The notes below the pieces were generated by a model, which was not told the DNA's origin, ran no database searches, and saw only the letters and a program-made list of their open reading frames with translations. DNA of 53,022 nucleotides, filler included, from Stramenopiles sp. TOSAG23-6 (Eukaryota), in assembly GCA_900128565.1 (NCBI GenBank). It is 3 parts of 3 records of this genome, joined end to end, with 100 filler letters (N's around TTAATTAATTAA, not from the genome) between each part and the next. Parts side by side here need not be neighbours in the genome. Positions count along the whole stretch, not along the records: positions 1 to 17,734 come from LT636076.1; positions 17,835 to 35,406 come from LT636077.1; positions 35,507 to 53,022 come from LT636078.1. The stretch is one strand, 5' to 3'. The position numbers were made by a program, and so were the translations under genes. Of the stretch, positions 1 to 53,022 are shown piece after piece (positions within the stretch are counted from its first letter, which is position 1; the number at the start of each line of letters is the position of its first letter).

Positions 1-717
1 GCACAGTCAGCTGGAGGAGAAGCTGTGTCACTTAGTAATGAACTTGAAGCTACTAGAGCTGCTGCTGCTGCAGCTAAAGTAACTTTTGAAAATGAAAACA
101 CAATTTTGCAACGTAAGGTCGATGAATTAAGAGAAGATATTGAAAAAATTAAACGTGAAAATCATCAATCTCAGAAGGATACTACAAAAATGCATGAAGA
201 TACAATCGCTGCAGAGTTGAAGGCAGCCAAAGCTACATTTGAAGAAAATAGAAAAGAAATTGAACTATCCTCCGCTGAAGCAGAAGCAACTCTCAAAAAC
301 ACGATTACAAAGTTAAAAGATGAATTGTCAAAAGCCGACACAGAGAAAGAAAAAAGGTTTCAAGAAAAAGAAGTATTCGCAAAGGAGAATGAACTCTTAT
401 CTCGATCAGTTCAAAAGTTAAAATCAGAATGTAACGAAGTAAAATTAGCACTTACCACCGCTCAAGAAAGAGAAAAAACTGCAGCACAGTCAGCTGGAGG
501 AGAAGCTGTGTCACTTAGTAATGAACTTGAAGCTACTAGAGCTGCTGCTGCTGCAGCTAAAGTAACTTTTGAAAATGAAAACACAATTTTGCAACGTAAG
601 GTCGATGAATTAAGAGAAGATATTGAAAAAATTAAACGTGAAAATCATCAATCTCAGAAGGATACTACAAAAATGCATGAAGATACAATCGCTGCAGAGT
701 TGAAGGCAGCCAAAGCT
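1..717 (+). repeat. Intragenic direct repeat, period 483 nt (1..234 = 484..717)
   Basis: GCACAGTCAGCTGGAGGAGAAGCTGTG..GCAGCCAAAGCT occurs twice, apparently identical; the peptide SLSNELEATRAAAAAAK..AAKA is duplicated. Confidence 0.9.
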
Positions 718-3700
718 TCATTTGAAGAAAAACGTCGTACAATGAACACCCAACATTTAGAATCGTTGACAAAAGCAAAAACTTCGTCCTCAAAAGCTTT
801 GGATGATCTTCGTGAAAAAAATGTGTTGAAACTCCAAGAACTTCAAAGTAAGCACAATCAGGAATTAGAAAGTATACAAAAGTCACATTTATCTTCTGTC
901 AGTAAATTGAAGGAAATTCATGTTTGTTTTCATTGTTCATTTCAATTTCAAATTTATTAATTTTTTTTCTACCAAACGTAAAACCTAACAAATTGTAAAT
1001 GTAAGACACATTTTTTCACTAATACATGCTACTGAAATAAAAGCAAAAGATAAATCGTATACTGCAAGTAAGCAACATGAAACAGATTTGAAATTGGAAC
1101 TCGCGAGAGCAAAAGAAGCTCATGCTACACTACAATCATCTATCGAAGAAAAACATACAAAAGAAATGGATTTGTGTAAGTTGAATCACATTGCAGCATT
1201 GTCAGCGAAGGAGAAAGAATATTCTTTGGCATTAGCCGGTAAGAGTGATGCTATGAATGCTTCCCATTCTACACAAGTAGCAATTGCGGAAGCTCAACGA
1301 GTTTCTGCAGAAGAAGCTCAACGATTATCCGAGGAAGAGCTCACAACTTTAAAAAAGGATTATATTGTGGTCGAAGAACGTGCAATGACAGCAGAGGCAG
1401 AATTGGGCGTCGTTCGTGGCGAACGGGATACTTTTAAATGTCGTTATGAACAAGAAGCTGCGAAGCAACAGTCCCGTTTAAATGAGGCTGCTCAAACACA
1501 AGCAGCTGGAATTAAATCGGAGCGACATCTGAAGGAAGCTTTGGCAAAAGTTAATGAATTAGAAGATATGGTAGAATTGTTAACTTTAGAGAAAGAAGAG
1601 TGCATTGTTGAAAAAGAAGTCGCCGAAGAAGAAACAGCTGATAAACAAACTCGAGTTGAAGAACTAGAAGCTGAGCTGCTCGCTACAAAAACAAATCAAC
1701 AACAAGTAGCAATGTCCGTTGGATCTGGGAATGATCCTGATATACAGGCAATCACCACACAAAATCTTCAACTTCGAGAAGCATTGGGAAAGTTACACAC
1801 TCAGACGACTGCAAAAAAAGCAAGTGATGGTCGTATAATTCGTGATTTGGAGCGGAAAGTTGAATTATTGGAAAAGTTGAAATCTGAAGTTGAAAATTTA
1901 CGAAAAACGAAAAAACAAATGGAAACTGAAATGTCTGAGTTACGCGATATGGTTGACGAATCTGCTGCGTATGAAGAGTTAGTAGAAGATCTTTCAGAAA
2001 AGAATCTTGAGCTTGGTGACCGTGTCGCTGAGCTTGAACAAGCTGTGAAAGAAATGGAAGAAATGGCCGAAGTCGCTGATGAAACTGATGAAATGCAAAG
2101 AGAATTAGAAATTGAATTACGTGCAGAAATTTCAAAAAAAACGGAGCAGTTGCGTTTGCTTGTAGATAATTCTGTGCAAATGAAAAAAGAAATTGAAGAT
2201 AAATGTGATACTCTCGAACAATTTCGGTCTGCTCTTACAGCACTACAACTAGATCGCACTAATCTTCATGAACAAATGACAACTGTTAAAGATGGAGAAG
2301 CGCAACGTGAAGAGAAGATACAGGAAGTTCTGAGTGATCAGATGAGTTTATTATCTATCAAACATCGAGAAAGGCAAACGTATATTCAACTTGCAATGTG
2401 CCAAGTGGAGCTTTTAGAGGCAGAAGGACGCGCATCTCAACTTCAAGCATATCTTCCTCGTGAGTTGATTCAACGAGATATTCCATCATTGGAAATTTTA
2501 TTGTTGTTGGAGCGTTTATCTGGTAAAGTTGAGGTTTTTCTTTCAAAAGTGAATGAATATTCTGTGTCTCCAAAGCGAATTGAAATTGAGGTTTCATCTG
2601 GAAGTATTGGTATCGAAGAGCTTCAAAAGCTCCGAGATGGTTGCACCATTGGTGTGCTTCTCTTGAAATTGCAGCGAGGTACGACGATGATGAATAATCT
2701 TTTGGTAAACCCAGAAATGAGTATTGAATTATATGCGTCTCTATCTTCCGAATGTCGTCGTCCATTTACAGATGCGGAGGTTGTTGTAGATCAATTGCTT
2801 GCAGCTTTAATGGAGGGAATTCCTTCATTACATTTAAAAACTGAGTTAGATCGTGTGATACTTGGTATAGAAAAATTTATCTCAGATCATCAAAAGACAT
2901 TTGATAGCGTCAAAAGAAAACAAAATGTTAAGACTCCATCCCTTTTGAAATCTTCTTCTCTTCATGTGTTGTCTGCGACTGCTGGTTGTTATATTGGGTT
3001 AATTCGATTAAACAAGAATGATGAAATGTTACCACCAGGAGATGATGTAATGCCATTTATAGTACAAGCAAAAGACTTATTGCAATCTTTGAAAACTGAA
3101 TATATTAGTGTTTGGATGGAAGCGGTTCGCTTATCTCAATTGATAAAAGTATCGAATCGTTCTGATCAACTCTTTGTGTCACTATTATCGCTCGTATTAG
3201 AAACTCATCGCTTCGCTTCTTTGATGAATGATGCAGTGAATAATATTGTTAGTGGTACGGACAGTGATACTGGCTCTCCAAGTTGGAACATATTATTGGA
3301 AGACATTGGGAAATTAAATGACTCTGAAGTCACTGAAGAGGAATGTACCGATTTGAATGAAGACAATGAAAATAATGTTAGTGCACGTAAATATTGTGCC
3401 GTTGTACAGAATCGATTAAAACTACTCGCCAGTGAAATATCAAAGTTACAAGGTGATGCTATAGAGAGTGAAACTCAAACACAAAAGAAAACACAAAATT
3501 TGGCTCCTTGGAAACAACGCGCTGTTCGTACGAGGAGTAATATCGCCCAGGTTAGCACAGTCCAGTCGCAACTAGAAGTAGCAAACAAAACGATACAGAA
3601 TCATTTGAAGGATCTTCGTCTTGCGGAAAAATCATCACGGAAAAAAAATGTTCAATTGTCACGACTTGAAGGCCAATTAGCTGAGGCTGCAAATCTTACT

Positions 3701-4584
3701 ACCGAAGTAGCTGATTTGAAAGTAAAATTGGATGAGTCAATAAAAACATCCGCAGCCGAAGCAACTCAGTCAGAAGTTGCAATGCAAGCTCTTAGTGAAG
3801 AACTGGAAAATTTACAAATAAATAATCGCTCTCTCCGTGGAAAAATTAAAGCTGCAGGAATTACTGATGATACAGAAATATCAAAGGATGCACTTGGAGT
3901 TCATCAAAATCAAAACGGTAATGTATCAATGAGTGAGGCTCAACACCATGCGATGTTTGCAGCAATTCAACATGTTGGCAAGCAGTCCGCTAGATGGCGC
4001 CAACTTGCAACAAAATCAATGTTGTCTAAGTTACCACCTCTTCCTGCGCCTGTTAGAGCTGTACAAAGTCCATCTACTGTAGTACATCAGGCTTTGTCTG
4101 AAGTTCAGTCTTTACGAAAAGATTTGATTAAAAAACGAGCTGGTGCTAAGGTAATAGNTTTATNAAAAAGANATNCNAAAAACNATCTAGCTTACGTCAA
4201 CAAGTGAGTAGAAGAGATAACCAAGATAAGAAATTTCATAGAAATATGTCATATTTAAATATGGAATCTAAAATATCTTCAAAAGAATGGTGGATTCAAG
4301 AACAAACTCAGGCTGCGCAACTACTAATTCGATTTGATAAGGCAAAAACCAATGTCTGTAAAATTATTCGGAAAGTAAAGAATAAAAATGGATACACAGA
4401 TACGTTCCCTGCAGCTAGTTTTCCTGTTGATACAATGATAAATTCTGAAGTTTTGAGGAAAAATAAAAATTGTCCAATTATTGGAAGAGTTCGAATACCA
4501 TCATCATCTGCTAATTCACACGTGCTTCCGCTGACTGTGGATAGGACTGTTTTAAATCATCTCCATTTACTGTTGACAAAATAA
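1..4584 (+). CDS. DCTN1: Dynactin p150Glued, 5' partial; join(<1..921,1028..~4184, frameshift at ambiguous bases, ..4584)
   Basis: Coiled coil with p150 motifs LTLEKE..VAEE, QNLQLREALGKL, ELRDMVDESAAYEELVEDLSEKNLELGDRVAELE. ORFs 25..960 and 1088..4207 join in frame on removing 922..1027. The C-terminal ORF 4204..4584 is offset across Ns at 4158-4184. Confidence 0.85.
922..1027 (+). mobile_element. Non-canonical repeated intron, degenerate copy (GT..AT, 106 nt, phase 0)
   Basis: CAT|GTTTGT..ACCTAAC..AATACAT|GCT; removal gives KEIH-ATEIK in frame. Confidence 0.75.
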
Positions 4585-4701
4585 AAAATAACATCACATG
4601 GAGTTTTCTAGTATTGTTTTTGGAATACATTTTATATTACACCGCGTAACAAAACATATAATAAAAATCTTTCAAATTATAGTTTATACCAAAGAAAATA
4701 T

Positions 4702-5607
4702 CTAGTCATTAAAGAAAACAACCATAACTGTAATATTGTCACTACTGCCTGCCTCTAGAGCAGCATCCACTAAAGCCTTTGCAACTAGTGACTCCTGTGG
4801 TTTATTCAGAAAAGTATTTTTCACTATGTCAATCGCCTTCTGGTCACTTATCACATCCCACAGGCCATCACACGCCAATATCATAAATTGAGAATTTTTA
4901 ATACACATATCCTTCATGTATGGGCGAGCACTTACGAACTGTTTGAGCCCATGATCACCAAAACTACGCGAAACTGCAAGCATCCCCAACACTCGGTTTC
5001 GCAATACAAAGCCTCCAGCTTCAGTGATTCTTTTATTCTCACTTTCATCTGATGCCTTGTGATCATATGTCATGCGAATAGCTGTACCATCTTCAGCAGC
5101 AACTACAATCCGAGCATCACCAACGTTTGCACAATATATGTGGGGATTTCCTTCTTCGTTTTGTGTTAAAAAACAAGTGATTGCTGTACAGCCAGAGGAC
5201 ATTAGACCTGCCTTACGGGACATTATATCTGTTACAAGATACGCACAAGTTTGGCGATCTTCCATACTTCGGCTTTCGTCAAAAGCAAGCTCTTTCTGAA
5301 AATTATCTGCCAAATACTTTGCTACAAATTCTACTACACCACGACCACCGTGTCCATCATACACACCAAAAAACCCATCTGTAGCAACTCCACCATATTC
5401 ATCTTCAACTACATGTGCATCTTCCATAGTAGTACGACATTTTGCATTCATTGTATCTGCTATATACGTAGCTCGAACACATTTCCATGATGCTTTTGAT
5501 GGATGGTCTCTGATCATGTTAGGCGAGAGAGCAATAATGCAGTTCTCGAATCTCGAGTGTTGGTTATACTTATCCAATGAGGAAGACCCAAAGGTTTGAA
5601 GTGCCAT
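4702..5607 (-). CDS. Protein phosphatase 2C (PPM family)
   Basis: MEDAH, GVYDGHGG, ANVGDAR, DHK, LAVSRSFGD, LACDGLWDV, GSSDNITV motifs. Confidence 0.95.
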   Translation of the reverse strand: MALQTFGSSSLDKYNQHSRFENCIIALSPNMIRDHPSKASWKCVRATYIADTMNAKCRTTMEDAHVVEDEYGGVATDGFFGVYDGHGGRGVVEFVAKYLADNFQKELAFDESRSMEDRQTCAYLVTDIMSRKAGLMSSGCTAITCFLTQNEEGNPHIYCANVGDARIVVAAEDGTAIRMTYDHKASDESENKRITEAGGFVLRNRVLGMLAVSRSFGDHGLKQFVSARPYMKDMCIKNSQFMILACDGLWDVISDQKAIDIVKNTFLNKPQESLVAKALVDAALEAGSSDNITVMVVFFND

Positions 5608-5773
5608 CAATCAGATCAGCGCGGTGACCCGGGTACAAAAATTACTGAAGTCAAGCCTGACCAAGGAACTCACAATAATTATTGTGTTTCTTTGCTTCTT
5701 CTTCTTCGTTCTTCTTCACTCATTCTCTTCGTTCGGACCTAAGCAGAATTTCACAAAGCACAATTCTTTTACA

Positions 5774-6793
5774 ATGAATTATGAAATGAATTATGAGTCT
5801 AATGCGGCAACGAAGAAGAAAAGGCATACAAGAATGGCATTGTTATTCGCCGTATGCCTATATGGGGCTGCTGCAATATTATTGGGCATTGCAAGAAGTA
5901 ACGGGGTTGACCAAGATGAGTTATTCAATAAAACCAAGGCCGACTTTGTCCATAAAAAAAATAAGGGTATGGACATAGCCAATCACGACTACAACCGTTG
6001 GAAGGAGAATGATAAGTTCAACCATGTAGTGAAGGATTATCAATCTGTAATTCAATATGTTGGGTTTGGTGTCGGACTTCTTCTTACGCTGGTCGGTCGT
6101 CGCTTTTCCCCAGTTGCTCTCTTCACAGGTGGATTCGTGTTGTCTTCATTCGTATTGTACCATACACTTCAATCCCAGATGATCAATGGATCTTGGGCTC
6201 ATAGTGCACCATTCGACAAGTTGTCAGCAAATGGACGAGCACATCTTTCGATCATTTTCTCGGGTGCTATCGGTCTTTTGACAGGAATTCTCTGTGTCAT
6301 TTACAGAAAAGTTGGTATGGCAAGTGTTGCTGGTTCAGTTGCCTTCTTCACTGGTGTTTTCGCTTTTCAGTTTATTCTTACGCCTCATATTCCTGCAAAT
6401 TATGATTGGGTAAATTACTTCGAGTATGTGATTGCATTCTTTCTTGCTCTTTCTGTGTTTGTATTGACCTACAAGTTGAACAGATTTTTACTGATTTTAT
6501 TGACAGTAACTTTCGGGTCTTTTATGGTTTTATTTTATGGGATGAGTATTTTTTCTACCAAGCTTAGTGATGAACTTAACACTTACGCTTGGAGAACACG
6601 AAAGTTTCACCACTTTGACAAAAATTGTAAAAATTTTCCAGTCTTTCTCGGAACGCTTCTTGGTACCTTTTGTATTGGTTTGATGAGTCAGTTTGTCATT
6701 GATCCATATATTTCGGAGCAATGCGGTACGCCTAAAAGGAATTCTAACAAGGATGTGCTTATTGAATCAGATAATCAAATTAACTTTGTGTAA
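5774..6793 (+). CDS. Multi-pass membrane protein, TMEM198/DUF4203-like
   Basis: About 8 hydrophobic segments; GLLLTLVGRR..FTGGF and ILLTVTFGSF patterns; first ATG at 5774. Confidence 0.6.
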   Translation: MNYEMNYESNAATKKKRHTRMALLFAVCLYGAAAILLGIARSNGVDQDELFNKTKADFVHKKNKGMDIANHDYNRWKENDKFNHVVKDYQSVIQYVGFGVGLLLTLVGRRFSPVALFTGGFVLSSFVLYHTLQSQMINGSWAHSAPFDKLSANGRAHLSIIFSGAIGLLTGILCVIYRKVGMASVAGSVAFFTGVFAFQFILTPHIPANYDWVNYFEYVIAFFLALSVFVLTYKLNRFLLILLTVTFGSFMVLFYGMSIFSTKLSDELNTYAWRTRKFHHFDKNCKNFPVFLGTLLGTFCIGLMSQFVIDPYISEQCGTPKRNSNKDVLIESDNQINFV

Positions 6794-6852
6794 AAGGAAT
6801 TCTAACAAGAGTGTGCTTATTGAATCAGATGNTCAAATTAACTTTGTGTAAA
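6734..6852 (+). repeat. ~58 nt tandem duplication of the CDS end into the 3' UTR
   Basis: AAAAGGAATTCTAACAAG..TGCTTATTGAATCAGAT..TCAAATTAACTTTGTGTAAA occurs twice with few mismatches. Confidence 0.85.
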
Positions 6853-7038
6853 TGTTTTCATAGTGGTTACTAGTGACATGATTTGAAATGTGTATTTATA
6901 TATGCACAAATTTTACCTAACTAAAAATAAAAATGTGTTGTACAAAAATCTTTACAATGAAGAAATAAAATAATTCGTCTAAGAATGTTTTAAGATTTTA
7001 TTCATTTTTGTTGATTTTCTAACTATACCATCACTATA

Positions 7039-9032
7039 TTAAAAGCAAGAAAGAAAAGGAGATTTATTTTCACCTTCCTCTTTTTCAAATATTGCACGAG
7101 CATCCTGTAACTCAGAGAATGGAATGTCTCGTCCTTTGTCTTCTGCATTTCCTTCGCCTTCGCCTTTTCGCATATTTTTAATTCGCACACACTGTTTCGA
7201 CCATTCATCCGGTGCTACATATGCACAATATGTTGCACCAGCTCTATCAGCATATTTGAATGCTTTTTTCGCATCTTTCTTTGGTTGTAACATCAAATCA
7301 ACAGTTGCTCCACCAGACCGTAATTTTGCCGCAATAGAAACAGCTGCTCCAATCATCTCTTTTGACCGAGGGGCAACACAGAAATCGACAGTTCTGGGTA
7401 AACTCGGCATAAGATTATGATCTTTTAGTAACTCCATTATGACACAGTCACCAAACCCAAATCCAACACATGGAACCACTTTTTTAGATCCATAAAGAGT
7501 TAATAACTTATCATATCGGCCACCACCACAAATAGCTCTGAGCTCACCGCGTCTATCGAAACATTCCCAAACACATCCAGTATAGTATGCTAAGCCTCGA
7601 ACAACTGAAGCATCAAAGACTAGATAATCATGAAAACCGTACGATTCTGTATTATAAAAAAAAATAAAATGAAATTGTAAAAAAAATGAGTACGCCGTTT
7701 GAAATAATAATAATAATAAATACACAATGAACAATGATTGTAAATAGATGGAGCGCAATAAAATTAGACCCACATCATACCATTTAAATAGTCTGTGGGT
7801 CCACTCAACATGCGCTAACTTAATGTATGCATCACTAGTAAGTCGATTGTGTATATGTATTTCACTATTCACTGGATGCACTGAAGCCTCACGGTGAACA
7901 ATGTCATACGACACGTCAACTGTCGCAAATGTAATGCAATTGTTGATTTGTTTCAACACCAATATAGAAAAACAAAAAACTAATTACTATGAAATAATTA
8001 GTAGTATAACGTACCTGCAAGAGTAAACAAAAGCTTCAATTCTGAAAGAGCTTCATCGTCAATCATTTCTCCAACTGTTGACTCTAGTTCTTCGATCGAT
8101 TGCGCCTCGAGAGCGCAGAGCATGTCATCTGAAGTTTCAGAGGGAACACCTACTTCGATTAACATTTCCTTTACAGCATCTGCACCAATTTTATCTAACT
8201 TGTCAATGATTACACAGACAGGTGCAAACATTTCATCACTAATTCCATAACTCTTCATTAGGCTTCCAAGAAATTTTCTAGAGTTAATTTTGATGCCGAC
8301 GATATCTGGACCAACCCCAAGACCGCGAAAAAAGGCACATATTGAAGCAAGTAGTTCTAATTCTGCCATGATACTGTCATCCCCTACAATATCCATGTTC
8401 CACTGATAATGTTCGCGCTTGCGTCCCCGTTGACAGCACTCAAATCTCCAACACTGTGCGACGCAAAACCACTTAAAGGGCAAAAGATCCTTAATTTCCC
8501 CAGTGGCCGTCTCTTGACGAGCCATAACCATACGTGCTAAAGAAGGCGTCATTTCAGGACGTAAAGTAACAGCTTTCCCATCTTTATCTGTAAAAGAGTA
8601 CATCTGTTCTGTAATTTCTTCTCCTGCTTTGCGTTTGTATAGCTCCTGGTGTTCAAGCACTGGGGCGTCGTATTGTGAAAAACCAAATGCGCGTCCAACT
8701 TTAGCAAAGTGCTCAAAAAGCCAATTGCGAACACGCATATCTTGAGGAAAAAAGTCACGCGTACCACTTGGAGGATCTAAATAATATGGTTTTACTTCAG
8801 TCATTACAGCTGCAACAATTCCTTTTTCAATATTTTTGTTCGAGAGCTTTTTTTTTGTGACACCGAGGCGCGTGCGAAGTGAATCAAAGAAGATAGTTTT
8901 AGCCTCTTTTTGGGCAGGTAACACTTTCATCTGTTCAGGTGTAGGTTTGCCTTTGCCAGCGTAGTCACACATGGCGACAATTTCGGACCATTTGCGACGC
9001 TCATCAGCCGTTACGACTAATTCTGTAGTCAT
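7039..9032 (-). CDS. HARS1: Histidyl-tRNA synthetase; join(9032..8015,7646..7039)
   Basis: PPSGTRDF, LRPEMTPSLAR, QRGRKREHYQWNMDI, VRGLAYYTG, GGGRYD, GFGFGD and an anticodon-binding domain; one canonical intron. Confidence 0.95.
7647..8014 (-). other. Canonical GT-AG intron (368 nt) in HisRS
   Basis: GCAG|GTACGT..AATACAG|AATCG restores LFTLAESYGFHDYL. Confidence 0.85.
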
Positions 9033-9175
9033 TCTTACACTAATGTATTGACCTTTCAATGTTGTTCGGGCTAACACAGCGAGAATCTTCCGAGAATCTG
9101 ATAATAGTAGCTAATGTGAACAGAATAATGCACGCGTGGTGAAAAAATGAGCTGAACCACCAATTTCATTTCAAA

Positions 9176-9188
9176 AACCCTAACCCTA
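9176..9188. promoter_or_regulatory. Telomere-like (AACCCT)2 motif in the divergent HisRS/kinase promoter
   Basis: AACCCTAACCCTA; TGACGTCA palindrome nearby at 9212. Confidence 0.45.
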
Positions 9189-9411
9189 GCGCGAGTAAGA
9201 TCAATATATTGTGACGTCATTTTACAATTAATTTATAGTCATACATGAATCCATCACAACGACGTTCTCGACGCGAGAGAGCAGCTGAATGTATGCGTGA
9301 GTCTAAAGTTATAGCTGTCTCCTCCTACATTTTCGGATTTCGATTGGACACGATGATTGAAAGTGTCTAAGGTATTATTTTAGACGAATAGTGGCGTCTT
9401 TGACGTTAAAT

Positions 9412-11090
9412 ATGAATACGGGGCCTCCGCCCCAGCAGCCGAAAGTGCTACCAGCAGATATAGTTGTAGTCAAGGTCGAAGCTCCTCATGGTGATAAGTA
9501 CTGCTTAAGTTCGGCTTCTGGTCGAATTTATTGGCCTTATAAGACATTAAAAGATTGCATTTATGGTAAAGTCAAAGCAGCAGTTGAATTAGTTCAAAGT
9601 CCCGATGAACCCGGTGTTTTTAATATTACCAAAACGTATGTTGCTATTAAACTTATTCATAAAAAGGGGGCGAATATAGGCCTTCCCATTTCAACAAAAA
9701 TGTTTACGTCCCACGCTGAGAATCCTGTCACAGAGACGGCATATCAACAATATCTATCAACCCCTGGTTATCCATACGTGGCAAAAGTTGTTGAAGCATG
9801 TGAAAATGCTGAGGCAATGTTTGTCGTAATTGAGTACTGCAATCAGGGCGAATTGTTTGATGTGGTACAAAGTCGAGGACACCTCGACGAGAAGCTTTGT
9901 AAACGCTTGTTTATGCAAATTGTGCTTGGTGTTCATTATATTCATAGTAAAGGAATTGTACACCGTGATTTGTCTCTTGAAAATGTCATGGTACACAACG
10001 GAGATGCAAGAATTATTGATTTTGGGATGGCTACTCCACTTCCAGCTGATGGTCTTTTAGAAGGTTTCAGAGGTAAAGTATATTATATAGCGCCAGAGGT
10101 ATTTTACCATAGATATTTAGGAAAATACAAGGGTCCACCGATAGATGTATGGGCCCTCGGCCCCATGCTTCATATTATGCTCGTTGGTGCTCCACCTTGG
10201 GAAAAGGCTTGGGTACAAGATCAGAGATTTATCCGAGCTATCAATAATAAGCTACACGTCACACTGGAAGAATGGGGTGTGGAATTGTCTGAAGACTGTA
10301 TTAACTTAATGCAAGCTATCATGCAAGCTAAATTTACCCTTAAAATTAATCAAGGTAAAGAGGAACGTGTATATGTATGTTTTATTTTTTTTCAAATTCG
10401 AATTTTTTTTTTAGTAAATTTTGTACCTAACGATTTTAATTTTTGAAATATTTTTCCAAAATACATGGTTTAACTAATAGAAGGCTTTCTTTAGAAAGTA
10501 TTTTAATGCATCCATGGTTAGTACCCGTCAGAGATCTAATACCCACACATTTGCGCTGCGTACTAGAAGCCCCTCGCATATCCTCTGATAATGACAGTAC
10601 TATTGCATGTAAACCGAATATTTCTCAAAATGTTCAAAATATAAATGATGGTATGAGTAAAAATGTCGCCGCTGGTTCAGATGAAACTGACAGTGGTCCA
10701 ATCTTGCCGTTATTTAAATCACATTCTGCAGTTTTGCATGCAGTAAATACATTTGAAACTATTGAAGATCTGATCTCGCTAATCAAGCGTCTTCCCCCAC
10801 CAGTTAACCCCAGTTTCCGAAAGATGTTAATAAAATTATTGGCTAATCATGATATGAGTGTTGTGACAACAAGAGGGAGAGTTCGACAGCTTTTGATTGT
10901 CATTGTTGGTTGTTTGGCAGACATACAAATATATAAAGGTTGGCTAGAGCAGCGAAAAGTAGAAGGTGCTCTTAGTCAGAATCAAAATACTGGCGAAGAT
11001 CTTTTTACTGGTGTTGACGAATCAGATAGAGTATTAATGCTTCAACGGTGGATTTCGTGGCTTACTCGCCGGCAAAACATTTCCACTTGA
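9412..11090 (+). CDS. CAMK-like Ser/Thr kinase; join(9412..10374,10467..11090)
   Basis: VAIK, HRDLSLEN, DFG, YIAPE, DVWALG; subdomain XI RRLSLESILMHPW is recovered after removing 10375..10466. Confidence 0.9.
10375..10466 (+). mobile_element. Non-canonical repeated intron (GT..AT, 92 nt, phase 0)
   Basis: TAT|GTATGT..TTGTACCTAAC..AAAATACAT|GGT; restores the kinase C-lobe frame. Confidence 0.85.
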
Positions 11091-11146
11091 TAAATTAGTA
11101 ATTTGTACTATTTTTATAATTTTTTTTATTTATAATATAACTACCT

Positions 11147-13960
11147 TTAGAGTTCATGGATGTCTTGATTTGCGTTTTTTGAAAACAGATAACTCTCAAT
11201 CAAAACATAATCCAAATCCTTCAATTCATTTAACAATTGTAGAGCTTCCATAGCTCTATTTATGATAGGTCTACCTTTAGTATTAAATGAAGTGTTGCAT
11301 AACATTGGAAGCTTTGATGGTATACGTCGTCCAACTTCTTTCAATAACGAATAAAGCCAAGGCTCATCCAAATTTGTCACAGTTTGTGGACGGGCAGTTC
11401 CGTCATAATGCCATATCGCAGGTGCAAGTTGCTCCATTTCAGGTTTCAATCGTGGCGCAAAAGACATGAATGGAGATACAATAAATGAATCAGGTTCATC
11501 GAATACCAATGAAACACTGTCTAGAGTTAAAACAGGTGCAACAGGTCTCCACCATTCCCTAACTTTTAATCGATTAAGGCGTTCTTTCATGCCTTTCAAA
11601 GGTGCAGCTAACAAGCTCCTGTGTCCTAATGCTCTAGGTCCAAATTCCTGTCTTCCTCGAATGACTCCTACTATACTTCCACCTACTAGAATATCAGCGA
11701 GATCTGATACTTTAACCTTGACTGCATTATATTCATTTGCTATACTTTCAAGAGTTTTTCTTGGGTGACTACTCATTGAAATAGTTTTGTCTTTCCAGAT
11801 AAGATCCATAAGTTTGAACCCAACATATGCTAAATGTTGATGTGATATGAATTGTCTGTCTAGATTTTCATCTTTGCTAATCGTATAGTTTTTAGGTGGT
11901 TGATGCATCCAAGCAAAACCTACAGCCAATCCACCATCCCCTGGTGCTGATGGGACATGTACAGGAAGTTGAAATTCGCGCCTTATGCGGGAATTTAATA
12001 AGACATTGAGTGCCCCACCGCCAGCAATAGCGATACCATCTACAATGATATGTTGTGAAGCTAATTGCTTAACAATCTGCGATATATGTGAAATGACTTG
12101 TTCTTCTAACGCGGTTTGAATAGATGTAGCCATGTCACGTTGTGCATAATTGCATGAATTGTGTTTTGATTTATCATTTTTTGAGTCATTATCTACATTT
12201 TTGCATCTAGGGTCTCTCCGTAATAAATCCATGATAGCTAGACCTGATGATTTGTTAGATGAACCAAGATTCATATCAGAAAAACCGTGACGAACCCATT
12301 TTTGTTTTAATATTTTGACCCAGTCACGTTGGCCATTCTTTTTTCCGAGAGCCGAAAATCCCATAACTCTCCCAGGTATATTTGATGGCGTCCCCCAACA
12401 CTTTCCACTCAATGATGTGATATTTCTAAGACTGCTATTTACATCAACGTTACATTGAGCCAACCTTTGTGAAATATTCATTTTTTTATCATCCGATTTA
12501 TCTGATAACGTAGACCCATTTACTAAAGGTAGTGTGTACCCCATCGCAGCATAAGCCATTGTTGATAAATGAACCTTTTCAACCAATGCTAATCCATCTA
12601 AAGCTATATTAGATATTCCACCTTGGATGATATTATCCCATGCCATTTTCGATCTTGAAGATTTATAGCTTTCATTGTTGAACATTTTACGCCCCACAAA
12701 GATTTGTGTAGGTGCCACAGTAGTGAATAAATTCTTATTCATACCGATTGTTTCACCGCCTAATCCGTCAAAAGCCAACACAATTGCTGTACTGAATGGT
12801 GAATCCCAAAATGCAAGTGCAGCATGTCCACGGTGGTGAGGTGCAACAACCCATCGCTTCACAGGCCATTTACTATGATTGATAAACCAAGAATGATTTC
12901 TATCAGCACCAACAACACCAATATCGAACTGATACACATCAGTTTCCTCTTGTATAGTTTTTAGCGCAAGATTCCAATCTGCGCGAAATGCAGCAATATA
13001 TTTTTCATATGATTGAGCATCATTCATACGATGGCGTGGTGAATAATAACGAACTCCAAACAATCTCTCTAGCTCAAGAACAGATAAAACTTTTCCATCA
13101 CACACAATAGAAATACTCGCATCATGCTCTGTCGAGCCGACACTTAGAATACAGTACCGTTTATTAACACTTTTCGTGTTATTATTAGTGTAGCTGTGGT
13201 AGAATGTAGGGGGTGGTCTAGAATCTGATAATTCCACAATGTTGGTTGAAGGAAATTTTTCTATAAACTGAGCTAAATTCTCTGGACTTTGTGAGAGTTT
13301 CCATATTGATGTTTTTTGCATTATATTCCTGATATCACTTTCATTTTTATTCCGTTGAAGATTTAGTAAACGGATTCCTGTATTTGATAATTGATTAGTT
13401 GCAGAGCGAGCGTTTTCATCAAATTCATGAGTTGACTTGGAGTCATTTGACCCAATTACAAGAAAGTCACTTCTAGCAATCCAAGGATGGAAACACGAGC
13501 CGTCTGCATACTTCAGCCATGCGCATAGAGTGTATGATCCCGGAGTTGCACTAAACAATGGCGCGGAACTTGATAGCTGTGCTTGTGTCATACAAGTTGT
13601 ATTTTGTACTTTTCCAGACGAACTGAGAGAACCAACACAAATCAAAACTTTCTCGGTCTGAAGCAACTTACTGAACCATTTTTTACGACCTGAAAATTTG
13701 ACATAAACAGACATTTTAAGTGGTATCTTCAATTGTTTTGTACGTTTTTCCTTATTATGTGCCTGATTGCACTCATTAAAAGTTTGATCACGTAGAAGTT
13801 CTTCTGAACACCCTGAACCATCTACAGAAAGGGATTCACCATCCTGTGGATTATCAAAGAAAACTACAACATCTAAAACATCAGGTGTTCCATTACATAT
13901 AACTTCGGCAAGTGCAATAGAAAATTGGGGAATCAATATAATGAATAAGAATAGATTCAT
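11147..13960 (-). CDS. Carbamoyltransferase, NodU/CmcH/TobZ family, with signal peptide and N-terminal extension
   Basis: HDASI..LELERL, HHRGHA, FDGLG, GRVMG, AGGGALN, PGDGGLAVG, GRQEFGPRALGHRSLLA, KVREWWRPVAP, HYDGTARPQTV, NTSFN; N-terminus MNLFLFIILIPQFSIALA. Confidence 0.9.
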   Translation of the reverse strand: MNLFLFIILIPQFSIALAEVICNGTPDVLDVVVFFDNPQDGESLSVDGSGCSEELLRDQTFNECNQAHNKEKRTKQLKIPLKMSVYVKFSGRKKWFSKLLQTEKVLICVGSLSSSGKVQNTTCMTQAQLSSSAPLFSATPGSYTLCAWLKYADGSCFHPWIARSDFLVIGSNDSKSTHEFDENARSATNQLSNTGIRLLNLQRNKNESDIRNIMQKTSIWKLSQSPENLAQFIEKFPSTNIVELSDSRPPPTFYHSYTNNNTKSVNKRYCILSVGSTEHDASISIVCDGKVLSVLELERLFGVRYYSPRHRMNDAQSYEKYIAAFRADWNLALKTIQEETDVYQFDIGVVGADRNHSWFINHSKWPVKRWVVAPHHRGHAALAFWDSPFSTAIVLAFDGLGGETIGMNKNLFTTVAPTQIFVGRKMFNNESYKSSRSKMAWDNIIQGGISNIALDGLALVEKVHLSTMAYAAMGYTLPLVNGSTLSDKSDDKKMNISQRLAQCNVDVNSSLRNITSLSGKCWGTPSNIPGRVMGFSALGKKNGQRDWVKILKQKWVRHGFSDMNLGSSNKSSGLAIMDLLRRDPRCKNVDNDSKNDKSKHNSCNYAQRDMATSIQTALEEQVISHISQIVKQLASQHIIVDGIAIAGGGALNVLLNSRIRREFQLPVHVPSAPGDGGLAVGFAWMHQPPKNYTISKDENLDRQFISHQHLAYVGFKLMDLIWKDKTISMSSHPRKTLESIANEYNAVKVKVSDLADILVGGSIVGVIRGRQEFGPRALGHRSLLAAPLKGMKERLNRLKVREWWRPVAPVLTLDSVSLVFDEPDSFIVSPFMSFAPRLKPEMEQLAPAIWHYDGTARPQTVTNLDEPWLYSLLKEVGRRIPSKLPMLCNTSFNTKGRPIINRAMEALQLLNELKDLDYVLIESYLFSKNANQDIHEL

Positions 13961-14324
13961 TGTGAGAATCAAATGGATATATTCACCGTATACTATACAA
14001 TCTTGTCGGCAGTCTACTATTTATAACTCAAATAATAATAATTTCATACACGTAGAAAAAATCTCGCAAATTCATTTTTTGAAACGTTTGAAATTTTTAT
14101 TTCGAAATCCTCGGAAATACCTTTTTTTTTTTTTTTTTTAATGACAAACCTGTTTTGAAGCAAATTTCAATTGCAATGCAAAATACCTCAAAATAATACG
14201 CAATGGCGCAATGCTGTTATATTCAGGTTACATTGGATTTTTATTGACACATCTGAAAACAAGTGTGTGTCTTTATTTTTCTAGTTTCATCATTTTTATT
14301 CGACGAATTGCACTTTGTAAAGCA

Positions 14325-17056
14325 ATGCCAAGGCGAGCTACTAGCATGAAGATTTATGGTCGGCGTCGACGAAAAAAGCAACAGCCTTTAAACAAGTATG
14401 TAACTACGTTAACTGCGTGTGACGCTTTTGACTCTCTGACACCTTCGCCAGCACCACCACCACTTAAACGAAGCCCCCTCTCCAGAGATCTTTCATCAAG
14501 GAAGAGAACTCCCGTCGTCATTCGAGATGATTCACTTGTCCCTGGACAATTGTTGTCTCCAAATTCCTCATTCCCAGTTTATATGGATAATAATATTGCA
14601 ACCCCGCAAACCCCCTCAAATAAACAGTTTCGGTACCCCAAAATGGCACCTGAGCGAAATCCCTTCGCACCGGAATTAAAATATTCACAACCGCTTCGCG
14701 ATCTGGGCCAACAGCCTCATCAATTAAGCAATAAGCCCATGTTAAACACTATGGATATGATTAATGTACTACGAAAAAATGGCGCACATTTATCGCGGAA
14801 ATACAAAGTTACCCCCAACAAGCTACATTCTCAACCTAGCAGTCAAGGATATACACAAGGAAACACGAAATCAATGAAAGGATATACACAAGGAAACAAA
14901 CGAAAGAGTCCGTTCACGACAAATAATTCTTTTCGACAAACTCGAAGTACTACAAACAAACGAAAGAGTCCGTTCACGTCTAACCCTAACCCTAATTCTT
15001 TTCGACAAACTCGAAGTACTACAAGACGACGACTTGAGAAATCTGCAGAGAATAATAATATGATGTCTAGTATACTACTCACACCTACGAAAAACACGAA
15101 AAAGAGTCGTTTGGAGATTCCCATAATCAATAAAAAAGTAACGCAAAACATTCAAAACATCCAAAACATCCAAAAAATGAAAATCGTCAAGAATTCAGTG
15201 AATTCAGACGATCCAATTCAAAATGATATCGAACAAATTATTATACCATCATCTATTGGTTCTATTGATCCAATTGATTCATCAATAATACAATCATCTA
15301 TTGGTTCTATTGATCCAATTGATTCATCATTGGTTGATTCGTCTTCGTTCTCAAGTAATCAAAAAAAACAAAAAAAAACATTACATTCAAAACCAGTTAG
15401 CTCCAGCACAACTCGGAGAACAAAAACAACTAAAACAACAAAAACAACAAAAACAACTAAAACAACTAAAACAACTAAAACAACAGTACAATCAAAAAAA
15501 AGAATCACAAAAAAAAAAAAGATTGAGTTTAATTCAAATGTGAGAAGAAATCATTTCAAAAAATGTAAATATCAATGGTCAGTTACAAAATGTCTTGATG
15601 GTTCAACGAAAGTTTTTGATTGGAACAACATGGAAAATTGCAGTACAACTTCGAATACAAAAAATGAAACAATTAAAGATTGGATTGTTCATGTACGCCA
15701 TATCATTTTTTTGTCTATATTTTTTTCGTACGAAATTTTGTACCTAATAACAAACATCTTGTAATATTTTTTCACAATACATGTACGCTATATCATTTCA
15801 TTTCAAATTGTTTTTTTTCCTGTGCATAATTCAATGTTTTGTACTTGAATTTTATACTTAATGAATTTCGAATTTGACATGTTTTTTTTCTATACAGAGA
15901 GGATTGTCGCCAGCTTTATCTACTCTATGGAATGCTCAACAAATGTATGTTTTATTTTATTTTATTTTTTTTTTCCGGTAAAAAAAAAATCGATTTTGGT
16001 TTTTATAAAAATTTTGTACCTAACAATTTTTTTTTAGATTTTTGAAATATTTTTCCAAAATACATTTTTGTGAAACTCAAAGATAAACTTAATACAAATC
16101 CAAGGTATAAAAGCATCAGGTCAAAAACTACCGGTGATGAAAAAAGGTGTGAAAAACGCATTCAACAATTGAAAGCTTTGAGAGTGAATATTGATCAATC
16201 ATGGCTCTATGGAGTGTTTAAGCTGGAAGGAATTTCAAAGATACAAAAAGAAGAAGAGATAGCTATAAAAACTTTGGAGTGTCCAGTGGAATTGCGCTCA
16301 GCATCGATCTGTTCATATGGTGGTGCATCCTCTTCAATACTATCTGAAAATTCACGTGTATTCTATATAAATCATATACAGAAACAAGCACAATATTATA
16401 AACGACAACATCAACAAAAACTGAATGTAATGTACAATAATACCGACATGACCAAAAAACCAAAGCAGCAGCAAAAACATGAAAATAAATCGAATGTTGG
16501 TTTGAGTAAGGAAATGAATCAAAGACAACAAATAAGAATAGAAAATGACTTTCTTGAAAAGAATTCGAATAAAAATGTTTATTCAAATACGCAAAACACC
16601 AATAAAAAGTCATTTTTTGATACTCCAGATCAAAATGAAAGCAAAACCAAATCAAATAGTTTTTTTTCTTCGTCACCTGTATTAGTCAATACAACACCAA
16701 TCGTAACATCAAGCTCAAATATAGAATCGAAAGAAATGATTGCAGATAAAAGAGATGAAAACCAAATCGTGCAATTACCTCTCAATGTATGTTTTATTTT
16801 TTTTCAAATTCGAATTTTGTTTTGTACGAAATTTTGTACCTAACAAATTTTATTTTTTTTTTTTAAATATTTTTCCAAAATACATGCCAATGTAAATTAT
16901 GCTAGTATTATAGAAAAGCAAAAAGTAAAAAACCAAAAAAGTGAAAATAAAATTATAGAAAAAACAATTGAAGAACTTAATTCGCCAATCAATGATCAAA
17001 ACCAAACGAATTCGGAAAGTTATAGTTATGGACATGATCCTATACGCTCAAGCACC

Positions 17057-17099
<43 letters not shown>

Positions 17100-17100
17100 C

Positions 17101-17131
<31 letters not shown>

Positions 17132-17650
17132 ACAGTATATTTGGAAGAGAAGAAGCAATCTTTGAAAACATTTAGAAAAAGAATGAAAAAGGTTTCAAAT
17201 GGTATAGATGAATTAGATCAGAAAGATATACAAATTTCACTACTATCTCACCGTCCTCGTATGATTGATAGCTCAACACAAATAATTACCAGAAAAAAAT
17301 CAGCAAAGACTCAAACTTGTGTAAAAACAGTCAATGCATCATCAAATACTAGTATAAAGAGCAATGCAGTAATGACTCAAACTTTTGTAGATACAGTCGA
17401 TACATCATCGAATACAATGACAAAGAGGAATTCTTCTGTGTATACGAATACAGATGTACGTTTTCAATTTCGAATTTCGATTTTTTTTTTGGTACGAAAT
17501 TTTGTACCTAACAATTGTTTTTTTGAAAATATTTTCCAAAAATACATGCTATACAACATGTCGATCAAAGTTGTAATACAACTCCTGTAATAAAACCTAT
17601 TATGAAATGTAACTCGACATGCACTGAACAAAAACAGTTTAAATGTGTAT
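14325..17650 (+). CDS. Uncharacterised low-complexity protein, 3' partial; exons 14325..15692, 15898..15944, 16066..16786, 16886..17455, 17548..17650
   Basis: Frame is continuous across all junctions when the repeated introns are removed; TTK repeats and poly-Asp; runs into the contig gap. Confidence 0.65.
15693..15782 (+). mobile_element. Non-canonical repeated intron (GT..AT, 90 nt) abutting a GT-AG intron
   Basis: CAT|GTACGC..TTCGTACGAAATTTTGTACCTAAT..CACAATACAT|GTACGC. Confidence 0.75.
15783..15897 (+). other. GT-AG intron (115 nt) related to the repeated family
   Basis: GTACGCTATATCATTT..TTTTGTACTT..TATACAG|AGA; frame continues RGLSPALSTLW. Confidence 0.7.
15945..16065 (+). mobile_element. 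Non-canonical repeated intron (GT..AT, 121 nt, phase 2)
   Basis: CAAAT|GTATGT..GTACCTAAC..AAAATACAT|TTTTGTG gives QQIFVKLKD. Confidence 0.8.
16787..16885 (+). mobile_element. Non-canonical repeated intron (GT..AT, 99 nt, phase 0)
   Basis: AAT|GTATGT..GTACCTAAC..AAAATACAT|GCC; contains an in-frame stop, so it must be removed. Confidence 0.85.
17057..17131 (+). repeat. (GAT)n microsatellite encoding poly-Asp
   Basis: About 25 GAT units with one GCT interruption. Confidence 0.9.
17456..17547 (+). mobile_element. Non-canonical repeated intron (GT..AT, 92 nt, phase 0)
   Basis: GAT|GTACGT..GTACCTAAC..AAAATACAT|GCT. Confidence 0.8.
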
Positions 17651-17734
17651 GTATGTTTTATTTTTTTTTTTGTATGATGTTTTTTTCGTACGAAATTTTG
17701 TACCTAACGATTTTTTTTTGAAATATTTTTCCAA
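17651..17734 (+). mobile_element. Non-canonical repeated intron, truncated by contig end
   Basis: TAT|GTATGT..TTCGTACGAAATTTTGTACCTAAC..TTTTTCCAA, then gap. Confidence 0.8.
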
Positions 17735-17834
17735 NNNNNNNNNNNNNNNNNNNNNNNNNNNNNNNNNNNNNNNNNNNNTTAATTAATTAANNNNNNNNNN
17801 NNNNNNNNNNNNNNNNNNNNNNNNNNNNNNNNNN
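17735..17834. other. Artificial contig spacer
   Basis: 44 N + TTAATTAATTAA (stops in all frames) + 44 N. Confidence 0.95.
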
Positions 17835-17930
17835 TTTTTTTTTTTACCAAAAAANTCGATTTTTTTTCGTACGTAATTTTGTACCTAACAAATTTTAGTT
17901 TTTTTTTTTAAATATTTTTTCATAATACAT
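17835..17930 (+). mobile_element. Non-canonical repeated intron, 5' end lost in the gap
   Basis: TTCGTACGTAATTTTGTACCTAAC..CATAATACAT|CTTCC. Confidence 0.8.
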
Positions 17931-19587
17931 CTTCCCATGATTCTGCTGAAAGAATTCCTCTTAAAGAAAGGAAGAACACAATCACTAGTTTTTCTCGTAG
18001 TGCTGCTGGTTCAACTGGTTTTTTAAATGCAAAGAACATAAATCCAAGTTTTTCTCGTAGTGCTGCTGGTTCTCCACCTCGCATTCGTCGAAATATGAAG
18101 AATACATCACTTCACGAAATTAGGGGACATGAGATTAAAACTAAAAGATCAAACAAAACATCTGGGTCGATGAGAATACGGCAGAGATTGACAAGGCAGA
18201 ATGTTCATCATCTTGGTACAGGTCCACGTTACCGCAGTATGTTAATGTACGTTTTCATCATGAATTTCAAATTTATTTATTTTTTTTGTATGAAAATGTC
18301 GTACCTAACGATTTTTTTTATCCACAAAAAAAAACAATATTTTTCACAATTTATTAACCCTGGTCGCAGTCTTGTATTTGGTGTTGGTGATCGTATATTT
18401 ATACTAGCGCAAAATGTAAGACAGCGAAATGATGTACTTGAATGGTGCACTGAAATAGAAGAAAGTGTTAGACGAATGTACGTTTCATATGAATTTCTAA
18501 TTTAAGTTTTTTTTTTCATACGAAATTTCGTACCTAACGATTTTAATGTTTGAAATATTTTTTCATAATCCATGATTTTGGTATCATTAAACATGTTGGG
18601 AATCCTGCGCTCATTGTCAAATCTATTAATGAAAAGAATATAAAAGAAGCGACTAAGAATATCTTTGGGACGGACCAGGTCACACTTTTACGAATAGTGG
18701 TAAAAACACTAATTGGTGGAAGCTCTGGTTATGTCATTGACCCACGAGAGTACTTAGGAGCACCAGAAACTGATAGTTTTTGTGCATTTTCTATTCCTAT
18801 GCCAAACACAGTAGCGTTTAAGGTCCAGGAAGCAACCAAACCACAGCGTCAACGGTTATATACTCCATACACAAAGACGATTAATAAACGTATGGAGACA
18901 AGTGAAGGTCATATGACTAGTTGGACCAACAAGCTTCAATTCCATGCATATTATTCATCCCTTCCAGGTACAGATCGATTTGATGTGTATTGGAAGAGAG
19001 ATGGAGCGACACGTAATTATTTCAAGTGTGCTCGTAAGGCCGCAGATCCTTGGGGTTGGTTCTTTATGTATTCATTTTATGCATATCCACTGGTTCGTAT
19101 TGACGTGTATAAATCACTGAAAACAGAACATACGTACTATTTTAGTGGTAGTGAAAAGATGACAAATATACCACCACCTGACCCTGAAGAATTTGAACAT
19201 GAGTTTTCATTCTATGCTCTACAATATCAAATGACTGGAACTATCAACTTTAACTGCATGCATACCGACAAAAGACAAGTTGGTGATGATCCGGGTATTA
19301 CACGATCACTTAGATCGCGATGCAGTTCCGAAGCACCACATTCCATATGGGAACATAACTGCCAATTTTATGCTTTTGATACACCAATACGGGGCACTAA
19401 TCGATTACAAATTCAGATATCTATTGATGACCCAGTAAGATATCGTATTACGCCAGAATTTATGATAAAAGGTCCATGGAGACATCTCAATACAGTTTAT
19501 GTTTTAGGAATTGTATCCCCAGATGCTGTAAAGTTTGCCCATGGTGCACCAGATCCTGGAAAAGCTTTGTCAGCACTGGTTTCATAG
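17931..19587 (+). CDS. 3' part of a gene with a BK/Slo K+-channel-like tail motif and an unknown C-terminal region; exons 17931..18246, 18355..18477, 18570..19587
   Basis: Spliced RYRSMLINPGRSLVFGVGDRIFILAQ resembles the RCK2 end of Slo channels (RYVITNP....L...D.IF.L). The family call rests on this one motif. Confidence 0.5.
18247..18354 (+). mobile_element. Non-canonical repeated intron (GT..TTTAT, 108 nt, phase 2, stop-free in frame)
   Basis: TTAAT|GTACGT..GTACCTAAC..CACAATTTAT|TAAC gives MLINPG. Confidence 0.75.
18478..18569 (+). mobile_element. Non-canonical repeated intron (GT..TAAT, 92 nt, phase 2)
   Basis: CGAAT|GTACGT..GTACCTAAC..TTCATAAT|CCATGAT joins to ORF 18550 (RIHDFG); the 3' end was chosen by frame. 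Confidence 0.65.
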
Positions 19588-19700
19588 TAACCTTAGCCTC
19601 GAATTAAATAAATACAACTCAATGTCTATAAAAAATAAAATATTAGTAATTACATACAACTTTAATACCTAAAAGGAATAAACTTGGATACTACTCTACA

Positions 19701-21542
19701 CTACCCTTTTTGTTTTCCAACGTAAGAAACGTTCTTCTCTCCAAGTTGAGAATTAATAACGAGTAATCTTCCTAACTTTTCAGTATCCTCTGCTCTACAT
19801 GTACTGCCAACACGAAACTGTTCTACTTTCATTGCCACAGCTAAATCAGCCGAAAACGTGTCACTTGTTGAACCCGGTGTATTTGCGACAATGACTGCAG
19901 TACCTCCACTTTGAAATGATTTGCACAATTCAATCGTCTCTGTCACAGATGAGCAAGTTCGAGCAGCATTCAAGACAGCACCACCGAAACAACCCCGTTG
20001 CTGACCCATTTTAAAATTTGTCGTTCCCACAAGAGTATCAGCTACTACTACTAGAGGATTGCCAGATTTCGTTTCGGAATTCTGTAATTGTCCCCAGAAT
20101 GAAAGAGCATCATTCATCAATGGATCATCAACAAAACAAACGGCATATCGTTTAACAATACGCTTTATATAAGCTACAAGATCCTCTGCTTCAAGTTGAT
20201 CTTCTTCACGATGAACGTTGCACTTATAACCAAGGTCATATAATGCCCTTGTCGCCATATCATCTTGTTCAGTATTCTCTTCTTTTACACTCTTACCGGC
20301 ATTAGGTACATGGAAAAAATTTGATGCTGCAATACTCATACCAATCATAACCTTACCCTCACANTGTGCGGCAATGATACACTTATTCAAATAATCCACA
20401 GCTTCTTTAAGTCCTGGTGTTTTTTCATCACTTTTATCNGATTCATCTACAAAAGACGCACCTACCTCTTTTGTATTTGATCCAATAAATTCTGGGATAA
20501 ATCCACCATTAGCTGCACGGTACATCTTTTTTGGTGCTAGACGATCTACTGCTTCTTCAAGTAAAGTCGCAAATTGTACAGCTTCTGAAAAATTCTTCGC
20601 TCCTGAAGGGACTACATGTAAAGAATGAATAGGAAGTGTGCAATTACTCGAATTATTCCCACTACTTAATAAGCTAAATACTGGAACGGGAANATAATAT
20701 TTACTATCTGGTCGCTCTGCTAAATCTGCCAAATGACTATATACTTCGCTGGAATTTTCTTTNGCGCCTGCTCGACAAACTGCCTGTGAAACAGCGAGTG
20801 ATGCACACCTTAAAACAATCTTCTGTACATTATATTTCAAGGTTTTTGCAAGTTTCTTTTTACGCATTTCGACAGTTTCAAGGACTCCATCTTCATCATA
20901 CTTCTGCTGCTGCAGTTTTTGCTCCTTTTCTTCTTGCATCTGTTTCTTAGCATCGGATTGCTCTCTTTTCCGGAAAGCTACTTTTAGCATTGAATCTACT
21001 AAACGTTGGTCAGTTGGATCCTGACGATTTAATGCACCTGCAACGTTTGCGCTTGTAACAAATTTNGATGTCTCAGAAACNACCTCTGATATAACATTAT
21101 GATAATCCTCATAAGAAAGTATTACATTTTTAAGTGTTTTGAGACGAATTTTCTCTTTTTCAGCTTCGCTGAGGTTTTCTTCCTCACTTTGAGAATTTTC
21201 ACCTGTTNGTTTATTTTCTTCTTCAGTCGTCTCTGAGATTTGTTCTATTGGTAAAACGTCCGGAACATCAATCCCAGTTGAAACTGAAGAACGAAATACC
21301 CCATTCCGTGTTGTGACCATCACTTCGATNGCTGCTCTACCAAGACCATCAAAAGTAGATCGAGCTTTCACACTTAATAAACCTTGGAGAGATGGTGCCT
21401 GAAGTTTCAGCAACTGTGAAATGGAAGCAAAAGGGTCTGAAGGGAGGCCACGTAGCGATATGTTCAATATTTCATTCATCTTCTGCTCTACTTTGTGCTT
21501 CCGAAGGTAATCTCGCATCTCAGTGGTAAAATTTCCCGACAT
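19701..21542 (-). CDS. ENO4: Enolase-like protein, ENO4 type, with N-terminal RIIa/Dpy-30-like dimerisation helix
   Basis: YLRKHKVEQKMNEILN..LPSDPF, VKARSTFDGLG, PVPVFSLL, GAKNFSEA, TSDTFSADLAVA; catalytic motifs are degenerate. Confidence 0.7.
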   Translation of the reverse strand: MSGNFTTEMRDYLRKHKVEQKMNEILNISLRGLPSDPFASISQLLKLQAPSLQGLLSVKARSTFDGLGRAXIEVMVTTRNGVFRSSVSTGIDVPDVLPIEQISETTEEENKXTGENSQSEEENLSEAEKEKIRLKTLKNVILSYEDYHNVISEXVSETXKFVTSANVAGALNRQDPTDQRLVDSMLKVAFRKREQSDAKKQMQEEKEQKLQQQKYDEDGVLETVEMRKKKLAKTLKYNVQKIVLRCASLAVSQAVCRAGXKENSSEVYSHLADLAERPDSKYYXPVPVFSLLSSGNNSSNCTLPIHSLHVVPSGAKNFSEAVQFATLLEEAVDRLAPKKMYRAANGGFIPEFIGSNTKEVGASFVDEXDKSDEKTPGLKEAVDYLNKCIIAAXCEGKVMIGMSIAASNFFHVPNAGKSVKEENTEQDDMATRALYDLGYKCNVHREEDQLEAEDLVAYIKRIVKRYAVCFVDDPLMNDALSFWGQLQNSETKSGNPLVVVADTLVGTTNFKMGQQRGCFGGAVLNAARTCSSVTETIELCKSFQSGGTAVIVANTPGSTSDTFSADLAVAMKVEQFRVGSTCRAEDTEKLGRLLVINSQLGEKNVSYVGKQKG

Positions 21543-22043
21543 TTTTAATCAAAGAGTGGTGTACTTTGTTTCTTCCTTTGTTTCTTCCTGGAAGAAAAGA
21601 AAAAAAGTAAAAAACGAAACCGTTCTGCGTTAGAAGAACCGAACGAACGTTTAATTATAACTGCCAACCAGGAGCAGGTTTGTGAATTAATAATTGTACA
21701 TCATGAAAGGCACTTTAAAGTTTGTTTCAAATCTGATCGAATATATTTTTAAAAACTTGGGAAATGTAAAATTAATTGCCGTATATTTTTAGTGTTTTGG
21801 CGTCTGCAGATGTGTAACTTATAATACTACTAATGGCAACCAGAATTATTTAGCTAAAAAAAAATGTTTAATGCTCGTTTCATTATTATTTCAAATAATA
21901 GTCATTGTTGAAGCAGCCCAGTTTAGGATTTTGCTGAAAGAGACGTGCTTCAACTAATACTTGTTTAATGTTGGGTACAATAGTGTAATTTTTGATAGTT
22001 CTATACTTTTCAACGATTGATATTTTCCAAAGATATTAATCAA

Positions 22044-24377
22044 TTATTCATCCTTGCACTGCCAAGTAAGCCTTTTAGGGACACTAGTTTCTAGGTTACC
22101 ATTTATTAGAGAGTTGACAATAGGTGTATCTTTCTTNGTCGGATCTTCGGTAGATAAAAATTTNAGATACTGTAATTTGTATAATTCAAGAAACTGCTTA
22201 AACGACATTTCAACAGCCAATCTATTCAACATCCATCTAGACAGNGACACATCAATCCCAAGAAGAAATACATCGTTACTTTGAGACACTAATATTTTAG
22301 CACTGGAATTTTCTTCTTTGGGGAATTTCCCGAATTTTCTTTTGTATTTATTCATAAAAGTTACTGAGTTTTTTTCATACTCGTTCGCAGGGCAATCCAA
22401 ACGGACAACGCCATCTAACACCGNCCTCCCATTGAGTAATCGTGTCGACGAAACTGTGTGACCTACTATCATAAAACCAGCACCTAGCTGCTTCAGTGTA
22501 TCAGCTAATTGATTGCATCTATGACGCTGTGATGAATTGTAACCATCATAGTATTGTCCTTTAATCATGTCATCATCGGGCATTTTGGTTANATAAGCCC
22601 TTACCCATAGAGGATTATCGTATACAGGAAAATAACCACCTACATTCCATTCAGCAACAGGAGGTAGATTTGACCCACCCAAACTATTCCCAGAAATTTC
22701 TGTAAGTCGTTTATACATTTCTAGATTAATAATGTCCATACAACTATCATTTATAGTTTCAGTACCGCACAAATGCTCTACGAAGCGAGGCTCAATGCCA
22801 CCATGAGTAAAAATACCAACAGACAAGTAATCATCGTCATTCACAGGTATCACCAAACTATCACCAATGGATGTTGTTCTTAATCTTGGCAGCATATTCT
22901 TTACATCGATTCTTGCAACCGTAGGTCTCTGCAAAATAAATGCCATATTTTGTTCAAGCCATTTGGTCCTCGCAGCTCGTTCCCCAGGCCCACTACAAAC
23001 GCACAAATCATCTTCTGAACGTGTTTTATCTTTAGAAGATACAAACTCATAAAAAGGGCCAAATGGTTCTCGAGTACCATCTTGAAATATATTGACCTCC
23101 TCGTGATTGCCTAGAAGGAAATGAAAACGACCCTTATGTTCGCCTTCTAAAGATATTAGACATTCTTCTAGCTCGAAGATTGTTTGGTCATATGGTCCCC
23201 GATCAAATGTATCTCCTACTTGAACAAGTGATACATTGAATAAAGAGGAAACACAATAGACTTCGTCATGTTCCGCAGCAAAATCAATCACAGCTTCTGG
23301 TGTAACGCCCCGCTTCGCCTTTAATCGTGTGTCGCCTTCATGTGCTGGAGAATCAATAAAGCTACGATACATTGCCAAATAGTAGTCTCTATTTGTCACT
23401 GCGGCGGCTACACAGCAACCTTTTTCAGGAGTACAACTTTCACGTTGACTTTCTTCAGAACAGGTTGAACTATGTGCAAGATTTGAAGACTCCAGCAAGC
23501 GGAGGAACACGTGAAAGTCGCCATGAATATCCCCGAGGGCAACAACATTTTGGGTATCTTCTGCAAGTACAACACGGGAGGGTGGTTCCATCAATGTTGG
23601 TATGGATGTGAAGGTCAGTTTTGAGTAAAAAAAACCAATATCCTCCGGGTACATACGGGGTTGACAAATTTTAAATTCACTCTGATTAGCTCTCTTCCAA
23701 TTGTAGTCAATATTTCCACCTCTAATAACGAGGTTTGCCGCGATGAATCTTATGATANTATGGTTATCTTTATCCTTAGAAAAGAAGTCGAGTCCTCCTT
23801 GAAGAAAGAAGTCGAGTCCTCCATTACTTTCTTCTTTTGATACCTCACTGTTTATTAGTGCGCGAGGACAAGTCTCACAAATCAAACCATTCCACCATTT
23901 GCCCTCAACACAATGACAATAAGGACTGCTAGAAATTCCATGACCTTGTGTCACACCTTTATGAACTTTGCAAAAATACCAGTTCTTACTTTCAGGTATT
24001 GGTGCTGGATACACTTCGTGTTCAGTTTCGCAGTCACCGAACCTTTCTCTATAAACGTGAACAACAAGCTCATCCCAAATTTCGTTCTCAGTATATCTAG
24101 AGCCATGTCCACTAAGGATACTTGACCAGATAGTTGAATCTATTGAAATTTCTTCGTCGCACAAGCTTTGAAGTTTATTTTGTTCGGGAAGCGAGAGTTT
24201 TTGGAATGATTCATCTAAAGATAGTTTCTTCGAAGCTTTGAATAAACTTTTAAAAGGGTCGCTACTCTCTAACTCTTCGGCAATTGGTCGCAAACTAGTA
24301 TACGTGGATCCATCTGAAGCTGACTTTACGATAACAAATGATGAACAAATGATTATTGTGGTATAAATCCCAAGCAT
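22044..24377 (-). CDS. Calcineurin-like metallophosphoesterase, Shewanella-like PPP type, with signal peptide
   Basis: GDIHGD, QVGDTFDRG, LGNHE, FTHGG, PLWVR, MIVGHT, IDVxLSR; hydrophobic N-terminus and Cys-rich segment. Confidence 0.8.
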   Translation of the reverse strand: MLGIYTTIIICSSFVIVKSASDGSTYTSLRPIAEELESSDPFKSLFKASKKLSLDESFQKLSLPEQNKLQSLCDEEISIDSTIWSSILSGHGSRYTENEIWDELVVHVYRERFGDCETEHEVYPAPIPESKNWYFCKVHKGVTQGHGISSSPYCHCVEGKWWNGLICETCPRALINSEVSKEESNGGLDFFLQGGLDFFSKDKDNHXIIRFIAANLVIRGGNIDYNWKRANQSEFKICQPRMYPEDIGFFYSKLTFTSIPTLMEPPSRVVLAEDTQNVVALGDIHGDFHVFLRLLESSNLAHSSTCSEESQRESCTPEKGCCVAAAVTNRDYYLAMYRSFIDSPAHEGDTRLKAKRGVTPEAVIDFAAEHDEVYCVSSLFNVSLVQVGDTFDRGPYDQTIFELEECLISLEGEHKGRFHFLLGNHEEVNIFQDGTREPFGPFYEFVSSKDKTRSEDDLCVCSGPGERAARTKWLEQNMAFILQRPTVARIDVKNMLPRLRTTSIGDSLVIPVNDDDYLSVGIFTHGGIEPRFVEHLCGTETINDSCMDIINLEMYKRLTEISGNSLGGSNLPPVAEWNVGGYFPVYDNPLWVRAYXTKMPDDDMIKGQYYDGYNSSQRHRCNQLADTLKQLGAGFMIVGHTVSSTRLLNGRXVLDGVVRLDCPANEYEKNSVTFMNKYKRKFGKFPKEENSSAKILVSQSNDVFLLGIDVXLSRWMLNRLAVEMSFKQFLELYKLQYXKFLSTEDPXKKDTPIVNSLINGNLETSVPKRLTWQCKDE

Positions 24378-24506
24378 TCTATTTTATATAGAGTATCTAC
24401 GGTATTTTGTGGTATGAGAATTTAAAGGAATTGGTTTTTTTGCTACCTGGGTTTGTACAAAAGCCAATTATTTTCGCCAATTTATGTCTTCAAATTTGAC
24501 CTAAAA

Positions 24507-24522
24507 CTAACCCTAACCCTAA
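24507..24522. promoter_or_regulatory. Telomere-like motif in the divergent phosphatase/CIA1 promoter
   Basis: CTAACCCTAACCCTAA. Confidence 0.45.
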
Positions 24523-24671
24523 TCGATCATCGTCAAGAGCAAAGTCAGTCACTCAATGATAACTAATTTGCTTGCACTGTATCAGACTTTTTCAAACATA
24601 AACAAACACTAGCTCTGGCGCACCTATACTAGTCAGGTGTTATCTAAATATATTTTGTTTGTATTCTAAGT

Positions 24672-25799
24672 ATGGAAGTAAAAAAAAAGCTAATAGAGGT
24701 TGCTTTACTTGAAGGTCATGACGAAAAGGTATGGTGTGTAGCATGGTCACCACACGGGAAGATGATAGCATCTTGTAGTAGTGACCAAACAGTACGAATA
24801 TGGTCACGTGGTGTGACTGCGGCTGACTGGAAGTGTGTTGATGTACTTGATGATGGTCACACAAGAACCATACGATCTGTGAGTTGGTCCCCCTCCGGAA
24901 TTGCGATTGCTACGTGTAGTTTTGACGGAACAGTATGCGTGTATGAAAATTTAAATGGTGAGGGTTTCCAGAACGTCGCTGTATTAGAAGGACACGACAA
25001 TGAAGTCAAATGTGTCTCTTGGAGTCCATCTGGTGGTTTGCTGGCAACGTGTGGGCGCGATAAATCTGTGTGGGTTTGGGAAGCAGCTGAAGTTGATGAA
25101 GAGGATGAGAAATTTGAGTGCATTTGTATCTGCACAGAACACACGCAAGATGTTAAATATATTGTTTGGGGTACTGGTCCCTCGGAAGGGTCCGAAGAAG
25201 AGCAATTATTTTCAGCTAGTTATGATAACACTATTAAAGTGTGGCAAGAGCATTCAGATGATTGGGTCTGTGCACACACACTAAATGGCCATACATCGAC
25301 TGTTTGGGCTCTTGACGTGGAACCATCACCTATAGAAGTAAGTAGTTGTGTACCTGTCGAAAGTACATCTAGGTTAGTTTCGTGTAGTGATGACAAAAGT
25401 ATAATTATTTGGAAATATTTCAAGGATGTAATGGGCACCGCGGGAAGAAGTAGTGCCTGGAAAAAGGTTGCAGTTATACCAGAACATGCTCAAAGATCGA
25501 TTTATAGTGTTTCGTGGTCTGCTTATTCTGGCGCAATCGTTACAGGTGCTGGTGATAATGCAATACGCATAATTGAGCAAACATATTGTGAAAGCCTTGG
25601 CCAAAACGATATAACTAATGTTGAGAATCAAGACAAAGAAACATGGATAAAAACTGCTGAAAAAAAAGAAGCCCACTCAGGAGATGTAAATTGTGTAAAG
25701 TGGTCTCCAGTTTCGGAAACTAAGGGGAAACAATTGTTAGCTTCTTGTGGAGATGACTGCAATGTACGTGTTTGGTCGTACTGTAGTTCAGTCTCTTAA
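24672..25799 (+). CDS. CIAO1: Cytosolic Fe-S assembly WD40 protein CIA1
   Basis: HTRTIRSVSWSP, LEGHDNEVKCVSW, LATCGRDKSVWVWE, HTQDVK, SASYDNTIK, AHSGDVNCVKW. Confidence 0.95.
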   Translation: MEVKKKLIEVALLEGHDEKVWCVAWSPHGKMIASCSSDQTVRIWSRGVTAADWKCVDVLDDGHTRTIRSVSWSPSGIAIATCSFDGTVCVYENLNGEGFQNVAVLEGHDNEVKCVSWSPSGGLLATCGRDKSVWVWEAAEVDEEDEKFECICICTEHTQDVKYIVWGTGPSEGSEEEQLFSASYDNTIKVWQEHSDDWVCAHTLNGHTSTVWALDVEPSPIEVSSCVPVESTSRLVSCSDDKSIIIWKYFKDVMGTAGRSSAWKKVAVIPEHAQRSIYSVSWSAYSGAIVTGAGDNAIRIIEQTYCESLGQNDITNVENQDKETWIKTAEKKEAHSGDVNCVKWSPVSETKGKQLLASCGDDCNVRVWSYCSSVS

Positions 25800-26224
25800 G
25801 ATGAAACGGGTATATTAAATTAAAGTATTGTTTGTGATTTATGGTCTTTCCTTTTTACTTGTGTAATTTTCATAAAATGTTTTACGCAATTTAAAAATTC
25901 AACCACTGAAAGAAATGCTCAGAGAGCACAATTTATTTGTATGCATTATTTATTTTTTTTATAATTTTTGAAGGAATATAAATAGCAAGGGATCACTTCG
26001 TACAGATTCCATCAATGGAAAGGATTCAATGAAGAGAAAGTAAGAACATATTTAAAAAATGTTTCAAAACAAGTTCTATATGAATCACGTCCAAACTGCA
26101 ACAAAAAGATCATATCACGATAATAATTTAATCTCTGTACTACTTAGCATCAATGATCACATTGCTAGTGTGAATCACATCATACATCCAAGCGCAGAGT
26201 ATCACTGTGGTATTTAAATTCGCT

Positions 26225-26605
26225 TTAGATGAGCAAACGTTCAATGGAGTCCTTCAATGAACGAATTTGAGTAGCGAGTTGTGAACCTTCGTTGGAGGTA
26301 ATTGAACAAGCAATTACTGGGCGAGATACACCACAAGCACGACCGAGAGCAACTTTAGAAGGAACAAATACATATGGGACATTTTTGTCTTCGCAAAGGA
26401 GTGGTAAATGGAGAAGAATAGCAAGAGGTTCAGTGTCAGCAGCCATGACAATGAACTCACTGATACCACGGTTCAATGTTTTGGTACTTTCGTTAGCTCC
26501 CTTCTTAAGCTGCTTGTAATTAGCAGCTTGTTGGGTCAAATCAAGAATTGTGGTGGTAAGACTTGCGTCTGCCAAAGGATATGCGCGTGGATCAACTTTA
26601 ACCAT
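26225..26605 (-). CDS. SNU13: U4/U6 and box C/D snoRNP protein Snu13 (15.5K)
   Basis: [55 protein letters not shown]. Confidence 0.97.
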
Positions 26606-26799
26606 TTTTCTGTTGTTATCTTGACGAGTCGAATATACTGGTGCAAGAGTAACAACGGGGGAAGCAGGTCATTTTCTTAAAATTTCTCAAAATCGAACTG
26701 ACTTGAAATATTGCGCGAGTCAGTTTTTTGTTCTTTGTGGCCGTCCTGTTGTTTCTGTGGCTTTGTTGTTTGTTTTCTCACGAGATTCATTCACTCAAG

Positions 26800-27065
26800 G
26801 TAAGTAATCTGCATTTCTATGTGTTAATAACTGTGTCTATCATCTATTTTATCCAATGATTTTTGTGTCCGTCTATTGAAGTGTCCCATTTTCCATAAAA
26901 ACGCATACTCCACAAACCATTAGCGCCGGCCGCAATCACTTTTGCCGAGACTGGGGATATGAGCTTTTGTGCCAGGCCTCTATGTGTATTTCAGTTATAC
27001 ATAAGCCTGGCACAGCGAACGAATTACTCACAANCAATCTAATTTGACTATAACTCACACTACAG
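26800..27065 (+). other. Canonical GT-AG 5'-UTR intron of RPL13A (266 nt)
   Basis: CAAG|GTAAGT..CTAAT..CACTACAG|TTCAAAATG; Inr-like TCATTC just upstream. Confidence 0.75.
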
Positions 27066-27071
27066 TTCAAA

Positions 27072-27650
27072 ATGTATTCCAACGAGATTATTATTGACGC
27101 TAAAGGTCACCTTCTCGGGCGCCTTGCATCCATTGTTGCTAAGGAGCTCCTCAACGGTCAGCGTGTTACGCTCGTCCGTTGCGAAGGCATTCTCATGTCT
27201 GGTTCACCTGTGCGTACCAAAATGCGTTTTGCTCGTTTCTTGAAGAAGCGTACCAACACCAACCCAAAAAAAGGTCCTATTCACCACCGATCCCCAGCTA
27301 AGGTCTTCTACCGCTGCGTCCGTGGTATGGTCCCACATAAGATGAAACGTGGAGAGTGTGCTATGTCTCGCCTCACTTGTTTTGAAGGTGTTCCATCACC
27401 ATATGACAAGAAGAAGCGTGTTGTAGTCCCAAAAGCTCTCAAGGTTATCCGCATGGAGAAGTCCCGTAACTTCACCTGCCTTGGTGACCTCTGCAATAAC
27501 TTTGGCTGGAAACATGCTTCCCTTGTACAGCGCCTTGAAGCTAAGCGCATCAGCCGTGGTAATGCTTACCATGCTGCTAAGACTGCTAAAGCAAAGAAGG
27601 TTCCAACTGAAACCAGTGTTGACGCTAAGCTTGCCACTTTCGGTTATTAA
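27072..27650 (+). CDS. RPL13A: 60S ribosomal protein L13a (uL13)
   Basis: IDAKGHLLGRLASIVAKELLNGQ, TNPKKGPIH, RGMVPHK, FEGVPSPYDKKKR. Confidence 0.97.
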   Translation: MYSNEIIIDAKGHLLGRLASIVAKELLNGQRVTLVRCEGILMSGSPVRTKMRFARFLKKRTNTNPKKGPIHHRSPAKVFYRCVRGMVPHKMKRGECAMSRLTCFEGVPSPYDKKKRVVVPKALKVIRMEKSRNFTCLGDLCNNFGWKHASLVQRLEAKRISRGNAYHAAKTAKAKKVPTETSVDAKLATFGY

Positions 27651-28059
27651 ATTCTTTATATTAAGTTTATAGTCGATGAGCTTTTTACACGGAGGCTGTG
27701 CATTAATACGGTGCTTTTTTTCGTGTAGTTAGTGTATTGACTATATATTTTATAATAGTCTTTTTTGAATGAACTTGAACTCGACAAAAATGTTTTTTAT
27801 TGTTATTTATTATATTATTATTATTTCAATGTGTCTTTTATTGTCATTCAAACTATACATTTTCATCATTTATTTTTTGTATGNTTTTTTTTTTNTTTTT
27901 CTGGAATTTGGAGCAGGTTTGCGCGAAATTATTGAAACTGTCGAATTGACTTGCAGGTCATTTTTGTGACTATATTTGTATGTGATGATAAATGTTACAT
28001 TTTTAACGTGGTTCAGGATGAGACTTATTTCAAAGTAGCCAATATTTCCTATCACCACG

Positions 28060-31000
28060 ATGGCTGACGATTCTGGATATGCTGAAGGTAACTTCAATTA
28101 TTATGAGGAAAAGGTGTCAGCATACCAAGGAAACGGTGGTGGCTATGATAGTGTTGGTTACGACGATACCACAGCTGCGTATGACAGTATGTATGATGAT
28201 ACAGTTGGTGGCGGCTATGAAACAGGTGGTGGCGGTGGCTATGATACAGGAGATAGTGGTGGTTATGATACAGGTGCAGGTGGTGGTTATGATACAGGTG
28301 ATGGCTATGATACAGGTTATGATACNGGTGACGGTGCCGTTTATGATACAGGTGGTTATGACACAACCGCAGGATATGATAGTGTGTATGATGGTGCAGA
28401 TGTGTATGATACTGATACTGTTGCATATGATAGTACATATAATACGATACCGTATGATAGTGACGTACAATATCCATATACAAGTCAAGATGATGATATT
28501 GTTTCATCAAGTCCTTGGACTGAATATTGGGACGAAAATGGACAGGCATTTTATTGGTATAACAACCAAACTGGAGAATCTACATACGACAATCCATTCA
28601 CAACTATGCTAAAGACTGCCGAGACCAGTGAAGAGTTTGAAAGTGATGACAATAAGTTAGAAGTACGCATTCGTGCTCAAGAAGCTCAATCTATGGTCTT
28701 CAAAACTTCAAAAAATATTGTCGATAAAACGANTGCTACAGTTCGTAATATGGAGGATTCTGAGAGAAACATTCGAATACCTCATAACATTCCTTTATTT
28801 ATGCAGGAAGAACAAGTANATGGTAGTGAGGATCCTAGATGTCTCTGGTCATTTGAGAATTTCAATATGGATGGATTAGATTTAAATTTTGAAATACTCG
28901 ACACAAAAAGATTCATTGGTGGACATGAGTGCAAAATAAAAGTAGAAATATATTTGCAGGATGAAAAGGCGCAGCTAGTTTTTAAATTGAAAGATGCATT
29001 TCTTCGAAGTCATAGCTGCAAACTATATAAAGAAGAAATCGAAGCGGTCACAATGTTTCAAGATCCAGATTTAACTTTACCGGGNCTACAATGGGAACTA
29101 ATACATAAGTTGTGCGATATGTTAACATTTACATCTTCCAAGAATGATCAAAAGAAAAAACGATTAGTCGTGCAAAGTATGTCTTATGGNCCCAATATAG
29201 AGCGCAATGAATCAAAAGATGAATCAAAAGGCGATGTACAAATAGAAGACCATGAAGGTCAATTTAATAGAAAAAAACAAGTTCCTGAAAACGATGTACA
29301 AATAGAAGACTATGAAGGTCAATTAGATAGAAAAAAACAATTTCTTGCAAATAAAATGCTTACAGTGGAAGAGAAGGCACTAAAAAGGTGGGTGCGATGC
29401 TGGGATAATACAAATAGTGCATACTATTTCTACAATCTAGATTCAAATGAAAGTTCGTGGGATCCACCAGAAGGATGGTCTGATGACTGTAAGGCTAGTA
29501 GCGAAATATTTGTAAAAGCATGTTTGCGTCTCCAAGCGTGTATACGTGCGTTTCGGACGCGTAAAAAGAAAGCTGAGCTTTGGGAGTATAAACAAGAGAT
29601 NAGGTCACAGCGACTTGGTATATCAGAAGTAATCTTGGGTTTGGGTGGGGATAGCAAGAATGGTCAATATGAAACACGTTCAGTTCGCACAAAGTCAGAT
29701 GTATCGAAAAATGAAACAGTGCCGAGATTGGAGCCACATATATATGAGAATGATCCTCGACTTCATTGGGGACTACAAAATTTTTCCGGTACATTTTTTT
29801 TGTTGGAAACAAAAAGATTCATTGCTGGAATGGAGGTCAATCTTTCATTGGAGATGATATTGAATAAGCTTGTTTTTACCATTACAGATCAATATTTGAA
29901 GGTTTTTACCCTGAAAATTCTCAAATGGGAAATAGAAGAACTAATAAAAGACGACTGGCCAGATTTACTCTGGCCAGATTCTCGATGGCTTATGGTTCAC
30001 AAGTTATGTGATATGGTGACATTTGTTGTCGGAAAGCAAGACAGGCGTAAAAGAAAACCATGTTTTCAGCACATACAACATGAACGAGAACAAGGTTCAT
30101 TACGAAAGAGTAACAAGCTCTCGTCTGTTGGTGGGCGTTTTCCATTAGCAGAAAATATCGATACCAAAGAGGTACAAGTTGAGAAGAAACAAAAAGACAC
30201 ACTAATTGATACGAAAGCCACGGTACATGTAGCCCAAAAGGAAATGAAAATGACATCAAGAAAGAGCAAAATAAATCAAGATGATAAGACCTTAACAACT
30301 AATTTTACTATAGTGATACATCGTGTACCAGCTGGAAATAAAGGTCTTTTGATCCATGCCCGAAATAATGAAACTATTCAAGTCACCACGCTACAAGTGG
30401 ATCGCAAGGCTGTTAGTCAAGCTTTGGACATTTCTGTCCTTGAAGCCGCCTTGCTTGAAAAGACGGATATTGTCAATAAAAAAAGCCAGAAACATTTGAA
30501 AATGCTTGTGGATATGGCTGTTCTTCGAGCAAACCCATTTGATAGACGTAAGAATATAATTTGNCTTATCTCGAAAGAAAAACAAATTGCAGAACAAAAA
30601 GCAGCTGAAGCTGAAAAACTTGAGAAGCAAAAACGGATCGAGGAAACCAAAGCCNCTCCTTTAAGGCTCGCTGGCGTAGGTTTGGATGGTATTAAAAAAA
30701 AAAGTTATTTATCTAAATTTCGCATGGCAGCTACTTTAGCAAGAACAATGCGCAAGCCTCTCACAAAAGAAGAAAAACTTGCCCTAGCGGAGCAAAAGCG
30801 CAAAAAACGTCTTGCTAATGAAATGGCATTTCGAATGTTGGGTAAATCATTGTATAATAAATGGTTGAAGAAAGATGACTTTAATTTACTAGAAAGAGCT
30901 TTTAAATCATATGAGAAAGGAATGGCATCCATAGAAAGTGCAACAAACCCAAAAAACTTATATGCTTTATCTAGAGTATATATGGCATACGCTAGTTACC

Positions 31001-33501
31001 AATCTGCACTTGAGATTCAGTCTAGAATAATATCAAGTTTTCCTACGTTTCCCCAATTATACGAAGTGATATTTGATGCTGCAGTTGTTCTCTGTTTATC
31101 AGGTAGTTATGTTCAAGGTAGGCAATATTACTCTTATGTTTCAGGAGAAAAACCACATGGTCTCTCTGAGGAGGCAATAGTTTTCCAGATAGCACGCAGC
31201 TATGAGCTGGAGGGAAAAGAATCGGAATCGACATCCGCATTTATTGCATTGTTTCGTGCTCAACGTAAGTTGGGTAAAATAAGACGAGACATTTCTTTTG
31301 AAAAATGGTTTTGGGGTAAAACTTTATGGGAACAATTTGGGGATTTTTATATGGCACGTCATGTCTTTTCCCTTGGAGCAGATTGCTACTATGAGGCAAT
31401 GCGACGCGTGACTGGTGAAACCACTGATATCCCTCTTCTATTTAAATTAGGTAATGCATATTATCGGACACATCAAAATGAACCAGCAAAACAATGTGCT
31501 GAATCAGTTTTGGTTGAGAATCCATTCCATAGAGAGGCAAGAAACAAACTGGTTCTTTGGGACCCTGATCATCGTGGGAAAAAAATAAAAGAGCAAGATA
31601 CATCACTAAGTAAAGTTCAAGGAATGATCCGAAGAAGAATGGCTGTCGTACTCCGTAAAAAACGATCCCGTGCAGCAGAATGTATGCGGAGATGTGGCCG
31701 GAGATGGGTAGCACGTCGAAAACTTAAGTTAGCTAAAGAAGCACTCAATGTATTATATGGTCAGTGGATGGAAGTAGCGTGTCAAGAGAGTAGAAAGAAT
31801 GAGAAAATGAAAGCATTTATAAGAAAACTTCAAGGCAGCCAAATACATGATTGCTATGCAAATTGGAAAACTTATATTATTATACGCCGATCAATGAAGC
31901 GAGCTGCACTTCCATGTTTTTTTGCATGGAAAAATGAGTGGATCAAGAAAAAATCAAAAATTAAACATATGAAAAATAATATGCTTCGTTTCCAAATGAT
32001 GATGGGTGGAAAATTGATAAACACGNGTTTTAAAGCGTGGAAAGAATATACAAATAAGTGTTTGCACGCAAAGGCACTAGTTAAGCGTCAACTTAATCAG
32101 AGTCTGTATAAATGTCTCTGTGCATGGCATACATGGGCCGAAGAAAAAGGTAAAATACGAAGAATAAAAGAGGCCGAAGAAGAAAGAAAATATCAGCGTA
32201 AGAGAGAGAAACAATTATTTATAGAAGAACAACAGCGGAGAGCTATAGCAAGAGCTAAACGCGAAGCAGAAGCATTAATTGCCAAGCAAGAAGCGGAAGC
32301 AGAGGCAGCTTGGTTAGCATCAAATATGGAAAAGGTAGAAAAACATCGGCGGAAAATTGGATCATTATTTTGTAAAACTTGTTTTGAGCACTGGAAACTG
32401 TTCCATGAAGGTTGGGGGAAATTTGCACTTGTAATCCGAAAGCAAACACATAGAGAATTGAAAGTCTGGATGAGCAAGTGGAAGCAATTTACAACAGCTT
32501 CACGCGATGCGGAGAACCTAATTATATACCGAACAGCTCGCTTTGGTAGCGCTCGTTATTTTGATTGGTTCGAAATCATCGATGAGGGAAGGGCCAATGA
32601 AAAGCATATTCATTCTGCAATAGTAATGCAGCGAGGGTGGCGACACATGCGTCAAATAATGTTGTGGCGTAAGTACGTTTATCATGTAGTGGATCAGCTA
32701 AACTACCATGTGAAGAATCTTCAACGTGTGTGGCGAGGAAAACAAGCACGTAAAAGATTTAGAAAATCTATACCTGGAATCGCGTTGTTAGAAATTCAGC
32801 GAATGGCTCGTGGTCATCTTGCACGGCGTCGTATTACTGGGGAGAAGAATAGCATACGAACATTTTGGGCAGCGTTGATGCTGAAAGAGCTTGGTATTCC
32901 GCCAAAATTAACAAAAAATTTGGAACCGAATAGTTTGCTTGTAAATCGTGTACATGAACAATTTCCCCTTCAATACCCGGGTCGATTGCGTGGCCTTAAT
33001 CCTGATGCAGGTCCTGAAGGTCCTCTGCTTAAAACACCGGAAATTTTTCTGGAATTTCAGGATAAAATCGAAAGAGAAACTGACAGTGACGACTGGAAAG
33101 TGCGATTAGAAACGCAATCCAAAAGAGATAGAATATTGACTGCGCGTATGAAAAAACGAGGTCTGCCTGGTATTATGAAGAAGCGTAAACAGAATGCGTT
33201 GAGAGCATCACCGATCAATGATATTCTTCCTGAGTGTACATTCAGTAGAGGCAGTACAGTAATTGCTTCGTATATGGCACCATCAATACGTGAAAAGAAA
33301 TCAATGATCAAAAAGCATCGTAAGATGTACAGAGATACAGGCTTTACTGGTAATATAAGGCACGATGAAGGGTTAGAGAAAACAATCGCTTCTTTACATA
33401 AAAGGCGTAGAAAAGAAAATCCAAAACATTTTAAAAAAAGGAGACGACGAAACAATCGAAGTCAACGTGAACTTATTAAATTACTTAAATCAATTCAATA
33501 A
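28060..33501 (+). CDS. 1813-aa protein: GYDTG repeats, 2 WW domains, IQ motifs, TPR region, Sfi1-like repeats
   Basis: WTEYWDENGQAFYWYNNQTGESTYDNP; WVRCWD..YYFYNLDSNESSWDPP; LQACIR, LQRVWRG, IQRMARG; FKAWKEY and LCAWHTW repeats. Confidence 0.8.
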   Translation: MADDSGYAEGNFNYYEEKVSAYQGNGGGYDSVGYDDTTAAYDSMYDDTVGGGYETGGGGGYDTGDSGGYDTGAGGGYDTGDGYDTGYDXGDGAVYDTGGYDTTAGYDSVYDGADVYDTDTVAYDSTYNTIPYDSDVQYPYTSQDDDIVSSSPWTEYWDENGQAFYWYNNQTGESTYDNPFTTMLKTAETSEEFESDDNKLEVRIRAQEAQSMVFKTSKNIVDKTXATVRNMEDSERNIRIPHNIPLFMQEEQVXGSEDPRCLWSFENFNMDGLDLNFEILDTKRFIGGHECKIKVEIYLQDEKAQLVFKLKDAFLRSHSCKLYKEEIEAVTMFQDPDLTLPXLQWELIHKLCDMLTFTSSKNDQKKKRLVVQSMSYXPNIERNESKDESKGDVQIEDHEGQFNRKKQVPENDVQIEDYEGQLDRKKQFLANKMLTVEEKALKRWVRCWDNTNSAYYFYNLDSNESSWDPPEGWSDDCKASSEIFVKACLRLQACIRAFRTRKKKAELWEYKQEXRSQRLGISEVILGLGGDSKNGQYETRSVRTKSDVSKNETVPRLEPHIYENDPRLHWGLQNFSGTFFLLETKRFIAGMEVNLSLEMILNKLVFTITDQYLKVFTLKILKWEIEELIKDDWPDLLWPDSRWLMVHKLCDMVTFVVGKQDRRKRKPCFQHIQHEREQGSLRKSNKLSSVGGRFPLAENIDTKEVQVEKKQKDTLIDTKATVHVAQKEMKMTSRKSKINQDDKTLTTNFTIVIHRVPAGNKGLLIHARNNETIQVTTLQVDRKAVSQALDISVLEAALLEKTDIVNKKSQKHLKMLVDMAVLRANPFDRRKNIIXLISKEKQIAEQKAAEAEKLEKQKRIEETKAXPLRLAGVGLDGIKKKSYLSKFRMAATLARTMRKPLTKEEKLALAEQKRKKRLANEMAFRMLGKSLYNKWLKKDDFNLLERAFKSYEKGMASIESATNPKNLYALSRVYMAYASYQSALEIQSRIISSFPTFPQLYEVIFDAAVVLCLSGSYVQGRQYYSYVSGEKPHGLSEEAIVFQIARSYELEGKESESTSAFIALFRAQRKLGKIRRDISFEKWFWGKTLWEQFGDFYMARHVFSLGADCYYEAMRRVTGETTDIPLLFKLGNAYYRTHQNEPAKQCAESVLVENPFHREARNKLVLWDPDHRGKKIKEQDTSLSKVQGMIRRRMAVVLRKKRSRAAECMRRCGRRWVARRKLKLAKEALNVLYGQWMEVACQESRKNEKMKAFIRKLQGSQIHDCYANWKTYIIIRRSMKRAALPCFFAWKNEWIKKKSKIKHMKNNMLRFQMMMGGKLINTXFKAWKEYTNKCLHAKALVKRQLNQSLYKCLCAWHTWAEEKGKIRRIKEAEEERKYQRKREKQLFIEEQQRRAIARAKREAEALIAKQEAEAEAAWLASNMEKVEKHRRKIGSLFCKTCFEHWKLFHEGWGKFALVIRKQTHRELKVWMSKWKQFTTASRDAENLIIYRTARFGSARYFDWFEIIDEGRANEKHIHSAIVMQRGWRHMRQIMLWRKYVYHVVDQLNYHVKNLQRVWRGKQARKRFRKSIPGIALLEIQRMARGHLARRRITGEKNSIRTFWAALMLKELGIPPKLTKNLEPNSLLVNRVHEQFPLQYPGRLRGLNPDAGPEGPLLKTPEIFLEFQDKIERETDSDDWKVRLETQSKRDRILTARMKKRGLPGIMKKRKQNALRASPINDILPECTFSRGSTVIASYMAPSIREKKSMIKKHRKMYRDTGFTGNIRHDEGLEKTIASLHKRRRKENPKHFKKRRRRNNRSQRELIKLLKSIQ

Positions 33502-33628
33502 AATGACCAACAAACATCTTTTAATTATTTTGACTCCTTCCATTTTTTATAAATAAAGGTTTTCGTAAAACAAAAAAACATATTATTACTTTATATCAAG
33601 AGCAGAAATATTTTGTTTGCTTTTTCAA

Positions 33629-35039
33629 TTAGTAACCTTTTTCTTTCTTTTTTCTATTTTTTCGTTGTTTCCTCCATTTTTTGGTCATTTTCTCCTTACT
33701 TATGTATACATCGCCATCTTCCCAACTAGCCCCGGATGGACGAATACTAACATATCTNTCCATACCAATTCCTCTACTACAACTACTCAATCCATTCGTT
33801 GCAGCAGCCTCGTGCACACATTTTCGTTGTCTACTAGTAAGAGTGCTTGGAAATGTTTTTTCCAAAGTTTTCGAAGTTTCTACAGATTTATTGTTACACA
33901 AAGCAGCAAATTCTTCAATTTCTTTAACATAAACTTTCGTCATATTTTCATCTTGAGCTGCAGTTAAAATCCCTTNAGCTAAAGCTCGTTGTTTTGCTTC
34001 ATCTACAAGTGCAGCAAATTCTTCACTTGTCACGTGAGAACTTGTTGTGAATGAAGGAGGAGAAAATTCAATACCACATTGTGAAAGCAATACTTGTAAA
34101 GTAAATGCAGCATCATTTGCCCCATTATGCAACTTATCAGTCTTAACGCCGTGTAATTTTGCAAGTGTTTTGAGACTTTGCTGTTTACTACTTTTGCTAT
34201 CTCTTTCAGCATGTTTTTTCTTTAAATATTCAAAACGAGCTAGTACTTTTGAATCATCTTTACCTCCAAGACGAAGTTTTGTTGCTAATGCCTTTATCAT
34301 TCGGCGTTCAGCAAGTCGCTGATTTTTCATTTTGTTTCCGTATGCTAAAGCTATAACTTGAGTATCAATTAATTTTCTTGTTATAGACTTGTGCATTTGA
34401 TTCTCAGATTCGTTTTGAATGTTATCTTCGCCCATTTCTGTAGTATCAAAACTAACACCAATAGACTTTAACCACTTAATATCCCCTGACACAGCATGAC
34501 CTACAATGTAATCTGCACTTTTCAATTCTGTACTTACCTCTTTGATTGCACTTTTAAGTGGTAATATTTCAGAGTCCCCAAAGAGAAAATGATCTCGATT
34601 ATCGTCGACATATCTTCCATTAGTCAGTGCTAAATGTTCCATAATGATTATATGACGATGCTCAAAAACACCANCTGATNGGGNTTTTTTCANAANAAGN
34701 TAGACCAATCTCGGTAACGTATTTCGAGTCCATTTCCCATGCTTCAACGTCTATGGCAACAAATCTTAATCTTTTGTCATTACTGGTTGATTTCTGAAGA
34801 GCTCTGAGCCTATTCTCAAGTTCAGCTAATGTTTTCTTGGATGATGCAAGCTGCCTCCTTTTCTTTTCCTGTCTTTTTAATTCCTTCATTGCCTTTTTTT
34901 CTTCCTTTGTTCGACGGCGCCGTCCCCTGGGGGATTTTTTTAGCAACAGTGCTCTACTACGTTTTCGATATAGCATCGCAAATACTGCTATTGTTACCCC
35001 GGCTGTAAAAAATACGCCAACCTTTCGGGTAAAGTTCAT
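33629..35039 (-). CDS. DEDDh 3'-5' exonuclease (Gfd2-like) with C-terminal R3H domain; apparent frameshift at Ns 34674-34700
   Basis: FVAIDVEAWE..VTEIGL, FLFGDSE, VGHAVSGDI, IDTQ, LHNGANDA; LTSRQRKCVHEAA; N-terminal hydrophobic anchor. Confidence 0.8.
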
Positions 35040-35406
35040 ATTCTAAACACCAAACAAAAATACAAGCATTACTATTTCAACGTTCCCTAGGAAGTGTTCG
35101 TATAGTATTTTCGTATCCAGGAAGTGGTAGGCTTACGTAGATGCAAAGATAGAATCTGCTTATGATTTCTCACGAGGGATAGTATTCAATCAAGAATGAT
35201 TTAATCTTGTCCTTTCAGATTGCGATTTTTATATATTAAATTAATAATAATTCGTTGATGCTGATGATGCCACCAACTTTGTGGAAATCCCGAATCGTTT
35301 ACGTTACGTTTTTTAGACGTGTCAAATTTCGTCTTATCGATCGATACTACTTATGTAAAATAGTATAGAACATTGTACCTTGAAATTATAATGCATCAAT
35401 GAAGTT

Positions 35407-35506
35407 NNNNNNNNNNNNNNNNNNNNNNNNNNNNNNNNNNNNNNNNNNNNTTAATTAATTAANNNNNNNNNNNNNNNNNNNNNNNNNNNNNNNNNNNNNN
35501 NNNNNN
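35407..35506. other. Artificial contig spacer
   Basis: 44 N + TTAATTAATTAA + 44 N. Confidence 0.95.
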
Positions 35507-35640
35507 TATACTAAAATATATTTACATTTATTACAAAAAACTACAGATTAAAAAATATTGTTTTCGATCTTTGACCTTCAACATTATTTTTATACGCAGA
35601 TATATATATACTAAAATATATTTACATTTATTACAAAAAA

Positions 35641-38600
35641 CTACAGATTAAAAAATATTGTTTTCGATCTTTGACCTTCAACATTATTTTTATACGCAGA
35701 TATATATATACCATACTTTCTAAATTTTTCTAGTCCTTCCAAAAGATACTTATGAAAATTAGTAGGACTGAAAACAACTGCATGATCGATCCTCCACCGT
35801 TTAGTGTCAACTTCCTCTATAAATATTGCAAATTTTGTTACAAATTGTGCTGACATTTTAAATGTTACCACTGCACCTAATTTTGAAACGTGCACAACTA
35901 CATTATTTGGTTTTGTAGAATGAAATTTCGTATCTAATGAATTTCGAATTTGTTGGGTGTCAACGTCTGACACTACTTCTTTGGCATTGTCCTTACGTTT
36001 GGTTTTATCATTGGTTTCATATCTATTTTTAAGCACCTGACCTACCCATGTAATATTCAATAAGGAAAAATCACTACGACCATATATATTTGAAGCAGTT
36101 ACACGAAAAGCGTATCTACGACCGAGTTGTAATCCATTGACCACAAGTGGGCTATTGAGTCCCTCGGATGCAACAACATCAGATATAAACACAGTATACA
36201 TGGTAATGGGGGCACTTCCATTTGATATCGGCTGACTAAATGAGACAATACCTCGATCTCCTTCACATTTTACGAATACATCTGTAGGAGGCAATGGAAC
36301 TGAAGAAACAAAAATATTCTTACTATTGGACATCTCACTTCCACCTGCAGAATTATACGCGCGAAGAGATACAGAATACATTTCATCAAGCAAAAGACCT
36401 AACTTTTCAATTTTATATGAAAGATCATTTGGGGCTGTACTTTTTGTAACTATCTCTACAAATGAAACATCCTCTTTTTTTTTTCTTATTATTATTGATA
36501 AAACGTATTTAGTTACAGCATCCCCACCATCATTAGTTGAAGGCTCAAAAAATACGACGATGCCAGATTGTGATTTAATTTGTTTGACACTCAAAATATT
36601 TGGTGCAAGAGGGACACCAAAAGGAATATACAATGATACTACATCACTTGATGGACCATGTCCAACAGAGTTGAAGGACTGCACAGTAAATAGACATCTA
36701 ACATCTCGAGGAAAATTTGGTATATCAATAATTGATGTCAAAGAAGTCTCCAGTGTTTTGGTAATTGTTACAGTGTTTTCTTCAACATAAGTGTGACCTT
36801 TATTTCGAAGGCGATCACATTTCCAATGTATAATATGTCCTAATAATTCTGTACTTGAAGATGGTTTTGGTACAATTAAATTTGTCTTGTGAAAAATTTG
36901 GACTCGCACGGTCGCGGGATCTTTTGAATCCGTCAAAAAAGAGGCTTCTACTTTATGTGCCTTCAATGGTAACTTTGTGTCAGACTTTGTGCATATACCT
37001 GATACTGTATTTTTATCATACAACCAGGATCCATGAGTTGATTTACCTTCATTTATTGCTGTTGCTTTAGACCACATTGCACATTTATTTGACATGCCAG
37101 GAATTATATATTCACCATTAAAATAAGTATAAACATAACACCAGTGGTACATATTACATAGCTTTGCACACAGTACACTTGATGAAGAATTTTGCCATTT
37201 ACCAATTGTCATTTCATCTTTAGCGTTTGCATTGAAATACATAACCTTTGAACAATTATCAGGCAATTCAGAATCTCGAGCATATTGACAATGACCAACA
37301 GTAGCACCATCCTGGGGAAACCATGAGTTTGAATCAAATCTATTGTGTGAAGTAGCTTCAACATCATCCCAAATAACACAACGCTGTTTCCATATATCAG
37401 CAATTTTTGAATGGCCGTTACCATGAAACGTAAACATTCGACATTGATTTTCTTTACAGTATTTGATACAGCCAGTAATGGATACATATTTTGGAAACAT
37501 AACTGGGTCTAATTTCTTAAAAAGTACAGCACTATGATTAAATGTGTATGTATTTTGGAAAAATATTTGAAAAAAACCCGTTAGGTACAAAATTTCGTAC
37601 GAAAAAACATCGAATTTGAAAAAAAATAAAACATACATGAACATTTTGGTGTTGCAGGTATAGCTTTAATTTGTCTAGAATGGATACTTCGGCCTACTTC
37701 ATTAATACTCGAGACATATACGAAATATTCTTTATCGTCTTGTAGATTTTCTATTATCCAGCCTTCATTTACTGGAGGAGCATTAGGTACATGAATATGC
37801 TGCATTTCACCAGATATCCCAAATTGATAAGATATTTGATACTTTTTAATCGGATTGCCACCATTGTGTAGAGGTGGTTCAAAGAAAACGTACAATATAT
37901 TAGATCCAGGAATTACTTTTACATTCATGGGTGCACCAGGTAGCGCAGGAGGTCTCTTTGATATTGATCGTTTTCCTCGTCCTAATTGATTTGATGCATC
38001 AATAAAGAATATATATGATTTATTGACTAATAATTCTTCTATATCAACTGGACTGCCAATTGTTTTTATTGTTTTTACATCAGTCTCACCCCGAGTCCAA
38101 AAGGTCACAAAATATTCTATAATAGGATAGCCACCATTGTATTCCGGTGGTTCAAAATAAACAGTAGTTTTCCCATACCCTGGTTTACTTCTTTGAATTG
38201 GAGTAATATGAGTAATATTTGGTTGACTCGGTGTTGAATATGTTGTCTTTACAAAAACATTATGAGATAGTTTACTCATACCAATGATATTAATAGCTCG
38301 TATAGTGATCTCATATATTGTGTTATTATCTAAATTTTTTATTAATACAGAATGATGTAAAGGATCAGCCGCTGTCGTTGAATTTGCTTTATTTTCTATA
38401 TTTGCTACATTTAAATGATTTATAATAGTATTTCTCTCTTTTGTATTCGTATAAATTATATAAGATGTGACTTCTCGGAGACCAAATGATTTTGGAACAT
38501 CGAAAAAAATCTTTACACTGTTTGATCGTGGTATTGCACGAAGATTTCGTGGAGGTGATAAATTGTGAAAATATATATACATTTGTTTTCGTTTTAAAAA

Positions 38601-41150
38601 CAATCATTAAAAATGAATAAAAAGAAATGTAGGTGCAACATTCATTTTTTGTACAAACATACATGGTACTGTGGGTTTACGAAATGGATTTAAGTATAAA
38701 TTCCGACGTCTTCCTTTTTTGTTTATCTGAAATTCAACTTGTCGAATCCATACATTAAATCCTTCTCCAGAAACGAAAATACTGCTGTCATCATGTATTG
38801 TGAAAAAAAAATATAAAATTTGTTAGGTACAAAATTTTTATAAAAAAAAAAAATAAATTCGAAATTGAAAAAAAAATAACATACACCTGTATCAATACTT
38901 TTTCCAGAATCTGCATATATTATTTGTTTTGTTCGTACGGTCACACCATCTTTATCTGGGATGCCTTCATCTAAATATACGACAAGTGACTTTGATTTAT
39001 GGGAATAAATACAACCAGCAGATTCCAATGTATTTTGGAAAAATATTTCAAAAAAATATCGTTAGGTACAAAATTTACTATAAAAAAAAACTCATACAAA
39101 AAAAAAATAATACATACATGAGTCGACACTTCGATGATGAGATGCAAATTGATCCATTGGTGAATCTTCCAGTTCATCAAAACAGCTACTTTCAAGCATC
39201 GTGCGATTAAATATCCCGAAATAATTTCCATTTGTAGAAGAAAACATTATTTGATTATATGGAACATGATCAAATCGACGACTAAAACTATTTTGAGATT
39301 CAGGGTCGTCTTCAAAATCACCATGTATTGTAGAAAAAAATATTTTTAAAAAATTCGTTAAGTACAAAATTTCGTACGAAAAAAAAAATAAATTCATTAT
39401 GAAAACGTACATACTCTTCAGAACCATTGAGTGCATCAGATGCAATATGCCACTTTGGATATGCTGGGGAAAAGTGCAAATACAATGGTAATTCTGATGG
39501 AGAATACAAAGTATCCATTAGTGTCATCGTAGACATTTTTGATACATTATTGTTTTGTATTTTACGTAATATCATACCATTCTCAATGCCTTCATTTTCA
39601 GCTTTGGAGTTTTCAATTACAGACGTTACTACGAAGCCATATGAATCCGTGGATTCAATAGTACATCCTATATCAAGGATACCGGTAGGTGAATTTATTT
39701 CAACTTCAATGAAACTAGTACTAGAAAAACGAAACGACGTGTCATTATTATNATCCTTATTATTATTATCAAACATATCAAAATCTGTTAAATGTGCGCG
39801 CCGGACAAGAGCCCATCCACCACCATCTAGTGTACCATCAGCTGCACTACCCGTTAAAGGAATCGTTGGAGTAGTAAAATCCATAATAAAATACGGTTTG
39901 GCACATTCTAGGTAACTAATGTCCTGACATGGTTTTGGAATCTTTGTTGAACAAATGAGTAATGCAAAATCGGAATGCAAAGCTCCTCCTTCCAGCCCAT
40001 TGACAGAGATTTCCCCCCACGTTCCTGGAGTAGCAACATTTAACTGATCAACATCAATTGAAGAAGAATGGCATAATCGATCACTATGTTTTGGTTTGCC
40101 TTCAATAGCATAAATAACAGTTGGTAATGGAAATTGTGGATCACTATCAGGTACGAAATACTTGAAAACAACAAATGAACTTCTTATTCTCTTCACGCGA
40201 ACACCACGTACATTTTGTGGTGGTCTTTCCACTTTACCAGAAAGACAAAAATTGGGACGTTTACAACTTAAATCAACCGGGTCAGGAAAATCATCCCAAA
40301 CACGATTTGCATTAATTCTTTTTTTTACCCGAATTCCCGACATGGACATTATTTCCCAGCAATATTGCCATCCTTCAAATGCACCATCTTGCCAATAAAA
40401 TTTGCGGATTAAAATATTTTCAAAACCAAATGAAGCTTTGCCTTCTCTTTTACGCTGTTCTTGCTCTTCACGAAAAAAACTATTTTCTTCGTTTTTTGCA
40501 CGCAAATCTTCTTCTTTAGTAAATTTTCTACTCGATGTAGTTTGACTCTCATCATACCGAGCTCTCTTTTCAGGATCCTTTAAGATTTCATACGCTTCAG
40601 AGATTTTAATGAACATTTCATTTGCATATTCTTTATCTTCACCTGGTTTGATTTTATCAGGATGCCATCGTAGCGCAAGAGTTTTATACGCTTTTTTGAT
40701 TTCTTTTAATGTTGCCGTTTTCTCTACCCCAAGTATTATATACGCATCATCATCATCATCATCCATTTTATCCATTTTTTCCTTTGTGACTTCGACATCT
40801 TCTTCAATACGCTGAAGGAATATTTGTAAATATTTTGGACCTCCTTCTGTCATCCAACCTAATAATTGTTTGGCATTGATACAATCATATTTTGCCTTTT
40901 CCCAGAAATTCATTTGTAAATAAATTTGTGCACGAATTAGGTGTAATTCTGCACATATTTCACGATTATCCTGATCAACATTTACGAGAGCTCCACTTCC
41001 AAGAAAAATGTGAATAGCTTTACTACAATCTTCTATCCCCTCATTTGTAACTTTATTTCCATTTTTAATTATCTCGTGTCTGACTTTACAAGATTTTACT
41101 AATAAATTTTGTCTCGTAAGAAATGAAATATGATTACCTCCTAAAAGTTG
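35641..41150 (-). CDS. TPR + DnaJ + PDZ-like + FN3/PAN-like multidomain protein, 5' end unresolved; exons ~41150..39411, 39322..39118, 39027..38885, 38792..38663, 38557..37637, 37547..35641
   Basis: [23 protein letters not shown]-domain; FN3 starts [38 protein letters not shown]; all five junctions keep frame. Confidence 0.8.
37548..37636 (-). mobile_element. Non-canonical repeated intron (GT..AT, 89 nt, phase 1)
   Basis: TCAT|GTATGT..GTACCTAAC..AAAATACAT|AC gives KCSYTFNH. Confidence 0.85.
38558..38662 (-). mobile_element. Non-canonical repeated intron, diverged (GT..TTTAT, 105 nt, phase 1)
   Basis: CCAT|GTATGT..GCACCTAC..CACAATTTAT|CA gives the FN3 start TVPSPPRNL. Confidence 0.8.
38793..38884 (-). 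mobile_element. Non-canonical repeated intron (GT..AT, 92 nt, phase 0; upstream exon ends GT)
   Basis: GGT|GTATGT..GTACCTAAC..CAATACAT|GAT. Confidence 0.85.
39028..39117 (-). mobile_element. Non-canonical repeated intron (GT..AT, 90 nt, phase 1)
   Basis: TCAT|GTATGT..GTACCTAAC..AAAATACAT|TG gives VDSLESAG. Confidence 0.85.
39323..39410 (-). mobile_element. Non-canonical repeated intron (GT..AT, 88 nt, phase 0)
   Basis: TAT|GTACGT..GTACTTAAC..CAATACAT|GGT gives NGSEEYGDF. Confidence 0.85.
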
Positions 41151-41304
41151 TTTGTAATAAATGTAAATATAATTTTTTTTAAAATTTAATGTAAATATAA
41201 AATGTAATGTAAAATGCAAAATGAAGTGCGTAAAAAATAAAAAGACGGCGCAGAATCGAACTGCGTTGTATAATTTGATTATAGCAGTTCGACTAAAAAT
41301 ATTG

Positions 41305-43560
41305 CTAATCTTTTTTTTTAATTTTTTCTTCTAACCATGAAGCAAATTCCGGAAAATACATTTTGCTTGTATTTGATAAACTTATCTTTCTCTTCAAAAT
41401 GAGCTCATGATTTTTTCTAACTACATCCGATACCAATTTTCCATTTGGTCGAATTCGATCGAATACAAAGTTATATAAATCAATTATATTATCAGCATCC
41501 AAACCATTATTATAAAGTGAGTTTGATTTTTCTAACTGTGCAAATTTGTGCTGTGCGATTTTGAGCGCAGCATTCACTATATCTAATGATTTTTCATCGC
41601 AATCATTTGTATATCGGCCTACGTGTAAACCTCCCAGAGTAAGATCTGCGTGTAATAAATCGAGCCATTGACGAGAATGAGAACGCGCCTCTTGTAAAGT
41701 AATGCGATCTGAGAAAGGACGAGAATGAGAACGCGCCTCTTGTAAAGTAATGCGATCTGAGAAAGGATATAAATGATCTATTTCATTTAATGCAACGTTT
41801 TGATCTGAAAAAGGATTTACATGTCGATTCATTTGGTCAAATGCGACATTTTGTACACCCTGAATCGTCTCATTTTCCAAGTTAGGAAATTCAACATTTT
41901 CATCGTCCAAAGAAAACTCTGAAAAGTTGTTTAATATTGGTACATGCACAGATTCATTCTCACTAGCATCTGTAAACAAATTCAATATAATAGAATTTCT
42001 ATTATTATTATCATGTACTAGTGATGATGAATCAGCAGATTTCTGCAAATTAGGAAAGCTCTCAGTCTCATCGAAATTTCCACCTGTTTCTGAAGTTTCA
42101 TCAATGTCACTATAAAGGCTATTTTGATATTCTGATTCTAAAGATTCGCTCCTATCAATGTTTGGTTTCAAATCATACTCACTATTTTTACTATTGTTAT
42201 TATTGGCAGTTGACATTTCTAAATATCGATTGGACTCGTTAAAATTGCCTAGATCTTCATTGAAGTTGTTCAGATTTTCATCAACGTTTTCTACATTTTC
42301 ATTGAAATTAGAATTCGATTTAGCTTCATTAAATGTAAACGTATCAACTGTTTCACCCCAGTTTTTAATTGCATCTAGTACAACAGGTGGTCCTAATTTA
42401 TTGATCGCCGTAGTCATTTCAAATAAAGCTCTATCTAGATCTGATACAGGATTTTCTACCAAATTTTCTTGAATGTCCGCATACACACTGTAATTGTTAT
42501 CTTGTGCTTGGATATTTGATATTGTTGGATTGTTATCTTGTGCTTGGATATTTGATATTGTTGTAGACACTACTAAGGCATTGTCCAAATAGCTCGGCGC
42601 TTCAGCAAAAGTATAATTCAAATTTTTAAAGACAATTTCACCTTCATCCTGATCAGACTCTTTTTGAATTACGTTGTTATTATCATAACCGTTCGTTGAA
42701 ATATTAAATGTATTTTCATGTGGCGGCATAGAAAAAAAATTCAAAGTAGATTCACTTCTTTCAGATTTTGTAAGCTTTTGTTCTTTTGTACTACTTACAA
42801 TTGGACTCATTGGTTCTTTTGTACTATTTACAATTGGACTCATTGGTTCTTTTGTACTACTTACAATCGGACTCATTGGTTCTTTTGTACTACTTACAAT
42901 TGGAATCGACTGTCTTTCTCGCAAATCGAAATTTTGTGTAATGCTCCTAGAACTTCGTCTATTGCGTAATTTCGAATATTCAACAAAATTTTGAGAGTAT
43001 AAATTACAGAGCTGATTTGGATTATGAGACCAGTCACTAGAGTAAAGACTTTCATAACTAGGAGGTTCAGAAGCCTTATATAAATTACTTTCATAACTAG
43101 GAGGTTCAGAAGCCTTATATAAATTAGATAAAGTAGCCTTTTTAGTTGCGTCTTTTTTACTAATACCAGTAGTTGTGGACTTTTGAATTCCCTTATAGTC
43201 AGGGAGTGGCGACTTGTATGATCGAGGGGGACTCCGTGCCACGTTTTTAGATACACAGTCTTGAACACCTATATTACTTTTACTATTCTTTGTATCATTA
43301 TCGGCATTTTCTATTTGGTTTTGTTCCGAACAAGTGTCACGAAAAACTGTTGTTTCTTTGATGCTTAGTGGTTCATCATTTGGTGATTTTGAATAATTTG
43401 ATCTCGTGTTAACATTATTTGTTTGGCGTGTAATTGAATGTACATTAGTTGATAGTTCGTCAACACAGTCCAGAATAAATTGAACCGTGGTAATAGCATC
43501 TCTCTGACTCGGCGTTAACTTTTTGGCTACTTCTGATACATATTTTTCATCTTGTTTCAT
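41305..43560 (-). CDS. Uncharacterised Asn/Ser-rich protein with short tandem repeats
   Basis: 751-aa ATG ORF; repeats PIVSSTKE x4, [13 protein letters not shown] x2, [11 protein letters not shown] x2, [16 protein letters not shown] x2. Confidence 0.7.
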
Positions 43561-43936
43561 TTCAAAACCCTTTAGTGAAATATTTATATCATGTAGTTGA
43601 ACGAATTCACAGTCAAATCATTCTACGTTTATTAAATGCAGATAGGTAATAGGGAAACACAGGATAAAAAATAAAGTGTAGAGAGCTATCCATATACTAG
43701 TAAATTCGATTTTCGATTTGAAAAATTCTTGGGTTAATTTTGAAAAAAATGTATATATACTGATGTTGACATCAACAGCTATCGGATGGATATTACTATA
43801 TTAATCGTATTTTGACGCAAGTGCATCTTTCAAAATAGATTTATTTTTTTCTACTATGTAGGGTATATTGATTCAAAAAATTATGTAATTTACTATTAAT
43901 ATCAGTTTCTTTCTTAGAAACTCAATGTGTCTATAT

Positions 43937-44866
43937 TTACCTGCAACAGAAGTTGCCTTTGCTTTTTTCACTCAGTTTGGATTTCTCGGTTTTGTTTTCT
44001 TGTTTATATTTCAATTTCTTGGCGTTGAATTCTTGTATTTGCTTTTCGAATTTCATTTTTTCTTCGGCGAAAACTCTCTGAAAAAAAAGGAATTTTCCCC
44101 CCGCTCTATCTAGGGCTTCCCTGTCTTCTTCGAGTATTTTTGTACCTTCATTATAGAGTTTCTTGTGCTCTTCGAATCTATTTTTATCCTCGTTAAAGCG
44201 TTTCTTGTGCTCTTTGAACATGTCTCTATCTTTTCTGAAATTATTAATATGTGACGCGTAATGCTTCTTTTCTTCTTCAAAGAGCTTCTTGTCTTTTTCA
44301 AGTTTTTCATTAGTACTTTCTACATGTGATGTATGTTGCTTCTTGTGTTCCAAGAGGTTCGTCTGTTCTTCATGAATTTTTTGTAAATGTTTTTTGATTT
44401 TTTCGTTCTCAAACGCTACATGCCACGCTTCCTTTTGAGTTTTCTCTCTTTCTTTCTCCAATTGCGCACACTCATGTAAATATTTTTTTTTCTCTTTGGC
44501 TAATAAGTTTCTCTCAGTTGTATACATATCCACTTCTTTCTTGTATAGTTGCTGCTGGATCTTGAACTGTTTTTTATCTTCGCTGATTTCTCTACTGCGG
44601 AGCTCTAACTGGTTCTTTTTCAACTCTAATTTCTTATGTTGTTTTTTAAGCAAATTAGCAACTTCGTCGAAAAGTTTCACGTCAAGTTCAACTTCTGGGG
44701 CATCGTCACTGTCACTGTCACTGTCACTTTCCGGGCTAATTTCGCCTGCATCTTCAGCAATTGATTCTTTCCACTCGTTTTCCAAAAACCTACTTAAATT
44801 GTTGTCGACTTTTTTAAAAGTGGCATCGACTTTTTGTTCAGGAGAATAATATTGATTGCGTTCCAT
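43937..44866 (-). CDS. Uncharacterised K/E-rich coiled-coil protein
   Basis: 309-aa ATG ORF with heptad-like F-E-E-x-K-K repeats. Confidence 0.7.
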   Translation of the reverse strand: MERNQYYSPEQKVDATFKKVDNNLSRFLENEWKESIAEDAGEISPESDSDSDSDDAPEVELDVKLFDEVANLLKKQHKKLELKKNQLELRSREISEDKKQFKIQQQLYKKEVDMYTTERNLLAKEKKKYLHECAQLEKEREKTQKEAWHVAFENEKIKKHLQKIHEEQTNLLEHKKQHTSHVESTNEKLEKDKKLFEEEKKHYASHINNFRKDRDMFKEHKKRFNEDKNRFEEHKKLYNEGTKILEEDREALDRAGGKFLFFQRVFAEEKMKFEKQIQEFNAKKLKYKQENKTEKSKLSEKSKGNFCCR

Positions 44867-45194
44867 TGACTATCCAGTATCTATTGAATATTTGTTTATG
44901 TCTGGGGGTTGGGTATATCACTTTTGTAACGGCATGTACAAAAAAGACACCCAAACACAACGACAACACGAAATAATCAATAATGAGATTCTGAGATCTC
45001 ATCAAAATTAGATCTCAGATCATTCCTTGAAATATACGATATGTATTACGAGAGATCCAATACCAGAAAAGTATTCTTGCTTTGAGCAGTCGAATCTCTA
45101 GCACCATAGATAACAATTGTGATTCTTCAAATACTATTCGCATAGATTTTTGTTCGTTGTTGGCGTTTTATTCCTGATTCGTGAATAATATCGG

Positions 45195-45769
45195 ATGTCA
45201 GGAGCAAAGAAATTTGTCATCAAGCCGTTCAGGCCTAATGTCCAGATGGACGACAAGCAAGCGACAAAAATCTGGAATGCTTTACGAAGCGCTATCCAGG
45301 AGATTCATAACAAGAATGCATCAAGTTTGTCATTTGAAGAACTTTACCGGAATGCATATAATCTAGTGCTGCATAAGCATGGCGAAAAGCTTTATGTTGG
45401 CGTTTATAACACTGTGAAGAGCCATATGCGTGAGGTCGCAAAGGGTGTTGTAGCAACACCTAACGATATGCTTTTGAAAAAGTTGAATGATACGTGGAAC
45501 GATCACCACCACACAATGGTAATGATTCGTGATATTCTCATGTATATGGATCGTACTTATGTTGTACAGAAAAAGAAAATTCCTGTGTATGACCGAGGTC
45601 TACAAATATTTCTCAGTCAAATTACACGAAATACAGAAGTGAAGAGCCGACTTTTGAAATTATTACTTGATAATATACAACGTGAACGAAATGGTGAGAT
45701 TATAGATCGTGGGTTAATGAAAAATACATTGTCGATGTTTATGCATCTTGGATTGAAACGTCGCGATAT
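45195..45769 (+). CDS. CUL3: Cullin-3, N-terminal fragment only
   Basis: KKFVIKPF, AIQEIHNKNASSLSFEELYRNAYNLVLHKHGEKLY, MIRDILMYMDRTYV, IQRERNGEIIDR; no cullin sequence after the repeated intron. Confidence 0.9.
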
Positions 45770-45862
45770 GTATGTTTTATTTTTTTTCAAATTCGAAATT
45801 TTTTTTCGTACGAAATTTTGTACCTAATGAGTTTTTTTTTGAAATATTTTTCCAAAATATAT
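45770..45862 (+). mobile_element. Non-canonical repeated intron at a chimeric junction (93 nt)
   Basis: GATAT|GTATGT..GTACCTAAT..AAAATATAT|TTT; phase-2 donor against phase-0 acceptor. Confidence 0.75.
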
Positions 45863-46808
45863 TTTGGTGTCAAATATCTTGCAAAAACGTATAAAGTGCA
45901 ATTGAGATGGGTGAATACAAATAGAATGCTTGCGTTTGAAATTCTTGCACATGCAATAATAGTACGTTTTTTCCCCAAAACACATTTTTTTTCTCTATTT
46001 GTTTTTTTCATAGACAATTTTGTACCTAATAAAAAAAATATTTCAAAAAGAATATTTTTCACAATAATTGCACAAGGAGAAAGTCTTACAAATAATACAG
46101 TTCCATTTGACTGGCCATTACTTCCGTGTGAATGTATGTTTTCAGGATCAAATTTAAATTCATTTTTTTTCGTACGAAATTTTGTACCTAACAAAAAACA
46201 ATTGAAAATATTTTCCCAAAATTTATGCGATCTAGTACTAAACATGTGTCGCTATATTGAACGACGGTATCTTCGAGAAATATTGATTAATGAAACCTCA
46301 GAAGATGATCTGTCNAAATCATTTAGTACTGCTAAGAGTACTTGGTGTGAACATGGATGGGTAGACATGGTTGAGAATGAAGAAGCAAAAATAGATGTAA
46401 TTTTTTATCATTCATTTATTTTTTTTTTGTTTTGTAAAAAAGATTTTGTAAAAAAGATTTTGTACCTAACGAATACAATTTGTACAACCAAAAAAAACAA
46501 TATTTTTCACAAAACATTCAAAAGAGGAAAACAGTAAAAAAATAGAAAATGATATTCGGAATACTGGATCAAACGTAGTAACAAATGCCACAATGAAATA
46601 TCGCGACAATACTAAAACAAAAAATCACTCTTTCAAACAGTATTTATCAGCAGATTCTACGGAAAGTATAGAAATGTCTTATACAATTAGTGATCAAAGA
46701 CCGAAACTGAAGTTGAGAAGACGTGCTTCTTTGAAAGAGGCAGCTATTTGTGCAGATGCAATGTTTAATAACATAGCAAAAGCTTCACAGAAATCTAAAA
46801 CAAAATAA
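45863..46808 (+). CDS. 3' part of an uncharacterised gene; exons 45863..45961, 46070..46133, 46227..46396, 46518..46808
   Basis: Continuous frame after removing three repeated introns, ending SQKSKTK*. Confidence 0.55.
45962..46069 (+). mobile_element. Atypical repeated intron copy (108 nt, boundaries uncertain)
   Basis: CAATAATA|GTACGT..GTACCTAAT..CACAATAATT|GCA; CAATAAT direct repeat near both ends. Confidence 0.55.
46134..46226 (+). mobile_element. Non-canonical repeated intron (GT..TTTAT, 93 nt, phase 1)
   Basis: GAAT|GTATGT..GTACCTAAC..CAAAATTTAT|GC. Confidence 0.75.
46397..46517 (+). mobile_element. Non-canonical repeated intron (GT..AT, 121 nt, phase 0)
   Basis: GAT|GTAATT..GTACCTAAC..CAAAACAT|TCA; joins in frame to ORF 46593. 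Confidence 0.8.
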
Positions 46809-46951
46809 ATGTATGTAATTAAGTTTTACTATTTTTGTTGTTTATTTATGAATTGACTTTTTGAATGGAATTCTGGAATAACGATGATTTCACCTGTCAT
46901 ATGAATCTAAAAGTATTTATCTACACGACAACTATGTATACGTATATTATA

Positions 46952-49081
46952 TCAACTTCGCCTCAAACGTCTCACTTGACCATGTACAAACTGTCTCGCT
47001 AGAGTTTTTGATATCATGTGTTTACTATTGTCATTATTATCATTATCAATATTATCATTTAGCAATGATTTTAATAGCTTTGATCCTCTAGATACATTCA
47101 CTGCTTGGCGATCTGGTTGAAGGATCAAAAAGTAATTACAAATGAAATGGACACTTTCATCAATGCTTGCTCCAGGTAAAAAGGCTTTTGGGCCAGATGC
47201 AACAAAAGTTTCTTTCGATCTCCAAACACTCATTTTTGTAATACCAAAAGGAATAGACAACGCTTTTGACTTTTGACATATTTCAATGAAATAGTTTGTT
47301 TCCTCACAAAGTGCTTGTATCCAAAATGGATTCCTCTTGCTTTCTGGTATGGCGATTAAATAATACCCTCCTGGCCACGATGAACAGAAATCCAAAGTCA
47401 GTAAATGCGCTGACGTAGAGCCTCGCGCTTTATTTGCTGTTCGGATTATAGGTAATCCGTTTAAAGCACTACTAAGTTTTGTAATTATTACTGAAGAATC
47501 TGTATAACAGTGAGCGCCAATAGTACAACCCATTGGAGAATATTCACAGTTAAGTACATTATTTACAAATGGTCTTGAAGATTGTAATTCCTTAGAATCC
47601 TTACCTTTTGAATCATTTACTTCATTTTTAGATGTAACCAGTCTGTTTTCCGATAATCGTAGAGATATGCGTCGTAGTCTATCCAACGGTAGTTCCTTCT
47701 CAAATTCTTCTGTCTGGCGCAGACTTGCGTAGCATTTGTTACAAACACGCACAGGATTAATTGTATCAATTACTGGTATCATGGCCGTATGCTTTGAACA
47801 ACCATGACACACGCTATATCCGCACTTCCTACAGTGATGACATCGTATAAAAAATCCATATTTTTTACCACAGTGCATGCATGCTGTTTTGTCATCTTTC
47901 CAAATTGCAACATAAGTAGAAAGAATTGATTGTTTCGACTCAACCCTGTCAATAACACTCTTTCTGAAACCAGGCATAGAGCTTTCTAATACTTTAACCC
48001 ATTTTGTTTTTTCCTGAATGGTATCAAATCTTAGTAATACAGTCCACGGATATCCGTGGATCAATATCTGATGTTCATTTTCTTTCACTGTCAATCGATC
48101 TCTAGAATTAGTGCTGATTTCTATTTCGTTTTCTCTGTCTTCCCACTGGGAAATTGTTATATCCTTTTGCTCAACTCCGAGAGAACTCTTCCTTGCTAAA
48201 ATTAGGCTAAATGTCAAAGTTGCTTTCAGTAACACACCGATATACTTACTATTTTTTGATCTACGATAACTCGGTGAAGACATATTGCCTCCAAAAAATT
48301 GAACTCTAAGCCAGCCATCATATACATAAGATACTCCAGGTCTTAATAGGTTGATTGGGTAAGCTCCAGAAGCATCAAGTGCAATATCCTGGAGAAGTAT
48401 GAGCTTGTGTTGATCTTCAATCTGAGCAATAAACTTTTCTATGTGCAACGTGGCGTCATTCATTTTCTTAATTGCAGTGACTAACAATCCGTAATCGGGA
48501 TGATCCATTGGAGTGTTATTAAGGAGAGCTATTAATAAAAGTTTATATCGAGGTACACGCTGTACTGGCGCAATCATTAGTGAGACTAATTTGATTATTT
48601 TCTGGCTACCATTTCGTTTTGAAACCAAATGAGTCGCTTTTCTATCTTGTTTTTCAATGAAATTTCGAAACATGAGGTTGACCTTTTGCAGATCTAGCAG
48701 TGTACGAGATGCGTCTTGATATCTACAAGTGTAATGAGTATACATTTTAAAAAACGGGGCAAACTTAATAAAGATATCTCCTATAGTAAGATCATCAGTC
48801 CAATTAATGCATTTTTCACCCAAGGCTATACAAAATTGACTACCTAGTTTTAGAATAACCTCAACACCTGAGAAGATATTATTCACCTCCTGCTTTGTAA
48901 CAAGAATACTATTATGTTTTTCTTTAAGTGCATCAATATAGAAACGCTTAATCAGACGCAAGTCTTGAACATATTTTATTTCTGTATTGTAAATCTCAAG
49001 TGCTGCGTATGTTCGGTTTGTCTTCACTGTGTCTTCCTTAACAGCTAATGTTGGGATATCTTTTGCAAAATAATTCGACAT
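46952..49081 (-). CDS. RhoGEF (DH)-PH-FYVE protein, FGD-like
   Basis: EIYNTEIKYVQDL, IGDIF, APVQRVPRYKLLL, HPDY; FYVE WKDD..CMHC..RCHHCRKCG..VCHGCS..VRVCNKC. Confidence 0.9.
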   Translation of the reverse strand: MSNYFAKDIPTLAVKEDTVKTNRTYAALEIYNTEIKYVQDLRLIKRFYIDALKEKHNSILVTKQEVNNIFSGVEVILKLGSQFCIALGEKCINWTDDLTIGDIFIKFAPFFKMYTHYTCRYQDASRTLLDLQKVNLMFRNFIEKQDRKATHLVSKRNGSQKIIKLVSLMIAPVQRVPRYKLLLIALLNNTPMDHPDYGLLVTAIKKMNDATLHIEKFIAQIEDQHKLILLQDIALDASGAYPINLLRPGVSYVYDGWLRVQFFGGNMSSPSYRRSKNSKYIGVLLKATLTFSLILARKSSLGVEQKDITISQWEDRENEIEISTNSRDRLTVKENEHQILIHGYPWTVLLRFDTIQEKTKWVKVLESSMPGFRKSVIDRVESKQSILSTYVAIWKDDKTACMHCGKKYGFFIRCHHCRKCGYSVCHGCSKHTAMIPVIDTINPVRVCNKCYASLRQTEEFEKELPLDRLRRISLRLSENRLVTSKNEVNDSKGKDSKELQSSRPFVNNVLNCEYSPMGCTIGAHCYTDSSVIITKLSSALNGLPIIRTANKARGSTSAHLLTLDFCSSWPGGYYLIAIPESKRNPFWIQALCEETNYFIEICQKSKALSIPFGITKMSVWRSKETFVASGPKAFLPGASIDESVHFICNYFLILQPDRQAVNVSRGSKLLKSLLNDNIDNDNNDNSKHMISKTLARQFVHGQVRRLRRS

Positions 49082-49322
49082 TAAGAATTGTACAGTAATT
49101 TGAACATTTGATTCCTATTAGCCGACCTATTTTCAAATTATAAATGGCTCATATGATAATTATTCCTAATGATATCAATAGTAGTAGTAAGACCGAAGAT
49201 AATGATAAAAGTAACTGTTTGTTCGGGGGTTTTACGCCGGTACGTACGTTGAAAATGCTACCTTTCGCTTTACGGACCTCCGACCTTCCTCCTCCGACAG
49301 TTTTTGTGTTCTAAGACATTGT

Positions 49323-51215
49323 ATGTATACCAACATGATTCGGTTTCTAGTAAAAAGTGTGCCATCATTTCTAAAGGGCGACAAGAAATGGCTTCATATT
49401 AGGCAAGGTATACATGGCCAAACATGTAGGACTAAGAATAATAATAATGATATTGATGATGAAAATTTTCTTCTCCTACTATCCAATTCGCAGGAAACAT
49501 CTCCCGAAGTTCTTTCAGCCTTTGCAGTACGCGTGAAGGAAACAATACCGAATATTGATGCGCTATGCGCCGTGAATCTATTGAATTCAGACGAGAGTGT
49601 AATTATAGATGTTCGATCACCTTCTGAGTTTTTATCAGGTCATATATGTAACGCATTCAATGTTCCTTTATTTTCAGATAAAGAACGTGAATGCGTGGGT
49701 ACAACTTTTAAGACACGAAGTCGTGAGAGTGCTCTGACTGAAGGTATGGATATTGTTAGGCCGAAATTGTCAAAATTGAAAGAGAAGGTGGCGGAGCTTC
49801 TGGGCGGTCAGCGCAAAGTTGTTATCTACTGTTCGAGGGGTGGCATGCGATCTCACTCTTTTGCGTTTCTACTTCAACGCCGTTTGCCAAGTGCAAAAAC
49901 ATTTGTATTAACTGGTGGATACAAAAGCTTTAAAAGATGGGCGCGTGAGATGTACTGCTACGTGCCAAATAGTGCCGGATACTCCTGGGCTCGAGAAAAC
50001 ACACATGTGTTGAAAGAAGCTGACATGACCACAACTCACATGGATAGTGACATTGAAAGTGATCGTGCACTACTTCAATTTGTGAAAGGTAAAAAGCTGA
50101 AAAAGTTAATTCAATTACGCGAAGCGGTAAAGAATCCGAAATACATGGAAAGAATGAACAAAAAGAGAGAGCAAAACGTTAGAAGAAAGAACTTGAAAGG
50201 AGAAGACAACACTATGCTGCTGCAAGATGGTGCAGCTCGTCGCGCTGCAACTAATGAGAAAAGGTTAAAACAATTCGAAGGGGATTTGATTACTGAAGTA
50301 AAGAAAAATTTAGCTAAGAAAAAAAAAGAGAAACAAGAAGAAGCACTAGCTGAAGCCCAATGGCCGATAAACTATCCTTCAAAACAACCAAAAGTTATCA
50401 TTATTACAGGCAGAACTGGTAGTGGGAAAACAAGGATTATTCATGCTCTAAGAGACAAACTTGGAAAACAAGTCTTAGATTTAGAAGGAATAGCTATGCA
50501 CAATGGCTCAGCATTTGGGTCAATAGGCCATGGGAATCAGCCAACAAAACAGCAATTTATGAATAATATTGCCATTGAATGGTCGCGTTTAAATGAAAAT
50601 GAGGTTGTATTTATCGAAGATGAAGGGCCTAATATTGGCCAGATTAACTTACCGCTTGGTTTATATCGTTTAATGCAAACCGCGCCTATCATTATCAAGC
50701 TTGTTGTACCGCGTGCTTCTCGTCTCTCAATTTTAATTCAAGATTATGTATGTTTTATGTTTTTTCAAATTCAAATTCGAATATTTTTTATAGTAAATTT
50801 TGTACCTAACGATTTTTCTTTCAAATATTTTTCCAAAATACATGTAGGAGCTGCAGATATAAATCGTGATGAAATGACATCAATAGAGTATGCAAATAAC
50901 ATTAAAATCAGTAAACCATCTGCTGATTGGTTCGAGAAAATGGCTAATGCAACTCGAACATTAGAACGTAGACTTGGACGTGAGCGTTGCAATGAAATGC
51001 TTGAATTACTCGCTGGAAGTAATTTTAGAGATTTTGCAGACAAGGCTTTACATTATTATGATAGACTTTACGATAAACAAATATTCAGAGAAACTAGAAC
51101 TAGTGGCGGTAGTGTCATGGTAGACGTTGTAGTTGATCCTGCATGCACTGATATGAATATTGAAGAGGTTGCAAAAATGGTTATTAAAGAAGTTGACAAA
51201 TTAAATCAAAACTGA
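49323..51215 (+). CDS. selU: tRNA 2-selenouridine synthase (SelU/MnmH)-like; join(49323..50747,50844..51215)
   Basis: Rhodanese DVRSPSEF..GHI..NVPLF, YCSRGGMRS, GGYKSF; P-loop GRTGSGKT, LDLEGIAMHNGSAFG, FIEDEG, YYDRLY. Confidence 0.88.
   Translation: MYTNMIRFLVKSVPSFLKGDKKWLHIRQGIHGQTCRTKNNNNDIDDENFLLLLSNSQETSPEVLSAFAVRVKETIPNIDALCAVNLLNSDESVIIDVRSPSEFLSGHICNAFNVPLFSDKERECVGTTFKTRSRESALTEGMDIVRPKLSKLKEKVAELLGGQRKVVIYCSRGGMRSHSFAFLLQRRLPSAKTFVLTGGYKSFKRWAREMYCYVPNSAGYSWARENTHVLKEADMTTTHMDSDIESDRALLQFVKGKKLKKLIQLREAVKNPKYMERMNKKREQNVRRKNLKGEDNTMLLQDGAARRAATNEKRLKQFEGDLITEVKKNLAKKKKEKQEEALAEAQWPINYPSKQPKVIIITGRTGSGKTRIIHALRDKLGKQVLDLEGIAMHNGSAFGSIGHGNQPTKQQFMNNIAIEWSRLNENEVVFIEDEGPNIGQINLPLGLYRLMQTAPIIIKLVVPRASRLSILIQDYVCFMFFQIQIRIFFIVNFVPNDFSFKYFSKIHVGAADINRDEMTSIEYANNIKISKPSADWFEKMANATRTLERRLGRERCNEMLELLAGSNFRDFADKALHYYDRLYDKQIFRETRTSGGSVMVDVVVDPACTDMNIEEVAKMVIKEVDKLNQN
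50748..50843 (+). mobile_element. Non-canonical repeated intron (GT..AT, 96 nt, phase 0, stop-free in frame)
   Basis: TAT|GTATGT..GTACCTAAC..AAAATACAT|GTA. Confidence 0.8.
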
Positions 51216-51334
51216 TACAAGATAAAAATAAATCTGATTGGAATCAAATCTTGCTCTGTATCATTCAGTGTATGACGTGTCTTATACACACACATAAATT
51301 ATTGTGTTGTCTCTTGTCTTTAGGCTATAGTCAC

Positions 51335-51351
51335 TAGGGTTAGGGTTAGGG
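51335..51351. promoter_or_regulatory. (TTAGGG)~3 motif upstream of the gene at 51500
   Basis: TAGGGTTAGGGTTAGGG, intergenic. Confidence 0.45.
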
Positions 51352-51499
51352 CCGGCCAATCAAAAAATTTCAGAATCATCGAGTGACTTCGACGACTTCG
51401 ACACAATAAAACAAGCATTATTATTATTATTACTTCGACTTCTCGAGAGTCTTGAAAAAAAGTACTCCTCGAGTTGATTTTATTGTGCTTTCTATAGTC

Positions 51500-52528
51500 A
51501 TGTCCTATGATACGGCATCAGTAAAGCAGATGAAACAGGCTCTTTCTGCAAAAGGTGTTGATTATTCGAAGTGCGTCGAAAAGCAGCATCTTCGTGAATT
51601 ACTGAAAGAAAACGTCGAACCACACGAATTTGTAAAGTTACTTCGTCAATATAAAAAAGGCACAGCTTCTAGTCAAAATACAAGTACCAAATGTAACAAT
51701 AACGAAATGCCATCGCTTACAACTGAGCAATTGCAATCTCAGGCAGATCAGTTAAAAAATGCGAATCCAGGACAGTTACGTATGCAAGCTCACATGCTTA
51801 AAACTCAGCCAGATGCCGTTCGGCGTCAAAACCCTCAACTAGCTCACTTGACGAACGAACAACTTTGTGCCCAAGCGAAGCAAATGGAAATGCTGGCAGA
51901 TAATCCTAACATGGTTAAAATGATGGCTGATAGGATGAAAAACATGACTGCATCAGAGTTTAAAGCACAGCAGGAGAAAGTGTCAAAAATGACACCTGCT
52001 CAAATACAAGCAATGCAAGCAGGTATGTCTTCTGGAATGTCTTCGGGAACTTCGTCAAACTCAACGACTTCGGTTCCATCCTCTAGTACAATAGGTTCCC
52101 AATTTGATTTCCTTGCCGGTATGAATGGTCAGCAATTAAAGGAATATTTTAAAACTGTAGCATCTTCTTTACCAGCAACGTCTTCTGGGGCTGATAAGAT
52201 GCAGGTAGAAGCAATGAAAAAGTATGCAGAAATGTTTGCTGCAATGGATCCAAATACACTATATAAATTCATGTCAACTGGTTTCAATCTTTTGCGAGTA
52301 TATCGATATTTGGACGGTTTATGTTTTGGCTATTTTAGGTATTGTATTCCAATTATACTACTTTGTTTGATATATCTTTTATTTAAGCTATGTGTATTTA
52401 TATATATGTTAGTAGTAGGTTATATATTTGGAGAATATTCCTCAAATATTGATGCGACAACTTCTCCTCCTAGTGTCGTTGAAGATACCATTGGGAGCAC
52501 AGGTGATGAATTTGACTGGGAATTATAA
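51500..52528 (+). CDS. Protein with N-terminal SAP-like motif, Met/Gln-rich STI1-like helices and C-terminal membrane anchor
   Basis: SVKQMKQALSAKGVDYSKCVEK..L, DNPNMVKMM, MDPNTL, hydrophobic C-terminal segment. Confidence 0.65.
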   Translation: MSYDTASVKQMKQALSAKGVDYSKCVEKQHLRELLKENVEPHEFVKLLRQYKKGTASSQNTSTKCNNNEMPSLTTEQLQSQADQLKNANPGQLRMQAHMLKTQPDAVRRQNPQLAHLTNEQLCAQAKQMEMLADNPNMVKMMADRMKNMTASEFKAQQEKVSKMTPAQIQAMQAGMSSGMSSGTSSNSTTSVPSSSTIGSQFDFLAGMNGQQLKEYFKTVASSLPATSSGADKMQVEAMKKYAEMFAAMDPNTLYKFMSTGFNLLRVYRYLDGLCFGYFRYCIPIILLCLIYLLFKLCVFIYMLVVGYIFGEYSSNIDATTSPPSVVEDTIGSTGDEFDWEL

Positions 52529-52610
52529 AATATAAAATAAACATTTTTATAAGGAAAAACTGTGCTTTATTTGTAAAAACATCAAATCTCCACTACAACA
52601 TACAAGATAT

Positions 52611-52970
52611 TTAGGAGTTAAGCCAAGGATGTTTTAAACACTCTTCAGCAGTTGCGCGTTTTTTAGACGAGTATGTCAAACATTTTGTGAGAAAATCAGC
52701 CATTGGCTTCGCTTCCTCAATTAATAGATCGTATTTTTCATGCAAGACTTGCTCTAAAGGCCAAAATCGCAATTTGCGTATATTGCGCAATTCTCCTTTT
52801 CTGTTAAAAAATTTCTTCGCAAATTTTCCGTGAAGAGCTACATTTTTTGGACATTTCCCAAGAAGTTCTAGAGCCTGCGCGAGGTGATCATCATCTCTCG
52901 AAAAACCTGCACCTCCTTGAGGGTCAAAGAGCAAATCACCTGTAGCTAGTTCAAATACAAGACACGCAAC
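52611..52970 (-). CDS. SRPK: SR-protein kinase, last exon
   Basis: ACLVFELATGDLLFDP..FSRDDDHLA..ELLG, LRNIRKLRFWPL.VL.EKY, RATAEECLKHPWL. Confidence 0.92.
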   Translation of the reverse strand, partial: VACLVFELATGDLLFDPQGGAGFSRDDDHLAQALELLGKCPKNVALHGKFAKKFFNRKGELRNIRKLRFWPLEQVLHEKYDLLIEEAKPMADFLTKCLTYSSKKRATAEECLKHPWLNS

Positions 52971-53022
52971 ACGTATTGTGAAAAAATATTTCAAAAAAAA
53001 ATCGTTAGGTACGAAATTTCGT
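52971..53022 (-). mobile_element. 3' half of a repeated intron ending ..AATACGT
   Basis: ACGAAATTTCGTACCTAAC..CACAATACGT|GTTGCG. Confidence 0.8.

Follow-up and report, generated by a model that had tools for sequence, protein, structure and literature searches.

Twenty-one related GT-AT inserts in the genes of a marine stramenopile as a probable family of transposon-like introns

Introduction

The AG at the end of an intron is among the most conserved signals of eukaryotic genes. In three contigs of Stramenopiles sp. TOSAG23-6, joined by N-spacers (positions 17735-17834 and 35407-35506) into the 53,022-nt stretch analyzed here (the window), unrelated genes are interrupted by short inserts that start with GT and end with AT. 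A sequence-only reading had taken 21 of these inserts as one transposon-derived intron family spliced at a YAT acceptor. This raises two questions: are the inserts introns and, if they are, by which machinery and at which borders would they be removed?

Results

One repeat family in a single orientation

The three contigs hold 21 copies of one repeat family, 18 of them complete and three (17651, 17835, and 52971) cut by contig ends. With the 18 complete copies as its basis, a profile found 20 places at E<1e-5, all at positions named in the sequence-only reading, and no antisense copy in the window at E<1e-3. The remaining copy, 38558-38662, is a diverged member of the family. The 13-mer TTTTGTACCTAAC, allowing up to two mismatches, occurs 24 times in the window vs. 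2.43 times expected, and 0/100 shuffles reached 24; 20 of these matches fall inside family copies and the other four are chance-like. Profile and motif count thus bear out the claim of 21 related copies, sense to their hosts, on three contigs. Pairwise identity among the copies has a median of 71% and a maximum of 94%, and these similar, intron-like sequences are scattered over at least nine different, unrelated genes (kinase, tRNA 2-selenouridine synthase [SelU], cullin-like, DnaJ/FN3, SRPK-like, and others). Every one of the 21 copies is sense with respect to the flanking reading frames, for which we calculate a chance of 2 x 0.5^21 (about 1e-6); this one-sidedness points to a strand-specific process at the RNA level. 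Ns are scattered through the assembly and contigs stop within the repeat, so local misjoins are possible.

As had been described, the complete copies are 88-121 nt long and begin with GT (18/18). A is found at +3 and G at +5 in 17/18 each, giving a U2-type donor (GTRNGT type, G at +1 and +5) that usually reads GTAYGT. A branch-like CTAAY motif is present in 16/18 copies, its A lying 30-48 nt before the end (73 nt in one copy), and is followed by a T-rich tail, so that the predicted branch site and pyrimidine tract also agree with the U2 type, in which CTRAY lies about 18-50 nt ahead of the acceptor. The U2-type acceptor YAG was found in none of the complete copies (0/18 end in AG): the last dinucleotide is AT in 18/18, and positions -3 and -4 are variable (13/18 each). 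The upstream exon ends in AT at 16/18 complete copies, or 17/19 when copy 17651 is included, the same figure as reported before, and the AT acceptor therefore looks like a duplicated 2-bp target site. All three intron phases are represented, again as claimed. The termini are inverted over a short stretch (GTAT(G)TTTT vs. AAAATAC), and neither an empty site nor an autonomous element was found; when 10 copies were folded, seven had a z-score above -1, i.e., no better than shuffles, and only a 4-bp GUAU/AUAC helix formed in some copies.

Removal of the copies and the flanking reading frames

For 14 of the 18 complete copies, excision from GT to AT puts the frames on either side directly in register. 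On the plus strand of the first contig, a diverged copy at 922..1027 (106 nt, phase 0, GTTTGT..ATACAT) interrupts a coiled-coil gene whose spliced model runs through 1367 codons without an internal stop, and the copy at 10375..10466 (92 nt, phase 0) interrupts a protein kinase gene with a stop-free spliced model of 546 codons. The copies at 15945..16065 (121 nt, phase 2), 16787..16885 (99 nt, phase 0), and 17456..17547 (92 nt, phase 0) follow on the same strand, as does 17651..17734, which loses its 3' end to the contig end. The second contig carries, also on the plus strand, 17835..17930, with its 5' end cut by the contig start, and 18247..18354 (108 nt, phase 2), which ends in TTTAT. On the minus strand of the third contig, 37548..37636 (89 nt, phase 1) lies in a DnaJ/FN3/PAN gene; 38558..38662 (105 nt, phase 1) is diverged, lacks the 13-mer, and precedes an FN3 start (..PTVP|SPPRNL); 38793..38884 (92 nt, phase 0) has an upstream exon ending in GGT; and 39028..39117 (90 nt, phase 1) and 39323..39410 (88 nt, phase 0) complete the group. 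Its plus strand has copies at 46134..46226 (93 nt, phase 1; an in-frame AG is also present 9 nt downstream), 46397..46517 (121 nt, phase 0), and 50748..50843 (96 nt, phase 0, in the SelU gene). The minus-strand copy 52971..53022, whose 5' part is beyond the contig end, precedes the C-terminal exon of an SRPK-like kinase.

The four other complete copies, all on the plus strand, depart from the simple rule. The copy at 15693..15782 (90 nt), earlier listed like the others, sits directly 5' of a GT-AG intron (15783..15897, plus strand, ending in CTATACAG); this intron has a weak family likeness (nhmmer E 0.04), and the first ~16 nt of the copy are similar to its start. For the copy at 18478..18573 (96 nt), the open frame needs a 3' site at 18569 (..CATAAT|), which gives a model of 485 codons without a stop, vs. 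15 stops with 18573. The copy at 45770..45862 (93 nt) in a short cullin-like gene likewise needs an AT 4 nt upstream, at 45858 (..CCAAAAT|), for the frame and for a conserved Tyr. The copy at 45962..46068 (107 nt) is one base off, its frame requiring 108 nt (45961-46068 or 45962-46069). The claim that precise removal restores the frames thus stands for 14 copies and fails in its simple form for these four, and the borders given earlier need correction at 18478, 45770, 45962, and 52971, the last ending in ACGT and not ACAT. Nine complete copies have a length that is not a multiple of 3, and the frame is restored exactly in eight of them. Seven gene models with one to five family introns run to 402 to 1742 codons with no internal stop after removal, the largest (1742 codons) across five copies; in six of the seven this relies on the three kinds of departure (the GT-AG intron at 15693, the upstream AT at 18478 and 45770, and the one-base shift at 45962).

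Junction homology covers three of the 18 complete copies, and alignment of the host proteins to relatives supported the proposed junctions. For SelU, tblastn with the relative P0020 (53% identical) left a gap of 32 residues, exactly the 96-nt insert, and the joined ..LLQDY|VGASNINRDE.. aligned without indel. The kinase relative P0002 (69%) has one continuous ORF through the site of copy 10375, with the junction placed to within one residue. At copy 45770 the AT site gives RRD-IY-F.., in agreement with the conserved VY/MY of cullin relatives. Conserved motifs are therefore restored as proposed in SelU and at the cullin-like Tyr, and with a difference of one residue in the kinase. The insert is missing from P0020 and P0002 at the same sites, so that at the two sites compared the positions are lineage-specific, which fits recent gain.

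Ordinary introns, copy number, and sequencing runs

Two canonical introns were verified, 15783..15897 and a 368-nt intron of the histidyl-tRNA synthetase gene (7647..8014, minus strand, GTACGT..TAATACAG) whose removal restores ..VFDASVVRGLAYYTG. Both end in ATACAG (CTATACAG and TAATACAG), one base different from the family end ATACAT. In the gene models built here, with these two canonical introns verified and 21 family copies, the earlier ratio of about 7:1 is roughly right.

In DNA run X1, 11213/119919 contigs fall on a 17.5-kb stretch of this sequence, and element bins have ~1000 times the depth of unique bins. Such a depth implies thousands of family copies in the genome, a number at which genes could not work unless the copies were removed. 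An independent seawater DNA run likewise contains the 45770 insert, whose border is crossed by X3 record 13. In two metatranscriptome runs, contigs pass unspliced from exon into element at two borders (X9 record 25, 38662-38838; X7 record 19, 46470-46640), and no spliced joint was found among the 15 joints listed of those in the runs (616 more lie beyond these). The element-to-exon depth ratio is no lower in the RNA runs than in the DNA runs, as would be expected from DNA carry-over or from unspliced RNA. In addition, X7 record 22 covers a region between divergent genes.

Discussion

We favor, with a probability of about two in three, a transposon-like introner family excised by the major spliceosome at a YAT acceptor, a reading drawn from the sequence of the copies and their hosts. 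The splicing machinery of this cell probably accepts an unusual intron end, and the copies are best explained as a single mobile introner family, MITE-like and residing in the nuclear genome of a marine stramenopile of the MAST-3 type. Each copy would come with a donor (GTAYGT), a branch site (CTAAY, mostly inside TTTTGTACCTAAC), and a T-rich tract of its own. It would insert at an AT target, which is then duplicated, so that the upstream AT becomes the last two exon bases and the downstream AT the last two intron bases. The major (U2-type) spliceosome would cut the pre-mRNA at |GT and after ..A(C/T)AT|, with YAT instead of YAG as acceptor. Its second catalytic step must then tolerate U for G at the last intron base while keeping A at -2, because the family end is one base off the ordinary one. 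The AT direct repeat and the short GTAT/ATAC inverted ends fit a transposon origin; together with the single repeat family and the insert-free relatives they agree with that much of the earlier proposal. The YAT splicing part of it is favored by the GT donor, the branch motif, and the restored frames and homology, and disfavored by the two unspliced RNA-run borders, the lack of a spliced joint among those listed, and the undiminished element-to-exon depth ratio in the RNA runs. Copy 15945 also counts against it: a decoy T9-AG lies 14 nt past the branch A, where its use would give a stop, and should tempt a spliceosome that also uses AG. The frame miss at 45962, the other AT used for two copies, and the GT end of the truncated 52971 were counted on the same side, as were the one-residue difference at the kinase junction, the coverage of three of the 18 complete copies by junction homology, and the possible misjoins. 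Somewhat less firmly, but still as more likely than not, most introns of this MAST-3 lineage genome, in the thousands, may be AG-less; a U2-type spliceosome that reads a classic donor and branch would then routinely complete the second step on ..ACAU|, and the acceptor would be just the duplicated AT target of the transposon.

The same elements might be introns of another kind. Removal by the minor (U12-type) or a hybrid spliceosome, known to tolerate varied 3' ends, would account for the likeness of the family donor GTATGTTTT to GTATCTTT at all positions except +5, and ACCTAAC is one base from the U12 branch CCTTAAC. We consider it unlikely: the U12 donor [G/A]TATCCTT was not found among the complete copies, which have GTATGT or GTACGT with T/C variable at +4 and, in 17/18, the U2-type G (not C) at +5. 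U12 branch sites mostly lie 10-20 nt from the 3' end. Compared with the U12 branch TCCTTAAC, ACCTAAC at 30-48 nt from the end is within the quoted limit of about 45 nt that the classic motif may reach, and far from the 9-12 nt of Physarum. Marginally less improbable is a shift of both borders two bases to the left, which would turn the copies into AT..AC introns (ATGTATGT...AATAC) and leave the mRNA unchanged at every copy with an exon-terminal AT and an element-terminal ACAT. AT-AC is an accepted splice pair, the shift is possible in 11/18 complete copies, and the truncated 52971, ending in ..AATAC|GT, fits AC better than AT. However, 7/18 copies would then end in TT, CC, AT, AA, or TA; 38793 would start with GT, its upstream exon ending in GGT, which makes the shift impossible there; the supposed AC positions vary (13/18), whereas the AT after them is invariant (18/18); and ATGTATGT does not fit the AT-AC donor consensus of either the U12 or the U2 type.

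Ordinary handling would need no altered acceptor: copies would be spliced GT-AG to downstream AGs or retained, and the proteins would simply carry deletions or insertions, the assumption behind the public gene model. An in-frame AG does occur among the first four in 8/18 copies, SelU has a fifth AG that the database model P0019 uses, three copies stay open in frame if retained, and the RNA-run contigs with unspliced borders would be expected. We nevertheless give this little credence, as a usable AG is missing from the first four in 10/18 copies, the first AG past the branch motif is in frame in 2/18 only, and a retained copy would disrupt the frame or run into a stop in 15/18. Those AGs that are usable are found at no constant distance (9 to 87 nt) and remove residues conserved in relatives; in P0019, 15 residues are deleted, nine of them identical in P0020, and the public SelU model also drops a coding segment as a false intron. 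Least probable of all is that the copies are removed from DNA, by precise excision between AT repeats like that of an internal eliminated sequence (IES), or not at all, leaving dead genes or an amplification or assembly artefact. The direct repeats at the flanks recall ciliate IESs, single-cell assemblies are error-prone, contigs end in repeat, and the metagenome contig L076 is chimeric. DNA excision would be indifferent to strand, yet all 21 copies are sense, which disfavors a ciliate-type IES; complete donor and branch signals are present in the copies, the frames around them are intact and conserved, and the 45770 insert recurs in the independent seawater run.

The preferred reading, a GT-AT introner family, can be compared with known systems. 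Introners are reported from Micromonas, Aureococcus, and many aquatic protists (PMC11282704; PMC12130899). As in Micromonas and Aureococcus, a multi-copy MITE-like family would make introns in unrelated genes at lineage-specific positions, with at least one splice signal brought by the element and the other splice site coming from target duplication. In those accounts the co-opted site is a canonical AG (in Micromonas the target site duplication, TSD, gives the 3' AG), whereas here it is a duplicated AT, and AG ends none of the copies. Such a family would escape surveys built on annotated splice sites of the familiar kind. In Fritillaria borealis, non-canonical introns derive from MITEs (Henriet et al., 2019, as summarized in PMC11282704), and divergent U2AF paralogues bind non-canonical 3' ends (PMC13326754). 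Like the gain proposed here, that of Fritillaria is a mass gain of transposon-derived introns, with terminal inverted repeats (TIRs) and TSDs, acceptors that include AT (AG-AT), and removal by a modified U2 machinery; in Fritillaria the donor, too, is non-canonical (AG-AC, AG-AT), with very diverse boundaries, whereas here donor and branch follow the U2 textbook pattern and the departure is confined to the last base. The host here is a stramenopile, Fritillaria a tunicate. The non-canonical repeated introns of Amoebophrya and the introners of Polarella (PMC11282704) are also invasive elements of marine protists, intronic, flanked by TSDs and bearing TIRs, and handled by a tolerant spliceosome; as summarized there, they have highly variable boundaries and 3-5 nt TSDs, in contrast to the uniform GT..AT rule, and U1 snRNA is apparently absent from Amoebophrya, whereas the donor here is strongly U1-type. 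Physarum (bioRxiv 10.1101/2020.10.12.336362) shares GT-AT as a recurrent boundary pair and a greatly expanded intron class; its non-canonical U12-type introns have a U12 donor ([G/A]TATC[C/T]TT) and place the branch site 9-12 nt ahead of their end, neither of which is seen here. The nonconventional introns of euglenids and hemistasiid diplonemids (PMC12621601; PMC11282704) also lack an AG end and have TSD-like border repeats and a likely MITE origin, but are described there as without GT and a U1-complementary donor and with stable end pairing; assignment to the euglenid type was rejected, GT being invariant and folding weak (z-score above -1 in 7/10). Among these systems, the GT-AT family is a further variant beside the known non-canonical introners of Fritillaria and Amoebophrya.

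A genome with thousands of introns that combine an intact donor and branch with an AT end would isolate the reading of the last base in the second catalytic step. If our reading is true, nature would here offer its cleanest example of 3' splice-site recognition altered at one base only, and thousands of such introns would form a natural test set for factors such as U2AF1, Prp8, Slu7, and Prp18. In the study of intron origins, it would count as a further case of an odd splice site explained by transposon target duplication. Gene models of these uncultured marine stramenopiles are affected, as in the public SelU model with its 15 real residues deleted; if the reading holds, current models of these abundant ocean grazers would be systematically wrong, and the protein sets of ocean surveys would consequently carry many truncations and frame errors.

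Insert Family and Host Genes

We counted 24 matches of the 13-mer TTTTGTACCTAAC at ≤2 mismatches, where 2.43 would be expected and where 100 shuffles never gave as many; 20 of the 24 fall in copies of one family of AT-rich inserts. The ends were fixed for 18 complete copies, 88-121 nt in length, and three further copies, named like the others by their start coordinates (17651, 17835, and 52971), are cut by contig ends. Searching the window with a profile built from the complete copies gave 20 places with E<1e-5 and none in antisense orientation, and 21/21 copies are sense to the flanking frames. The multi-copy family claimed in the sequence-only reading was therefore borne out. Copy 38558 is a diverged family member. 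The pairwise identity among copies has a median of 71% and reaches 94% in the best pair, so the family is not brand new. The only antisense-like profile match, 39 nt at 35907-35945 (+) within an FN3/PAN exon (E 0.005), is probably due to chance.

All 18 complete copies begin with GT and end with the dinucleotide AT. A at +3 and G at +5 are each found in 17/18 copies; TAA of a branch-like motif is invariant in the family alignment, and CTAAY itself is present in 16/18. Near the 3' end, AA occupies positions -7/-6 (17/18 and 18/18, respectively), and positions -4 and -3 are variable (13/18 each). The upstream exon ends in AT in 17 of the 19 copies with a visible 5' end, the same figure as previously claimed. 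Two short perfect palindromes, AAATTCGAATTT and TTTCGTACGAAA, lie inside the element (e.g., copy 16787-16885), and several folds of family copies show a 6-bp hairpin (GUACGA/UUGUAC) whose end lies immediately upstream of CUAAC.

The window is AT-rich (27-41% G+C per 2-kb window) and consists of three contigs separated by N-spacers (17735-17834 and 35407-35506); single Ns are scattered along it. Long eukaryote-type reading frames are densely packed and include protein kinase, carbamoyltransferase, WW/IQ, FN3+PAN, DnaJ, RhoGEF+FYVE, rhodanese/SelU (tRNA 2-selenouridine synthase), PP2C, HisRS, a WD40 protein, ribosomal protein L13, and a cullin N-terminus. One exon matches part of a EukProt record, labeled by its name as a MAST-3-type stramenopile assembly, at 100% identity; the remaining best named protein matches are stramenopile or protist records. 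The 957-residue frame at 11147-14020 (-) contains carbamoyltransferase N and C domains (NodU/CmcH type) in a eukaryotic context, its N-terminal 500 residues having no Pfam match. The cullin-like gene (45189-46805) is short: Pfam Cullin positions 1-165 are present, the other 455 profile positions have no counterpart in the window, and the gene runs on for ∼200 divergent residues, with four family copies within 750 nt. A 32-nt sequence at 19626-19657 (-), located 44 nt downstream of the stop of an enolase-like frame, has perfect small-intron signals (GTATGT..TACTAAT..TTATAG) and may be a 3'-UTR intron or a chance occurrence.

Proposed Insert Removal and Reading Frames

GT..AT removal joins both flanking frames directly in 14/18 complete copies, and retention leaves an intact frame in only 3/18. 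Among the 9 complete copies whose length is not a multiple of three, 8 restore the frame exactly upon removal. Seven gene models using these borders, with 1-5 copies each and spliced lengths of 1367, 546, 996, 485, 1742, 402, and 635 codons, are free of internal stops. The earlier claim that precise removal restores frames holds for the 14 direct cases and needs qualification at the following copies. In copies 18478 and 45770 the frame failed at the listed end, but it works with an AT four bases upstream (..CATAAT ending at 18569 and ..CCAAAAT ending at 45858, respectively); with the latter end, copy 45770 gives RRD-IY-F, and the corresponding residues of cullin relatives are SRD-VY-EEDF or SRH-MY-EQDF. 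A chimeric assembly was dropped as an explanation of the frame trouble at these two copies because the upstream AT yields stop-free models and the conserved Tyr; it is a possible cause for copy 45962, in which the frame is one base off. Copy 15693 abuts a GT-AG intron (15783-15897) head-to-tail with no exon between them, and the frame is kept by both together. The first 16 bases of the two are nearly identical (GTACGCCATATCATTT vs GTACGCTATATCATTT), and the arrangement at 15693-15897 could have arisen by insertion into the intron donor accompanied by local duplication, or by an insertion truncated at its 5' end. Translational bypassing of the inserts was rejected in view of the full spliceosomal signals in the copies and their occurrence in all phases.

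Alignment of host proteins across the junctions agreed with the proposed removal. The alignment of a SelU relative (P0020, 53% identical) to the window is interrupted by a gap of exactly 32 residues, equal to the 96-nt SelU insert (50748-50843), and the flanks of the junction read QDY/VGA on both sides. In a kinase relative (P0002, 69%), one frame spans the kinase site (10375-10466), continuous save for one residue that differs beside the junction. Both related organisms thus lack the insert at the corresponding site. The kinase and SelU searches found no near-identical protein spanning a junction in the protein collection, and the FN3 exon search among longer proteins returned only 2 distant bacterial-type FN3 proteins, useless for junction tests.

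Choice of the Putative 3' Splice Site

In 2/18 copies, which is no better than chance, the first AG past the branch motif keeps the frame; in 10 of the 18, none of the first four AGs is usable, and the usable AGs sit 9-87 nt into coding sequence. The SelU gene provides an example in P0019, the public database model of the window's own gene, which has a GT-AG intron reaching the fifth downstream AG instead of GT..AT. This model drops 15 residues after QDY, 9 of them identical in P0020, and also removes a second, long coding segment between YCYVPN and QWPINYPSK (window 49215-51215); both stretches are coding in the window and in P0020. Similar distortion of this assembly's gene models is probable at every site occupied by a family copy.

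With AT at the end of both exon and insert, the borders can also be read as AT..AC, which yields the same mRNA in 11/18 copies. This reading fails in 7/18 (the exon ends in GGT at 38793, for instance), and it would place the splice site on variable bases and leave the invariant AT as mere exon. The ordinary HisRS intron (368 nt) ends in TAATACAG and its removal restores VFDASVVRGLAYYTG; a second verified ordinary intron ends in CTATACAG. The family end AATACAT is the same word as the ordinary intron end, with T replacing the final G. Copy 15945-16065 contains a T9-AG that follows the branch A by 14 nt and precedes the AT end by 28 nt, and whose use would lead to a stop after 12 codons. Either this strong decoy acceptor is passed over or the gene loses some output to it, and scanning for simply the "first AG or AT" is thus insufficient as a rule. 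An intron-end helix serving as a ruler for the 3' site was rejected: folds were no better than shuffles in 7/10 copies and no compensating changes were seen, nor did the folds of these 10 copies contain a conserved structure able to act as a ruler.

Proposed Origin and Splicing

Judging from these signals, we favor GT..AT splicing of the family by the major spliceosome, with a probability of about two in three. The copies would be MITE-like introners, the element proper being GTAT...ATAC with short inverted ends; it would insert at AT and duplicate it, and the second AT would become the acceptor. Removal is ascribed to the major spliceosome because the donor and branch are U2-type. In published structures of the post-catalytic spliceosome, the branch adenosine is paired with the A at -2, and the first and last G of the intron are paired with each other; given these pairings, keeping the A and replacing G by U would be the mildest possible departure. 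Mobility by reverse splicing may be considered in place of transposition, as it would likewise yield sense-only copies, and the 5' part of copy 15693, which resembles the start of the neighboring intron, is a poor fit to simple cut-and-paste. The interpretation given in the sequence-only reading, a transposon-derived intron family spliced at a YAT acceptor, is partly supported, strongly so at the level of sequence.

In Micromonas introners the duplicated target likewise supplies the acceptor, but their target yields AG (PMC11282704) and the target here yields AT. Fritillaria has transposon-derived AG-AC and AG-AT introns, with divergent U2AF paralogs that bind odd 3' ends (PMC11282704, PMC13326754); Amoebophrya and Polarella have non-canonical transposon-derived introns with a tolerant spliceosome (PMC11282704). 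GT-AT is found among U12-type introns of Physarum (10.1101/2020.10.12.336362), and nonconventional introns of euglenids and diplonemids have neither GT nor AG (PMC12621601, PMC11282704). In none of these systems, as described, does a textbook donor and branch go together with an acceptor that is uniformly AT. No mention of the family was found in the literature searched, including passages of MAST genome papers; the words "splice," "repeat," and "transposable" are absent from the main text of a single-cell MAST study (PMC5778133), and the Incisomonas paper, in the passages searched, gives repeat and DNA-transposon percentages and nothing on introns. Surveys of introners take annotated introns as their starting point and test unfamiliar splice sites with RNA data, and would therefore have missed this family.

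Metatranscriptomes, Metagenomes, and Copy Number

Two metatranscriptome runs (X7, share 0.07; X9, share 0.05) and two DNA runs (X1 and X3) were placed on 35507-53022 only. No spliced joint was found among the joints listed (15, with 616 further), where the table was swamped by cross-joins between repeat copies and uncovered parts are uninformative. One RNA-run contig extends unspliced from a point 46 nt within copy 38793-38884 across the following exon, another crosses from inside copy 46397-46517 into its exon, and loose contig ends at other loci show the same unspliced pattern. Element contigs in the RNA runs amount to ∼14% of the number in X3, in line with the 7-10% of unique sequence covered, as estimated from the contigs listed; one RNA contig bridges the space between two divergent genes. 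The pattern looks like DNA carry-over or unspliced RNA, and it neither shows nor excludes splicing.

Among 119 loci matched in metagenomes by a gapped pattern that was too loose, one real family copy was found. This contig (L076:1-1076) is chimeric, with ∼190 nt consisting of a B-family DNA polymerase-like exon ending in ..AACAT plus the family copy, the remainder being bacterial-looking sequence with a sequencing adapter at the end. In the viral collection, 28 matches were obtained, all attributable to chance and none a family copy.

In the small DNA run X1 (94% of sampled words), 11213 of 119919 contigs fall on the 17.5-kb stretch 35507-53022, and the depth of element bins is about a thousand times that of unique bins. 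The depth pattern recurs in the independent seawater DNA run X3, which also reaches across the border of copy 45770. If a compact genome has thousands of copies, as this depth implies, most of its genes would contain them, and such abundance in itself argues for their removal.

What the first reader, a model, noticed from the sequence alone, without database searches (positions are those of the whole stretch)
15693..15897. Back-to-back introns with a zero-length exon, one ending AT and one ending AG
A family copy (15693..15782, ..AATACAT) is followed directly by a second intron with nearly the same start (GTACGCCATATCATTT versus GTACGCTATATCATTT) that ends TATACAG. Removing the first regenerates CAT|GTACGC, as in recursive splicing. 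Alternatively the pair is removed as one 205-nt GT-AG intron. It also suggests AT-ending and AG-ending members interconvert by a single base.
Basis: partly seen in the sequence, partly recalled or inferred. Interest (0 to 1): 0.7.

Follow-up and report, generated by a model that had tools for sequence, protein, structure and literature searches.

The report
Two repeat-family introns placed back-to-back
Two copies of a short, much-repeated intron sit directly end to end in a gene of an uncultured marine protist, and the first ends in AT instead of the near-universal AG, which hints that this organism can splice at an unusual intron end.

Summary
15693-15782 (I1, 90 nt, ...AATACAT) is followed directly by 15783-15897 (I2, 115 nt, ...TATACAG). 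Their first 16 nt are 15/16 identical, and this variant occurs nowhere else in the window. Both belong to a ~90-120 nt intron family (GTAYGT ... TTGTACCTAAC ... AATACAT) with about 22 copies in 53 kb. All copies lie in the sense of their genes. Nearly all are preceded by AT and end in AT.

Removing I1, I2 and three neighbouring copies at the aligned GT..AT boundaries gives one 995-aa frame; keeping I1 or I2 stops it. Ten of 12 informative copies are in phase (p 5e-4). Five of 14 have no in-frame AG for the family donor.

I2 is a diverged member ending in G. The one homology-fixed GT-AG intron found (HisRS) ends AATACAG. AT and AG ends are therefore one base apart.

I found no RNA evidence. The laid metatranscriptome contigs were swamped by family repeats, so recursive removal versus one 205-nt removal stays open.

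Best reading: tandem introner-like elements, each a complete splicing unit. A single composite GT-AG intron is the main rival. This is a new variant of known kinds (introners, zero-nucleotide exons).

The parts
14145..15692 (+). Upstream exon (open frame of 516 codons) ending ...GTT CAT in phase 0
   Evidence: part of the 995-aa frame
15690..15708 (+). Direct repeat copy 1: CATGTACGCCATATCATTT (exon CAT plus the first 16 nt of I1)
15693..15782 (+). I1: 90-nt family intron, GTACGC...CACAATACAT. Its body is closest to the copy at 45962.
   Evidence: nhmmer E 3.9e-12. A TAA lies in frame at codon 24 (sequence). Keeping it cuts the frame to 539 aa. Similarity.
15741..15748 (+). I1 branch-site-like motif TACCTAAT, 34 nt before the 3' end
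15780..15798 (+). Direct repeat copy 2: CATGTACGCTATATCATTT (last 3 nt of I1 plus the first 16 nt of I2)
15783..15897 (+). I2: 115-nt diverged family member, GTACGC...CTATACAG, the only AG-ending copy
   Evidence: Collinear blocks with I1. Weak nhmmer hit E 0.087. Keeping it cuts the frame to 537 aa.
15855..15862 (+). I2 branch-site-like motif TACTTAAT, 35 nt before the AG. A degenerate second copy (GTACTTGAA) lies at 15841-15849.
15898..15944 (+). 47-nt exon between I2 and the next family intron. Its length (2 mod 3) is what links the two long frames.
15945..16065 (+). Next family intron (121 nt, GTATGT...AAATACAT)
922..1027 (+). Family copy (GTTTGT...TAATACAT). Removal joins 307- and 1059-codon frames.
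10375..10466 (+). Family copy near the end of a protein-kinase domain. No in-frame AG is available for its donor.
16787..16885 (+). Family copy, in phase
17456..17547 (+). Family copy, in phase (92 nt)
17648..17930 (+). Two partial family copies on either side of an assembly gap (N runs 17735-17834)
18247..18354 (+). Family copy ending AATTTAT (108 nt, open in frame, so uninformative)
18478..18573 (+). Family copy ending AATCCAT. It is out of phase at the aligned boundaries and in phase if the 3' cut is 4 nt upstream (AAT|).
45770..45862 (+). Family copy ending AATATAT in a cullin-N-terminal gene. Out of phase, with the same 4-nt remedy.
45962..46068 (+). Family copy with an extra A between the flanking AT and GTACGT. 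Its boundaries are uncertain.
46134..46226 (+). Family copy ending AATTTAT
46397..46517 (+). Diverged family copy (GTAATT...AAAACAT), in phase
50748..50843 (+). Family copy (96 nt, open in frame)
37548..37636 (-). Family copy (89 nt), in phase
38558..38662 (-). Diverged copy found by eye (GTATGT...CACAATTTAT, no TACCTAAC), in phase
38793..38884 (-). Family copy preceded by GT instead of AT, in phase
39028..39117 (-). Family copy, in phase
39323..39410 (-). Family copy (88 nt), in phase
52973..53022 (-). 3' part of a family copy cut by the window end, ending ...CACAATACGT before an SRPK-like kinase exon
7647..8014 (-). Comparison intron in the histidyl-tRNA synthetase gene: 368 nt, GTACGT...TTTATAATACAG. 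The junction LA|ESYGF is fixed by homologues.

Best explanation
The 205 nt are two neighbouring members of a high-copy, transposon-like ('introner-like') intron family in an uncultured marine eukaryote. The name a source gives its best protein match points to the MAST-3 stramenopiles. Each unit carries a full set of splicing signals. Each has a GTACGC donor just after an exonic or intronic CAT, a CTAAT/TTAAT branch motif, and about 35 nt further on an ...ATACA(T/G) end. Both must be removed to make the mRNA. I1 ends in AT like the rest of the family. I2 is an older, more diverged copy whose last base is G, a normal AG acceptor. The most likely origin is a second family element arriving at the AT|GTA junction on the 5' side of the resident intron. 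That junction is the kind of site that flanks almost every copy. A duplication or conversion of the first 16-19 nt accompanied or followed it. The most likely way of working, by inference only, is that the two units are spliced as separate short introns in either order. A fraction of transcripts may lose all 205 nt in one GT-AG step. Every route gives the same mRNA. What is shown: the anatomy, family membership, the need to remove both units, and boundary phase across the family. What is inferred: that AT is used as an acceptor, the order of removal, and the origin.
For: Family: the core motif gives 22 matches against 4.2 expected, and 0 of 100 shuffles reach 22. There are 21 nhmmer hits with E<0.01. 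Depth at family positions is 2,750-28,430 in DNA run X3, against 1.7-19 in unique bins (a summed depth, not a copy number). Twenty of these 21 hits lie in the sense of the gene around them. So do I2 and the copy at 38662, which gives 22 sense copies. Register: at the aligned boundaries 19 of 19 copies start GT, 18 of 19 end AT and 1 ends AG. The AT..AC register gives only 17 of 19 and 13 of 19. AT precedes 17 of 19 copies, against a dinucleotide frequency of 0.096. Frames: removing I1, I2 and 3 neighbours gives one 995-aa frame, and keeping I1 or I2 stops it at 539 or 537 aa. Ten of 12 informative copies are in phase, p 5.4e-4. For 5 of 14 copies the family donor has no in-frame AG within 60 nt. 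At 10375 the downstream exon begins with RRLSLESILMHPWL, which fits the kinase subdomain XI motif (recalled). Every in-frame GT-AG choice would delete the Arg of that motif. Unit structure of I1 and I2. Both lengths (90, 115 nt) fall inside the family range of 88-121 nt, while 205 nt does not. AG relatives: I2, and the HisRS intron ending AATACAG.
Against: No RNA junction, intermediate or lariat was seen for any family copy. Family sequence is about as well represented in the RNA libraries as unique sequence, which fits unspliced RNA or DNA carry-over and does not show splicing. One poly(A) RNA contig holds an unspliced family copy from another locus (table 7). Two of 12 informative copies (18478, 45770) are out of phase at the aligned ends, and 45962 is off by one base. 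Frame tests fix boundaries only modulo 3. Because of the AT repeat they cannot separate GT..AT from AT..AC in 16 of 19 copies. I2's family membership rests on short blocks and a weak HMM score. The 16-nt identity inside otherwise dissimilar units is not explained by a simple second insertion.
Confidence: 0.55

Rival explanations
1. This is one composite 205-nt GT-AG intron. A family element landed at the very 5' edge of an existing intron and is simply carried along. The donor at 15693 pairs with I2's branch site and the AG at 15897, and I1's AT end is never used here.
For: GT at 15693 and AG at 15897 are canonical, and the product is in frame. An insertion inside or at the edge of an intron is harmless whether or not it can splice itself. 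AG is the proven acceptor in the one homology-fixed intron.
Against: I1 has the same donor hexamer, branch motif and 3' motif as copies that have no AG to fall back on. At 205 nt it would be well beyond the 88-121 nt of all 19 other family units.
Confidence: 0.27
2. The family is spliced not by the ordinary major spliceosome but by a minor-type (U12-like) or otherwise altered machinery that tolerates GT-AT ends. The tandem then behaves as two such introns, or as one of each type.
For: GT-AT is a recognised non-canonical pair of U12-type introns. Sheth 2006 (PMC1557818, passages read) lists 7 such cases and notes experimental competence. [quoted passage not shown] The family has long conserved donor and branch motifs and no AG. 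I1 and I2 carry ATATCATTT at +8, 8 of 9 like the U12 donor consensus as recalled.
Against: None of 19 copies has the TATCC donor core; they have GTATGT, GTACGT or variants. The branch-like motif lies 29-46 nt from the 3' end, not about 10-15 nt. No snRNA gene is in the window (Rfam, 0 hits), and no genome is held. The ATATCATTT in I1 and I2 is out of register, and using it in I2 would leave an in-frame TAG (sequence).
Confidence: 0.1
3. This is an assembly artefact. The repeat family misled the assembler, and the real locus has a single intron.
For: The family is very high-copy. The assembly breaks in N runs at family copies at 17735-17834. A 100-nt perfect tandem and N blocks lie at 35407-35706.
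Against: The two units share only 9+9 nt of exact sequence, too little to create a loop in a k-mer graph. Otherwise they differ in sequence and length. Both flanks continue into unique exons in phase.
Confidence: 0.04
4. The elements are not RNA introns at all. They are DNA insertions removed at the DNA level, like ciliate internal eliminated sequences, or they are disabling insertions in dead genes.
For: There is a short direct repeat (AT) and short inverted ends (ATGTAT...ATACAT) (sequence). No splicing evidence was found.
Against: The donor GTAYGT and the CTAAC motif are spliceosomal signals. All 22 copies lie in the sense of their genes. About ten different genes keep long open exons around them. 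The standard genetic code with 1,800-codon frames argues against a typical ciliate. TA-bounded excision does not fit the TTAT and CCAT copies.
Confidence: 0.04

Closest known systems
Introners / introner-like elements (Micromonas, Aureococcus, dinoflagellates, fungi; Gozashti et al. 2022, PMC9860276, passages read)
   Same: There are many near-identical short introns at unrelated positions, strongly biased to genes. Short direct repeats overlap the boundaries, so that splicing restores the pre-insertion sequence. One splice site is carried by the element and the other lies in the repeat or target. The organism is a marine protist.
   Different: Described families use GY-AG. Here the repeat or target is AT, so the acceptor would be AT. 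The direct repeat is only 2 nt, against the 3-9 nt reported. It is the same in nearly all copies, so a target-site duplication cannot be told from a target preference, the ambiguity that paper itself describes. Tandem copies with no exon between them are not mentioned in the passages I read ('tandem' has 0 occurrences in the main text).
Non-canonical introner elements of Amoebophrya (Farhat et al. 2021, PMC7789003, passages read)
   Same: These are repeated introns with non-GT-AG ends. They have direct repeats of a few nt overlapping both boundaries, inverted ends, and RNA-seq-supported removal in a marine protist.
   Different: Amoebophrya elements have 8-20 nt inverted repeats forming hairpins, and no fixed terminal dinucleotides. 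Here the inverted ends are about 6 nt, and folding is not better than shuffles (z from -2.2 to +1.3 in 8 copies). GT is invariant, and a yeast-like donor and branch motif are present.
Non-GT/AG introns of Fritillaria borealis (Soo et al. 2026, PMC13326754, abstract and introduction read)
   Same: There is large-scale use of non-AG 3' ends by a U2-type spliceosome. This shows that such ends can be tolerated genome-wide.
   Different: Fritillaria is an animal with fewer than 10% GT/AG introns and altered 5' ends as well. Its mechanism involves duplicated U2AF subunits and snRNA m6A changes. None of that could be examined here.
Recursive splicing at zero-nucleotide-exon ratchet points in Drosophila (bioRxiv 10.1101/006163 and PMC8605326, abstracts seen in the listing)
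   Same: An acceptor is directly juxtaposed to a donor with no exon base between. Splicing to it puts the upstream exon next to a donor that can be used again.
   Different: Ratchet points sit in very long introns and use AG|GT. Here the whole unit is 205 nt, the acceptor is AT, and the two halves are homologous repeat copies. Stepwise removal is not shown.
Stwintrons (spliceosomal twin introns) of fungi (PMC12403724 and PMC8469720, abstracts seen in the listing)
   Same: Two U2-type introns are combined into one intervening sequence. They are often sequence-similar and duplicating.
   Different: In a stwintron the inner intron interrupts the donor, branch point or acceptor of the outer one, which forces an order. 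Here I1 ends exactly before the first base of I2's donor and interrupts nothing.
U12-type introns with GT-AT ends, and rare U2-type GT-AT introns (Sheth et al. 2006, PMC1557818; Physarum preprint)
   Same: The terminal dinucleotides are GT...AT.
   Different: These are isolated or rare cases with TATCC donors and a branch site about 10-12 nt from the end. Here there is a whole repeat family with GTAYGT donors and a branch-like motif 29-46 nt from the end.

Membership tests
Introner-like element family | Many sequence-similar introns at unrelated gene positions in one genome | tested here: met
   21 nhmmer hits with E<0.01 in 53 kb, in about 7 genes. Direct-repeat families D2-D4, D10, D12-D14.
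Introner-like element family | Copies are removed from the mRNA as introns | tested here: inconclusive
   Frames are restored by removal, and the orientation is always sense. No spliced read was seen. Protein searches with the exon at 16067-16786 found nothing.
Introner-like element family | Transposon signatures: target-site duplication and/or terminal inverted repeats | tested here: inconclusive
   An AT repeat is present at 16 of 19 copies (a shift of -2 gives the same mRNA). The ends ATGTAT...ATACAT are inverted over about 6 nt (sequence). The repeat is the same across copies, so it is not separable from a target preference.
Introner-like element family | Presence/absence differences between strains or species (recent gain) | not tested
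   No orthologous locus was obtained. The metagenome scan returned only unrelated loci.
Recursive splicing ratchet point (zero-nucleotide exon) | Acceptor directly abutting a donor | tested here: met
   ...CACAATACAT|GTACGCTATA at 15782/15783. The acceptor is AT, not AG.
Recursive splicing ratchet point (zero-nucleotide exon) | Stepwise removal shown by intermediates or separate lariats | not testable with these tools
   Its tables were filled by repeat-induced joints, and the runs are contigs.
Recursive splicing ratchet point (zero-nucleotide exon) | Subdivides a very long intron | tested here: not met
   The total length is 205 nt.
Stwintron | The inner intron interrupts the donor, branch point or acceptor of the outer intron | tested here: not met
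   I1 ends one base before I2's G+1. Both units have complete donor, branch-like and 3' motifs.
U12-type (minor) intron | Donor [A/G]TATCCTT at the 5' end (consensus as quoted) | tested here: not met
   0 of 19 copies have it. The donors are GTATGT (10), GTACGT (5), GTACGC (2), GTTTGT (1) and GTAATT (1).
U12-type (minor) intron | Branch site close (about 10-15 nt) to the 3' end | tested here: not met
   The CTAAC-type motif lies 29-46 nt from the end.
U2-type GT-AG intron | GT donor, CTRAY-type branch site, terminal AG | tested here: inconclusive
   I2 meets all three. I1 and 17 other copies meet the first two but end in AT.

The most novel reading that the evidence does not exclude
In this uncultured stramenopile nearly every intron in 53 kb belongs to one mobile family that is spliced at GT...AT. 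If so, its spliceosome, or a variant of it, does not need the terminal G of the acceptor. A single T-to-G change converts such an intron into a canonical one and back. The I1|I2 junction would then be a natural zero-nucleotide exon in which a non-AG acceptor abuts a donor, created by one family element landing on the boundary of another.
Probability: 0.45. Interest if true: 0.8.

Novelty: new variant of a known kind. Interest (0 to 1): 0.6.

Why it matters
Introners are the best current explanation for bursts of intron gain. Described families still obey GY-AG. A family that fills the genes of an abundant ocean grazer while ending in AT would show that a transposon can impose a non-canonical acceptor on a whole genome. 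It would also give a simple natural series for asking what the second step of splicing really requires: AT copies, one AG copy, and out-of-phase CCAT and ATAT copies. The tandem pair is the sharpest test object. The same donor occurs twice, with one AT and one AG acceptor, 90 nt apart in one transcript. There is a practical consequence too: gene finders that insist on AG will mis-model most genes of this organism.

Tried and rejected
- **RNA and DNA reads.** It was repeated on 6833-17734 with X5, X6, X11 and X3. All runs are contigs. The joint, loose-end and piece tables were saturated by cross-matches between family copies (364 joints and 11,686 pieces not shown). No piece bridging 15692-15898 was listed. 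The single RNA joint listed in table 8 (X11 record 3, 14833 to 14949) lies between two direct repeats in an exon and has no intron-like ends. This gives no evidence for or against splicing.
- **Metagenome scan.** The scan with the 16-mer returned 117 loci.
- **Viral contigs.** The family core gave 0 matches.
- **Protein searches.** The exon at 16067-16786 was searched to find a transcript-derived protein crossing the junction. Both searches returned nothing.
- **Earlier findings.** Nothing relevant was found.
- **Rfam.** The window gave 0 hits.
- **RNA folding.** Eight copies with flanks were folded. No copy reached z below -2.2, and the end-pairing helix appears in only some minimum-energy folds. 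A hairpin-defined (Euglena- or Amoebophrya-like) mechanism is therefore not supported.
- **AT-AC register.** It is less uniform than GT-AT.
- **U12 reading of ATATCATTT in I1 and I2.** It leaves an in-frame TAG for I2.
- **One intron from 15693 to 16065, skipping the 47-nt exon.** At 373 nt it is out of phase with the flanking frames.
- **Open-frame search for GT-AG alternatives.** The search is too permissive on its own, because deleting codons creates no stops. I used only the subset with the family donor.
- **My first reading of the HisRS intron.** I read it as a 35- or 53-nt intron. That was wrong: homologues place the acceptor 368 nt downstream.
- **The 7-nt repeat GGATTGT flanking the pair (D4).** I judged it chance.
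Full report
**What is there.** On the + strand the exon ends ...GTT CAT at 15692. It is followed by GTACGCCATATCATTT...CACAATACAT (15693-15782, 90 nt, called I1 here). Directly after comes GTACGCTATATCATTT...CTATACAG (15783-15897, 115 nt, I2), and then AGAGGATTG....

The 16-mer with Y at position 7 occurs exactly at these two places and nowhere else in the window. About 1e-4 exact matches are expected from base composition. With the preceding CAT the repeat is 19 nt with one mismatch.

Two further blocks are collinear between the units:
- the branch-site block, 15734-15748 vs 15848-15862 (87%);
- the 3' block, 15759-15781 vs 15874-15896 (74%).

I2 is therefore I1's architecture with about 25 extra nt in the middle.

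**The family.** The window is eukaryotic: 27-41% G+C in 2-kb windows, standard-code frames up to 1,820 codons, and kinase, cullin, WD40, RhoGEF-FYVE and HisRS genes.

It holds a family of 88-121-nt elements. The consensus is GTAYGTTTTATTTTTTTTCAAATTCGAATTT...TTTCGTACGAAATTTTGTACCTAAC(G/A)A...GAAATATTTTTCCAAAATACAT.
- The core motif has 22 matches against 4.2 expected, and 0 of 100 shuffles reach 22.
- An HMM built from 15 copies gives 21 hits with E<0.01.
- Twenty of these lie in the sense of the gene around them.
- The 21st (35899-35945) is a 47-nt match to the palindromic core inside a minus-strand frame. It reads at least as well as a sense fragment.
- I added I2 (weak hit, E 0.087) and a diverged copy at 38662-38558 found by eye. 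That makes 22 sense copies: 19 complete and 3 partial.

In an independent DNA run the summed contig depth at family positions is 2,750-28,430, against 1.7-19 in unique bins. This suggests a very high copy number, but it is not a copy count.

The only non-family intron I could establish is in the HisRS gene (described below).

**Are they introns, and where are the ends?** There is no RNA evidence, so this part rests on frames.
- Removing I1, I2, 15945-16065, 16787-16885 and 17456-17547 at the aligned ends turns 14145-17647 into one 995-codon frame. Keeping I1 stops it at 539 codons and keeping I2 at 537.
- Removing 922-1027 joins 307 and 1,059 codons. Removing 10375-10466 gives a 545-codon kinase.
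- I took the flanking phases from the long frames. I left out 4 of the 16 complete copies tested because they can be read through in frame. Of the remaining 12, 10 are in phase at the aligned GT..AT ends, p 5.4e-4.
- At those ends 19 of 19 copies start GT, 18 of 19 end AT and one (I2) ends AG.
- Sixteen of 19 are also preceded by AT in a way that lets the cut slide two bases (AT..AC) without changing the mRNA. That register is less uniform, 17 of 19 AT and 13 of 19 AC. It fails exactly where the copies vary (TTAT, CCAT, and the GT-preceded copy).
- An AG acceptor is not a general way out. For 5 of 14 copies the family donor has no in-frame AG within 60 nt. Where one exists it lies 9-57 nt inside coding-looking sequence, except one internal AG 31 nt before the aligned end of 45770.
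- At 10375 the exon after the element starts GLTNRRLSLESILMHPWL. That fits the C-terminal Arg...HPW motif of protein kinases (recalled). Every in-frame GT-AG alternative deletes that Arg.

Against this reading:
- The copies at 18478 (ends CCAT) and 45770 (ends ATAT) are out of phase. Both come into phase if the 3' cut is 4 nt upstream (AAT|) or the 5' cut is 4 nt downstream.
- The copy at 45962 has an extra A between the flanking AT and GT.

I leave these three copies unexplained.

**AG-ending relatives.** The HisRS gene (minus strand) has a 368-nt intron, GTACGT...TTTATAATACAG (8014-7647). Its junction LA|ESYGF is fixed by homologues at 53-58% identity and by a database protein (P0009) that matches the window's exons residue for residue apart from gaps.

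Its last seven bases, AATACAG, differ from the family's AATACAT only in the last base, as does I2's TATACAG. It also shows that the organism uses ordinary AG acceptors in the same sequence context.

**The pair itself.**
- Each unit is complete. The donors are the same GTACGC hexamer.
- The branch-like motifs TACCTAAT (15741-15748) and TACTTAAT (15855-15862) lie 34 and 35 nt from their ends, inside the family range of 29-46 nt.
- Both lengths fall in the family range of 88-121 nt, whereas 205 nt does not.
- I1 interrupts none of I2's signals, so this is not a stwintron.
- I2's donor is complete before I1 is removed, so no order is forced.

Three routes give the same mRNA: I1 then I2, I2 then I1, or one 205-nt GT-AG removal. 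If I2 goes first, I1's AT end comes to lie before AGAG, which puts AG dinucleotides 2 and 4 nt downstream as possible competitors (sequence, inference).

I favour separate removal, because short-intron systems pair the nearest signals and I1's 3' motif is the one used by copies with no alternative. This is inference.

On origin: outside the first 16 nt, I1 is no closer to I2 than to other copies, and it is closest to the copy at 45962. The private 5' variant shared with I2 differs from the family consensus at five positions. It therefore points to a local duplication or conversion on top of a second insertion at the AT|GTA junction, a site type that flanks nearly every copy.

An assembly loop is unlikely, because only 9+9 nt are identical.

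**Attempts at direct evidence.** Runs holding the stretch are marine DNA and metatranscriptome contig sets. Laying four of them showed coverage but no usable junctions, because repeat cross-matches filled the tables. Protein searches with the neighbouring exon found nothing. The one metagenome scan was wasted on chance matches.

**Comparison with what is known.**
- The family works like introners: many similar introns, a bias to genes, and boundary repeats that let splicing restore the original sequence (PMC9860276, passages).
- It differs in its AT end and its 2-nt invariant repeat.
- Amoebophrya has repeated non-canonical introns with 3-5-nt boundary repeats, but also long hairpins (PMC7789003). 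Folding here is no better than shuffles.
- Fritillaria shows that a U2-type spliceosome can handle non-AG ends genome-wide (PMC13326754).
- GT-AT itself is known as a rare U12-type pair and as a very rare U2-type pair. The donor and the branch distance here are not U12-like.
- The acceptor-donor abutment resembles Drosophila zero-nucleotide ratchet points (abstracts in the listing).

**Is it in print?**
- A search for 'introner' with 'GT-AT' found 0 papers.
- The main text of a paper on single-cell genomes of MAST-3, MAST-4 and chrysophytes mentions introns twice and splice sites never.
- The introner survey's main text does not mention MAST or stramenopiles.
- Supplements were closed, so the family may be listed there.

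**Verdict.** The larger point is the family, not only the pair.

Noticed in passing
window 18478-18573 and 45770-45862: These two family copies have changed last four bases (CCAT, ATAT instead of ACAT) and are out of phase at the aligned ends. Both come into phase with a 3' cut 4 nt upstream (after AAT) or a 5' cut 4 nt downstream. This suggests either a second usable AT site or an unrecognised rule.
   Followed up: partly
window 45959-45962: The copy at 45962 has an extra A between the flanking AT and GTACGT. A GT..AT cut is therefore one base out of phase, and AG..AT or GT..TT would be needed.
   Followed up: partly
window 7647-8014 (-): The histidyl-tRNA synthetase gene has a 368-nt GT-AG intron ending AATACAG, the only non-family intron I could establish. 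The database gene model P0009 for this gene omits three conserved stretches (17, 6 and 11 residues). Published models of this genome may therefore be unreliable.
   Followed up: yes
family consensus, e.g. window 16800-16835: Every typical copy carries two perfect palindromes, AAATTCGAATTT and TTTCGTACGAAA, upstream of the branch-like motif. They cause mirror hits on the opposite strand. Their role (protein binding site or transposition signal) is unknown.
   Followed up: no
window 35899-35952: A degenerate family-like fragment lies inside a minus-strand open frame. It shares 18 identical bases (TAATGAATTTCGAATTTG) with I2. It may be a decayed or exonised copy.
   Followed up: partly
window 17735-17834 and 35407-35506: Identical gap blocks (44 N, TTAATTAATTAA, 44 N) occur twice. 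The first splits two family copies. The second is followed by a perfect 100-nt tandem (35507-35706), which looks like a scaffolding artefact.
   Followed up: no
window 1-248 and 484-731: A 248-nt stretch is repeated perfectly at 483-nt spacing inside the first open frame. It is either a real coding repeat or an assembly duplication.
   Followed up: no
window 51283-51300 and 14985-15000: Short telomere-type repeats occur twice: TAGGGTTAGGGTTAGGG between two genes, and CTAACCCTAACCCTAA inside an exon.
   Followed up: no
table 7 (run X11, poly(A) RNA): A 193-nt poly(A) RNA contig from the sea holds an unspliced family copy from another locus. Its end ...TCATAATCCAT is followed directly by GTATGACATT. 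This may be a retained intron and possibly another acceptor-donor abutment.
   Followed up: no
window 11147-14020 (-): A 957-codon intronless frame carries carbamoyltransferase N- and C-terminal domains (NodU/CmcH type), which is unusual for a eukaryote. It may be a transferred gene.
   Followed up: no
exon bases after family copies: The first exon base after the element is G in 10 of 19 copies, against a G frequency of 0.18 (p about 0.001). The boundary repeat is therefore often ATG rather than AT.
   Followed up: partly

Follow-up and report, generated by a model that had tools for sequence, protein, structure and literature searches.

The closest precedents for the introns described here are introners and the 3′-AT introns of Fritillaria, larvacean animals whose non-canonical introns were reportedly treated by Henriet et al. 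in 2019. Budding yeast, an intron-poor organism, has constrained major-type introns with GTATGT, TACTAAC and a YAG end; introns with AT-AC ends form a recognised non-canonical class, and GT-AT is a rare terminus type among U12-type introns. Introners are known from Micromonas, Aureococcus, dinoflagellates, fungi and others, with many cases among marine protists, and in some families bring the 5′ site and borrow the 3′ site of the target (extracts of Gozashti et al., preprint 10.1101/2022.06.06.494994). Those of Amoebophrya carry inverted repeats of 8-20 nt that form hairpins and direct repeats of 3-5 nt, with no preferred terminal dinucleotides according to the extracts of Farhat et al. (2021, PMC7789003). 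In Fritillaria no intron end is more frequent than 3′ AT, with 44% in F. pellucida and 34% in F. borealis, YAY forms the last three intron bases and often precedes the 5′ site too (section 21), there is a U-rich tract and the major spliceosome does the splicing; in F. borealis the main non-canonical classes start with AG, not GT, and canonical introns make up just 5% (extracts of Soo et al. 2026, PMC13326754). The term for U12-type introns with GT-AT termini occurs once in a survey preprint (10.1101/2022.09.24.509304), and our literature search found no report of AT-ended introns of such kind in stramenopiles.

The window, that is, the whole stretch of DNA analysed (53,022 nt), carries between 35641 and 41330 a minus-strand gene with five AT-rich stretches that start with GTAYGT and end with AT, as read by hand and recomputed (Table 1). 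The lengths, phases and exon sizes given for them in a sequence-only reading, and their sum of 464 nt, were all borne out. Exon 1 and the next five exons, joined by script, make 5,226 nt, a frame of 1,741 codons with its sole stop at the very end, which confirms the single stop-free ORF claimed under one GTAYGT-to-AT rule; the junction peptides claimed for it (EEYGDF, DSLESAG, TGDDS, VPSPPRNL and CSYTF) are all present in the joined translation. That a match of five frames is unlikely by chance also holds, at (1/3)^5 = 0.4%. The description of the introns as AG-less stood in that none of the five ends in AG and four contain no AG at all, but I2 contains a pair of AGs (offsets 25 and 38), each of which lies upstream of its branch-like motif. 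We consider it likely that all five stretches are genuine spliceosomal introns within a single long gene, that they belong to an introner-like family and that they are spliced at GT..AT.

The joined frame encodes DnaJ, PDZ-like, FN3 and PAN domains. DnaJ lies at aa 195-260 of the exon 1 translation (Pfam, E 1e-22) and a weak PDZ at aa 554-616 (Pfam, E 0.0014; second search E 0.00025); exon 5 matches Pfam fn3 in three stretches (E 1.2e-20), and exon 6 matches PAN_1 at aa 21-67 (E 2.5e-6) and fn3 (E 2.6e-19). The PAN domain is split by the intron, with its first Cys in exon 5 and the remainder in exon 6. The domain search found no family for exon 2, and no relative longer than 119 aa turned up for it.

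Table 1. Exons and introns of the minus-strand gene, and family copies elsewhere in the window.
Feature	Position	Strand	Basis
Exon 1, up to the limit of the open frame; start codon not fixed	39411..41330	-	ORF list, Pfam
Intron I1, 88 nt, phase 0, GTACGT..TACTTAAC..CAATACAT, without internal AG	39323..39410	-	sequence, alignment
Exon 2, 205 nt	39118..39322	-	sequence, joined frame
Intron I2, 90 nt, phase 1, GTATGT..TACCTAAC..AAATACAT	39028..39117	-	sequence, alignment
Exon 3, 143 nt	38885..39027	-	sequence, joined frame
Intron I3, 92 nt, phase 0, GTATGT..TACCTAAC..CAATACAT	38793..38884	-	sequence, alignment
Exon 4, 130 nt	38663..38792	-	sequence, joined frame
Intron I4, 105 nt, phase 1, GTATGT..CACAATTTAT	38558..38662	-	sequence, alignment
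Exon 5, 921 nt, three FN3 modules	37637..38557	-	Pfam, distant relatives
Intron I5, 89 nt, phase 1, GTATGT..TACCTAAC..AAATACAT	37548..37636	-	sequence, alignment
Exon 6, stop at 35641-35643, PAN then FN3 modules	35641..37547	-	Pfam, joined frame
Family intron of 92 nt in CAMKL-type kinase gene; phase 0, in phase	10375..10466	+	
Interval of 205 nt, canonical TATACAG end	15693..15897	+	
Family intron, 121 nt, phase 2, in phase via 47-nt exon after GT-AG intron	15945..16065	+	
Family intron, 99 nt, in phase; stop in read-through	16787..16885	+	
Family intron, 92 nt, in phase	17456..17547	+	
Family relative, 108 nt, phase 2, TTTAT end, in phase; read-through open too	18247..18354	+	
Family intron, 96 nt, CCAT end; exception, frame wants intron one base shorter	18478..18573	+	
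Family intron, cullin-like gene, 93 nt, ATAT end; exception, frame wants one base less	45770..45862	+	
Family relative, 108 nt, in phase at aligned end, which is TT not AT	45962..46069	+	
Family intron, 93 nt, phase 1, TTTAT end, in phase	46134..46226	+	
Family relative, donor GTAATT, 121 nt, phase 0, AACAT end, in phase	46397..46517	+	
Family intron, 96 nt, phase 0, in phase; read-through open too	50748..50843	+	
3′ part of family copy, cut by window end; aligned end ACGT	52971..53022	-	

Four of the five gene introns are members of a repeated family with the pattern GTATGT..TTTGTACCTAAC..AATACAT, and I4 is a diverged relative with about 40% identity to it, without the TACYTAAY motif and without internal AG. 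At one mismatch or less, TTTGTACCTAAC has 18 matches in the 53-kb window versus 0.30 expected, all 18 inside ORF-bearing genes and on the gene's own strand, and family copies are spread over at least six genes. The highest pairwise identity, 90%, is that between I5 and the intron at 45770, which lie in unrelated genes. In an alignment of 15 sequences with 15-nt flanks, conservation extends from (A)T/GTAYGT to AAT..AT/ (slashes mark the intron borders) and the flanks are random; the aligned 5′ consensus is GTATGTTTT. Fifteen of 16 introns begin with GTAYGT and one with GTAATT, and the last three bases are CAT in 11, TAT in four and ATT in one, with AG in none. TACYTAAY is present in all but I4 (15/16), with a branch-like A 30-48 nt before the end, and the T content is 41-59%. 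That distance is within the range of major-type introns; a GTRNGT 5′ site and a branch motif at 10-60 nt with a pyrimidine tract, both expected of this type, were found, and the YAG end was not. The terminal repeats of the family consist of a 2-nt AT direct repeat and the 6-nt palindrome ATGTAT/ATACAT, and no empty site was found for the family copies.

At least 19 family copies stand in the window versus two to four ordinary GT-AG introns, which have the same 5′ site as the family and end in AATACAG or TATACAG (HisRS; 15693-15897). At the ordinary intron of the HisRS gene the database CDS of identical DNA joins LLFTLA to ESYGF. Neither the nature of the introns as copies of one element nor the ordinary GT-AG introns (HisRS) had figured in the sequence-only reading.

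Intron ends were set from the family alignment, independently of the reading frames, and at these ends 14 of the 16 testable introns of the window join long flanking ORFs in phase (P of at least 14/16 at 1/3 about 1e-5, by our own arithmetic). The first downstream AG is frame-compatible in only 2/16. The earlier interpretation was overall partly supported: in favour of its one rule, family similarity stops exactly at GT and AT, the frame count agrees and FN3 homology confines the acceptor of I4, but the RNA joints listed include none at these introns, two copies miss the frame by one base and in-phase AGs occur downstream of I1, I2, I3 and I5. These AGs speak for reading the introns as ordinary GT-AG introns, with an AG further downstream or a donor further upstream and the element lying inside a larger intron, which we think has a slim chance of being right. 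For I2, I3 and I5 an in-phase AG is found 39-72 nt downstream with the same donor, and for I1 with an overlapping donor GTATGT at 39414 (candidate AGs at 37509, 38971, 38727 and 39288); in-phase pairs surround four of the five introns with a family or overlapping GTATGT donor, and all five if any upstream GT may be the donor. The number of such pairs matches chance, so that ORF logic alone is no bar to these AGs. Each alternative, however, passes over one to four nearer out-of-phase AGs, and needs either GTAAAG- or GTGTCG-like donors in a GTAYGT genome or an AG 70-100 nt from the branch motif. The interval at 15693-15897 speaks for such larger introns, since it opens with a 90-nt family copy ending in AT, directly followed by a second 5′ splice site copy, and the interval itself ends in AG.

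At I4 and at the kinase intron, protein homology confines the acceptor to a stretch without a usable AG. Exon 5 can be aligned with distant FN3 arrays from residue 1-2 onwards, and the modules span it to about residue 304 of 306 (best-stretch ranges among distant FN3 proteins, 2-300 and 72-304); the last upstream stop in the exon 5 frame is at 38604-38606, and 38603..38519 has no AG. With the GTATGT donor there is no in-phase AG within 75 nt, and the AG at +87 would remove 29 residues of the first FN3 module. Exon 1 of the kinase gene corresponds to Pkinase profile positions 24-246 of 263 (Pfam), and the exon after the intron begins with GLTNRRLSLESILMHPWL, which we take to be the motif at the end of the kinase domain; none of the in-phase acceptor positions from the last stop (10440) to GLTNRRLSLESILMHPWL ends in AG. 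A GT-AG pair does exist further out, in phase, with the donor aag/GTAAAG at 10355 and the acceptor TTCTTTAG/ at 10494. With this pair, as many residues follow the Pfam match as profile positions remain (17 each), and the kinase profile is completed gap-free, while the AT reading implies a 16-residue insertion; the pair would, however, delete the RRLSL part of the domain-end motif.

Both frame exceptions (18478-18573 and 45770-45862) are off by exactly one base, and either the cut is not always after the T or there are assembly indels at these places; the stretch FGVKYLAKT, which fixes the frame downstream of 45770-45862, is presumably cullin-like, by our own reading. The two copies require a cut one base earlier, as would suit introns of the same family cut elsewhere, at AT..AC ends or at a 3′ position varying by a base per copy, a reading we regard as improbable. 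The upstream exon ends in AT in 14/16 and the intron in 15/16, and with AT on both sides the cut can slide two bases with the mRNA unchanged; the boundary of I1-I5 is also ambiguous by one base, as GT..AT and TG..CA yield the same mRNA. AT..AC ends can be read for I1, I2, I4 and I5, but not for I3, because its upstream exon ends in GGT, nor at 45962, where the exon ends in ATA, and the copies ending in TTTAT, CCAT and ATAT would then end in TT, CC and AT. An ATGTAT start is also a much poorer match to the U1-complementary consensus than GTATGT, the 5′ site that the GT-AG introns here have as well, and sliding both ends leaves both one-base exceptions unrepaired.

Ten of the 14 in-phase copies must be removed, since either their length is not divisible by three or their read-through meets a stop; if kept, they would stop or shift translation. 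This argues against the elements staying in place, whether in separate or decaying genes or as copies translated through, a view to which we give very little credence. It leaves the 14/16 frame match unexplained, the kinase and PAN domains run on across introns, and the exclusively genic and sense placement of the 18 matches fits elements needing splicing. In its favour, the copies at 18247, 45962, 46134 and 50748 are multiples of three and open in frame, two copies break the frame under the GT..AT rule, and an in-frame ATG inside I4 could in principle make exons 5-6 the start of a separate gene for an independent FN3 protein. Unspliced copies with the neighbouring exon are also present in RNA libraries (loose ends of run X3). 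The gene's exons were covered at a mean depth of 0 to about 1.5 in three marine metatranscriptome runs (X1-X3; exon depth about 1x), and neither a skip of 88-105 nt nor a contig spanning a junction was among the 15 of 21 joints that were listed. The frame kept in 14/16 copies supports removal indirectly, and we infer that the cut lies exactly at AT and hold this to be probable.

Removal by another route, namely the U12 spliceosome, pairing of the ends as in euglenids and Amoebophrya, or DNA excision as in ciliates, seems to us highly improbable. GT-AT termini do occur among U12-type introns and are the same as here, but the TATCCTT box and the 3′-proximal branch site of these introns are missing: the 5′ site is GTATGT, not RTATCCTT, and the branch-like A sits in TACCTAAC at 30-48 nt before the end, where a TCCTTAAC box would be expected at about 10-26 nt. 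The palindrome ATGTAT..ATACAT could serve end-pairing, and the minimum-energy fold of two of six introns has an end-to-end stem, but the folding energies of the six, with 10-nt flanks, do not surpass those of shuffled sequences (z -0.96 to +1.43), and where the 5′ site varies to GTACGT the 3′ end does not change to compensate. Reading frames as long as 1,820 codons stay open with the standard code, so that all three stops appear to act as such, which argues against a ciliate of the Paramecium/Tetrahymena type, with TAA/TAG reassigned. A ciliate internal eliminated sequence, a TA-bounded segment cut from the DNA of an organism with two kinds of nuclei, is improbable, given ends that are not TA..TA, standard-code ORFs and stramenopile labels on the related proteins. 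The best protein match is labelled 'eukprot:GSMAST32...', followed by stramenopile and chlorarachniophyte sequences; going by this database label, the organism would be a MAST-3-like marine stramenopile.

Like budding yeast, the family has a near-invariant GTAYGT and a TACTAAC-like box, TACYTAAY being one pyrimidine longer, whereas introns there end in YAG and here in AT. With introners it shares many near-identical short introns in unrelated genes, splice signals of its own and a frame kept on removal, but those are described as GY..AG (rarely with 5′ GC or GA) in the extracts of preprint 10.1101/2022.06.06.494994, and the minimal end repeats here set the family apart both from introners that are clearly of MITE type and from the fungal type without repeats given there. 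By the Fritillaria rule as worded in the extracts of PMC13326754, the intron ends in CAT/TAT in 15/16 and the upstream exon in 7/16; unlike those larvaceans, with their AG/AC and AG/AT classes, we have a stramenopile in which 16/16 introns start with GT, with a near-perfect GTAYGT 5′ site and a yeast-like branch motif. The likeness to Amoebophrya lies in a marine protist with repeated non-GT-AG introns, a putative mobile-element-like spread and short direct repeats overlapping the exon/intron borders, and the difference in the lack of a significant fold, the uniform end type and the canonical 5′ site found here (as set against the extracts of PMC7789003).

In the GT..AT reading that we prefer, an introner-like element of about 90 nt would have spread into many genes in sense orientation, I4 being a diverged relative. 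Each copy would bring a normal 5′ splice site GTAYGT, a branch-like TACYTAAY and a T-rich tract, and would read AATACAT where ordinary introns of the genome read AATACAG. The 5′ site and the branch site, both canonical, may be recognised by U1 and U2, and in the second step the exons may be ligated just behind the T of the final YAT, which corresponds by homology to the G of CAG; such a cut would mean that 3′ splice-site recognition here tolerates U for G. We lean slightly towards a MAST-3-like stramenopile in which an introner family supplies most introns and the major spliceosome works at GT..AT. In that case a last intron base other than G came to be tolerated here independently of the Fritillaria lineage, and this tolerance is coupled to canonical 5′ and branch sites and was spread by a mobile element whose master copy had lost the terminal G; should RNA data agree, this uncultured marine protist has a splicing machinery to which an unusual intron end is acceptable. 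A 19-nt duplication was also seen at one locus.

In the minus-strand gene whose frame is open from 41330, reading of the reverse complement followed by recomputation with a script gave the five AT-ended introns (I1 to I5, listed in the table) the same positions, lengths and phases as the sequence-only reading, and the internal exons the same sizes (205, 143, 130 and 921 nt). The single stop-free ORF proposed for this gene was also recovered: 41330..39411 and the five later exons, joined by script, make up 5,226 nt whose sole stop is the terminal one, and the junction peptides translated from it are identical to those proposed. The term AG-less, by which the introns had been described, applies in part: none of the five ends in AG and four are devoid of any AG, but I2 holds two, both of which sit 5′ of its branch-like motif. 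In all five introns a shift of the cut by one base is possible (GT..AT becoming TG..CA), and in I1, I2, I4 and I5 also a shift by two (AT..AC), but not in I3, where the upstream exon ends in GGT.

Introns of the gene studied and further canonical intron candidates
Feature	Position	Strand	Description
I1	39410..39323	-	88 nt, phase 0
I2	39117..39028	-	90 nt, phase 1
I3	38884..38793	-	92 nt, phase 0
I4	38662..38558	-	105 nt, phase 1
I5	37636..37548	-	89 nt, phase 1
Further GT-AG candidates (two or three)	19657, 52603, 4356	-	putative

The gene lies wholly within the third contig; its frame is open from 41330, and the adjoining upstream ORF stops at 41305. In Pfam searches, exon 1 matched DnaJ (E 1e-22) and, weakly, PDZ; exon 5 contained three stretches of FN3 (E 1.2e-20); and exon 6 had a PAN domain (E 2.5e-6) with FN3 after it (E 2.6e-19). 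Exons 2-4, each searched alone, had no meaningful match. By protein search, exon 2 was absent from database proteins longer than 119 residues. Exon 5 had no match at E≤1e-5 among proteins of near length, and among 1.84 billion representatives its sole matches were giant proteins of FN3 repeats, 25-40% identical, none of them an orthologue spanning a junction; in principle, the exons past I4 could form a separate gene that starts from an in-frame ATG inside I4. Residues 40-88 of exon 6 (37282-37428, minus strand), directly after the PAN-like cysteine pattern, showed a weak kringle-like similarity to apolipoprotein(a) kringles (E 0.15-0.2) in a search of solved structures, which does not fix the junction. 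Where the third contig begins (35507-35660), two copies of a stretch of about 54 nt (TATACTAAAATATATTTACATTTATTACAAAAAACTACAGATTAAAAAATATTG) lie 100 nt apart and overlap the stop region of the gene. At 41308-43617 on the minus strand there is a 770-codon ORF with no Pfam match and with tandem peptide repeats: a 10-residue unit present several times, and units of 16 and 13 residues present twice each.

I1, I2, I3 and I5 have a common layout, GTATGTTTTATTTTTTTTCAAATTCGA..CGTACGAAATTTTGTACCTAAC..GAAATATTTTTCCAAAATACAT, and I4, about 40% identical to the family, is a diverged relative that keeps the GTATGT start and the CACAATTTAT end. With up to one mismatch allowed, the window contains 18 occurrences of the core TTTGTACCTAAC; 0.30 are expected, and none of 100 shuffles reached 18. 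All 18 lie within ORF-bearing genes, each on the strand of its host gene. Identity between introns of unrelated genes reaches 90% (I5 shares 90% with the family intron at 45770 and 87% with that at 10375), and at least 19 family-type copies stand against two well-supported GT-AG introns in the window. When 15 introns were aligned, each with 15-nt flanks, conservation ran from (A)T/GTAYGT to AAT..AT/ (the slash marks the cut) and the flanks were unrelated, which defines the intron ends without any use of reading frames. Taken together, we are confident that I1-I5 are real introns of a repeated family. AT precedes the donor in 14 of 16 introns and ends the intron in 15 of 16; this could stem from a preference for certain targets or from a duplication of 2 bp of the target. 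The palindrome of the intron ends, ATGTAT..ATACAT, is short. That all copies are strictly in sense would be compatible with reverse splicing, or with selection acting by itself.

We tested the alignment-defined ends against the reading frames in the 16 introns whose flanking ORFs are usable: I1-I5 and the introns that begin at 10375, 15945, 16787, 17456, 18247, 18478, 45770, 45962, 46134, 46397 and 50748. This left outside the test a nested copy (15693-15782), two half-copies beside the spacer at 17735-17834 and the copy at the window end. The ends joined the flanking frames in 14 introns (P for ≥14/16 at 1/3 is ~1e-5, by our own arithmetic), the terminal dinucleotide being AT in 13 of them and TT in one (45962-46069). 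Ten of these 14 cannot be read through, having a length that is not a multiple of three or a stop in frame, while four (18247, 45962, 46134 and 50748) are open in read-through as well. The first AG past the aligned end was frame-compatible in only 2 of the 16. Two members, 18478-18573 (ending in CCAT) and 45770-45862 (ending in ATAT), break the rule by one base; in both, AT/GTAYGT is in phase 2 and the downstream frame begins exactly past the final T, and the frame would close with a cut one base earlier or with the upstream AT being intronic. As the frames overlap openly for 67-72 nt at both, a single assembly indel could explain them. At 45770-45862 the downstream frame looks to be fixed by a putative cullin-like stretch, FGVKYLAKT, a resemblance that searches did not confirm. 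The cullin-like read-through ORF had no match among solved structures, and so gave no fix on the junction. The short cullin-like gene in this region (45195-46806, plus strand) matches Pfam Cullin positions 1-165 of 620 only, continues with four family introns and then an unrelated Lys/Ser-rich tail, and is followed by an opposite-strand gene that begins at 46952.

Homology gave further information on the 3′ ends. Among the 150 distant relatives listed for the three FN3 modules of exon 5, the best stretches start as early as query residue 1 or 2 (e.g., 2-300, 2-302 and 1-290) and reach at furthest residue 304 of 306, so that coding begins at most one or two codons from the AT end of I4 and ends just before the I5 donor. 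The frame of exon 5 has a stop at 38604-38606 and there is no AG from 38603 down to 38519; an AG acceptor is impossible if exon 4 joins exon 5. For the other introns of this gene, the acceptor might, less probably, be an in-phase AG downstream of the AT end, as such AGs lie 39-72 nt downstream of I2, I3 and I5 with the same donor, and of I1 with an overlapping GTATGT at 39414, but their number is at chance level and the use of each skips nearer AGs. In the kinase gene, the Pkinase match of exon 1 spans positions 24-246 of 263, and alignment of this exon with kinases of the MARK/AMPK type extends as far as ..DCINLMQA; the exon past the 92-nt family intron begins with GLTNRRLSLESILMHPWL, which we take to be the conserved end of the kinase catalytic domain (Arg, Ser/Thr and ..HPW, in this order). 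No in-phase acceptor position between the last in-frame stop and GLTNRRLSLESILMHPWL has an AG when the GTATGT donor is used. The AT-ended intron may instead be replaced there by an in-phase pair at 10355 (aag/GTAAAG) and 10494 (TTCTTTAG/), which leaves 17 residues for the 17 remaining profile positions where the AT end implies a 16-residue insert; this pair, however, deletes the Arg-containing RRLSL, and its donor is unlike all others in the window. Altogether, we consider it probable that I1-I5 are cut at GT..AT. The flanks of the kinase intron (10340-10500, plus strand) are alike, with ..TTTAAAAATTAATCAAGG.. before and ..GTTTAACTAATAGAAGG.. after it, and may represent a diverged long target duplication that added about 16 residues.

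This genome also has ordinary introns: the histidyl-tRNA synthetase (HisRS) gene at 7042-9110 on the minus strand contains one GT-AG intron (8014..7647, GTACGT..TTTTTATAATACAG). The best match of its exon is the database HisRS protein P0001, labelled 'eukprot:GSMAST32.ASY1.ANO1.1997.1', at 90% identity, with gene-model gaps as the differences; apart from these gaps P0001 equals the window translation, with no mismatch over the first block. P0001 joins LLFTLA/ESYGF at the intron, and relatives do likewise. The next matches are stramenopile and chlorarachniophyte sequences at 49-59%, and the label of P0001 would point to a marine stramenopile of the MAST-3 kind. These HisRS matches led us to reject a larvacean origin, which the Fritillaria introns discussed below had suggested. 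In the interval 15693-15897 (plus strand), an AT-ended family copy without the usual 5′ part is followed directly by a second copy of CATGTACGCYATATCATTT; this 19-nt direct repeat surrounds the 5′-truncated copy (15693-15801), and the intron end TATACAG follows. The interval as a whole is in phase and ends in ..CTATACAG. Possibly its first 90 nt are removed, which would recreate the 5′ splice site, and splicing proceeds in two steps; alternatively, it is a 5′-truncated insertion with a long target duplication. From this interval and the HisRS intron, the normal 3′ end of the genome resembles (A/T)ATACAG, and the family has T in place of the last G. The copy clipped at the window end (52971-53022, minus strand) carries ACGT in place of ACAT where its 3′ end aligns.

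The element brings a 5′ site identical to that of the host, a branch-like box, TACYTAAY, and a T-rich tract, a set that fits the major spliceosome, whose branch would fall at the last A of TACCTAAC. As these signals are canonical, we infer that the first step is normal and that the second accepts ..YAU/ at the place of the ..CAG/ of ordinary introns. Removal of the family by the minor spliceosome is unlikely, since the TATCCTT box is missing and the branch box, whose A lies 30-48 nt from the intron end, is too distant. Removal by pairing of the intron ends was not supported either: six folds had z values of -0.96 to +1.43, and the alignment contains no compensating change.

Three marine metatranscriptomes that contain 6-8% of the sampled words were compared with 35520-53022. 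They cover the exons of the gene only as a few contigs of 150-270 nt at a depth of 2-6, and at an exon depth of about 1, no skip of 88-105 nt was found among the joints listed. In one of them, X1, the summed depth on the intron family was about 500-1,700, which shows many copies in that sample and is silent on splicing. A metagenome search with the pattern TTTGTACCTAAC..AATACAK matched at least 117 loci, and none of 117 had a family-like element; the pattern being too short, these are chance matches and say nothing on the distribution of the family. Neither an Rfam family nor a tRNA was detected when the window was scanned. The spacers at 17735-17834 and 35407-35506, between the contigs (1-17734, 17835-35406 and 35507-53022), read N44-TTAATTAATTAA-N44, and since both sides of the first break lie within family introns, the 'gene' 14145-19587 is possibly composed of two unrelated parts.

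The terminal AG is among the most conserved signals of eukaryotic gene expression, and the only large-scale departures from it that we found in the literature are in Fritillaria larvaceans, Amoebophrya and euglenozoans. In Fritillaria, a 3′ AT in 34-44% of introns and a YAY end rule are reported (PMC13326754); this rule holds here too, in 15 of 16 introns, whereas the 5′ ends there are largely non-GT and the hosts are animals. The introners of Amoebophrya are described as having no fixed termini and forming hairpins (PMC7789003), unlike the family here, where end pairing is unsupported. Introners are well known in marine protists, and the ends given for them in the accessible part of the source are GY..AG (10.1101/2022.06.06.494994), in contrast to the non-AG, mostly AT, ends of this family. 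Literature searches and the available text of PMC5778133, 10.64898/2026.04.17.719054 and PMC12614181, supplementary intron tables aside, did not mention introners or introns with non-AG ends for MAST-3. If true, our reading adds a second, unrelated lineage in which one element family has a uniform non-AG end, a clean natural experiment; with the other splicing signals canonical, it would isolate the reading of the last base by the second catalytic step and U2AF-type factors. It would also show how a mobile element can drive the splice code of a genome in a new direction.

Gene finders that demand GT-AG will mis-model most genes in such genomes. The CDS of P0001, on identical DNA, omits 23 conserved HisRS residues (CWRFECCQRGRKREHYQWNMDIVG) and 11 further on, which appear to be introns wrongly called in automatic gene modelling. 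Given the 23 omitted residues and the lack of exon 2 in longer proteins, the functions inventoried for these grazers, which are abundant in the ocean, may be a distorted picture. Just 3′ of the stop of an enolase-like ORF there is a possible canonical intron of about 32 nt (19626-19657, minus strand; GTATGTAATTACTAAT..TTATAG), which suggests that the end of this ORF is mis-set. The HisRS and kinase genes are divergent, and the short stretch that separates them contains a telomere-like TAGGGTTAGGGTTT at about 9185-9200.

Follow-up and report, generated by a model that had tools for sequence, protein, structure and literature searches.

Probable introner-made introns running from GT to AT in the genes of a MAST-3-type stramenopile

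Few signals of eukaryotes are as well conserved as the AG with which introns end, so that large-scale exceptions to it are rare and informative. Non-canonical introns of Fritillariid larvaceans were reportedly described by Henriet et al. in 2019. They are also treated in a review (PMC11282704). According to a later study, 3'-AT is the commonest acceptor in these tunicates (44% in F. pellucida and 34% in F. borealis), nearly all introns finish in the triplet YAY, and this triplet often precedes the 5' splice site as well (Soo et al., 2026, PMC13326754). There, the introns are traced to transposon insertions whose duplicated target provides the 3' splice site, and their removal is assigned to a U2-type spliceosome. 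The exact borders were ambiguous in that system as well and were settled by means of unambiguous cases (Soo et al., 2026, PMC13326754).

Here, we analyse a stretch of 53,022 nucleotides from Stramenopiles sp. TOSAG23-6 (the window, 53 kb), in which about 18 of the roughly 20 recognisable introns belong to one mobile family. The exons of its histidyl-tRNA synthetase gene perfectly match a gene model in EukProt with the label GSMAST32. Hence, the host is a MAST-3-type marine stramenopile, an abundant, uncultured ocean predator, and not an animal. The best overall explanation of the data, which we consider probable, is that spliceosomal GT...YAT introns made by an introner have spread through the genes of this organism. 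Our literature search found no published report of 3'-AT splicing in MAST-3.

The repeated family can be observed directly. About 20 copies of 90-120 nt each are present in the window, with the layout GTAYGT ... TACCTAAC ... AATACAT and AT at both borders (Table 1). A search with nhmmer gives 21 matches (E<1e-3) spread over at least seven genes, and the mean pairwise identity among 17 copies is 0.72 (136 pairs). The motif TACCTAAC occurs 16 times in the window for 0.97 expected, a count reached in none of 100 shuffles; the motif or a one-base variant of it is found in 16 of 17 copies. AT represents 9.6% of the window dinucleotides, as against 17 of the 18 readable 5' flanks, and it is also found at 18 of the 19 3' ends, which fits a 2-bp target-site duplication. 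The inverted termini of the element amount only to GTAT/ATAC, and no autonomous partner was seen in the window. All 20 matches located within genes lie on the sense strand of the open reading frames that they interrupt. A duplicated dinucleotide of which one copy is retained recalls the TA-bounded sequences that ciliates eliminate from their DNA. Excision of DNA would not require a sense orientation, however, and the donor, branch site, U-tract and spacing of the copies are spliceosomal, matching those of a verified intron of the same window.

Exact removal of the copies, together with one AT, precisely restores long open frames of 1741 and 1142 codons. For the first, five segments of GT..AT length are cut out of a minus-strand gene, and for the second, six segments are cut out of another gene. 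When copies are removed one at a time within 150-nt flanks, a frame of 100 codons stays open for 13 of 18, and for one further copy once its flanks are trimmed to the neighbouring introns, giving 14 of 18 copies singly validated by frame. The test fails at 18478-18573, where the upstream frame stops 24 codons past the junction while a 346-codon ORF continues in another frame. Two other copies work only as parts of composite introns. The frame at 45770-46068 survives only the joint removal of all 299 nt, and the 1142-codon frame needs removal through 15897, where the composite intron terminates in TATACAG; the shorter cut of the copy starting at 15693 fails. The two half-copies at 17651-17930 are in frame when removed as one unit, the gap lengths between them being arbitrary. 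These frames also bear on whether the copies may simply be insertions in dead or mis-assembled genes. One contig of a seawater RNA library crosses the 3' border at 38793 unspliced, and three copies (18247-18354, 46134-46226 and 50748-50843) are stop-free in frame if retained. Yet the 1741- and 1142-codon frames are restored only by exact removal, and the genes are thus not decayed. That the copies are not removed from RNA at all, whether through excision from DNA or because the genes are dead, seems to us scarcely credible. By its repeated copies and frame-restoring removal, the family is probably an introner, whose copies would be removed at the RNA level.

Table 1. Positions of the introns and related features in the window.
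Position	Strand	Feature	Basis
922..1027	+	Family copy, GTTTGT donor, AACCTAAC branch motif, end TAATACAT	Family match, frame test
7647..8014	-	Canonical GT-AG intron, 368 nt, CAG|GTACGT...ATAATACAG|AA	Homology-verified, histidyl-tRNA synthetase gene
10375..10466	+	Family copy within protein kinase gene	Family match, frame test
15693..15897	+	Composite GT..AG intron: family-like copy 15693-15782, then directly GTACGC...CTATACAG	
15945..16065	+	Family copy, 121 nt	Family match, frame test
16787..16885	+	Family copy, 99 nt	Family match, frame test
17456..17547	+	Family copy, 92 nt	Family match, frame test
17651..17930	+	5' half-copy and 3' half-copy, two 44-N runs between	Family match
18247..18354	+	Family copy, 108 nt, end CACAATTTAT	Stop-free in frame if retained
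18478..18573	+	Family copy, end CATAATCCAT	Family match; frame fails
35641..41078	-	Host gene of five introns	Domains DnaJ, PDZ, FN3 repeats, PAN
37548..37636	-	Family copy, 89 nt	Family match, frame test
38558..38662	-	105-nt intron AT|GTATGT...CACAATTTAT|, without AC, without TACCTAAC	Frame restored by removal
38793..38884	-	Family copy, 92 nt, GTATGT...TACCTAAC...CACAATACAT	Removal keeps 1741-codon frame open
38885..38886	-	Exon flank GT (AT in 17/18 copies)	Sequence
39028..39117	-	Family copy, 90 nt	Family match, frame test
39323..39410	-	Family copy, 88 nt, GTACGT...TACTTAAC...CTACAATACAT	Family match, frame test
45770..46068	+	Two family copies, 45770-45862 (ATATAT end) and 45962-46068 (AATAAT end), 99 nt between	
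46134..46226	+	Family copy, 93 nt, end CCAAAATTTAT	Stop-free in frame if retained
46397..46517	+	Family copy, GTAATT donor, end CACAAAACAT	Family match, frame test
50748..50843	+	Family copy, 96 nt	Stop-free in frame if retained
52971..53022	-	3' part of family copy, cut by window end, end CACAATACGT	Family match, homologues

The ordinary splice signals of the host were taken from the synthetase intron, the one homology-verified ordinary intron of the window. At its junction, the protein reads LKLLFTLA|ESYGF, in agreement with gene model P0002 and two solved histidyl-tRNA synthetase chains, 3hri and 3hrk. This intron gives no match to the family model. Direct comparison shows that the two have the donor hexamer GTACGT in common and differ in their acceptor context by one base, ATACAG in the synthetase intron vs. 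ATACAT in the family. As in U2-type introns, each of 18 copies begins with GT, 15 of them with the full GTAYGT, and a branch site and a U-rich tract are present. None of the 19 copy ends is AG, 18 being AT and one GT; within the window, AG ends are limited to the composite intron at 15693-15897 and to the synthetase intron. We infer that the major spliceosome handles these copies.

Removal by the minor spliceosome is another possibility: the copies would be U12-type AT-AC introns spread by a mobile element, in a lineage where the minor snRNAs and the motifs have diverged. Blastocystis is phylogenetically near MAST-3. It has all four minor snRNAs and 346 U12-type introns that are typically AT-AC (PMC5608401), and a massive expansion of minor introns is possible, as reported for Physarum in a preprint (10.1101/2020.10.12.336362). 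Moreover, TACCTAAC shares 6 of 8 positions with TCCTTAAC, the branch consensus of U12 introns. However, the 10 RTATCCTT sites of the window all lie outside the copies, which read ATGTAYGT in the shifted register, and so does the single TCCTTAAC; the lack of U12 donor and branch motifs claimed in a first-pass annotation of this DNA is thus borne out. In 16 of 17 copies, 30-48 nt separate the branch A from the 3' end, as compared with about 10-20 nt in U12 introns. Finally, 5 of 19 ends are without AC. A search of the window revealed no snRNA of any kind and no match to Rfam families. Taken together, we regard a U12-type origin as highly unlikely.

The major spliceosome could also cut the same introns two bases upstream at both ends (AT...AC), or cut loosely, copy by copy, as AT..AC, TG..CA or GT..AT. 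Since AT is present at both borders, the registers yield the same mRNA in most copies, and given the symmetry of the element proper (GTAT...ATAC), its mode of insertion speaks for neither of them. G at +1 and T at +2 are found in 18 of 18 copies, and A at +3, G at +5 and T at +6 in 17 of 18 each. All 19 ends finish in T, preceded by A at -2 in 18 of them and by a pyrimidine at -3 throughout (15 C and 4 T). The two positions that would form the AC of the shifted register, -3 and -4 (the latter A in 15 of 19), show the lowest conservation among the last seven. The GT..AT register has G and T as first and last bases in all copies, whereas under AT..AC these vary by copy (A/C, A/T or G/C), with T or C at -2 in four. 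Position -2 of the intron is A in GT-AG as well as in AT-AC introns. In addition, ATGTAT poorly fits any 5' splice-site consensus, while GTAYGT, two bases further in, is the donor of the verified GT-AG intron and suits the pairing consensus of U1 and U6. We know of no citable precedent for a G/U first-last pair outside the 3'-AT introns of tunicates.

The first-pass annotation had argued from natural variants that the introns run from GT to AT, with YAT as acceptor, and are not ordinary U12 introns. All the sequence facts that it listed are present in the window, and this reading is still the best supported, the synthetase intron being in agreement with it, but the variant argument is weaker than proposed. 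As claimed, three introns end in TTTAT: 18247-18354 and 46134-46226 on the plus strand, and 38662..38558 on the minus strand. The first two are stop-free multiples of three and may be tolerated unspliced. The third holds in-frame stops if retained, so it must be removed, which under AT..AC would leave it without its AC. It was absent from the initial nhmmer matches and reaches E=0.003 against a later model that includes it, and appears to be a divergent or marginal family member. Two further ends devoid of AC, ATCCAT at 18573 and ATATAT at 45862, are not backed by the reading frame. Overall, AC is intact at 14 of 19 ends vs. 18 of 19 for AT, a difference that is not significant alone in this small sample.

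Two copies have lost one AT and could distinguish the registers. The minus-strand copy at 38884..38793 reads ACAGGT|GTATGT...CACAATACAT|GATGAC and is the sole complete copy with GT as upstream flank. Left unspliced, it closes every frame. As had been pointed out, its junction codon is GGT (Gly) if the intron is GT..AT and GAT (Asp) if it is AT..AC, which would in fact make it a GT..AC intron; the mRNA across 38886/38792 would read ACAGGTGATGAC in the first case and ACAGATGATGAC in the second. No homologue covering the junction residue was found. Its mirror image, overlooked in the first-pass annotation, is the copy cut by the window end (53022..52971), which ends in ACGT, so that AC is kept and AT lost. 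The exon that follows opens with GTT GCG TGT, the V-A-C of an SRPK-like kinase, and the residue preceding V-A-C is Ser in 134 of the 135 motif-bearing homologues (150 examined). In the AT..AC register, A|GT gives this Ser regardless of the unseen 5' flank; in the GT..AT register, Ser requires that this flank be GT. Weighing these points, we find AT..AC or loose cutting by the major spliceosome unlikely, and GT..AT the better reading of the copies, with good probability.

Under this GT..AT reading, the following mechanism may be proposed. The element would consist of GTAYGT...(T-rich)...TTTTGTACCTAAC...T-rich...AATAC, inserted between two copies of a 2-bp target that is nearly always AT. It would itself supply the 5' splice site GTAYGT, the TACTAAC-like branch site TACCTAAC and the U-rich tract, and the acceptor would come from the target-site duplication. 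The major (U2-type) spliceosome would then cut at |GT and past the duplicated AT, giving an intron GT...YAT whose acceptor corresponds to the host's own ATACAG with the last base changed from G to U. In this way, an introner would have seeded spliceosomal introns across the genes of this MAST-3-type stramenopile. The wider proposal, that the major spliceosome routinely takes U for the last-base G and that most introns of the genome are young, introner-seeded GT-AT introns with the AT target duplication as acceptor, is evenly balanced in our judgement.

If true, large-scale 3'-AT splicing would have arisen a second time, independently of Fritillariid tunicates, and this would be the cleanest case so far, with only one base of the canonical signal set changed. 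It would imply that 3'-splice-site proofreading or recognition by U2AF1 is altered in this lineage, and that a single-base acceptor change is tolerated genome-wide. Comparison with tunicates could then indicate which components (U2AF1, second-step factors) have to change and if the burden of introners drives this change. It would also account for the failure of standard gene callers on such genomes, for which gene models based on the GT-AG rule will be wrong; the database model of the synthetase gene in the window already omits two stretches that can be aligned to solved homologues.

Several known systems resemble this family in part. In introners of marine protists, a short non-autonomous repeat likewise makes precisely spliced introns, one splice site being supplied by the element and the second by the duplication, with mRNA length unchanged; the families described in that work have GY-AG sites and 3-9 bp duplications, whereas here 2 bp give a non-canonical AT acceptor (PMC9860276, 2022). 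The introner elements of Amoebophrya are also repeated non-canonical introns of a marine protist with direct repeats over the exon-intron borders, but they carry inverted repeats of 8-20 nt, their termini vary and the donor is not conserved (Farhat et al., 2021, PMC7789003). In the present family, GTAT/ATAC is all that the termini have in common, donor and branch site are both strong, and no end-to-end helix is predicted. A consensus fold of 12 copies indeed contains 4 pairs, all internal (-0.77 kcal/mol), with no terminal helix joining the intron ends. The uniform borders and the lack of extensive end-to-end pairing in this fold do not fit nonconventional introns of euglenid or hemistasiid type. 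The U12-type AT-AC introns of Blastocystis resemble the copies in that AT...AC termini are possible in the shifted register (PMC5608401), but the family copies lack the donor motif, the branch motif and the short branch-to-acceptor distance.

The closest precedent is 3'-AT splicing in Fritillaria, an AT acceptor on such a scale having so far been known only from a group of planktonic tunicates. As in Fritillariids, the ends agree with YAY, with YAT in 18 of 19 copies and CGT in one; the composite at 45770-46068 differs in ending in AAT. The main Fritillariid classes begin with AG (AG/AC, AG/AT) and have G-rich, weak 5' sites, vs. GT in 18 of 18 copies here (Soo et al., 2026, PMC13326754). Fritillariids duplicate a 3-nt YAY, as compared with AT only in the present family, the upstream -3 being C or T in 10 of 18. 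Finally, the Fritillariid hosts are larvacean animals with duplicated U2AF, whereas the present host is a stramenopile protist (PMC13326754).

Five short AT-rich segments interrupt the gene from which this analysis starts (see table). Their excision yields a single 1741-codon open frame and, when they are retained, all frames close. Four of the five belong to a repeated family of short introner-like introns of the form GTAYGT...TACCTAAC...AATACAT, flanked by AT. In the window, the branch motif TACCTAAC occurs 16 times for 0.97 expected, and an nhmmer profile made from the segments bearing it gives 21 family matches at E<1e-3. The complete copies (n=17) are 88-121 nt long, with a mean pairwise identity of 72%, and all of the in-gene matches (20/20) lie on the coding strand of the interrupted gene.

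Features of the window that bear on the intron family, with neighbouring observations
Feature	Position	Strand	Observation
Host gene of the finding		minus	DnaJ, PDZ, FN3 repeats, PAN domains; 5 short AT-rich interruptions
Segments excised from it	39410..39323, 39117..39028, 38884..38793, 38662..38558, 37636..37548	minus
Second interrupted gene	14145-18477	plus	Removal of six segments gives a 1142-codon single open frame
Composite	15693-15897
Composite	17651-17930		Spans two N gaps
Composite	45770-46068	plus	Two copies, 99 nt apart, in an ORF that we read as cullin-like; only joint removal of the two copies with the spacer, as a single 299-nt GT...AAT intron, keeps the frame; the spacer contains one open frame, possibly by chance
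Degenerate family match	6831-6953	plus	E=1.2e-8, carries the branch motif; between the TM7S3-like ORF end and the synthetase gene end, apparently non-coding
Histidyl-tRNA synthetase	7039-9110	minus	Database gene model P0002 omits 23 residues (CWRFECCQRGRKREHYQWNMDIVG) and 11 residues (VDFCVAPRSKE)
Carbamoyltransferase ORF	11147-14020	minus	957 codons; NodU/CmcH-type N- and C-terminal domains (Pfam 4e-15, 2e-47)
SRPK-like C-terminus	52614-52970	minus	Closest relative P0135, 84% identity over 118 residues; it has a long Ala/Gly/Pro-rich N-terminal part and is a relative rich in GC or else a chimeric gene call
Gaps	17735-17834, 35407-35506		Each 44 N + 12 bases + 44 N, exactly 100 positions; the first splits two family copies
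Isolated single N			About 40, spread over the window

Eighteen copies were submitted to a frame test, the criterion being a 100-codon frame kept with 150-nt flanks. The frame is kept for 13 copies, and for one more once the flanks are cut back to the neighbouring introns; 6 of these 14 frame-validated copies have a length divisible by 3. Three others fit the frame only within composites. The last copy, 18478-18573 (+), which ends ATCCAT, fails. The 1142-codon upstream frame hits a stop 24 codons past it, and a 346-codon ORF in another frame (18547-19587) would be joined to the upstream frame only if both AT copies were removed. This may mean that the gene ends here, that an indel is present or that the cut differs.

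In symmetric copies, removal from GT to AT (acceptor YAT) and removal shifted two bases upstream, from AT to AC, give indistinguishable mRNAs, and other evidence is therefore needed to choose a register. The first two bases are GT in all 18 copies, within the hexamer GTAYGT in 15 of them. At the 3' side, the last base is T at 19/19 ends, position -2 is A at 18/19 and position -3 is always C or T. In the GT..AT register, every copy begins with G and ends with T, whereas AT..AC introns would begin and end differently from copy to copy (A/C, A/T or G/C), with T or C at -2 in four copies. Of the last seven positions, -4 and -3, the putative AC, show the weakest conservation. In 16 of 17 copies, 30-48 nt separate the branch motif from the 3' end, a distance of U2-type and not of U12-type introns. 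We consider the GT..AT register likely for the family.

The first-pass annotation had proposed this register and a YAT acceptor from natural variants, and all its sequence statements hold on re-inspection of the window. AT precedes GT in 17/18 copies and is the final dinucleotide at 18/19 ends; the copies ending at 18354, 38558, and 46226 finish with TTTAT, devoid of AC; the copy at 38884 has GT as its upstream flank; and U12 donor or branch motifs are found in none of the copies. Its interpretation is probably right, but the variants taken alone argue for it less strongly than claimed. AC is also missing at two ends that had been overlooked, ATCCAT (18573) and ATATAT (45862), neither of them frame-validated. 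Two of the TTTAT copies, 18247-18354 and 46134-46226, are, like 50748-50843 (all plus strand), multiples of three that contain no stop in the host frame, and their retention would add only 31-36 residues; for these two TTTAT copies it might be tolerated. The strongest variant case is 38662..38558, because its in-frame stops make removal obligatory; this segment is only a marginal family member. For the GT-flanked copy, the predicted junction (38886/38792) would read ACAGGT|GATGAC in the GT..AT register and ACAG|ATGATGAC in the shifted one. Homologues across this junction were sought with the downstream exon: none was found at near length, and at longer length only FN3-repeat relatives stopping short of the junction.

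Evidence in the other direction comes from a copy truncated where the window ends, of which the 3' part is present (52971..53022, minus strand). Overlooked in the first-pass annotation, it ends ACGT, the mirror image of the variant at 38886. The exon downstream, from an SRPK-like kinase, starts V-A-C-L-V-F-E-L-A-T-G-D. Among its 150 best relatives, 135 have this motif and 134 of these 135 have Ser directly before it; an 84%-identical relative reads DMWSVACLVFELATG, Ser included. Removal from AT to AC would produce this Ser (A|GT) automatically. Removal from GT to AT would produce it only with a GT upstream flank, located beyond the window end, that is, if GT rather than AT had been duplicated. 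Before the insertion, the site must have encoded W-S-V, which makes duplication of a GT target the simplest history; with such a target this copy would be uninformative rather than contrary to GT..AT.

Removal of the family by the minor spliceosome has some prior weight. Blastocystis is placed near MAST-3. It has kept the minor spliceosome together with 346 introns of U12 type, most typically AT-AC, according to the available part of PMC5608401. In the family copies, however, the defining U12 motifs are lacking. The U12 donor word RTATCCTT occurs 10 times in the window for 4 expected, a count reached by 0 of 100 shuffles, and never within a copy; the one occurrence inspected, at 39675-39682, lies in coding sequence (T-G-I-L-D).

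An ordinary intron of the histidyl-tRNA synthetase gene, 8014..7647, has no family match and thus provides new evidence that does not depend on the family. Its borders are set by homology, LKLLFTLA|ESYGF agreeing with P0002 and with the solved chains 3hri and 3hrk. This fixes a 368-nt GT-AG intron, and a 35-nt GT-AG or a 53-nt GT-AT version was dropped. The sequence is CAG|GTACGT...ATAATACAG|AA. Thus, the ordinary donor is the family hexamer, and only the last base distinguishes the acceptor context of ordinary introns, ATACAG, from the family ATACAT. ATACAG also closes the composite 15693-15897, which ends TATACAG. The P0002 model is probably wrong at both stretches that it omits, because both lie in the open frame of the window and are aligned to solved homologues.

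RNA was sought in two seawater metatranscriptome runs with 5-6% of sampled words. Short exon contigs in both match the window with 0-3 other letters, and thus both contain this organism or one nearly identical to it. Contigs fitting two places of 35507-53022 amount to about half in the two libraries (616/1277 and 609/1296); intron-family sequences are therefore plentiful in both. No predicted splice junction is found among the 15 joints listed of 35, and these link different family copies. One contig of run X2 (record 9) is unspliced over 38662-38838, across the 3' border of intron 38884..38793. These contigs give no verdict on the register.

The exon contigs with 0-3 differences in the two seawater libraries fit a marine planktonic organism. 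The best database relative of the synthetase, P0002, bears the EukProt label GSMAST32.ASY1.ANO1.1997.1, which we read as a MAST-3 marine stramenopile, and equals the window's exons letter for letter except for the segments skipped by the model. The next relatives, at 50-59% identity, include stramenopiles (Pelagomonas, diatoms, Aureoumbra) and a chlorarachniophyte. The enzyme is far nearer to 3hri and 3hrk, which we take to be trypanosomatid proteins (1.6e-73), than to its human cytoplasmic counterpart (1.1e-25). A fritillariid tunicate origin, prompted by the 3'-AT literature and by FGD-like neighbours in the atlas assigned to Chordata and Nematoda, was rejected because of this distance and of the exons equal to the GSMAST32 model. 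A diplonemid origin was also rejected; diplonemid non-canonical introns are C/G-rich and without branch motif in the available part of PMC12621601.

Further copies were sought by two metagenome pattern scans, of which one returned 0 stretches and the other 118; a search of all of these with nhmmer gave three marginal matches and no true copy. Introners and 3'-AT splicing are each already known. Their combination appears unreported: an introner of GT-AT type, whose U2 signals are otherwise textbook, accounting for nearly all recognisable introns in a MAST-3-type genome stretch. In the accessible main texts of the literature on MAST lineages, no GT-AT or AT-flanked repeated introns were found. 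The available text of the MAST-3/-4 single-cell genomes paper mentions introns only in methods (PMC5778133), and that of a 2026 preprint gives intron proportions only (10.64898/2026.04.17.719054).

The family may have arisen from an element, GTAT...ATAC, inserted between two copies of a target of 2 bp. Of the 18 readable pairs, 17 have AT as this target, and the downstream exon begins with G in 11 of 19 cases. The element would supply the donor, the branch site, and the U-rich tract, and the acceptor Y-A-T would consist of its last base and the duplicated AT. Its spread could have involved either DNA transposition or reverse splicing; the inverted termini comprise four bases only, and the consensus of family copies shows no conserved RNA structure that brings the two intron ends together. 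In fritillariids, the commonest acceptor is 3'-AT and a YAY triplet closes nearly all non-canonical introns, as described in the accessible part of PMC13326754. The proposed mechanism parallels introners that bring their own 5' site and take the 3' site from the duplication (PMC9860276, available part), and also Fritillaria borealis, in which a TAC in the exon ahead of the intron is tied to 3' site formation (PMC11282704, likewise in part).
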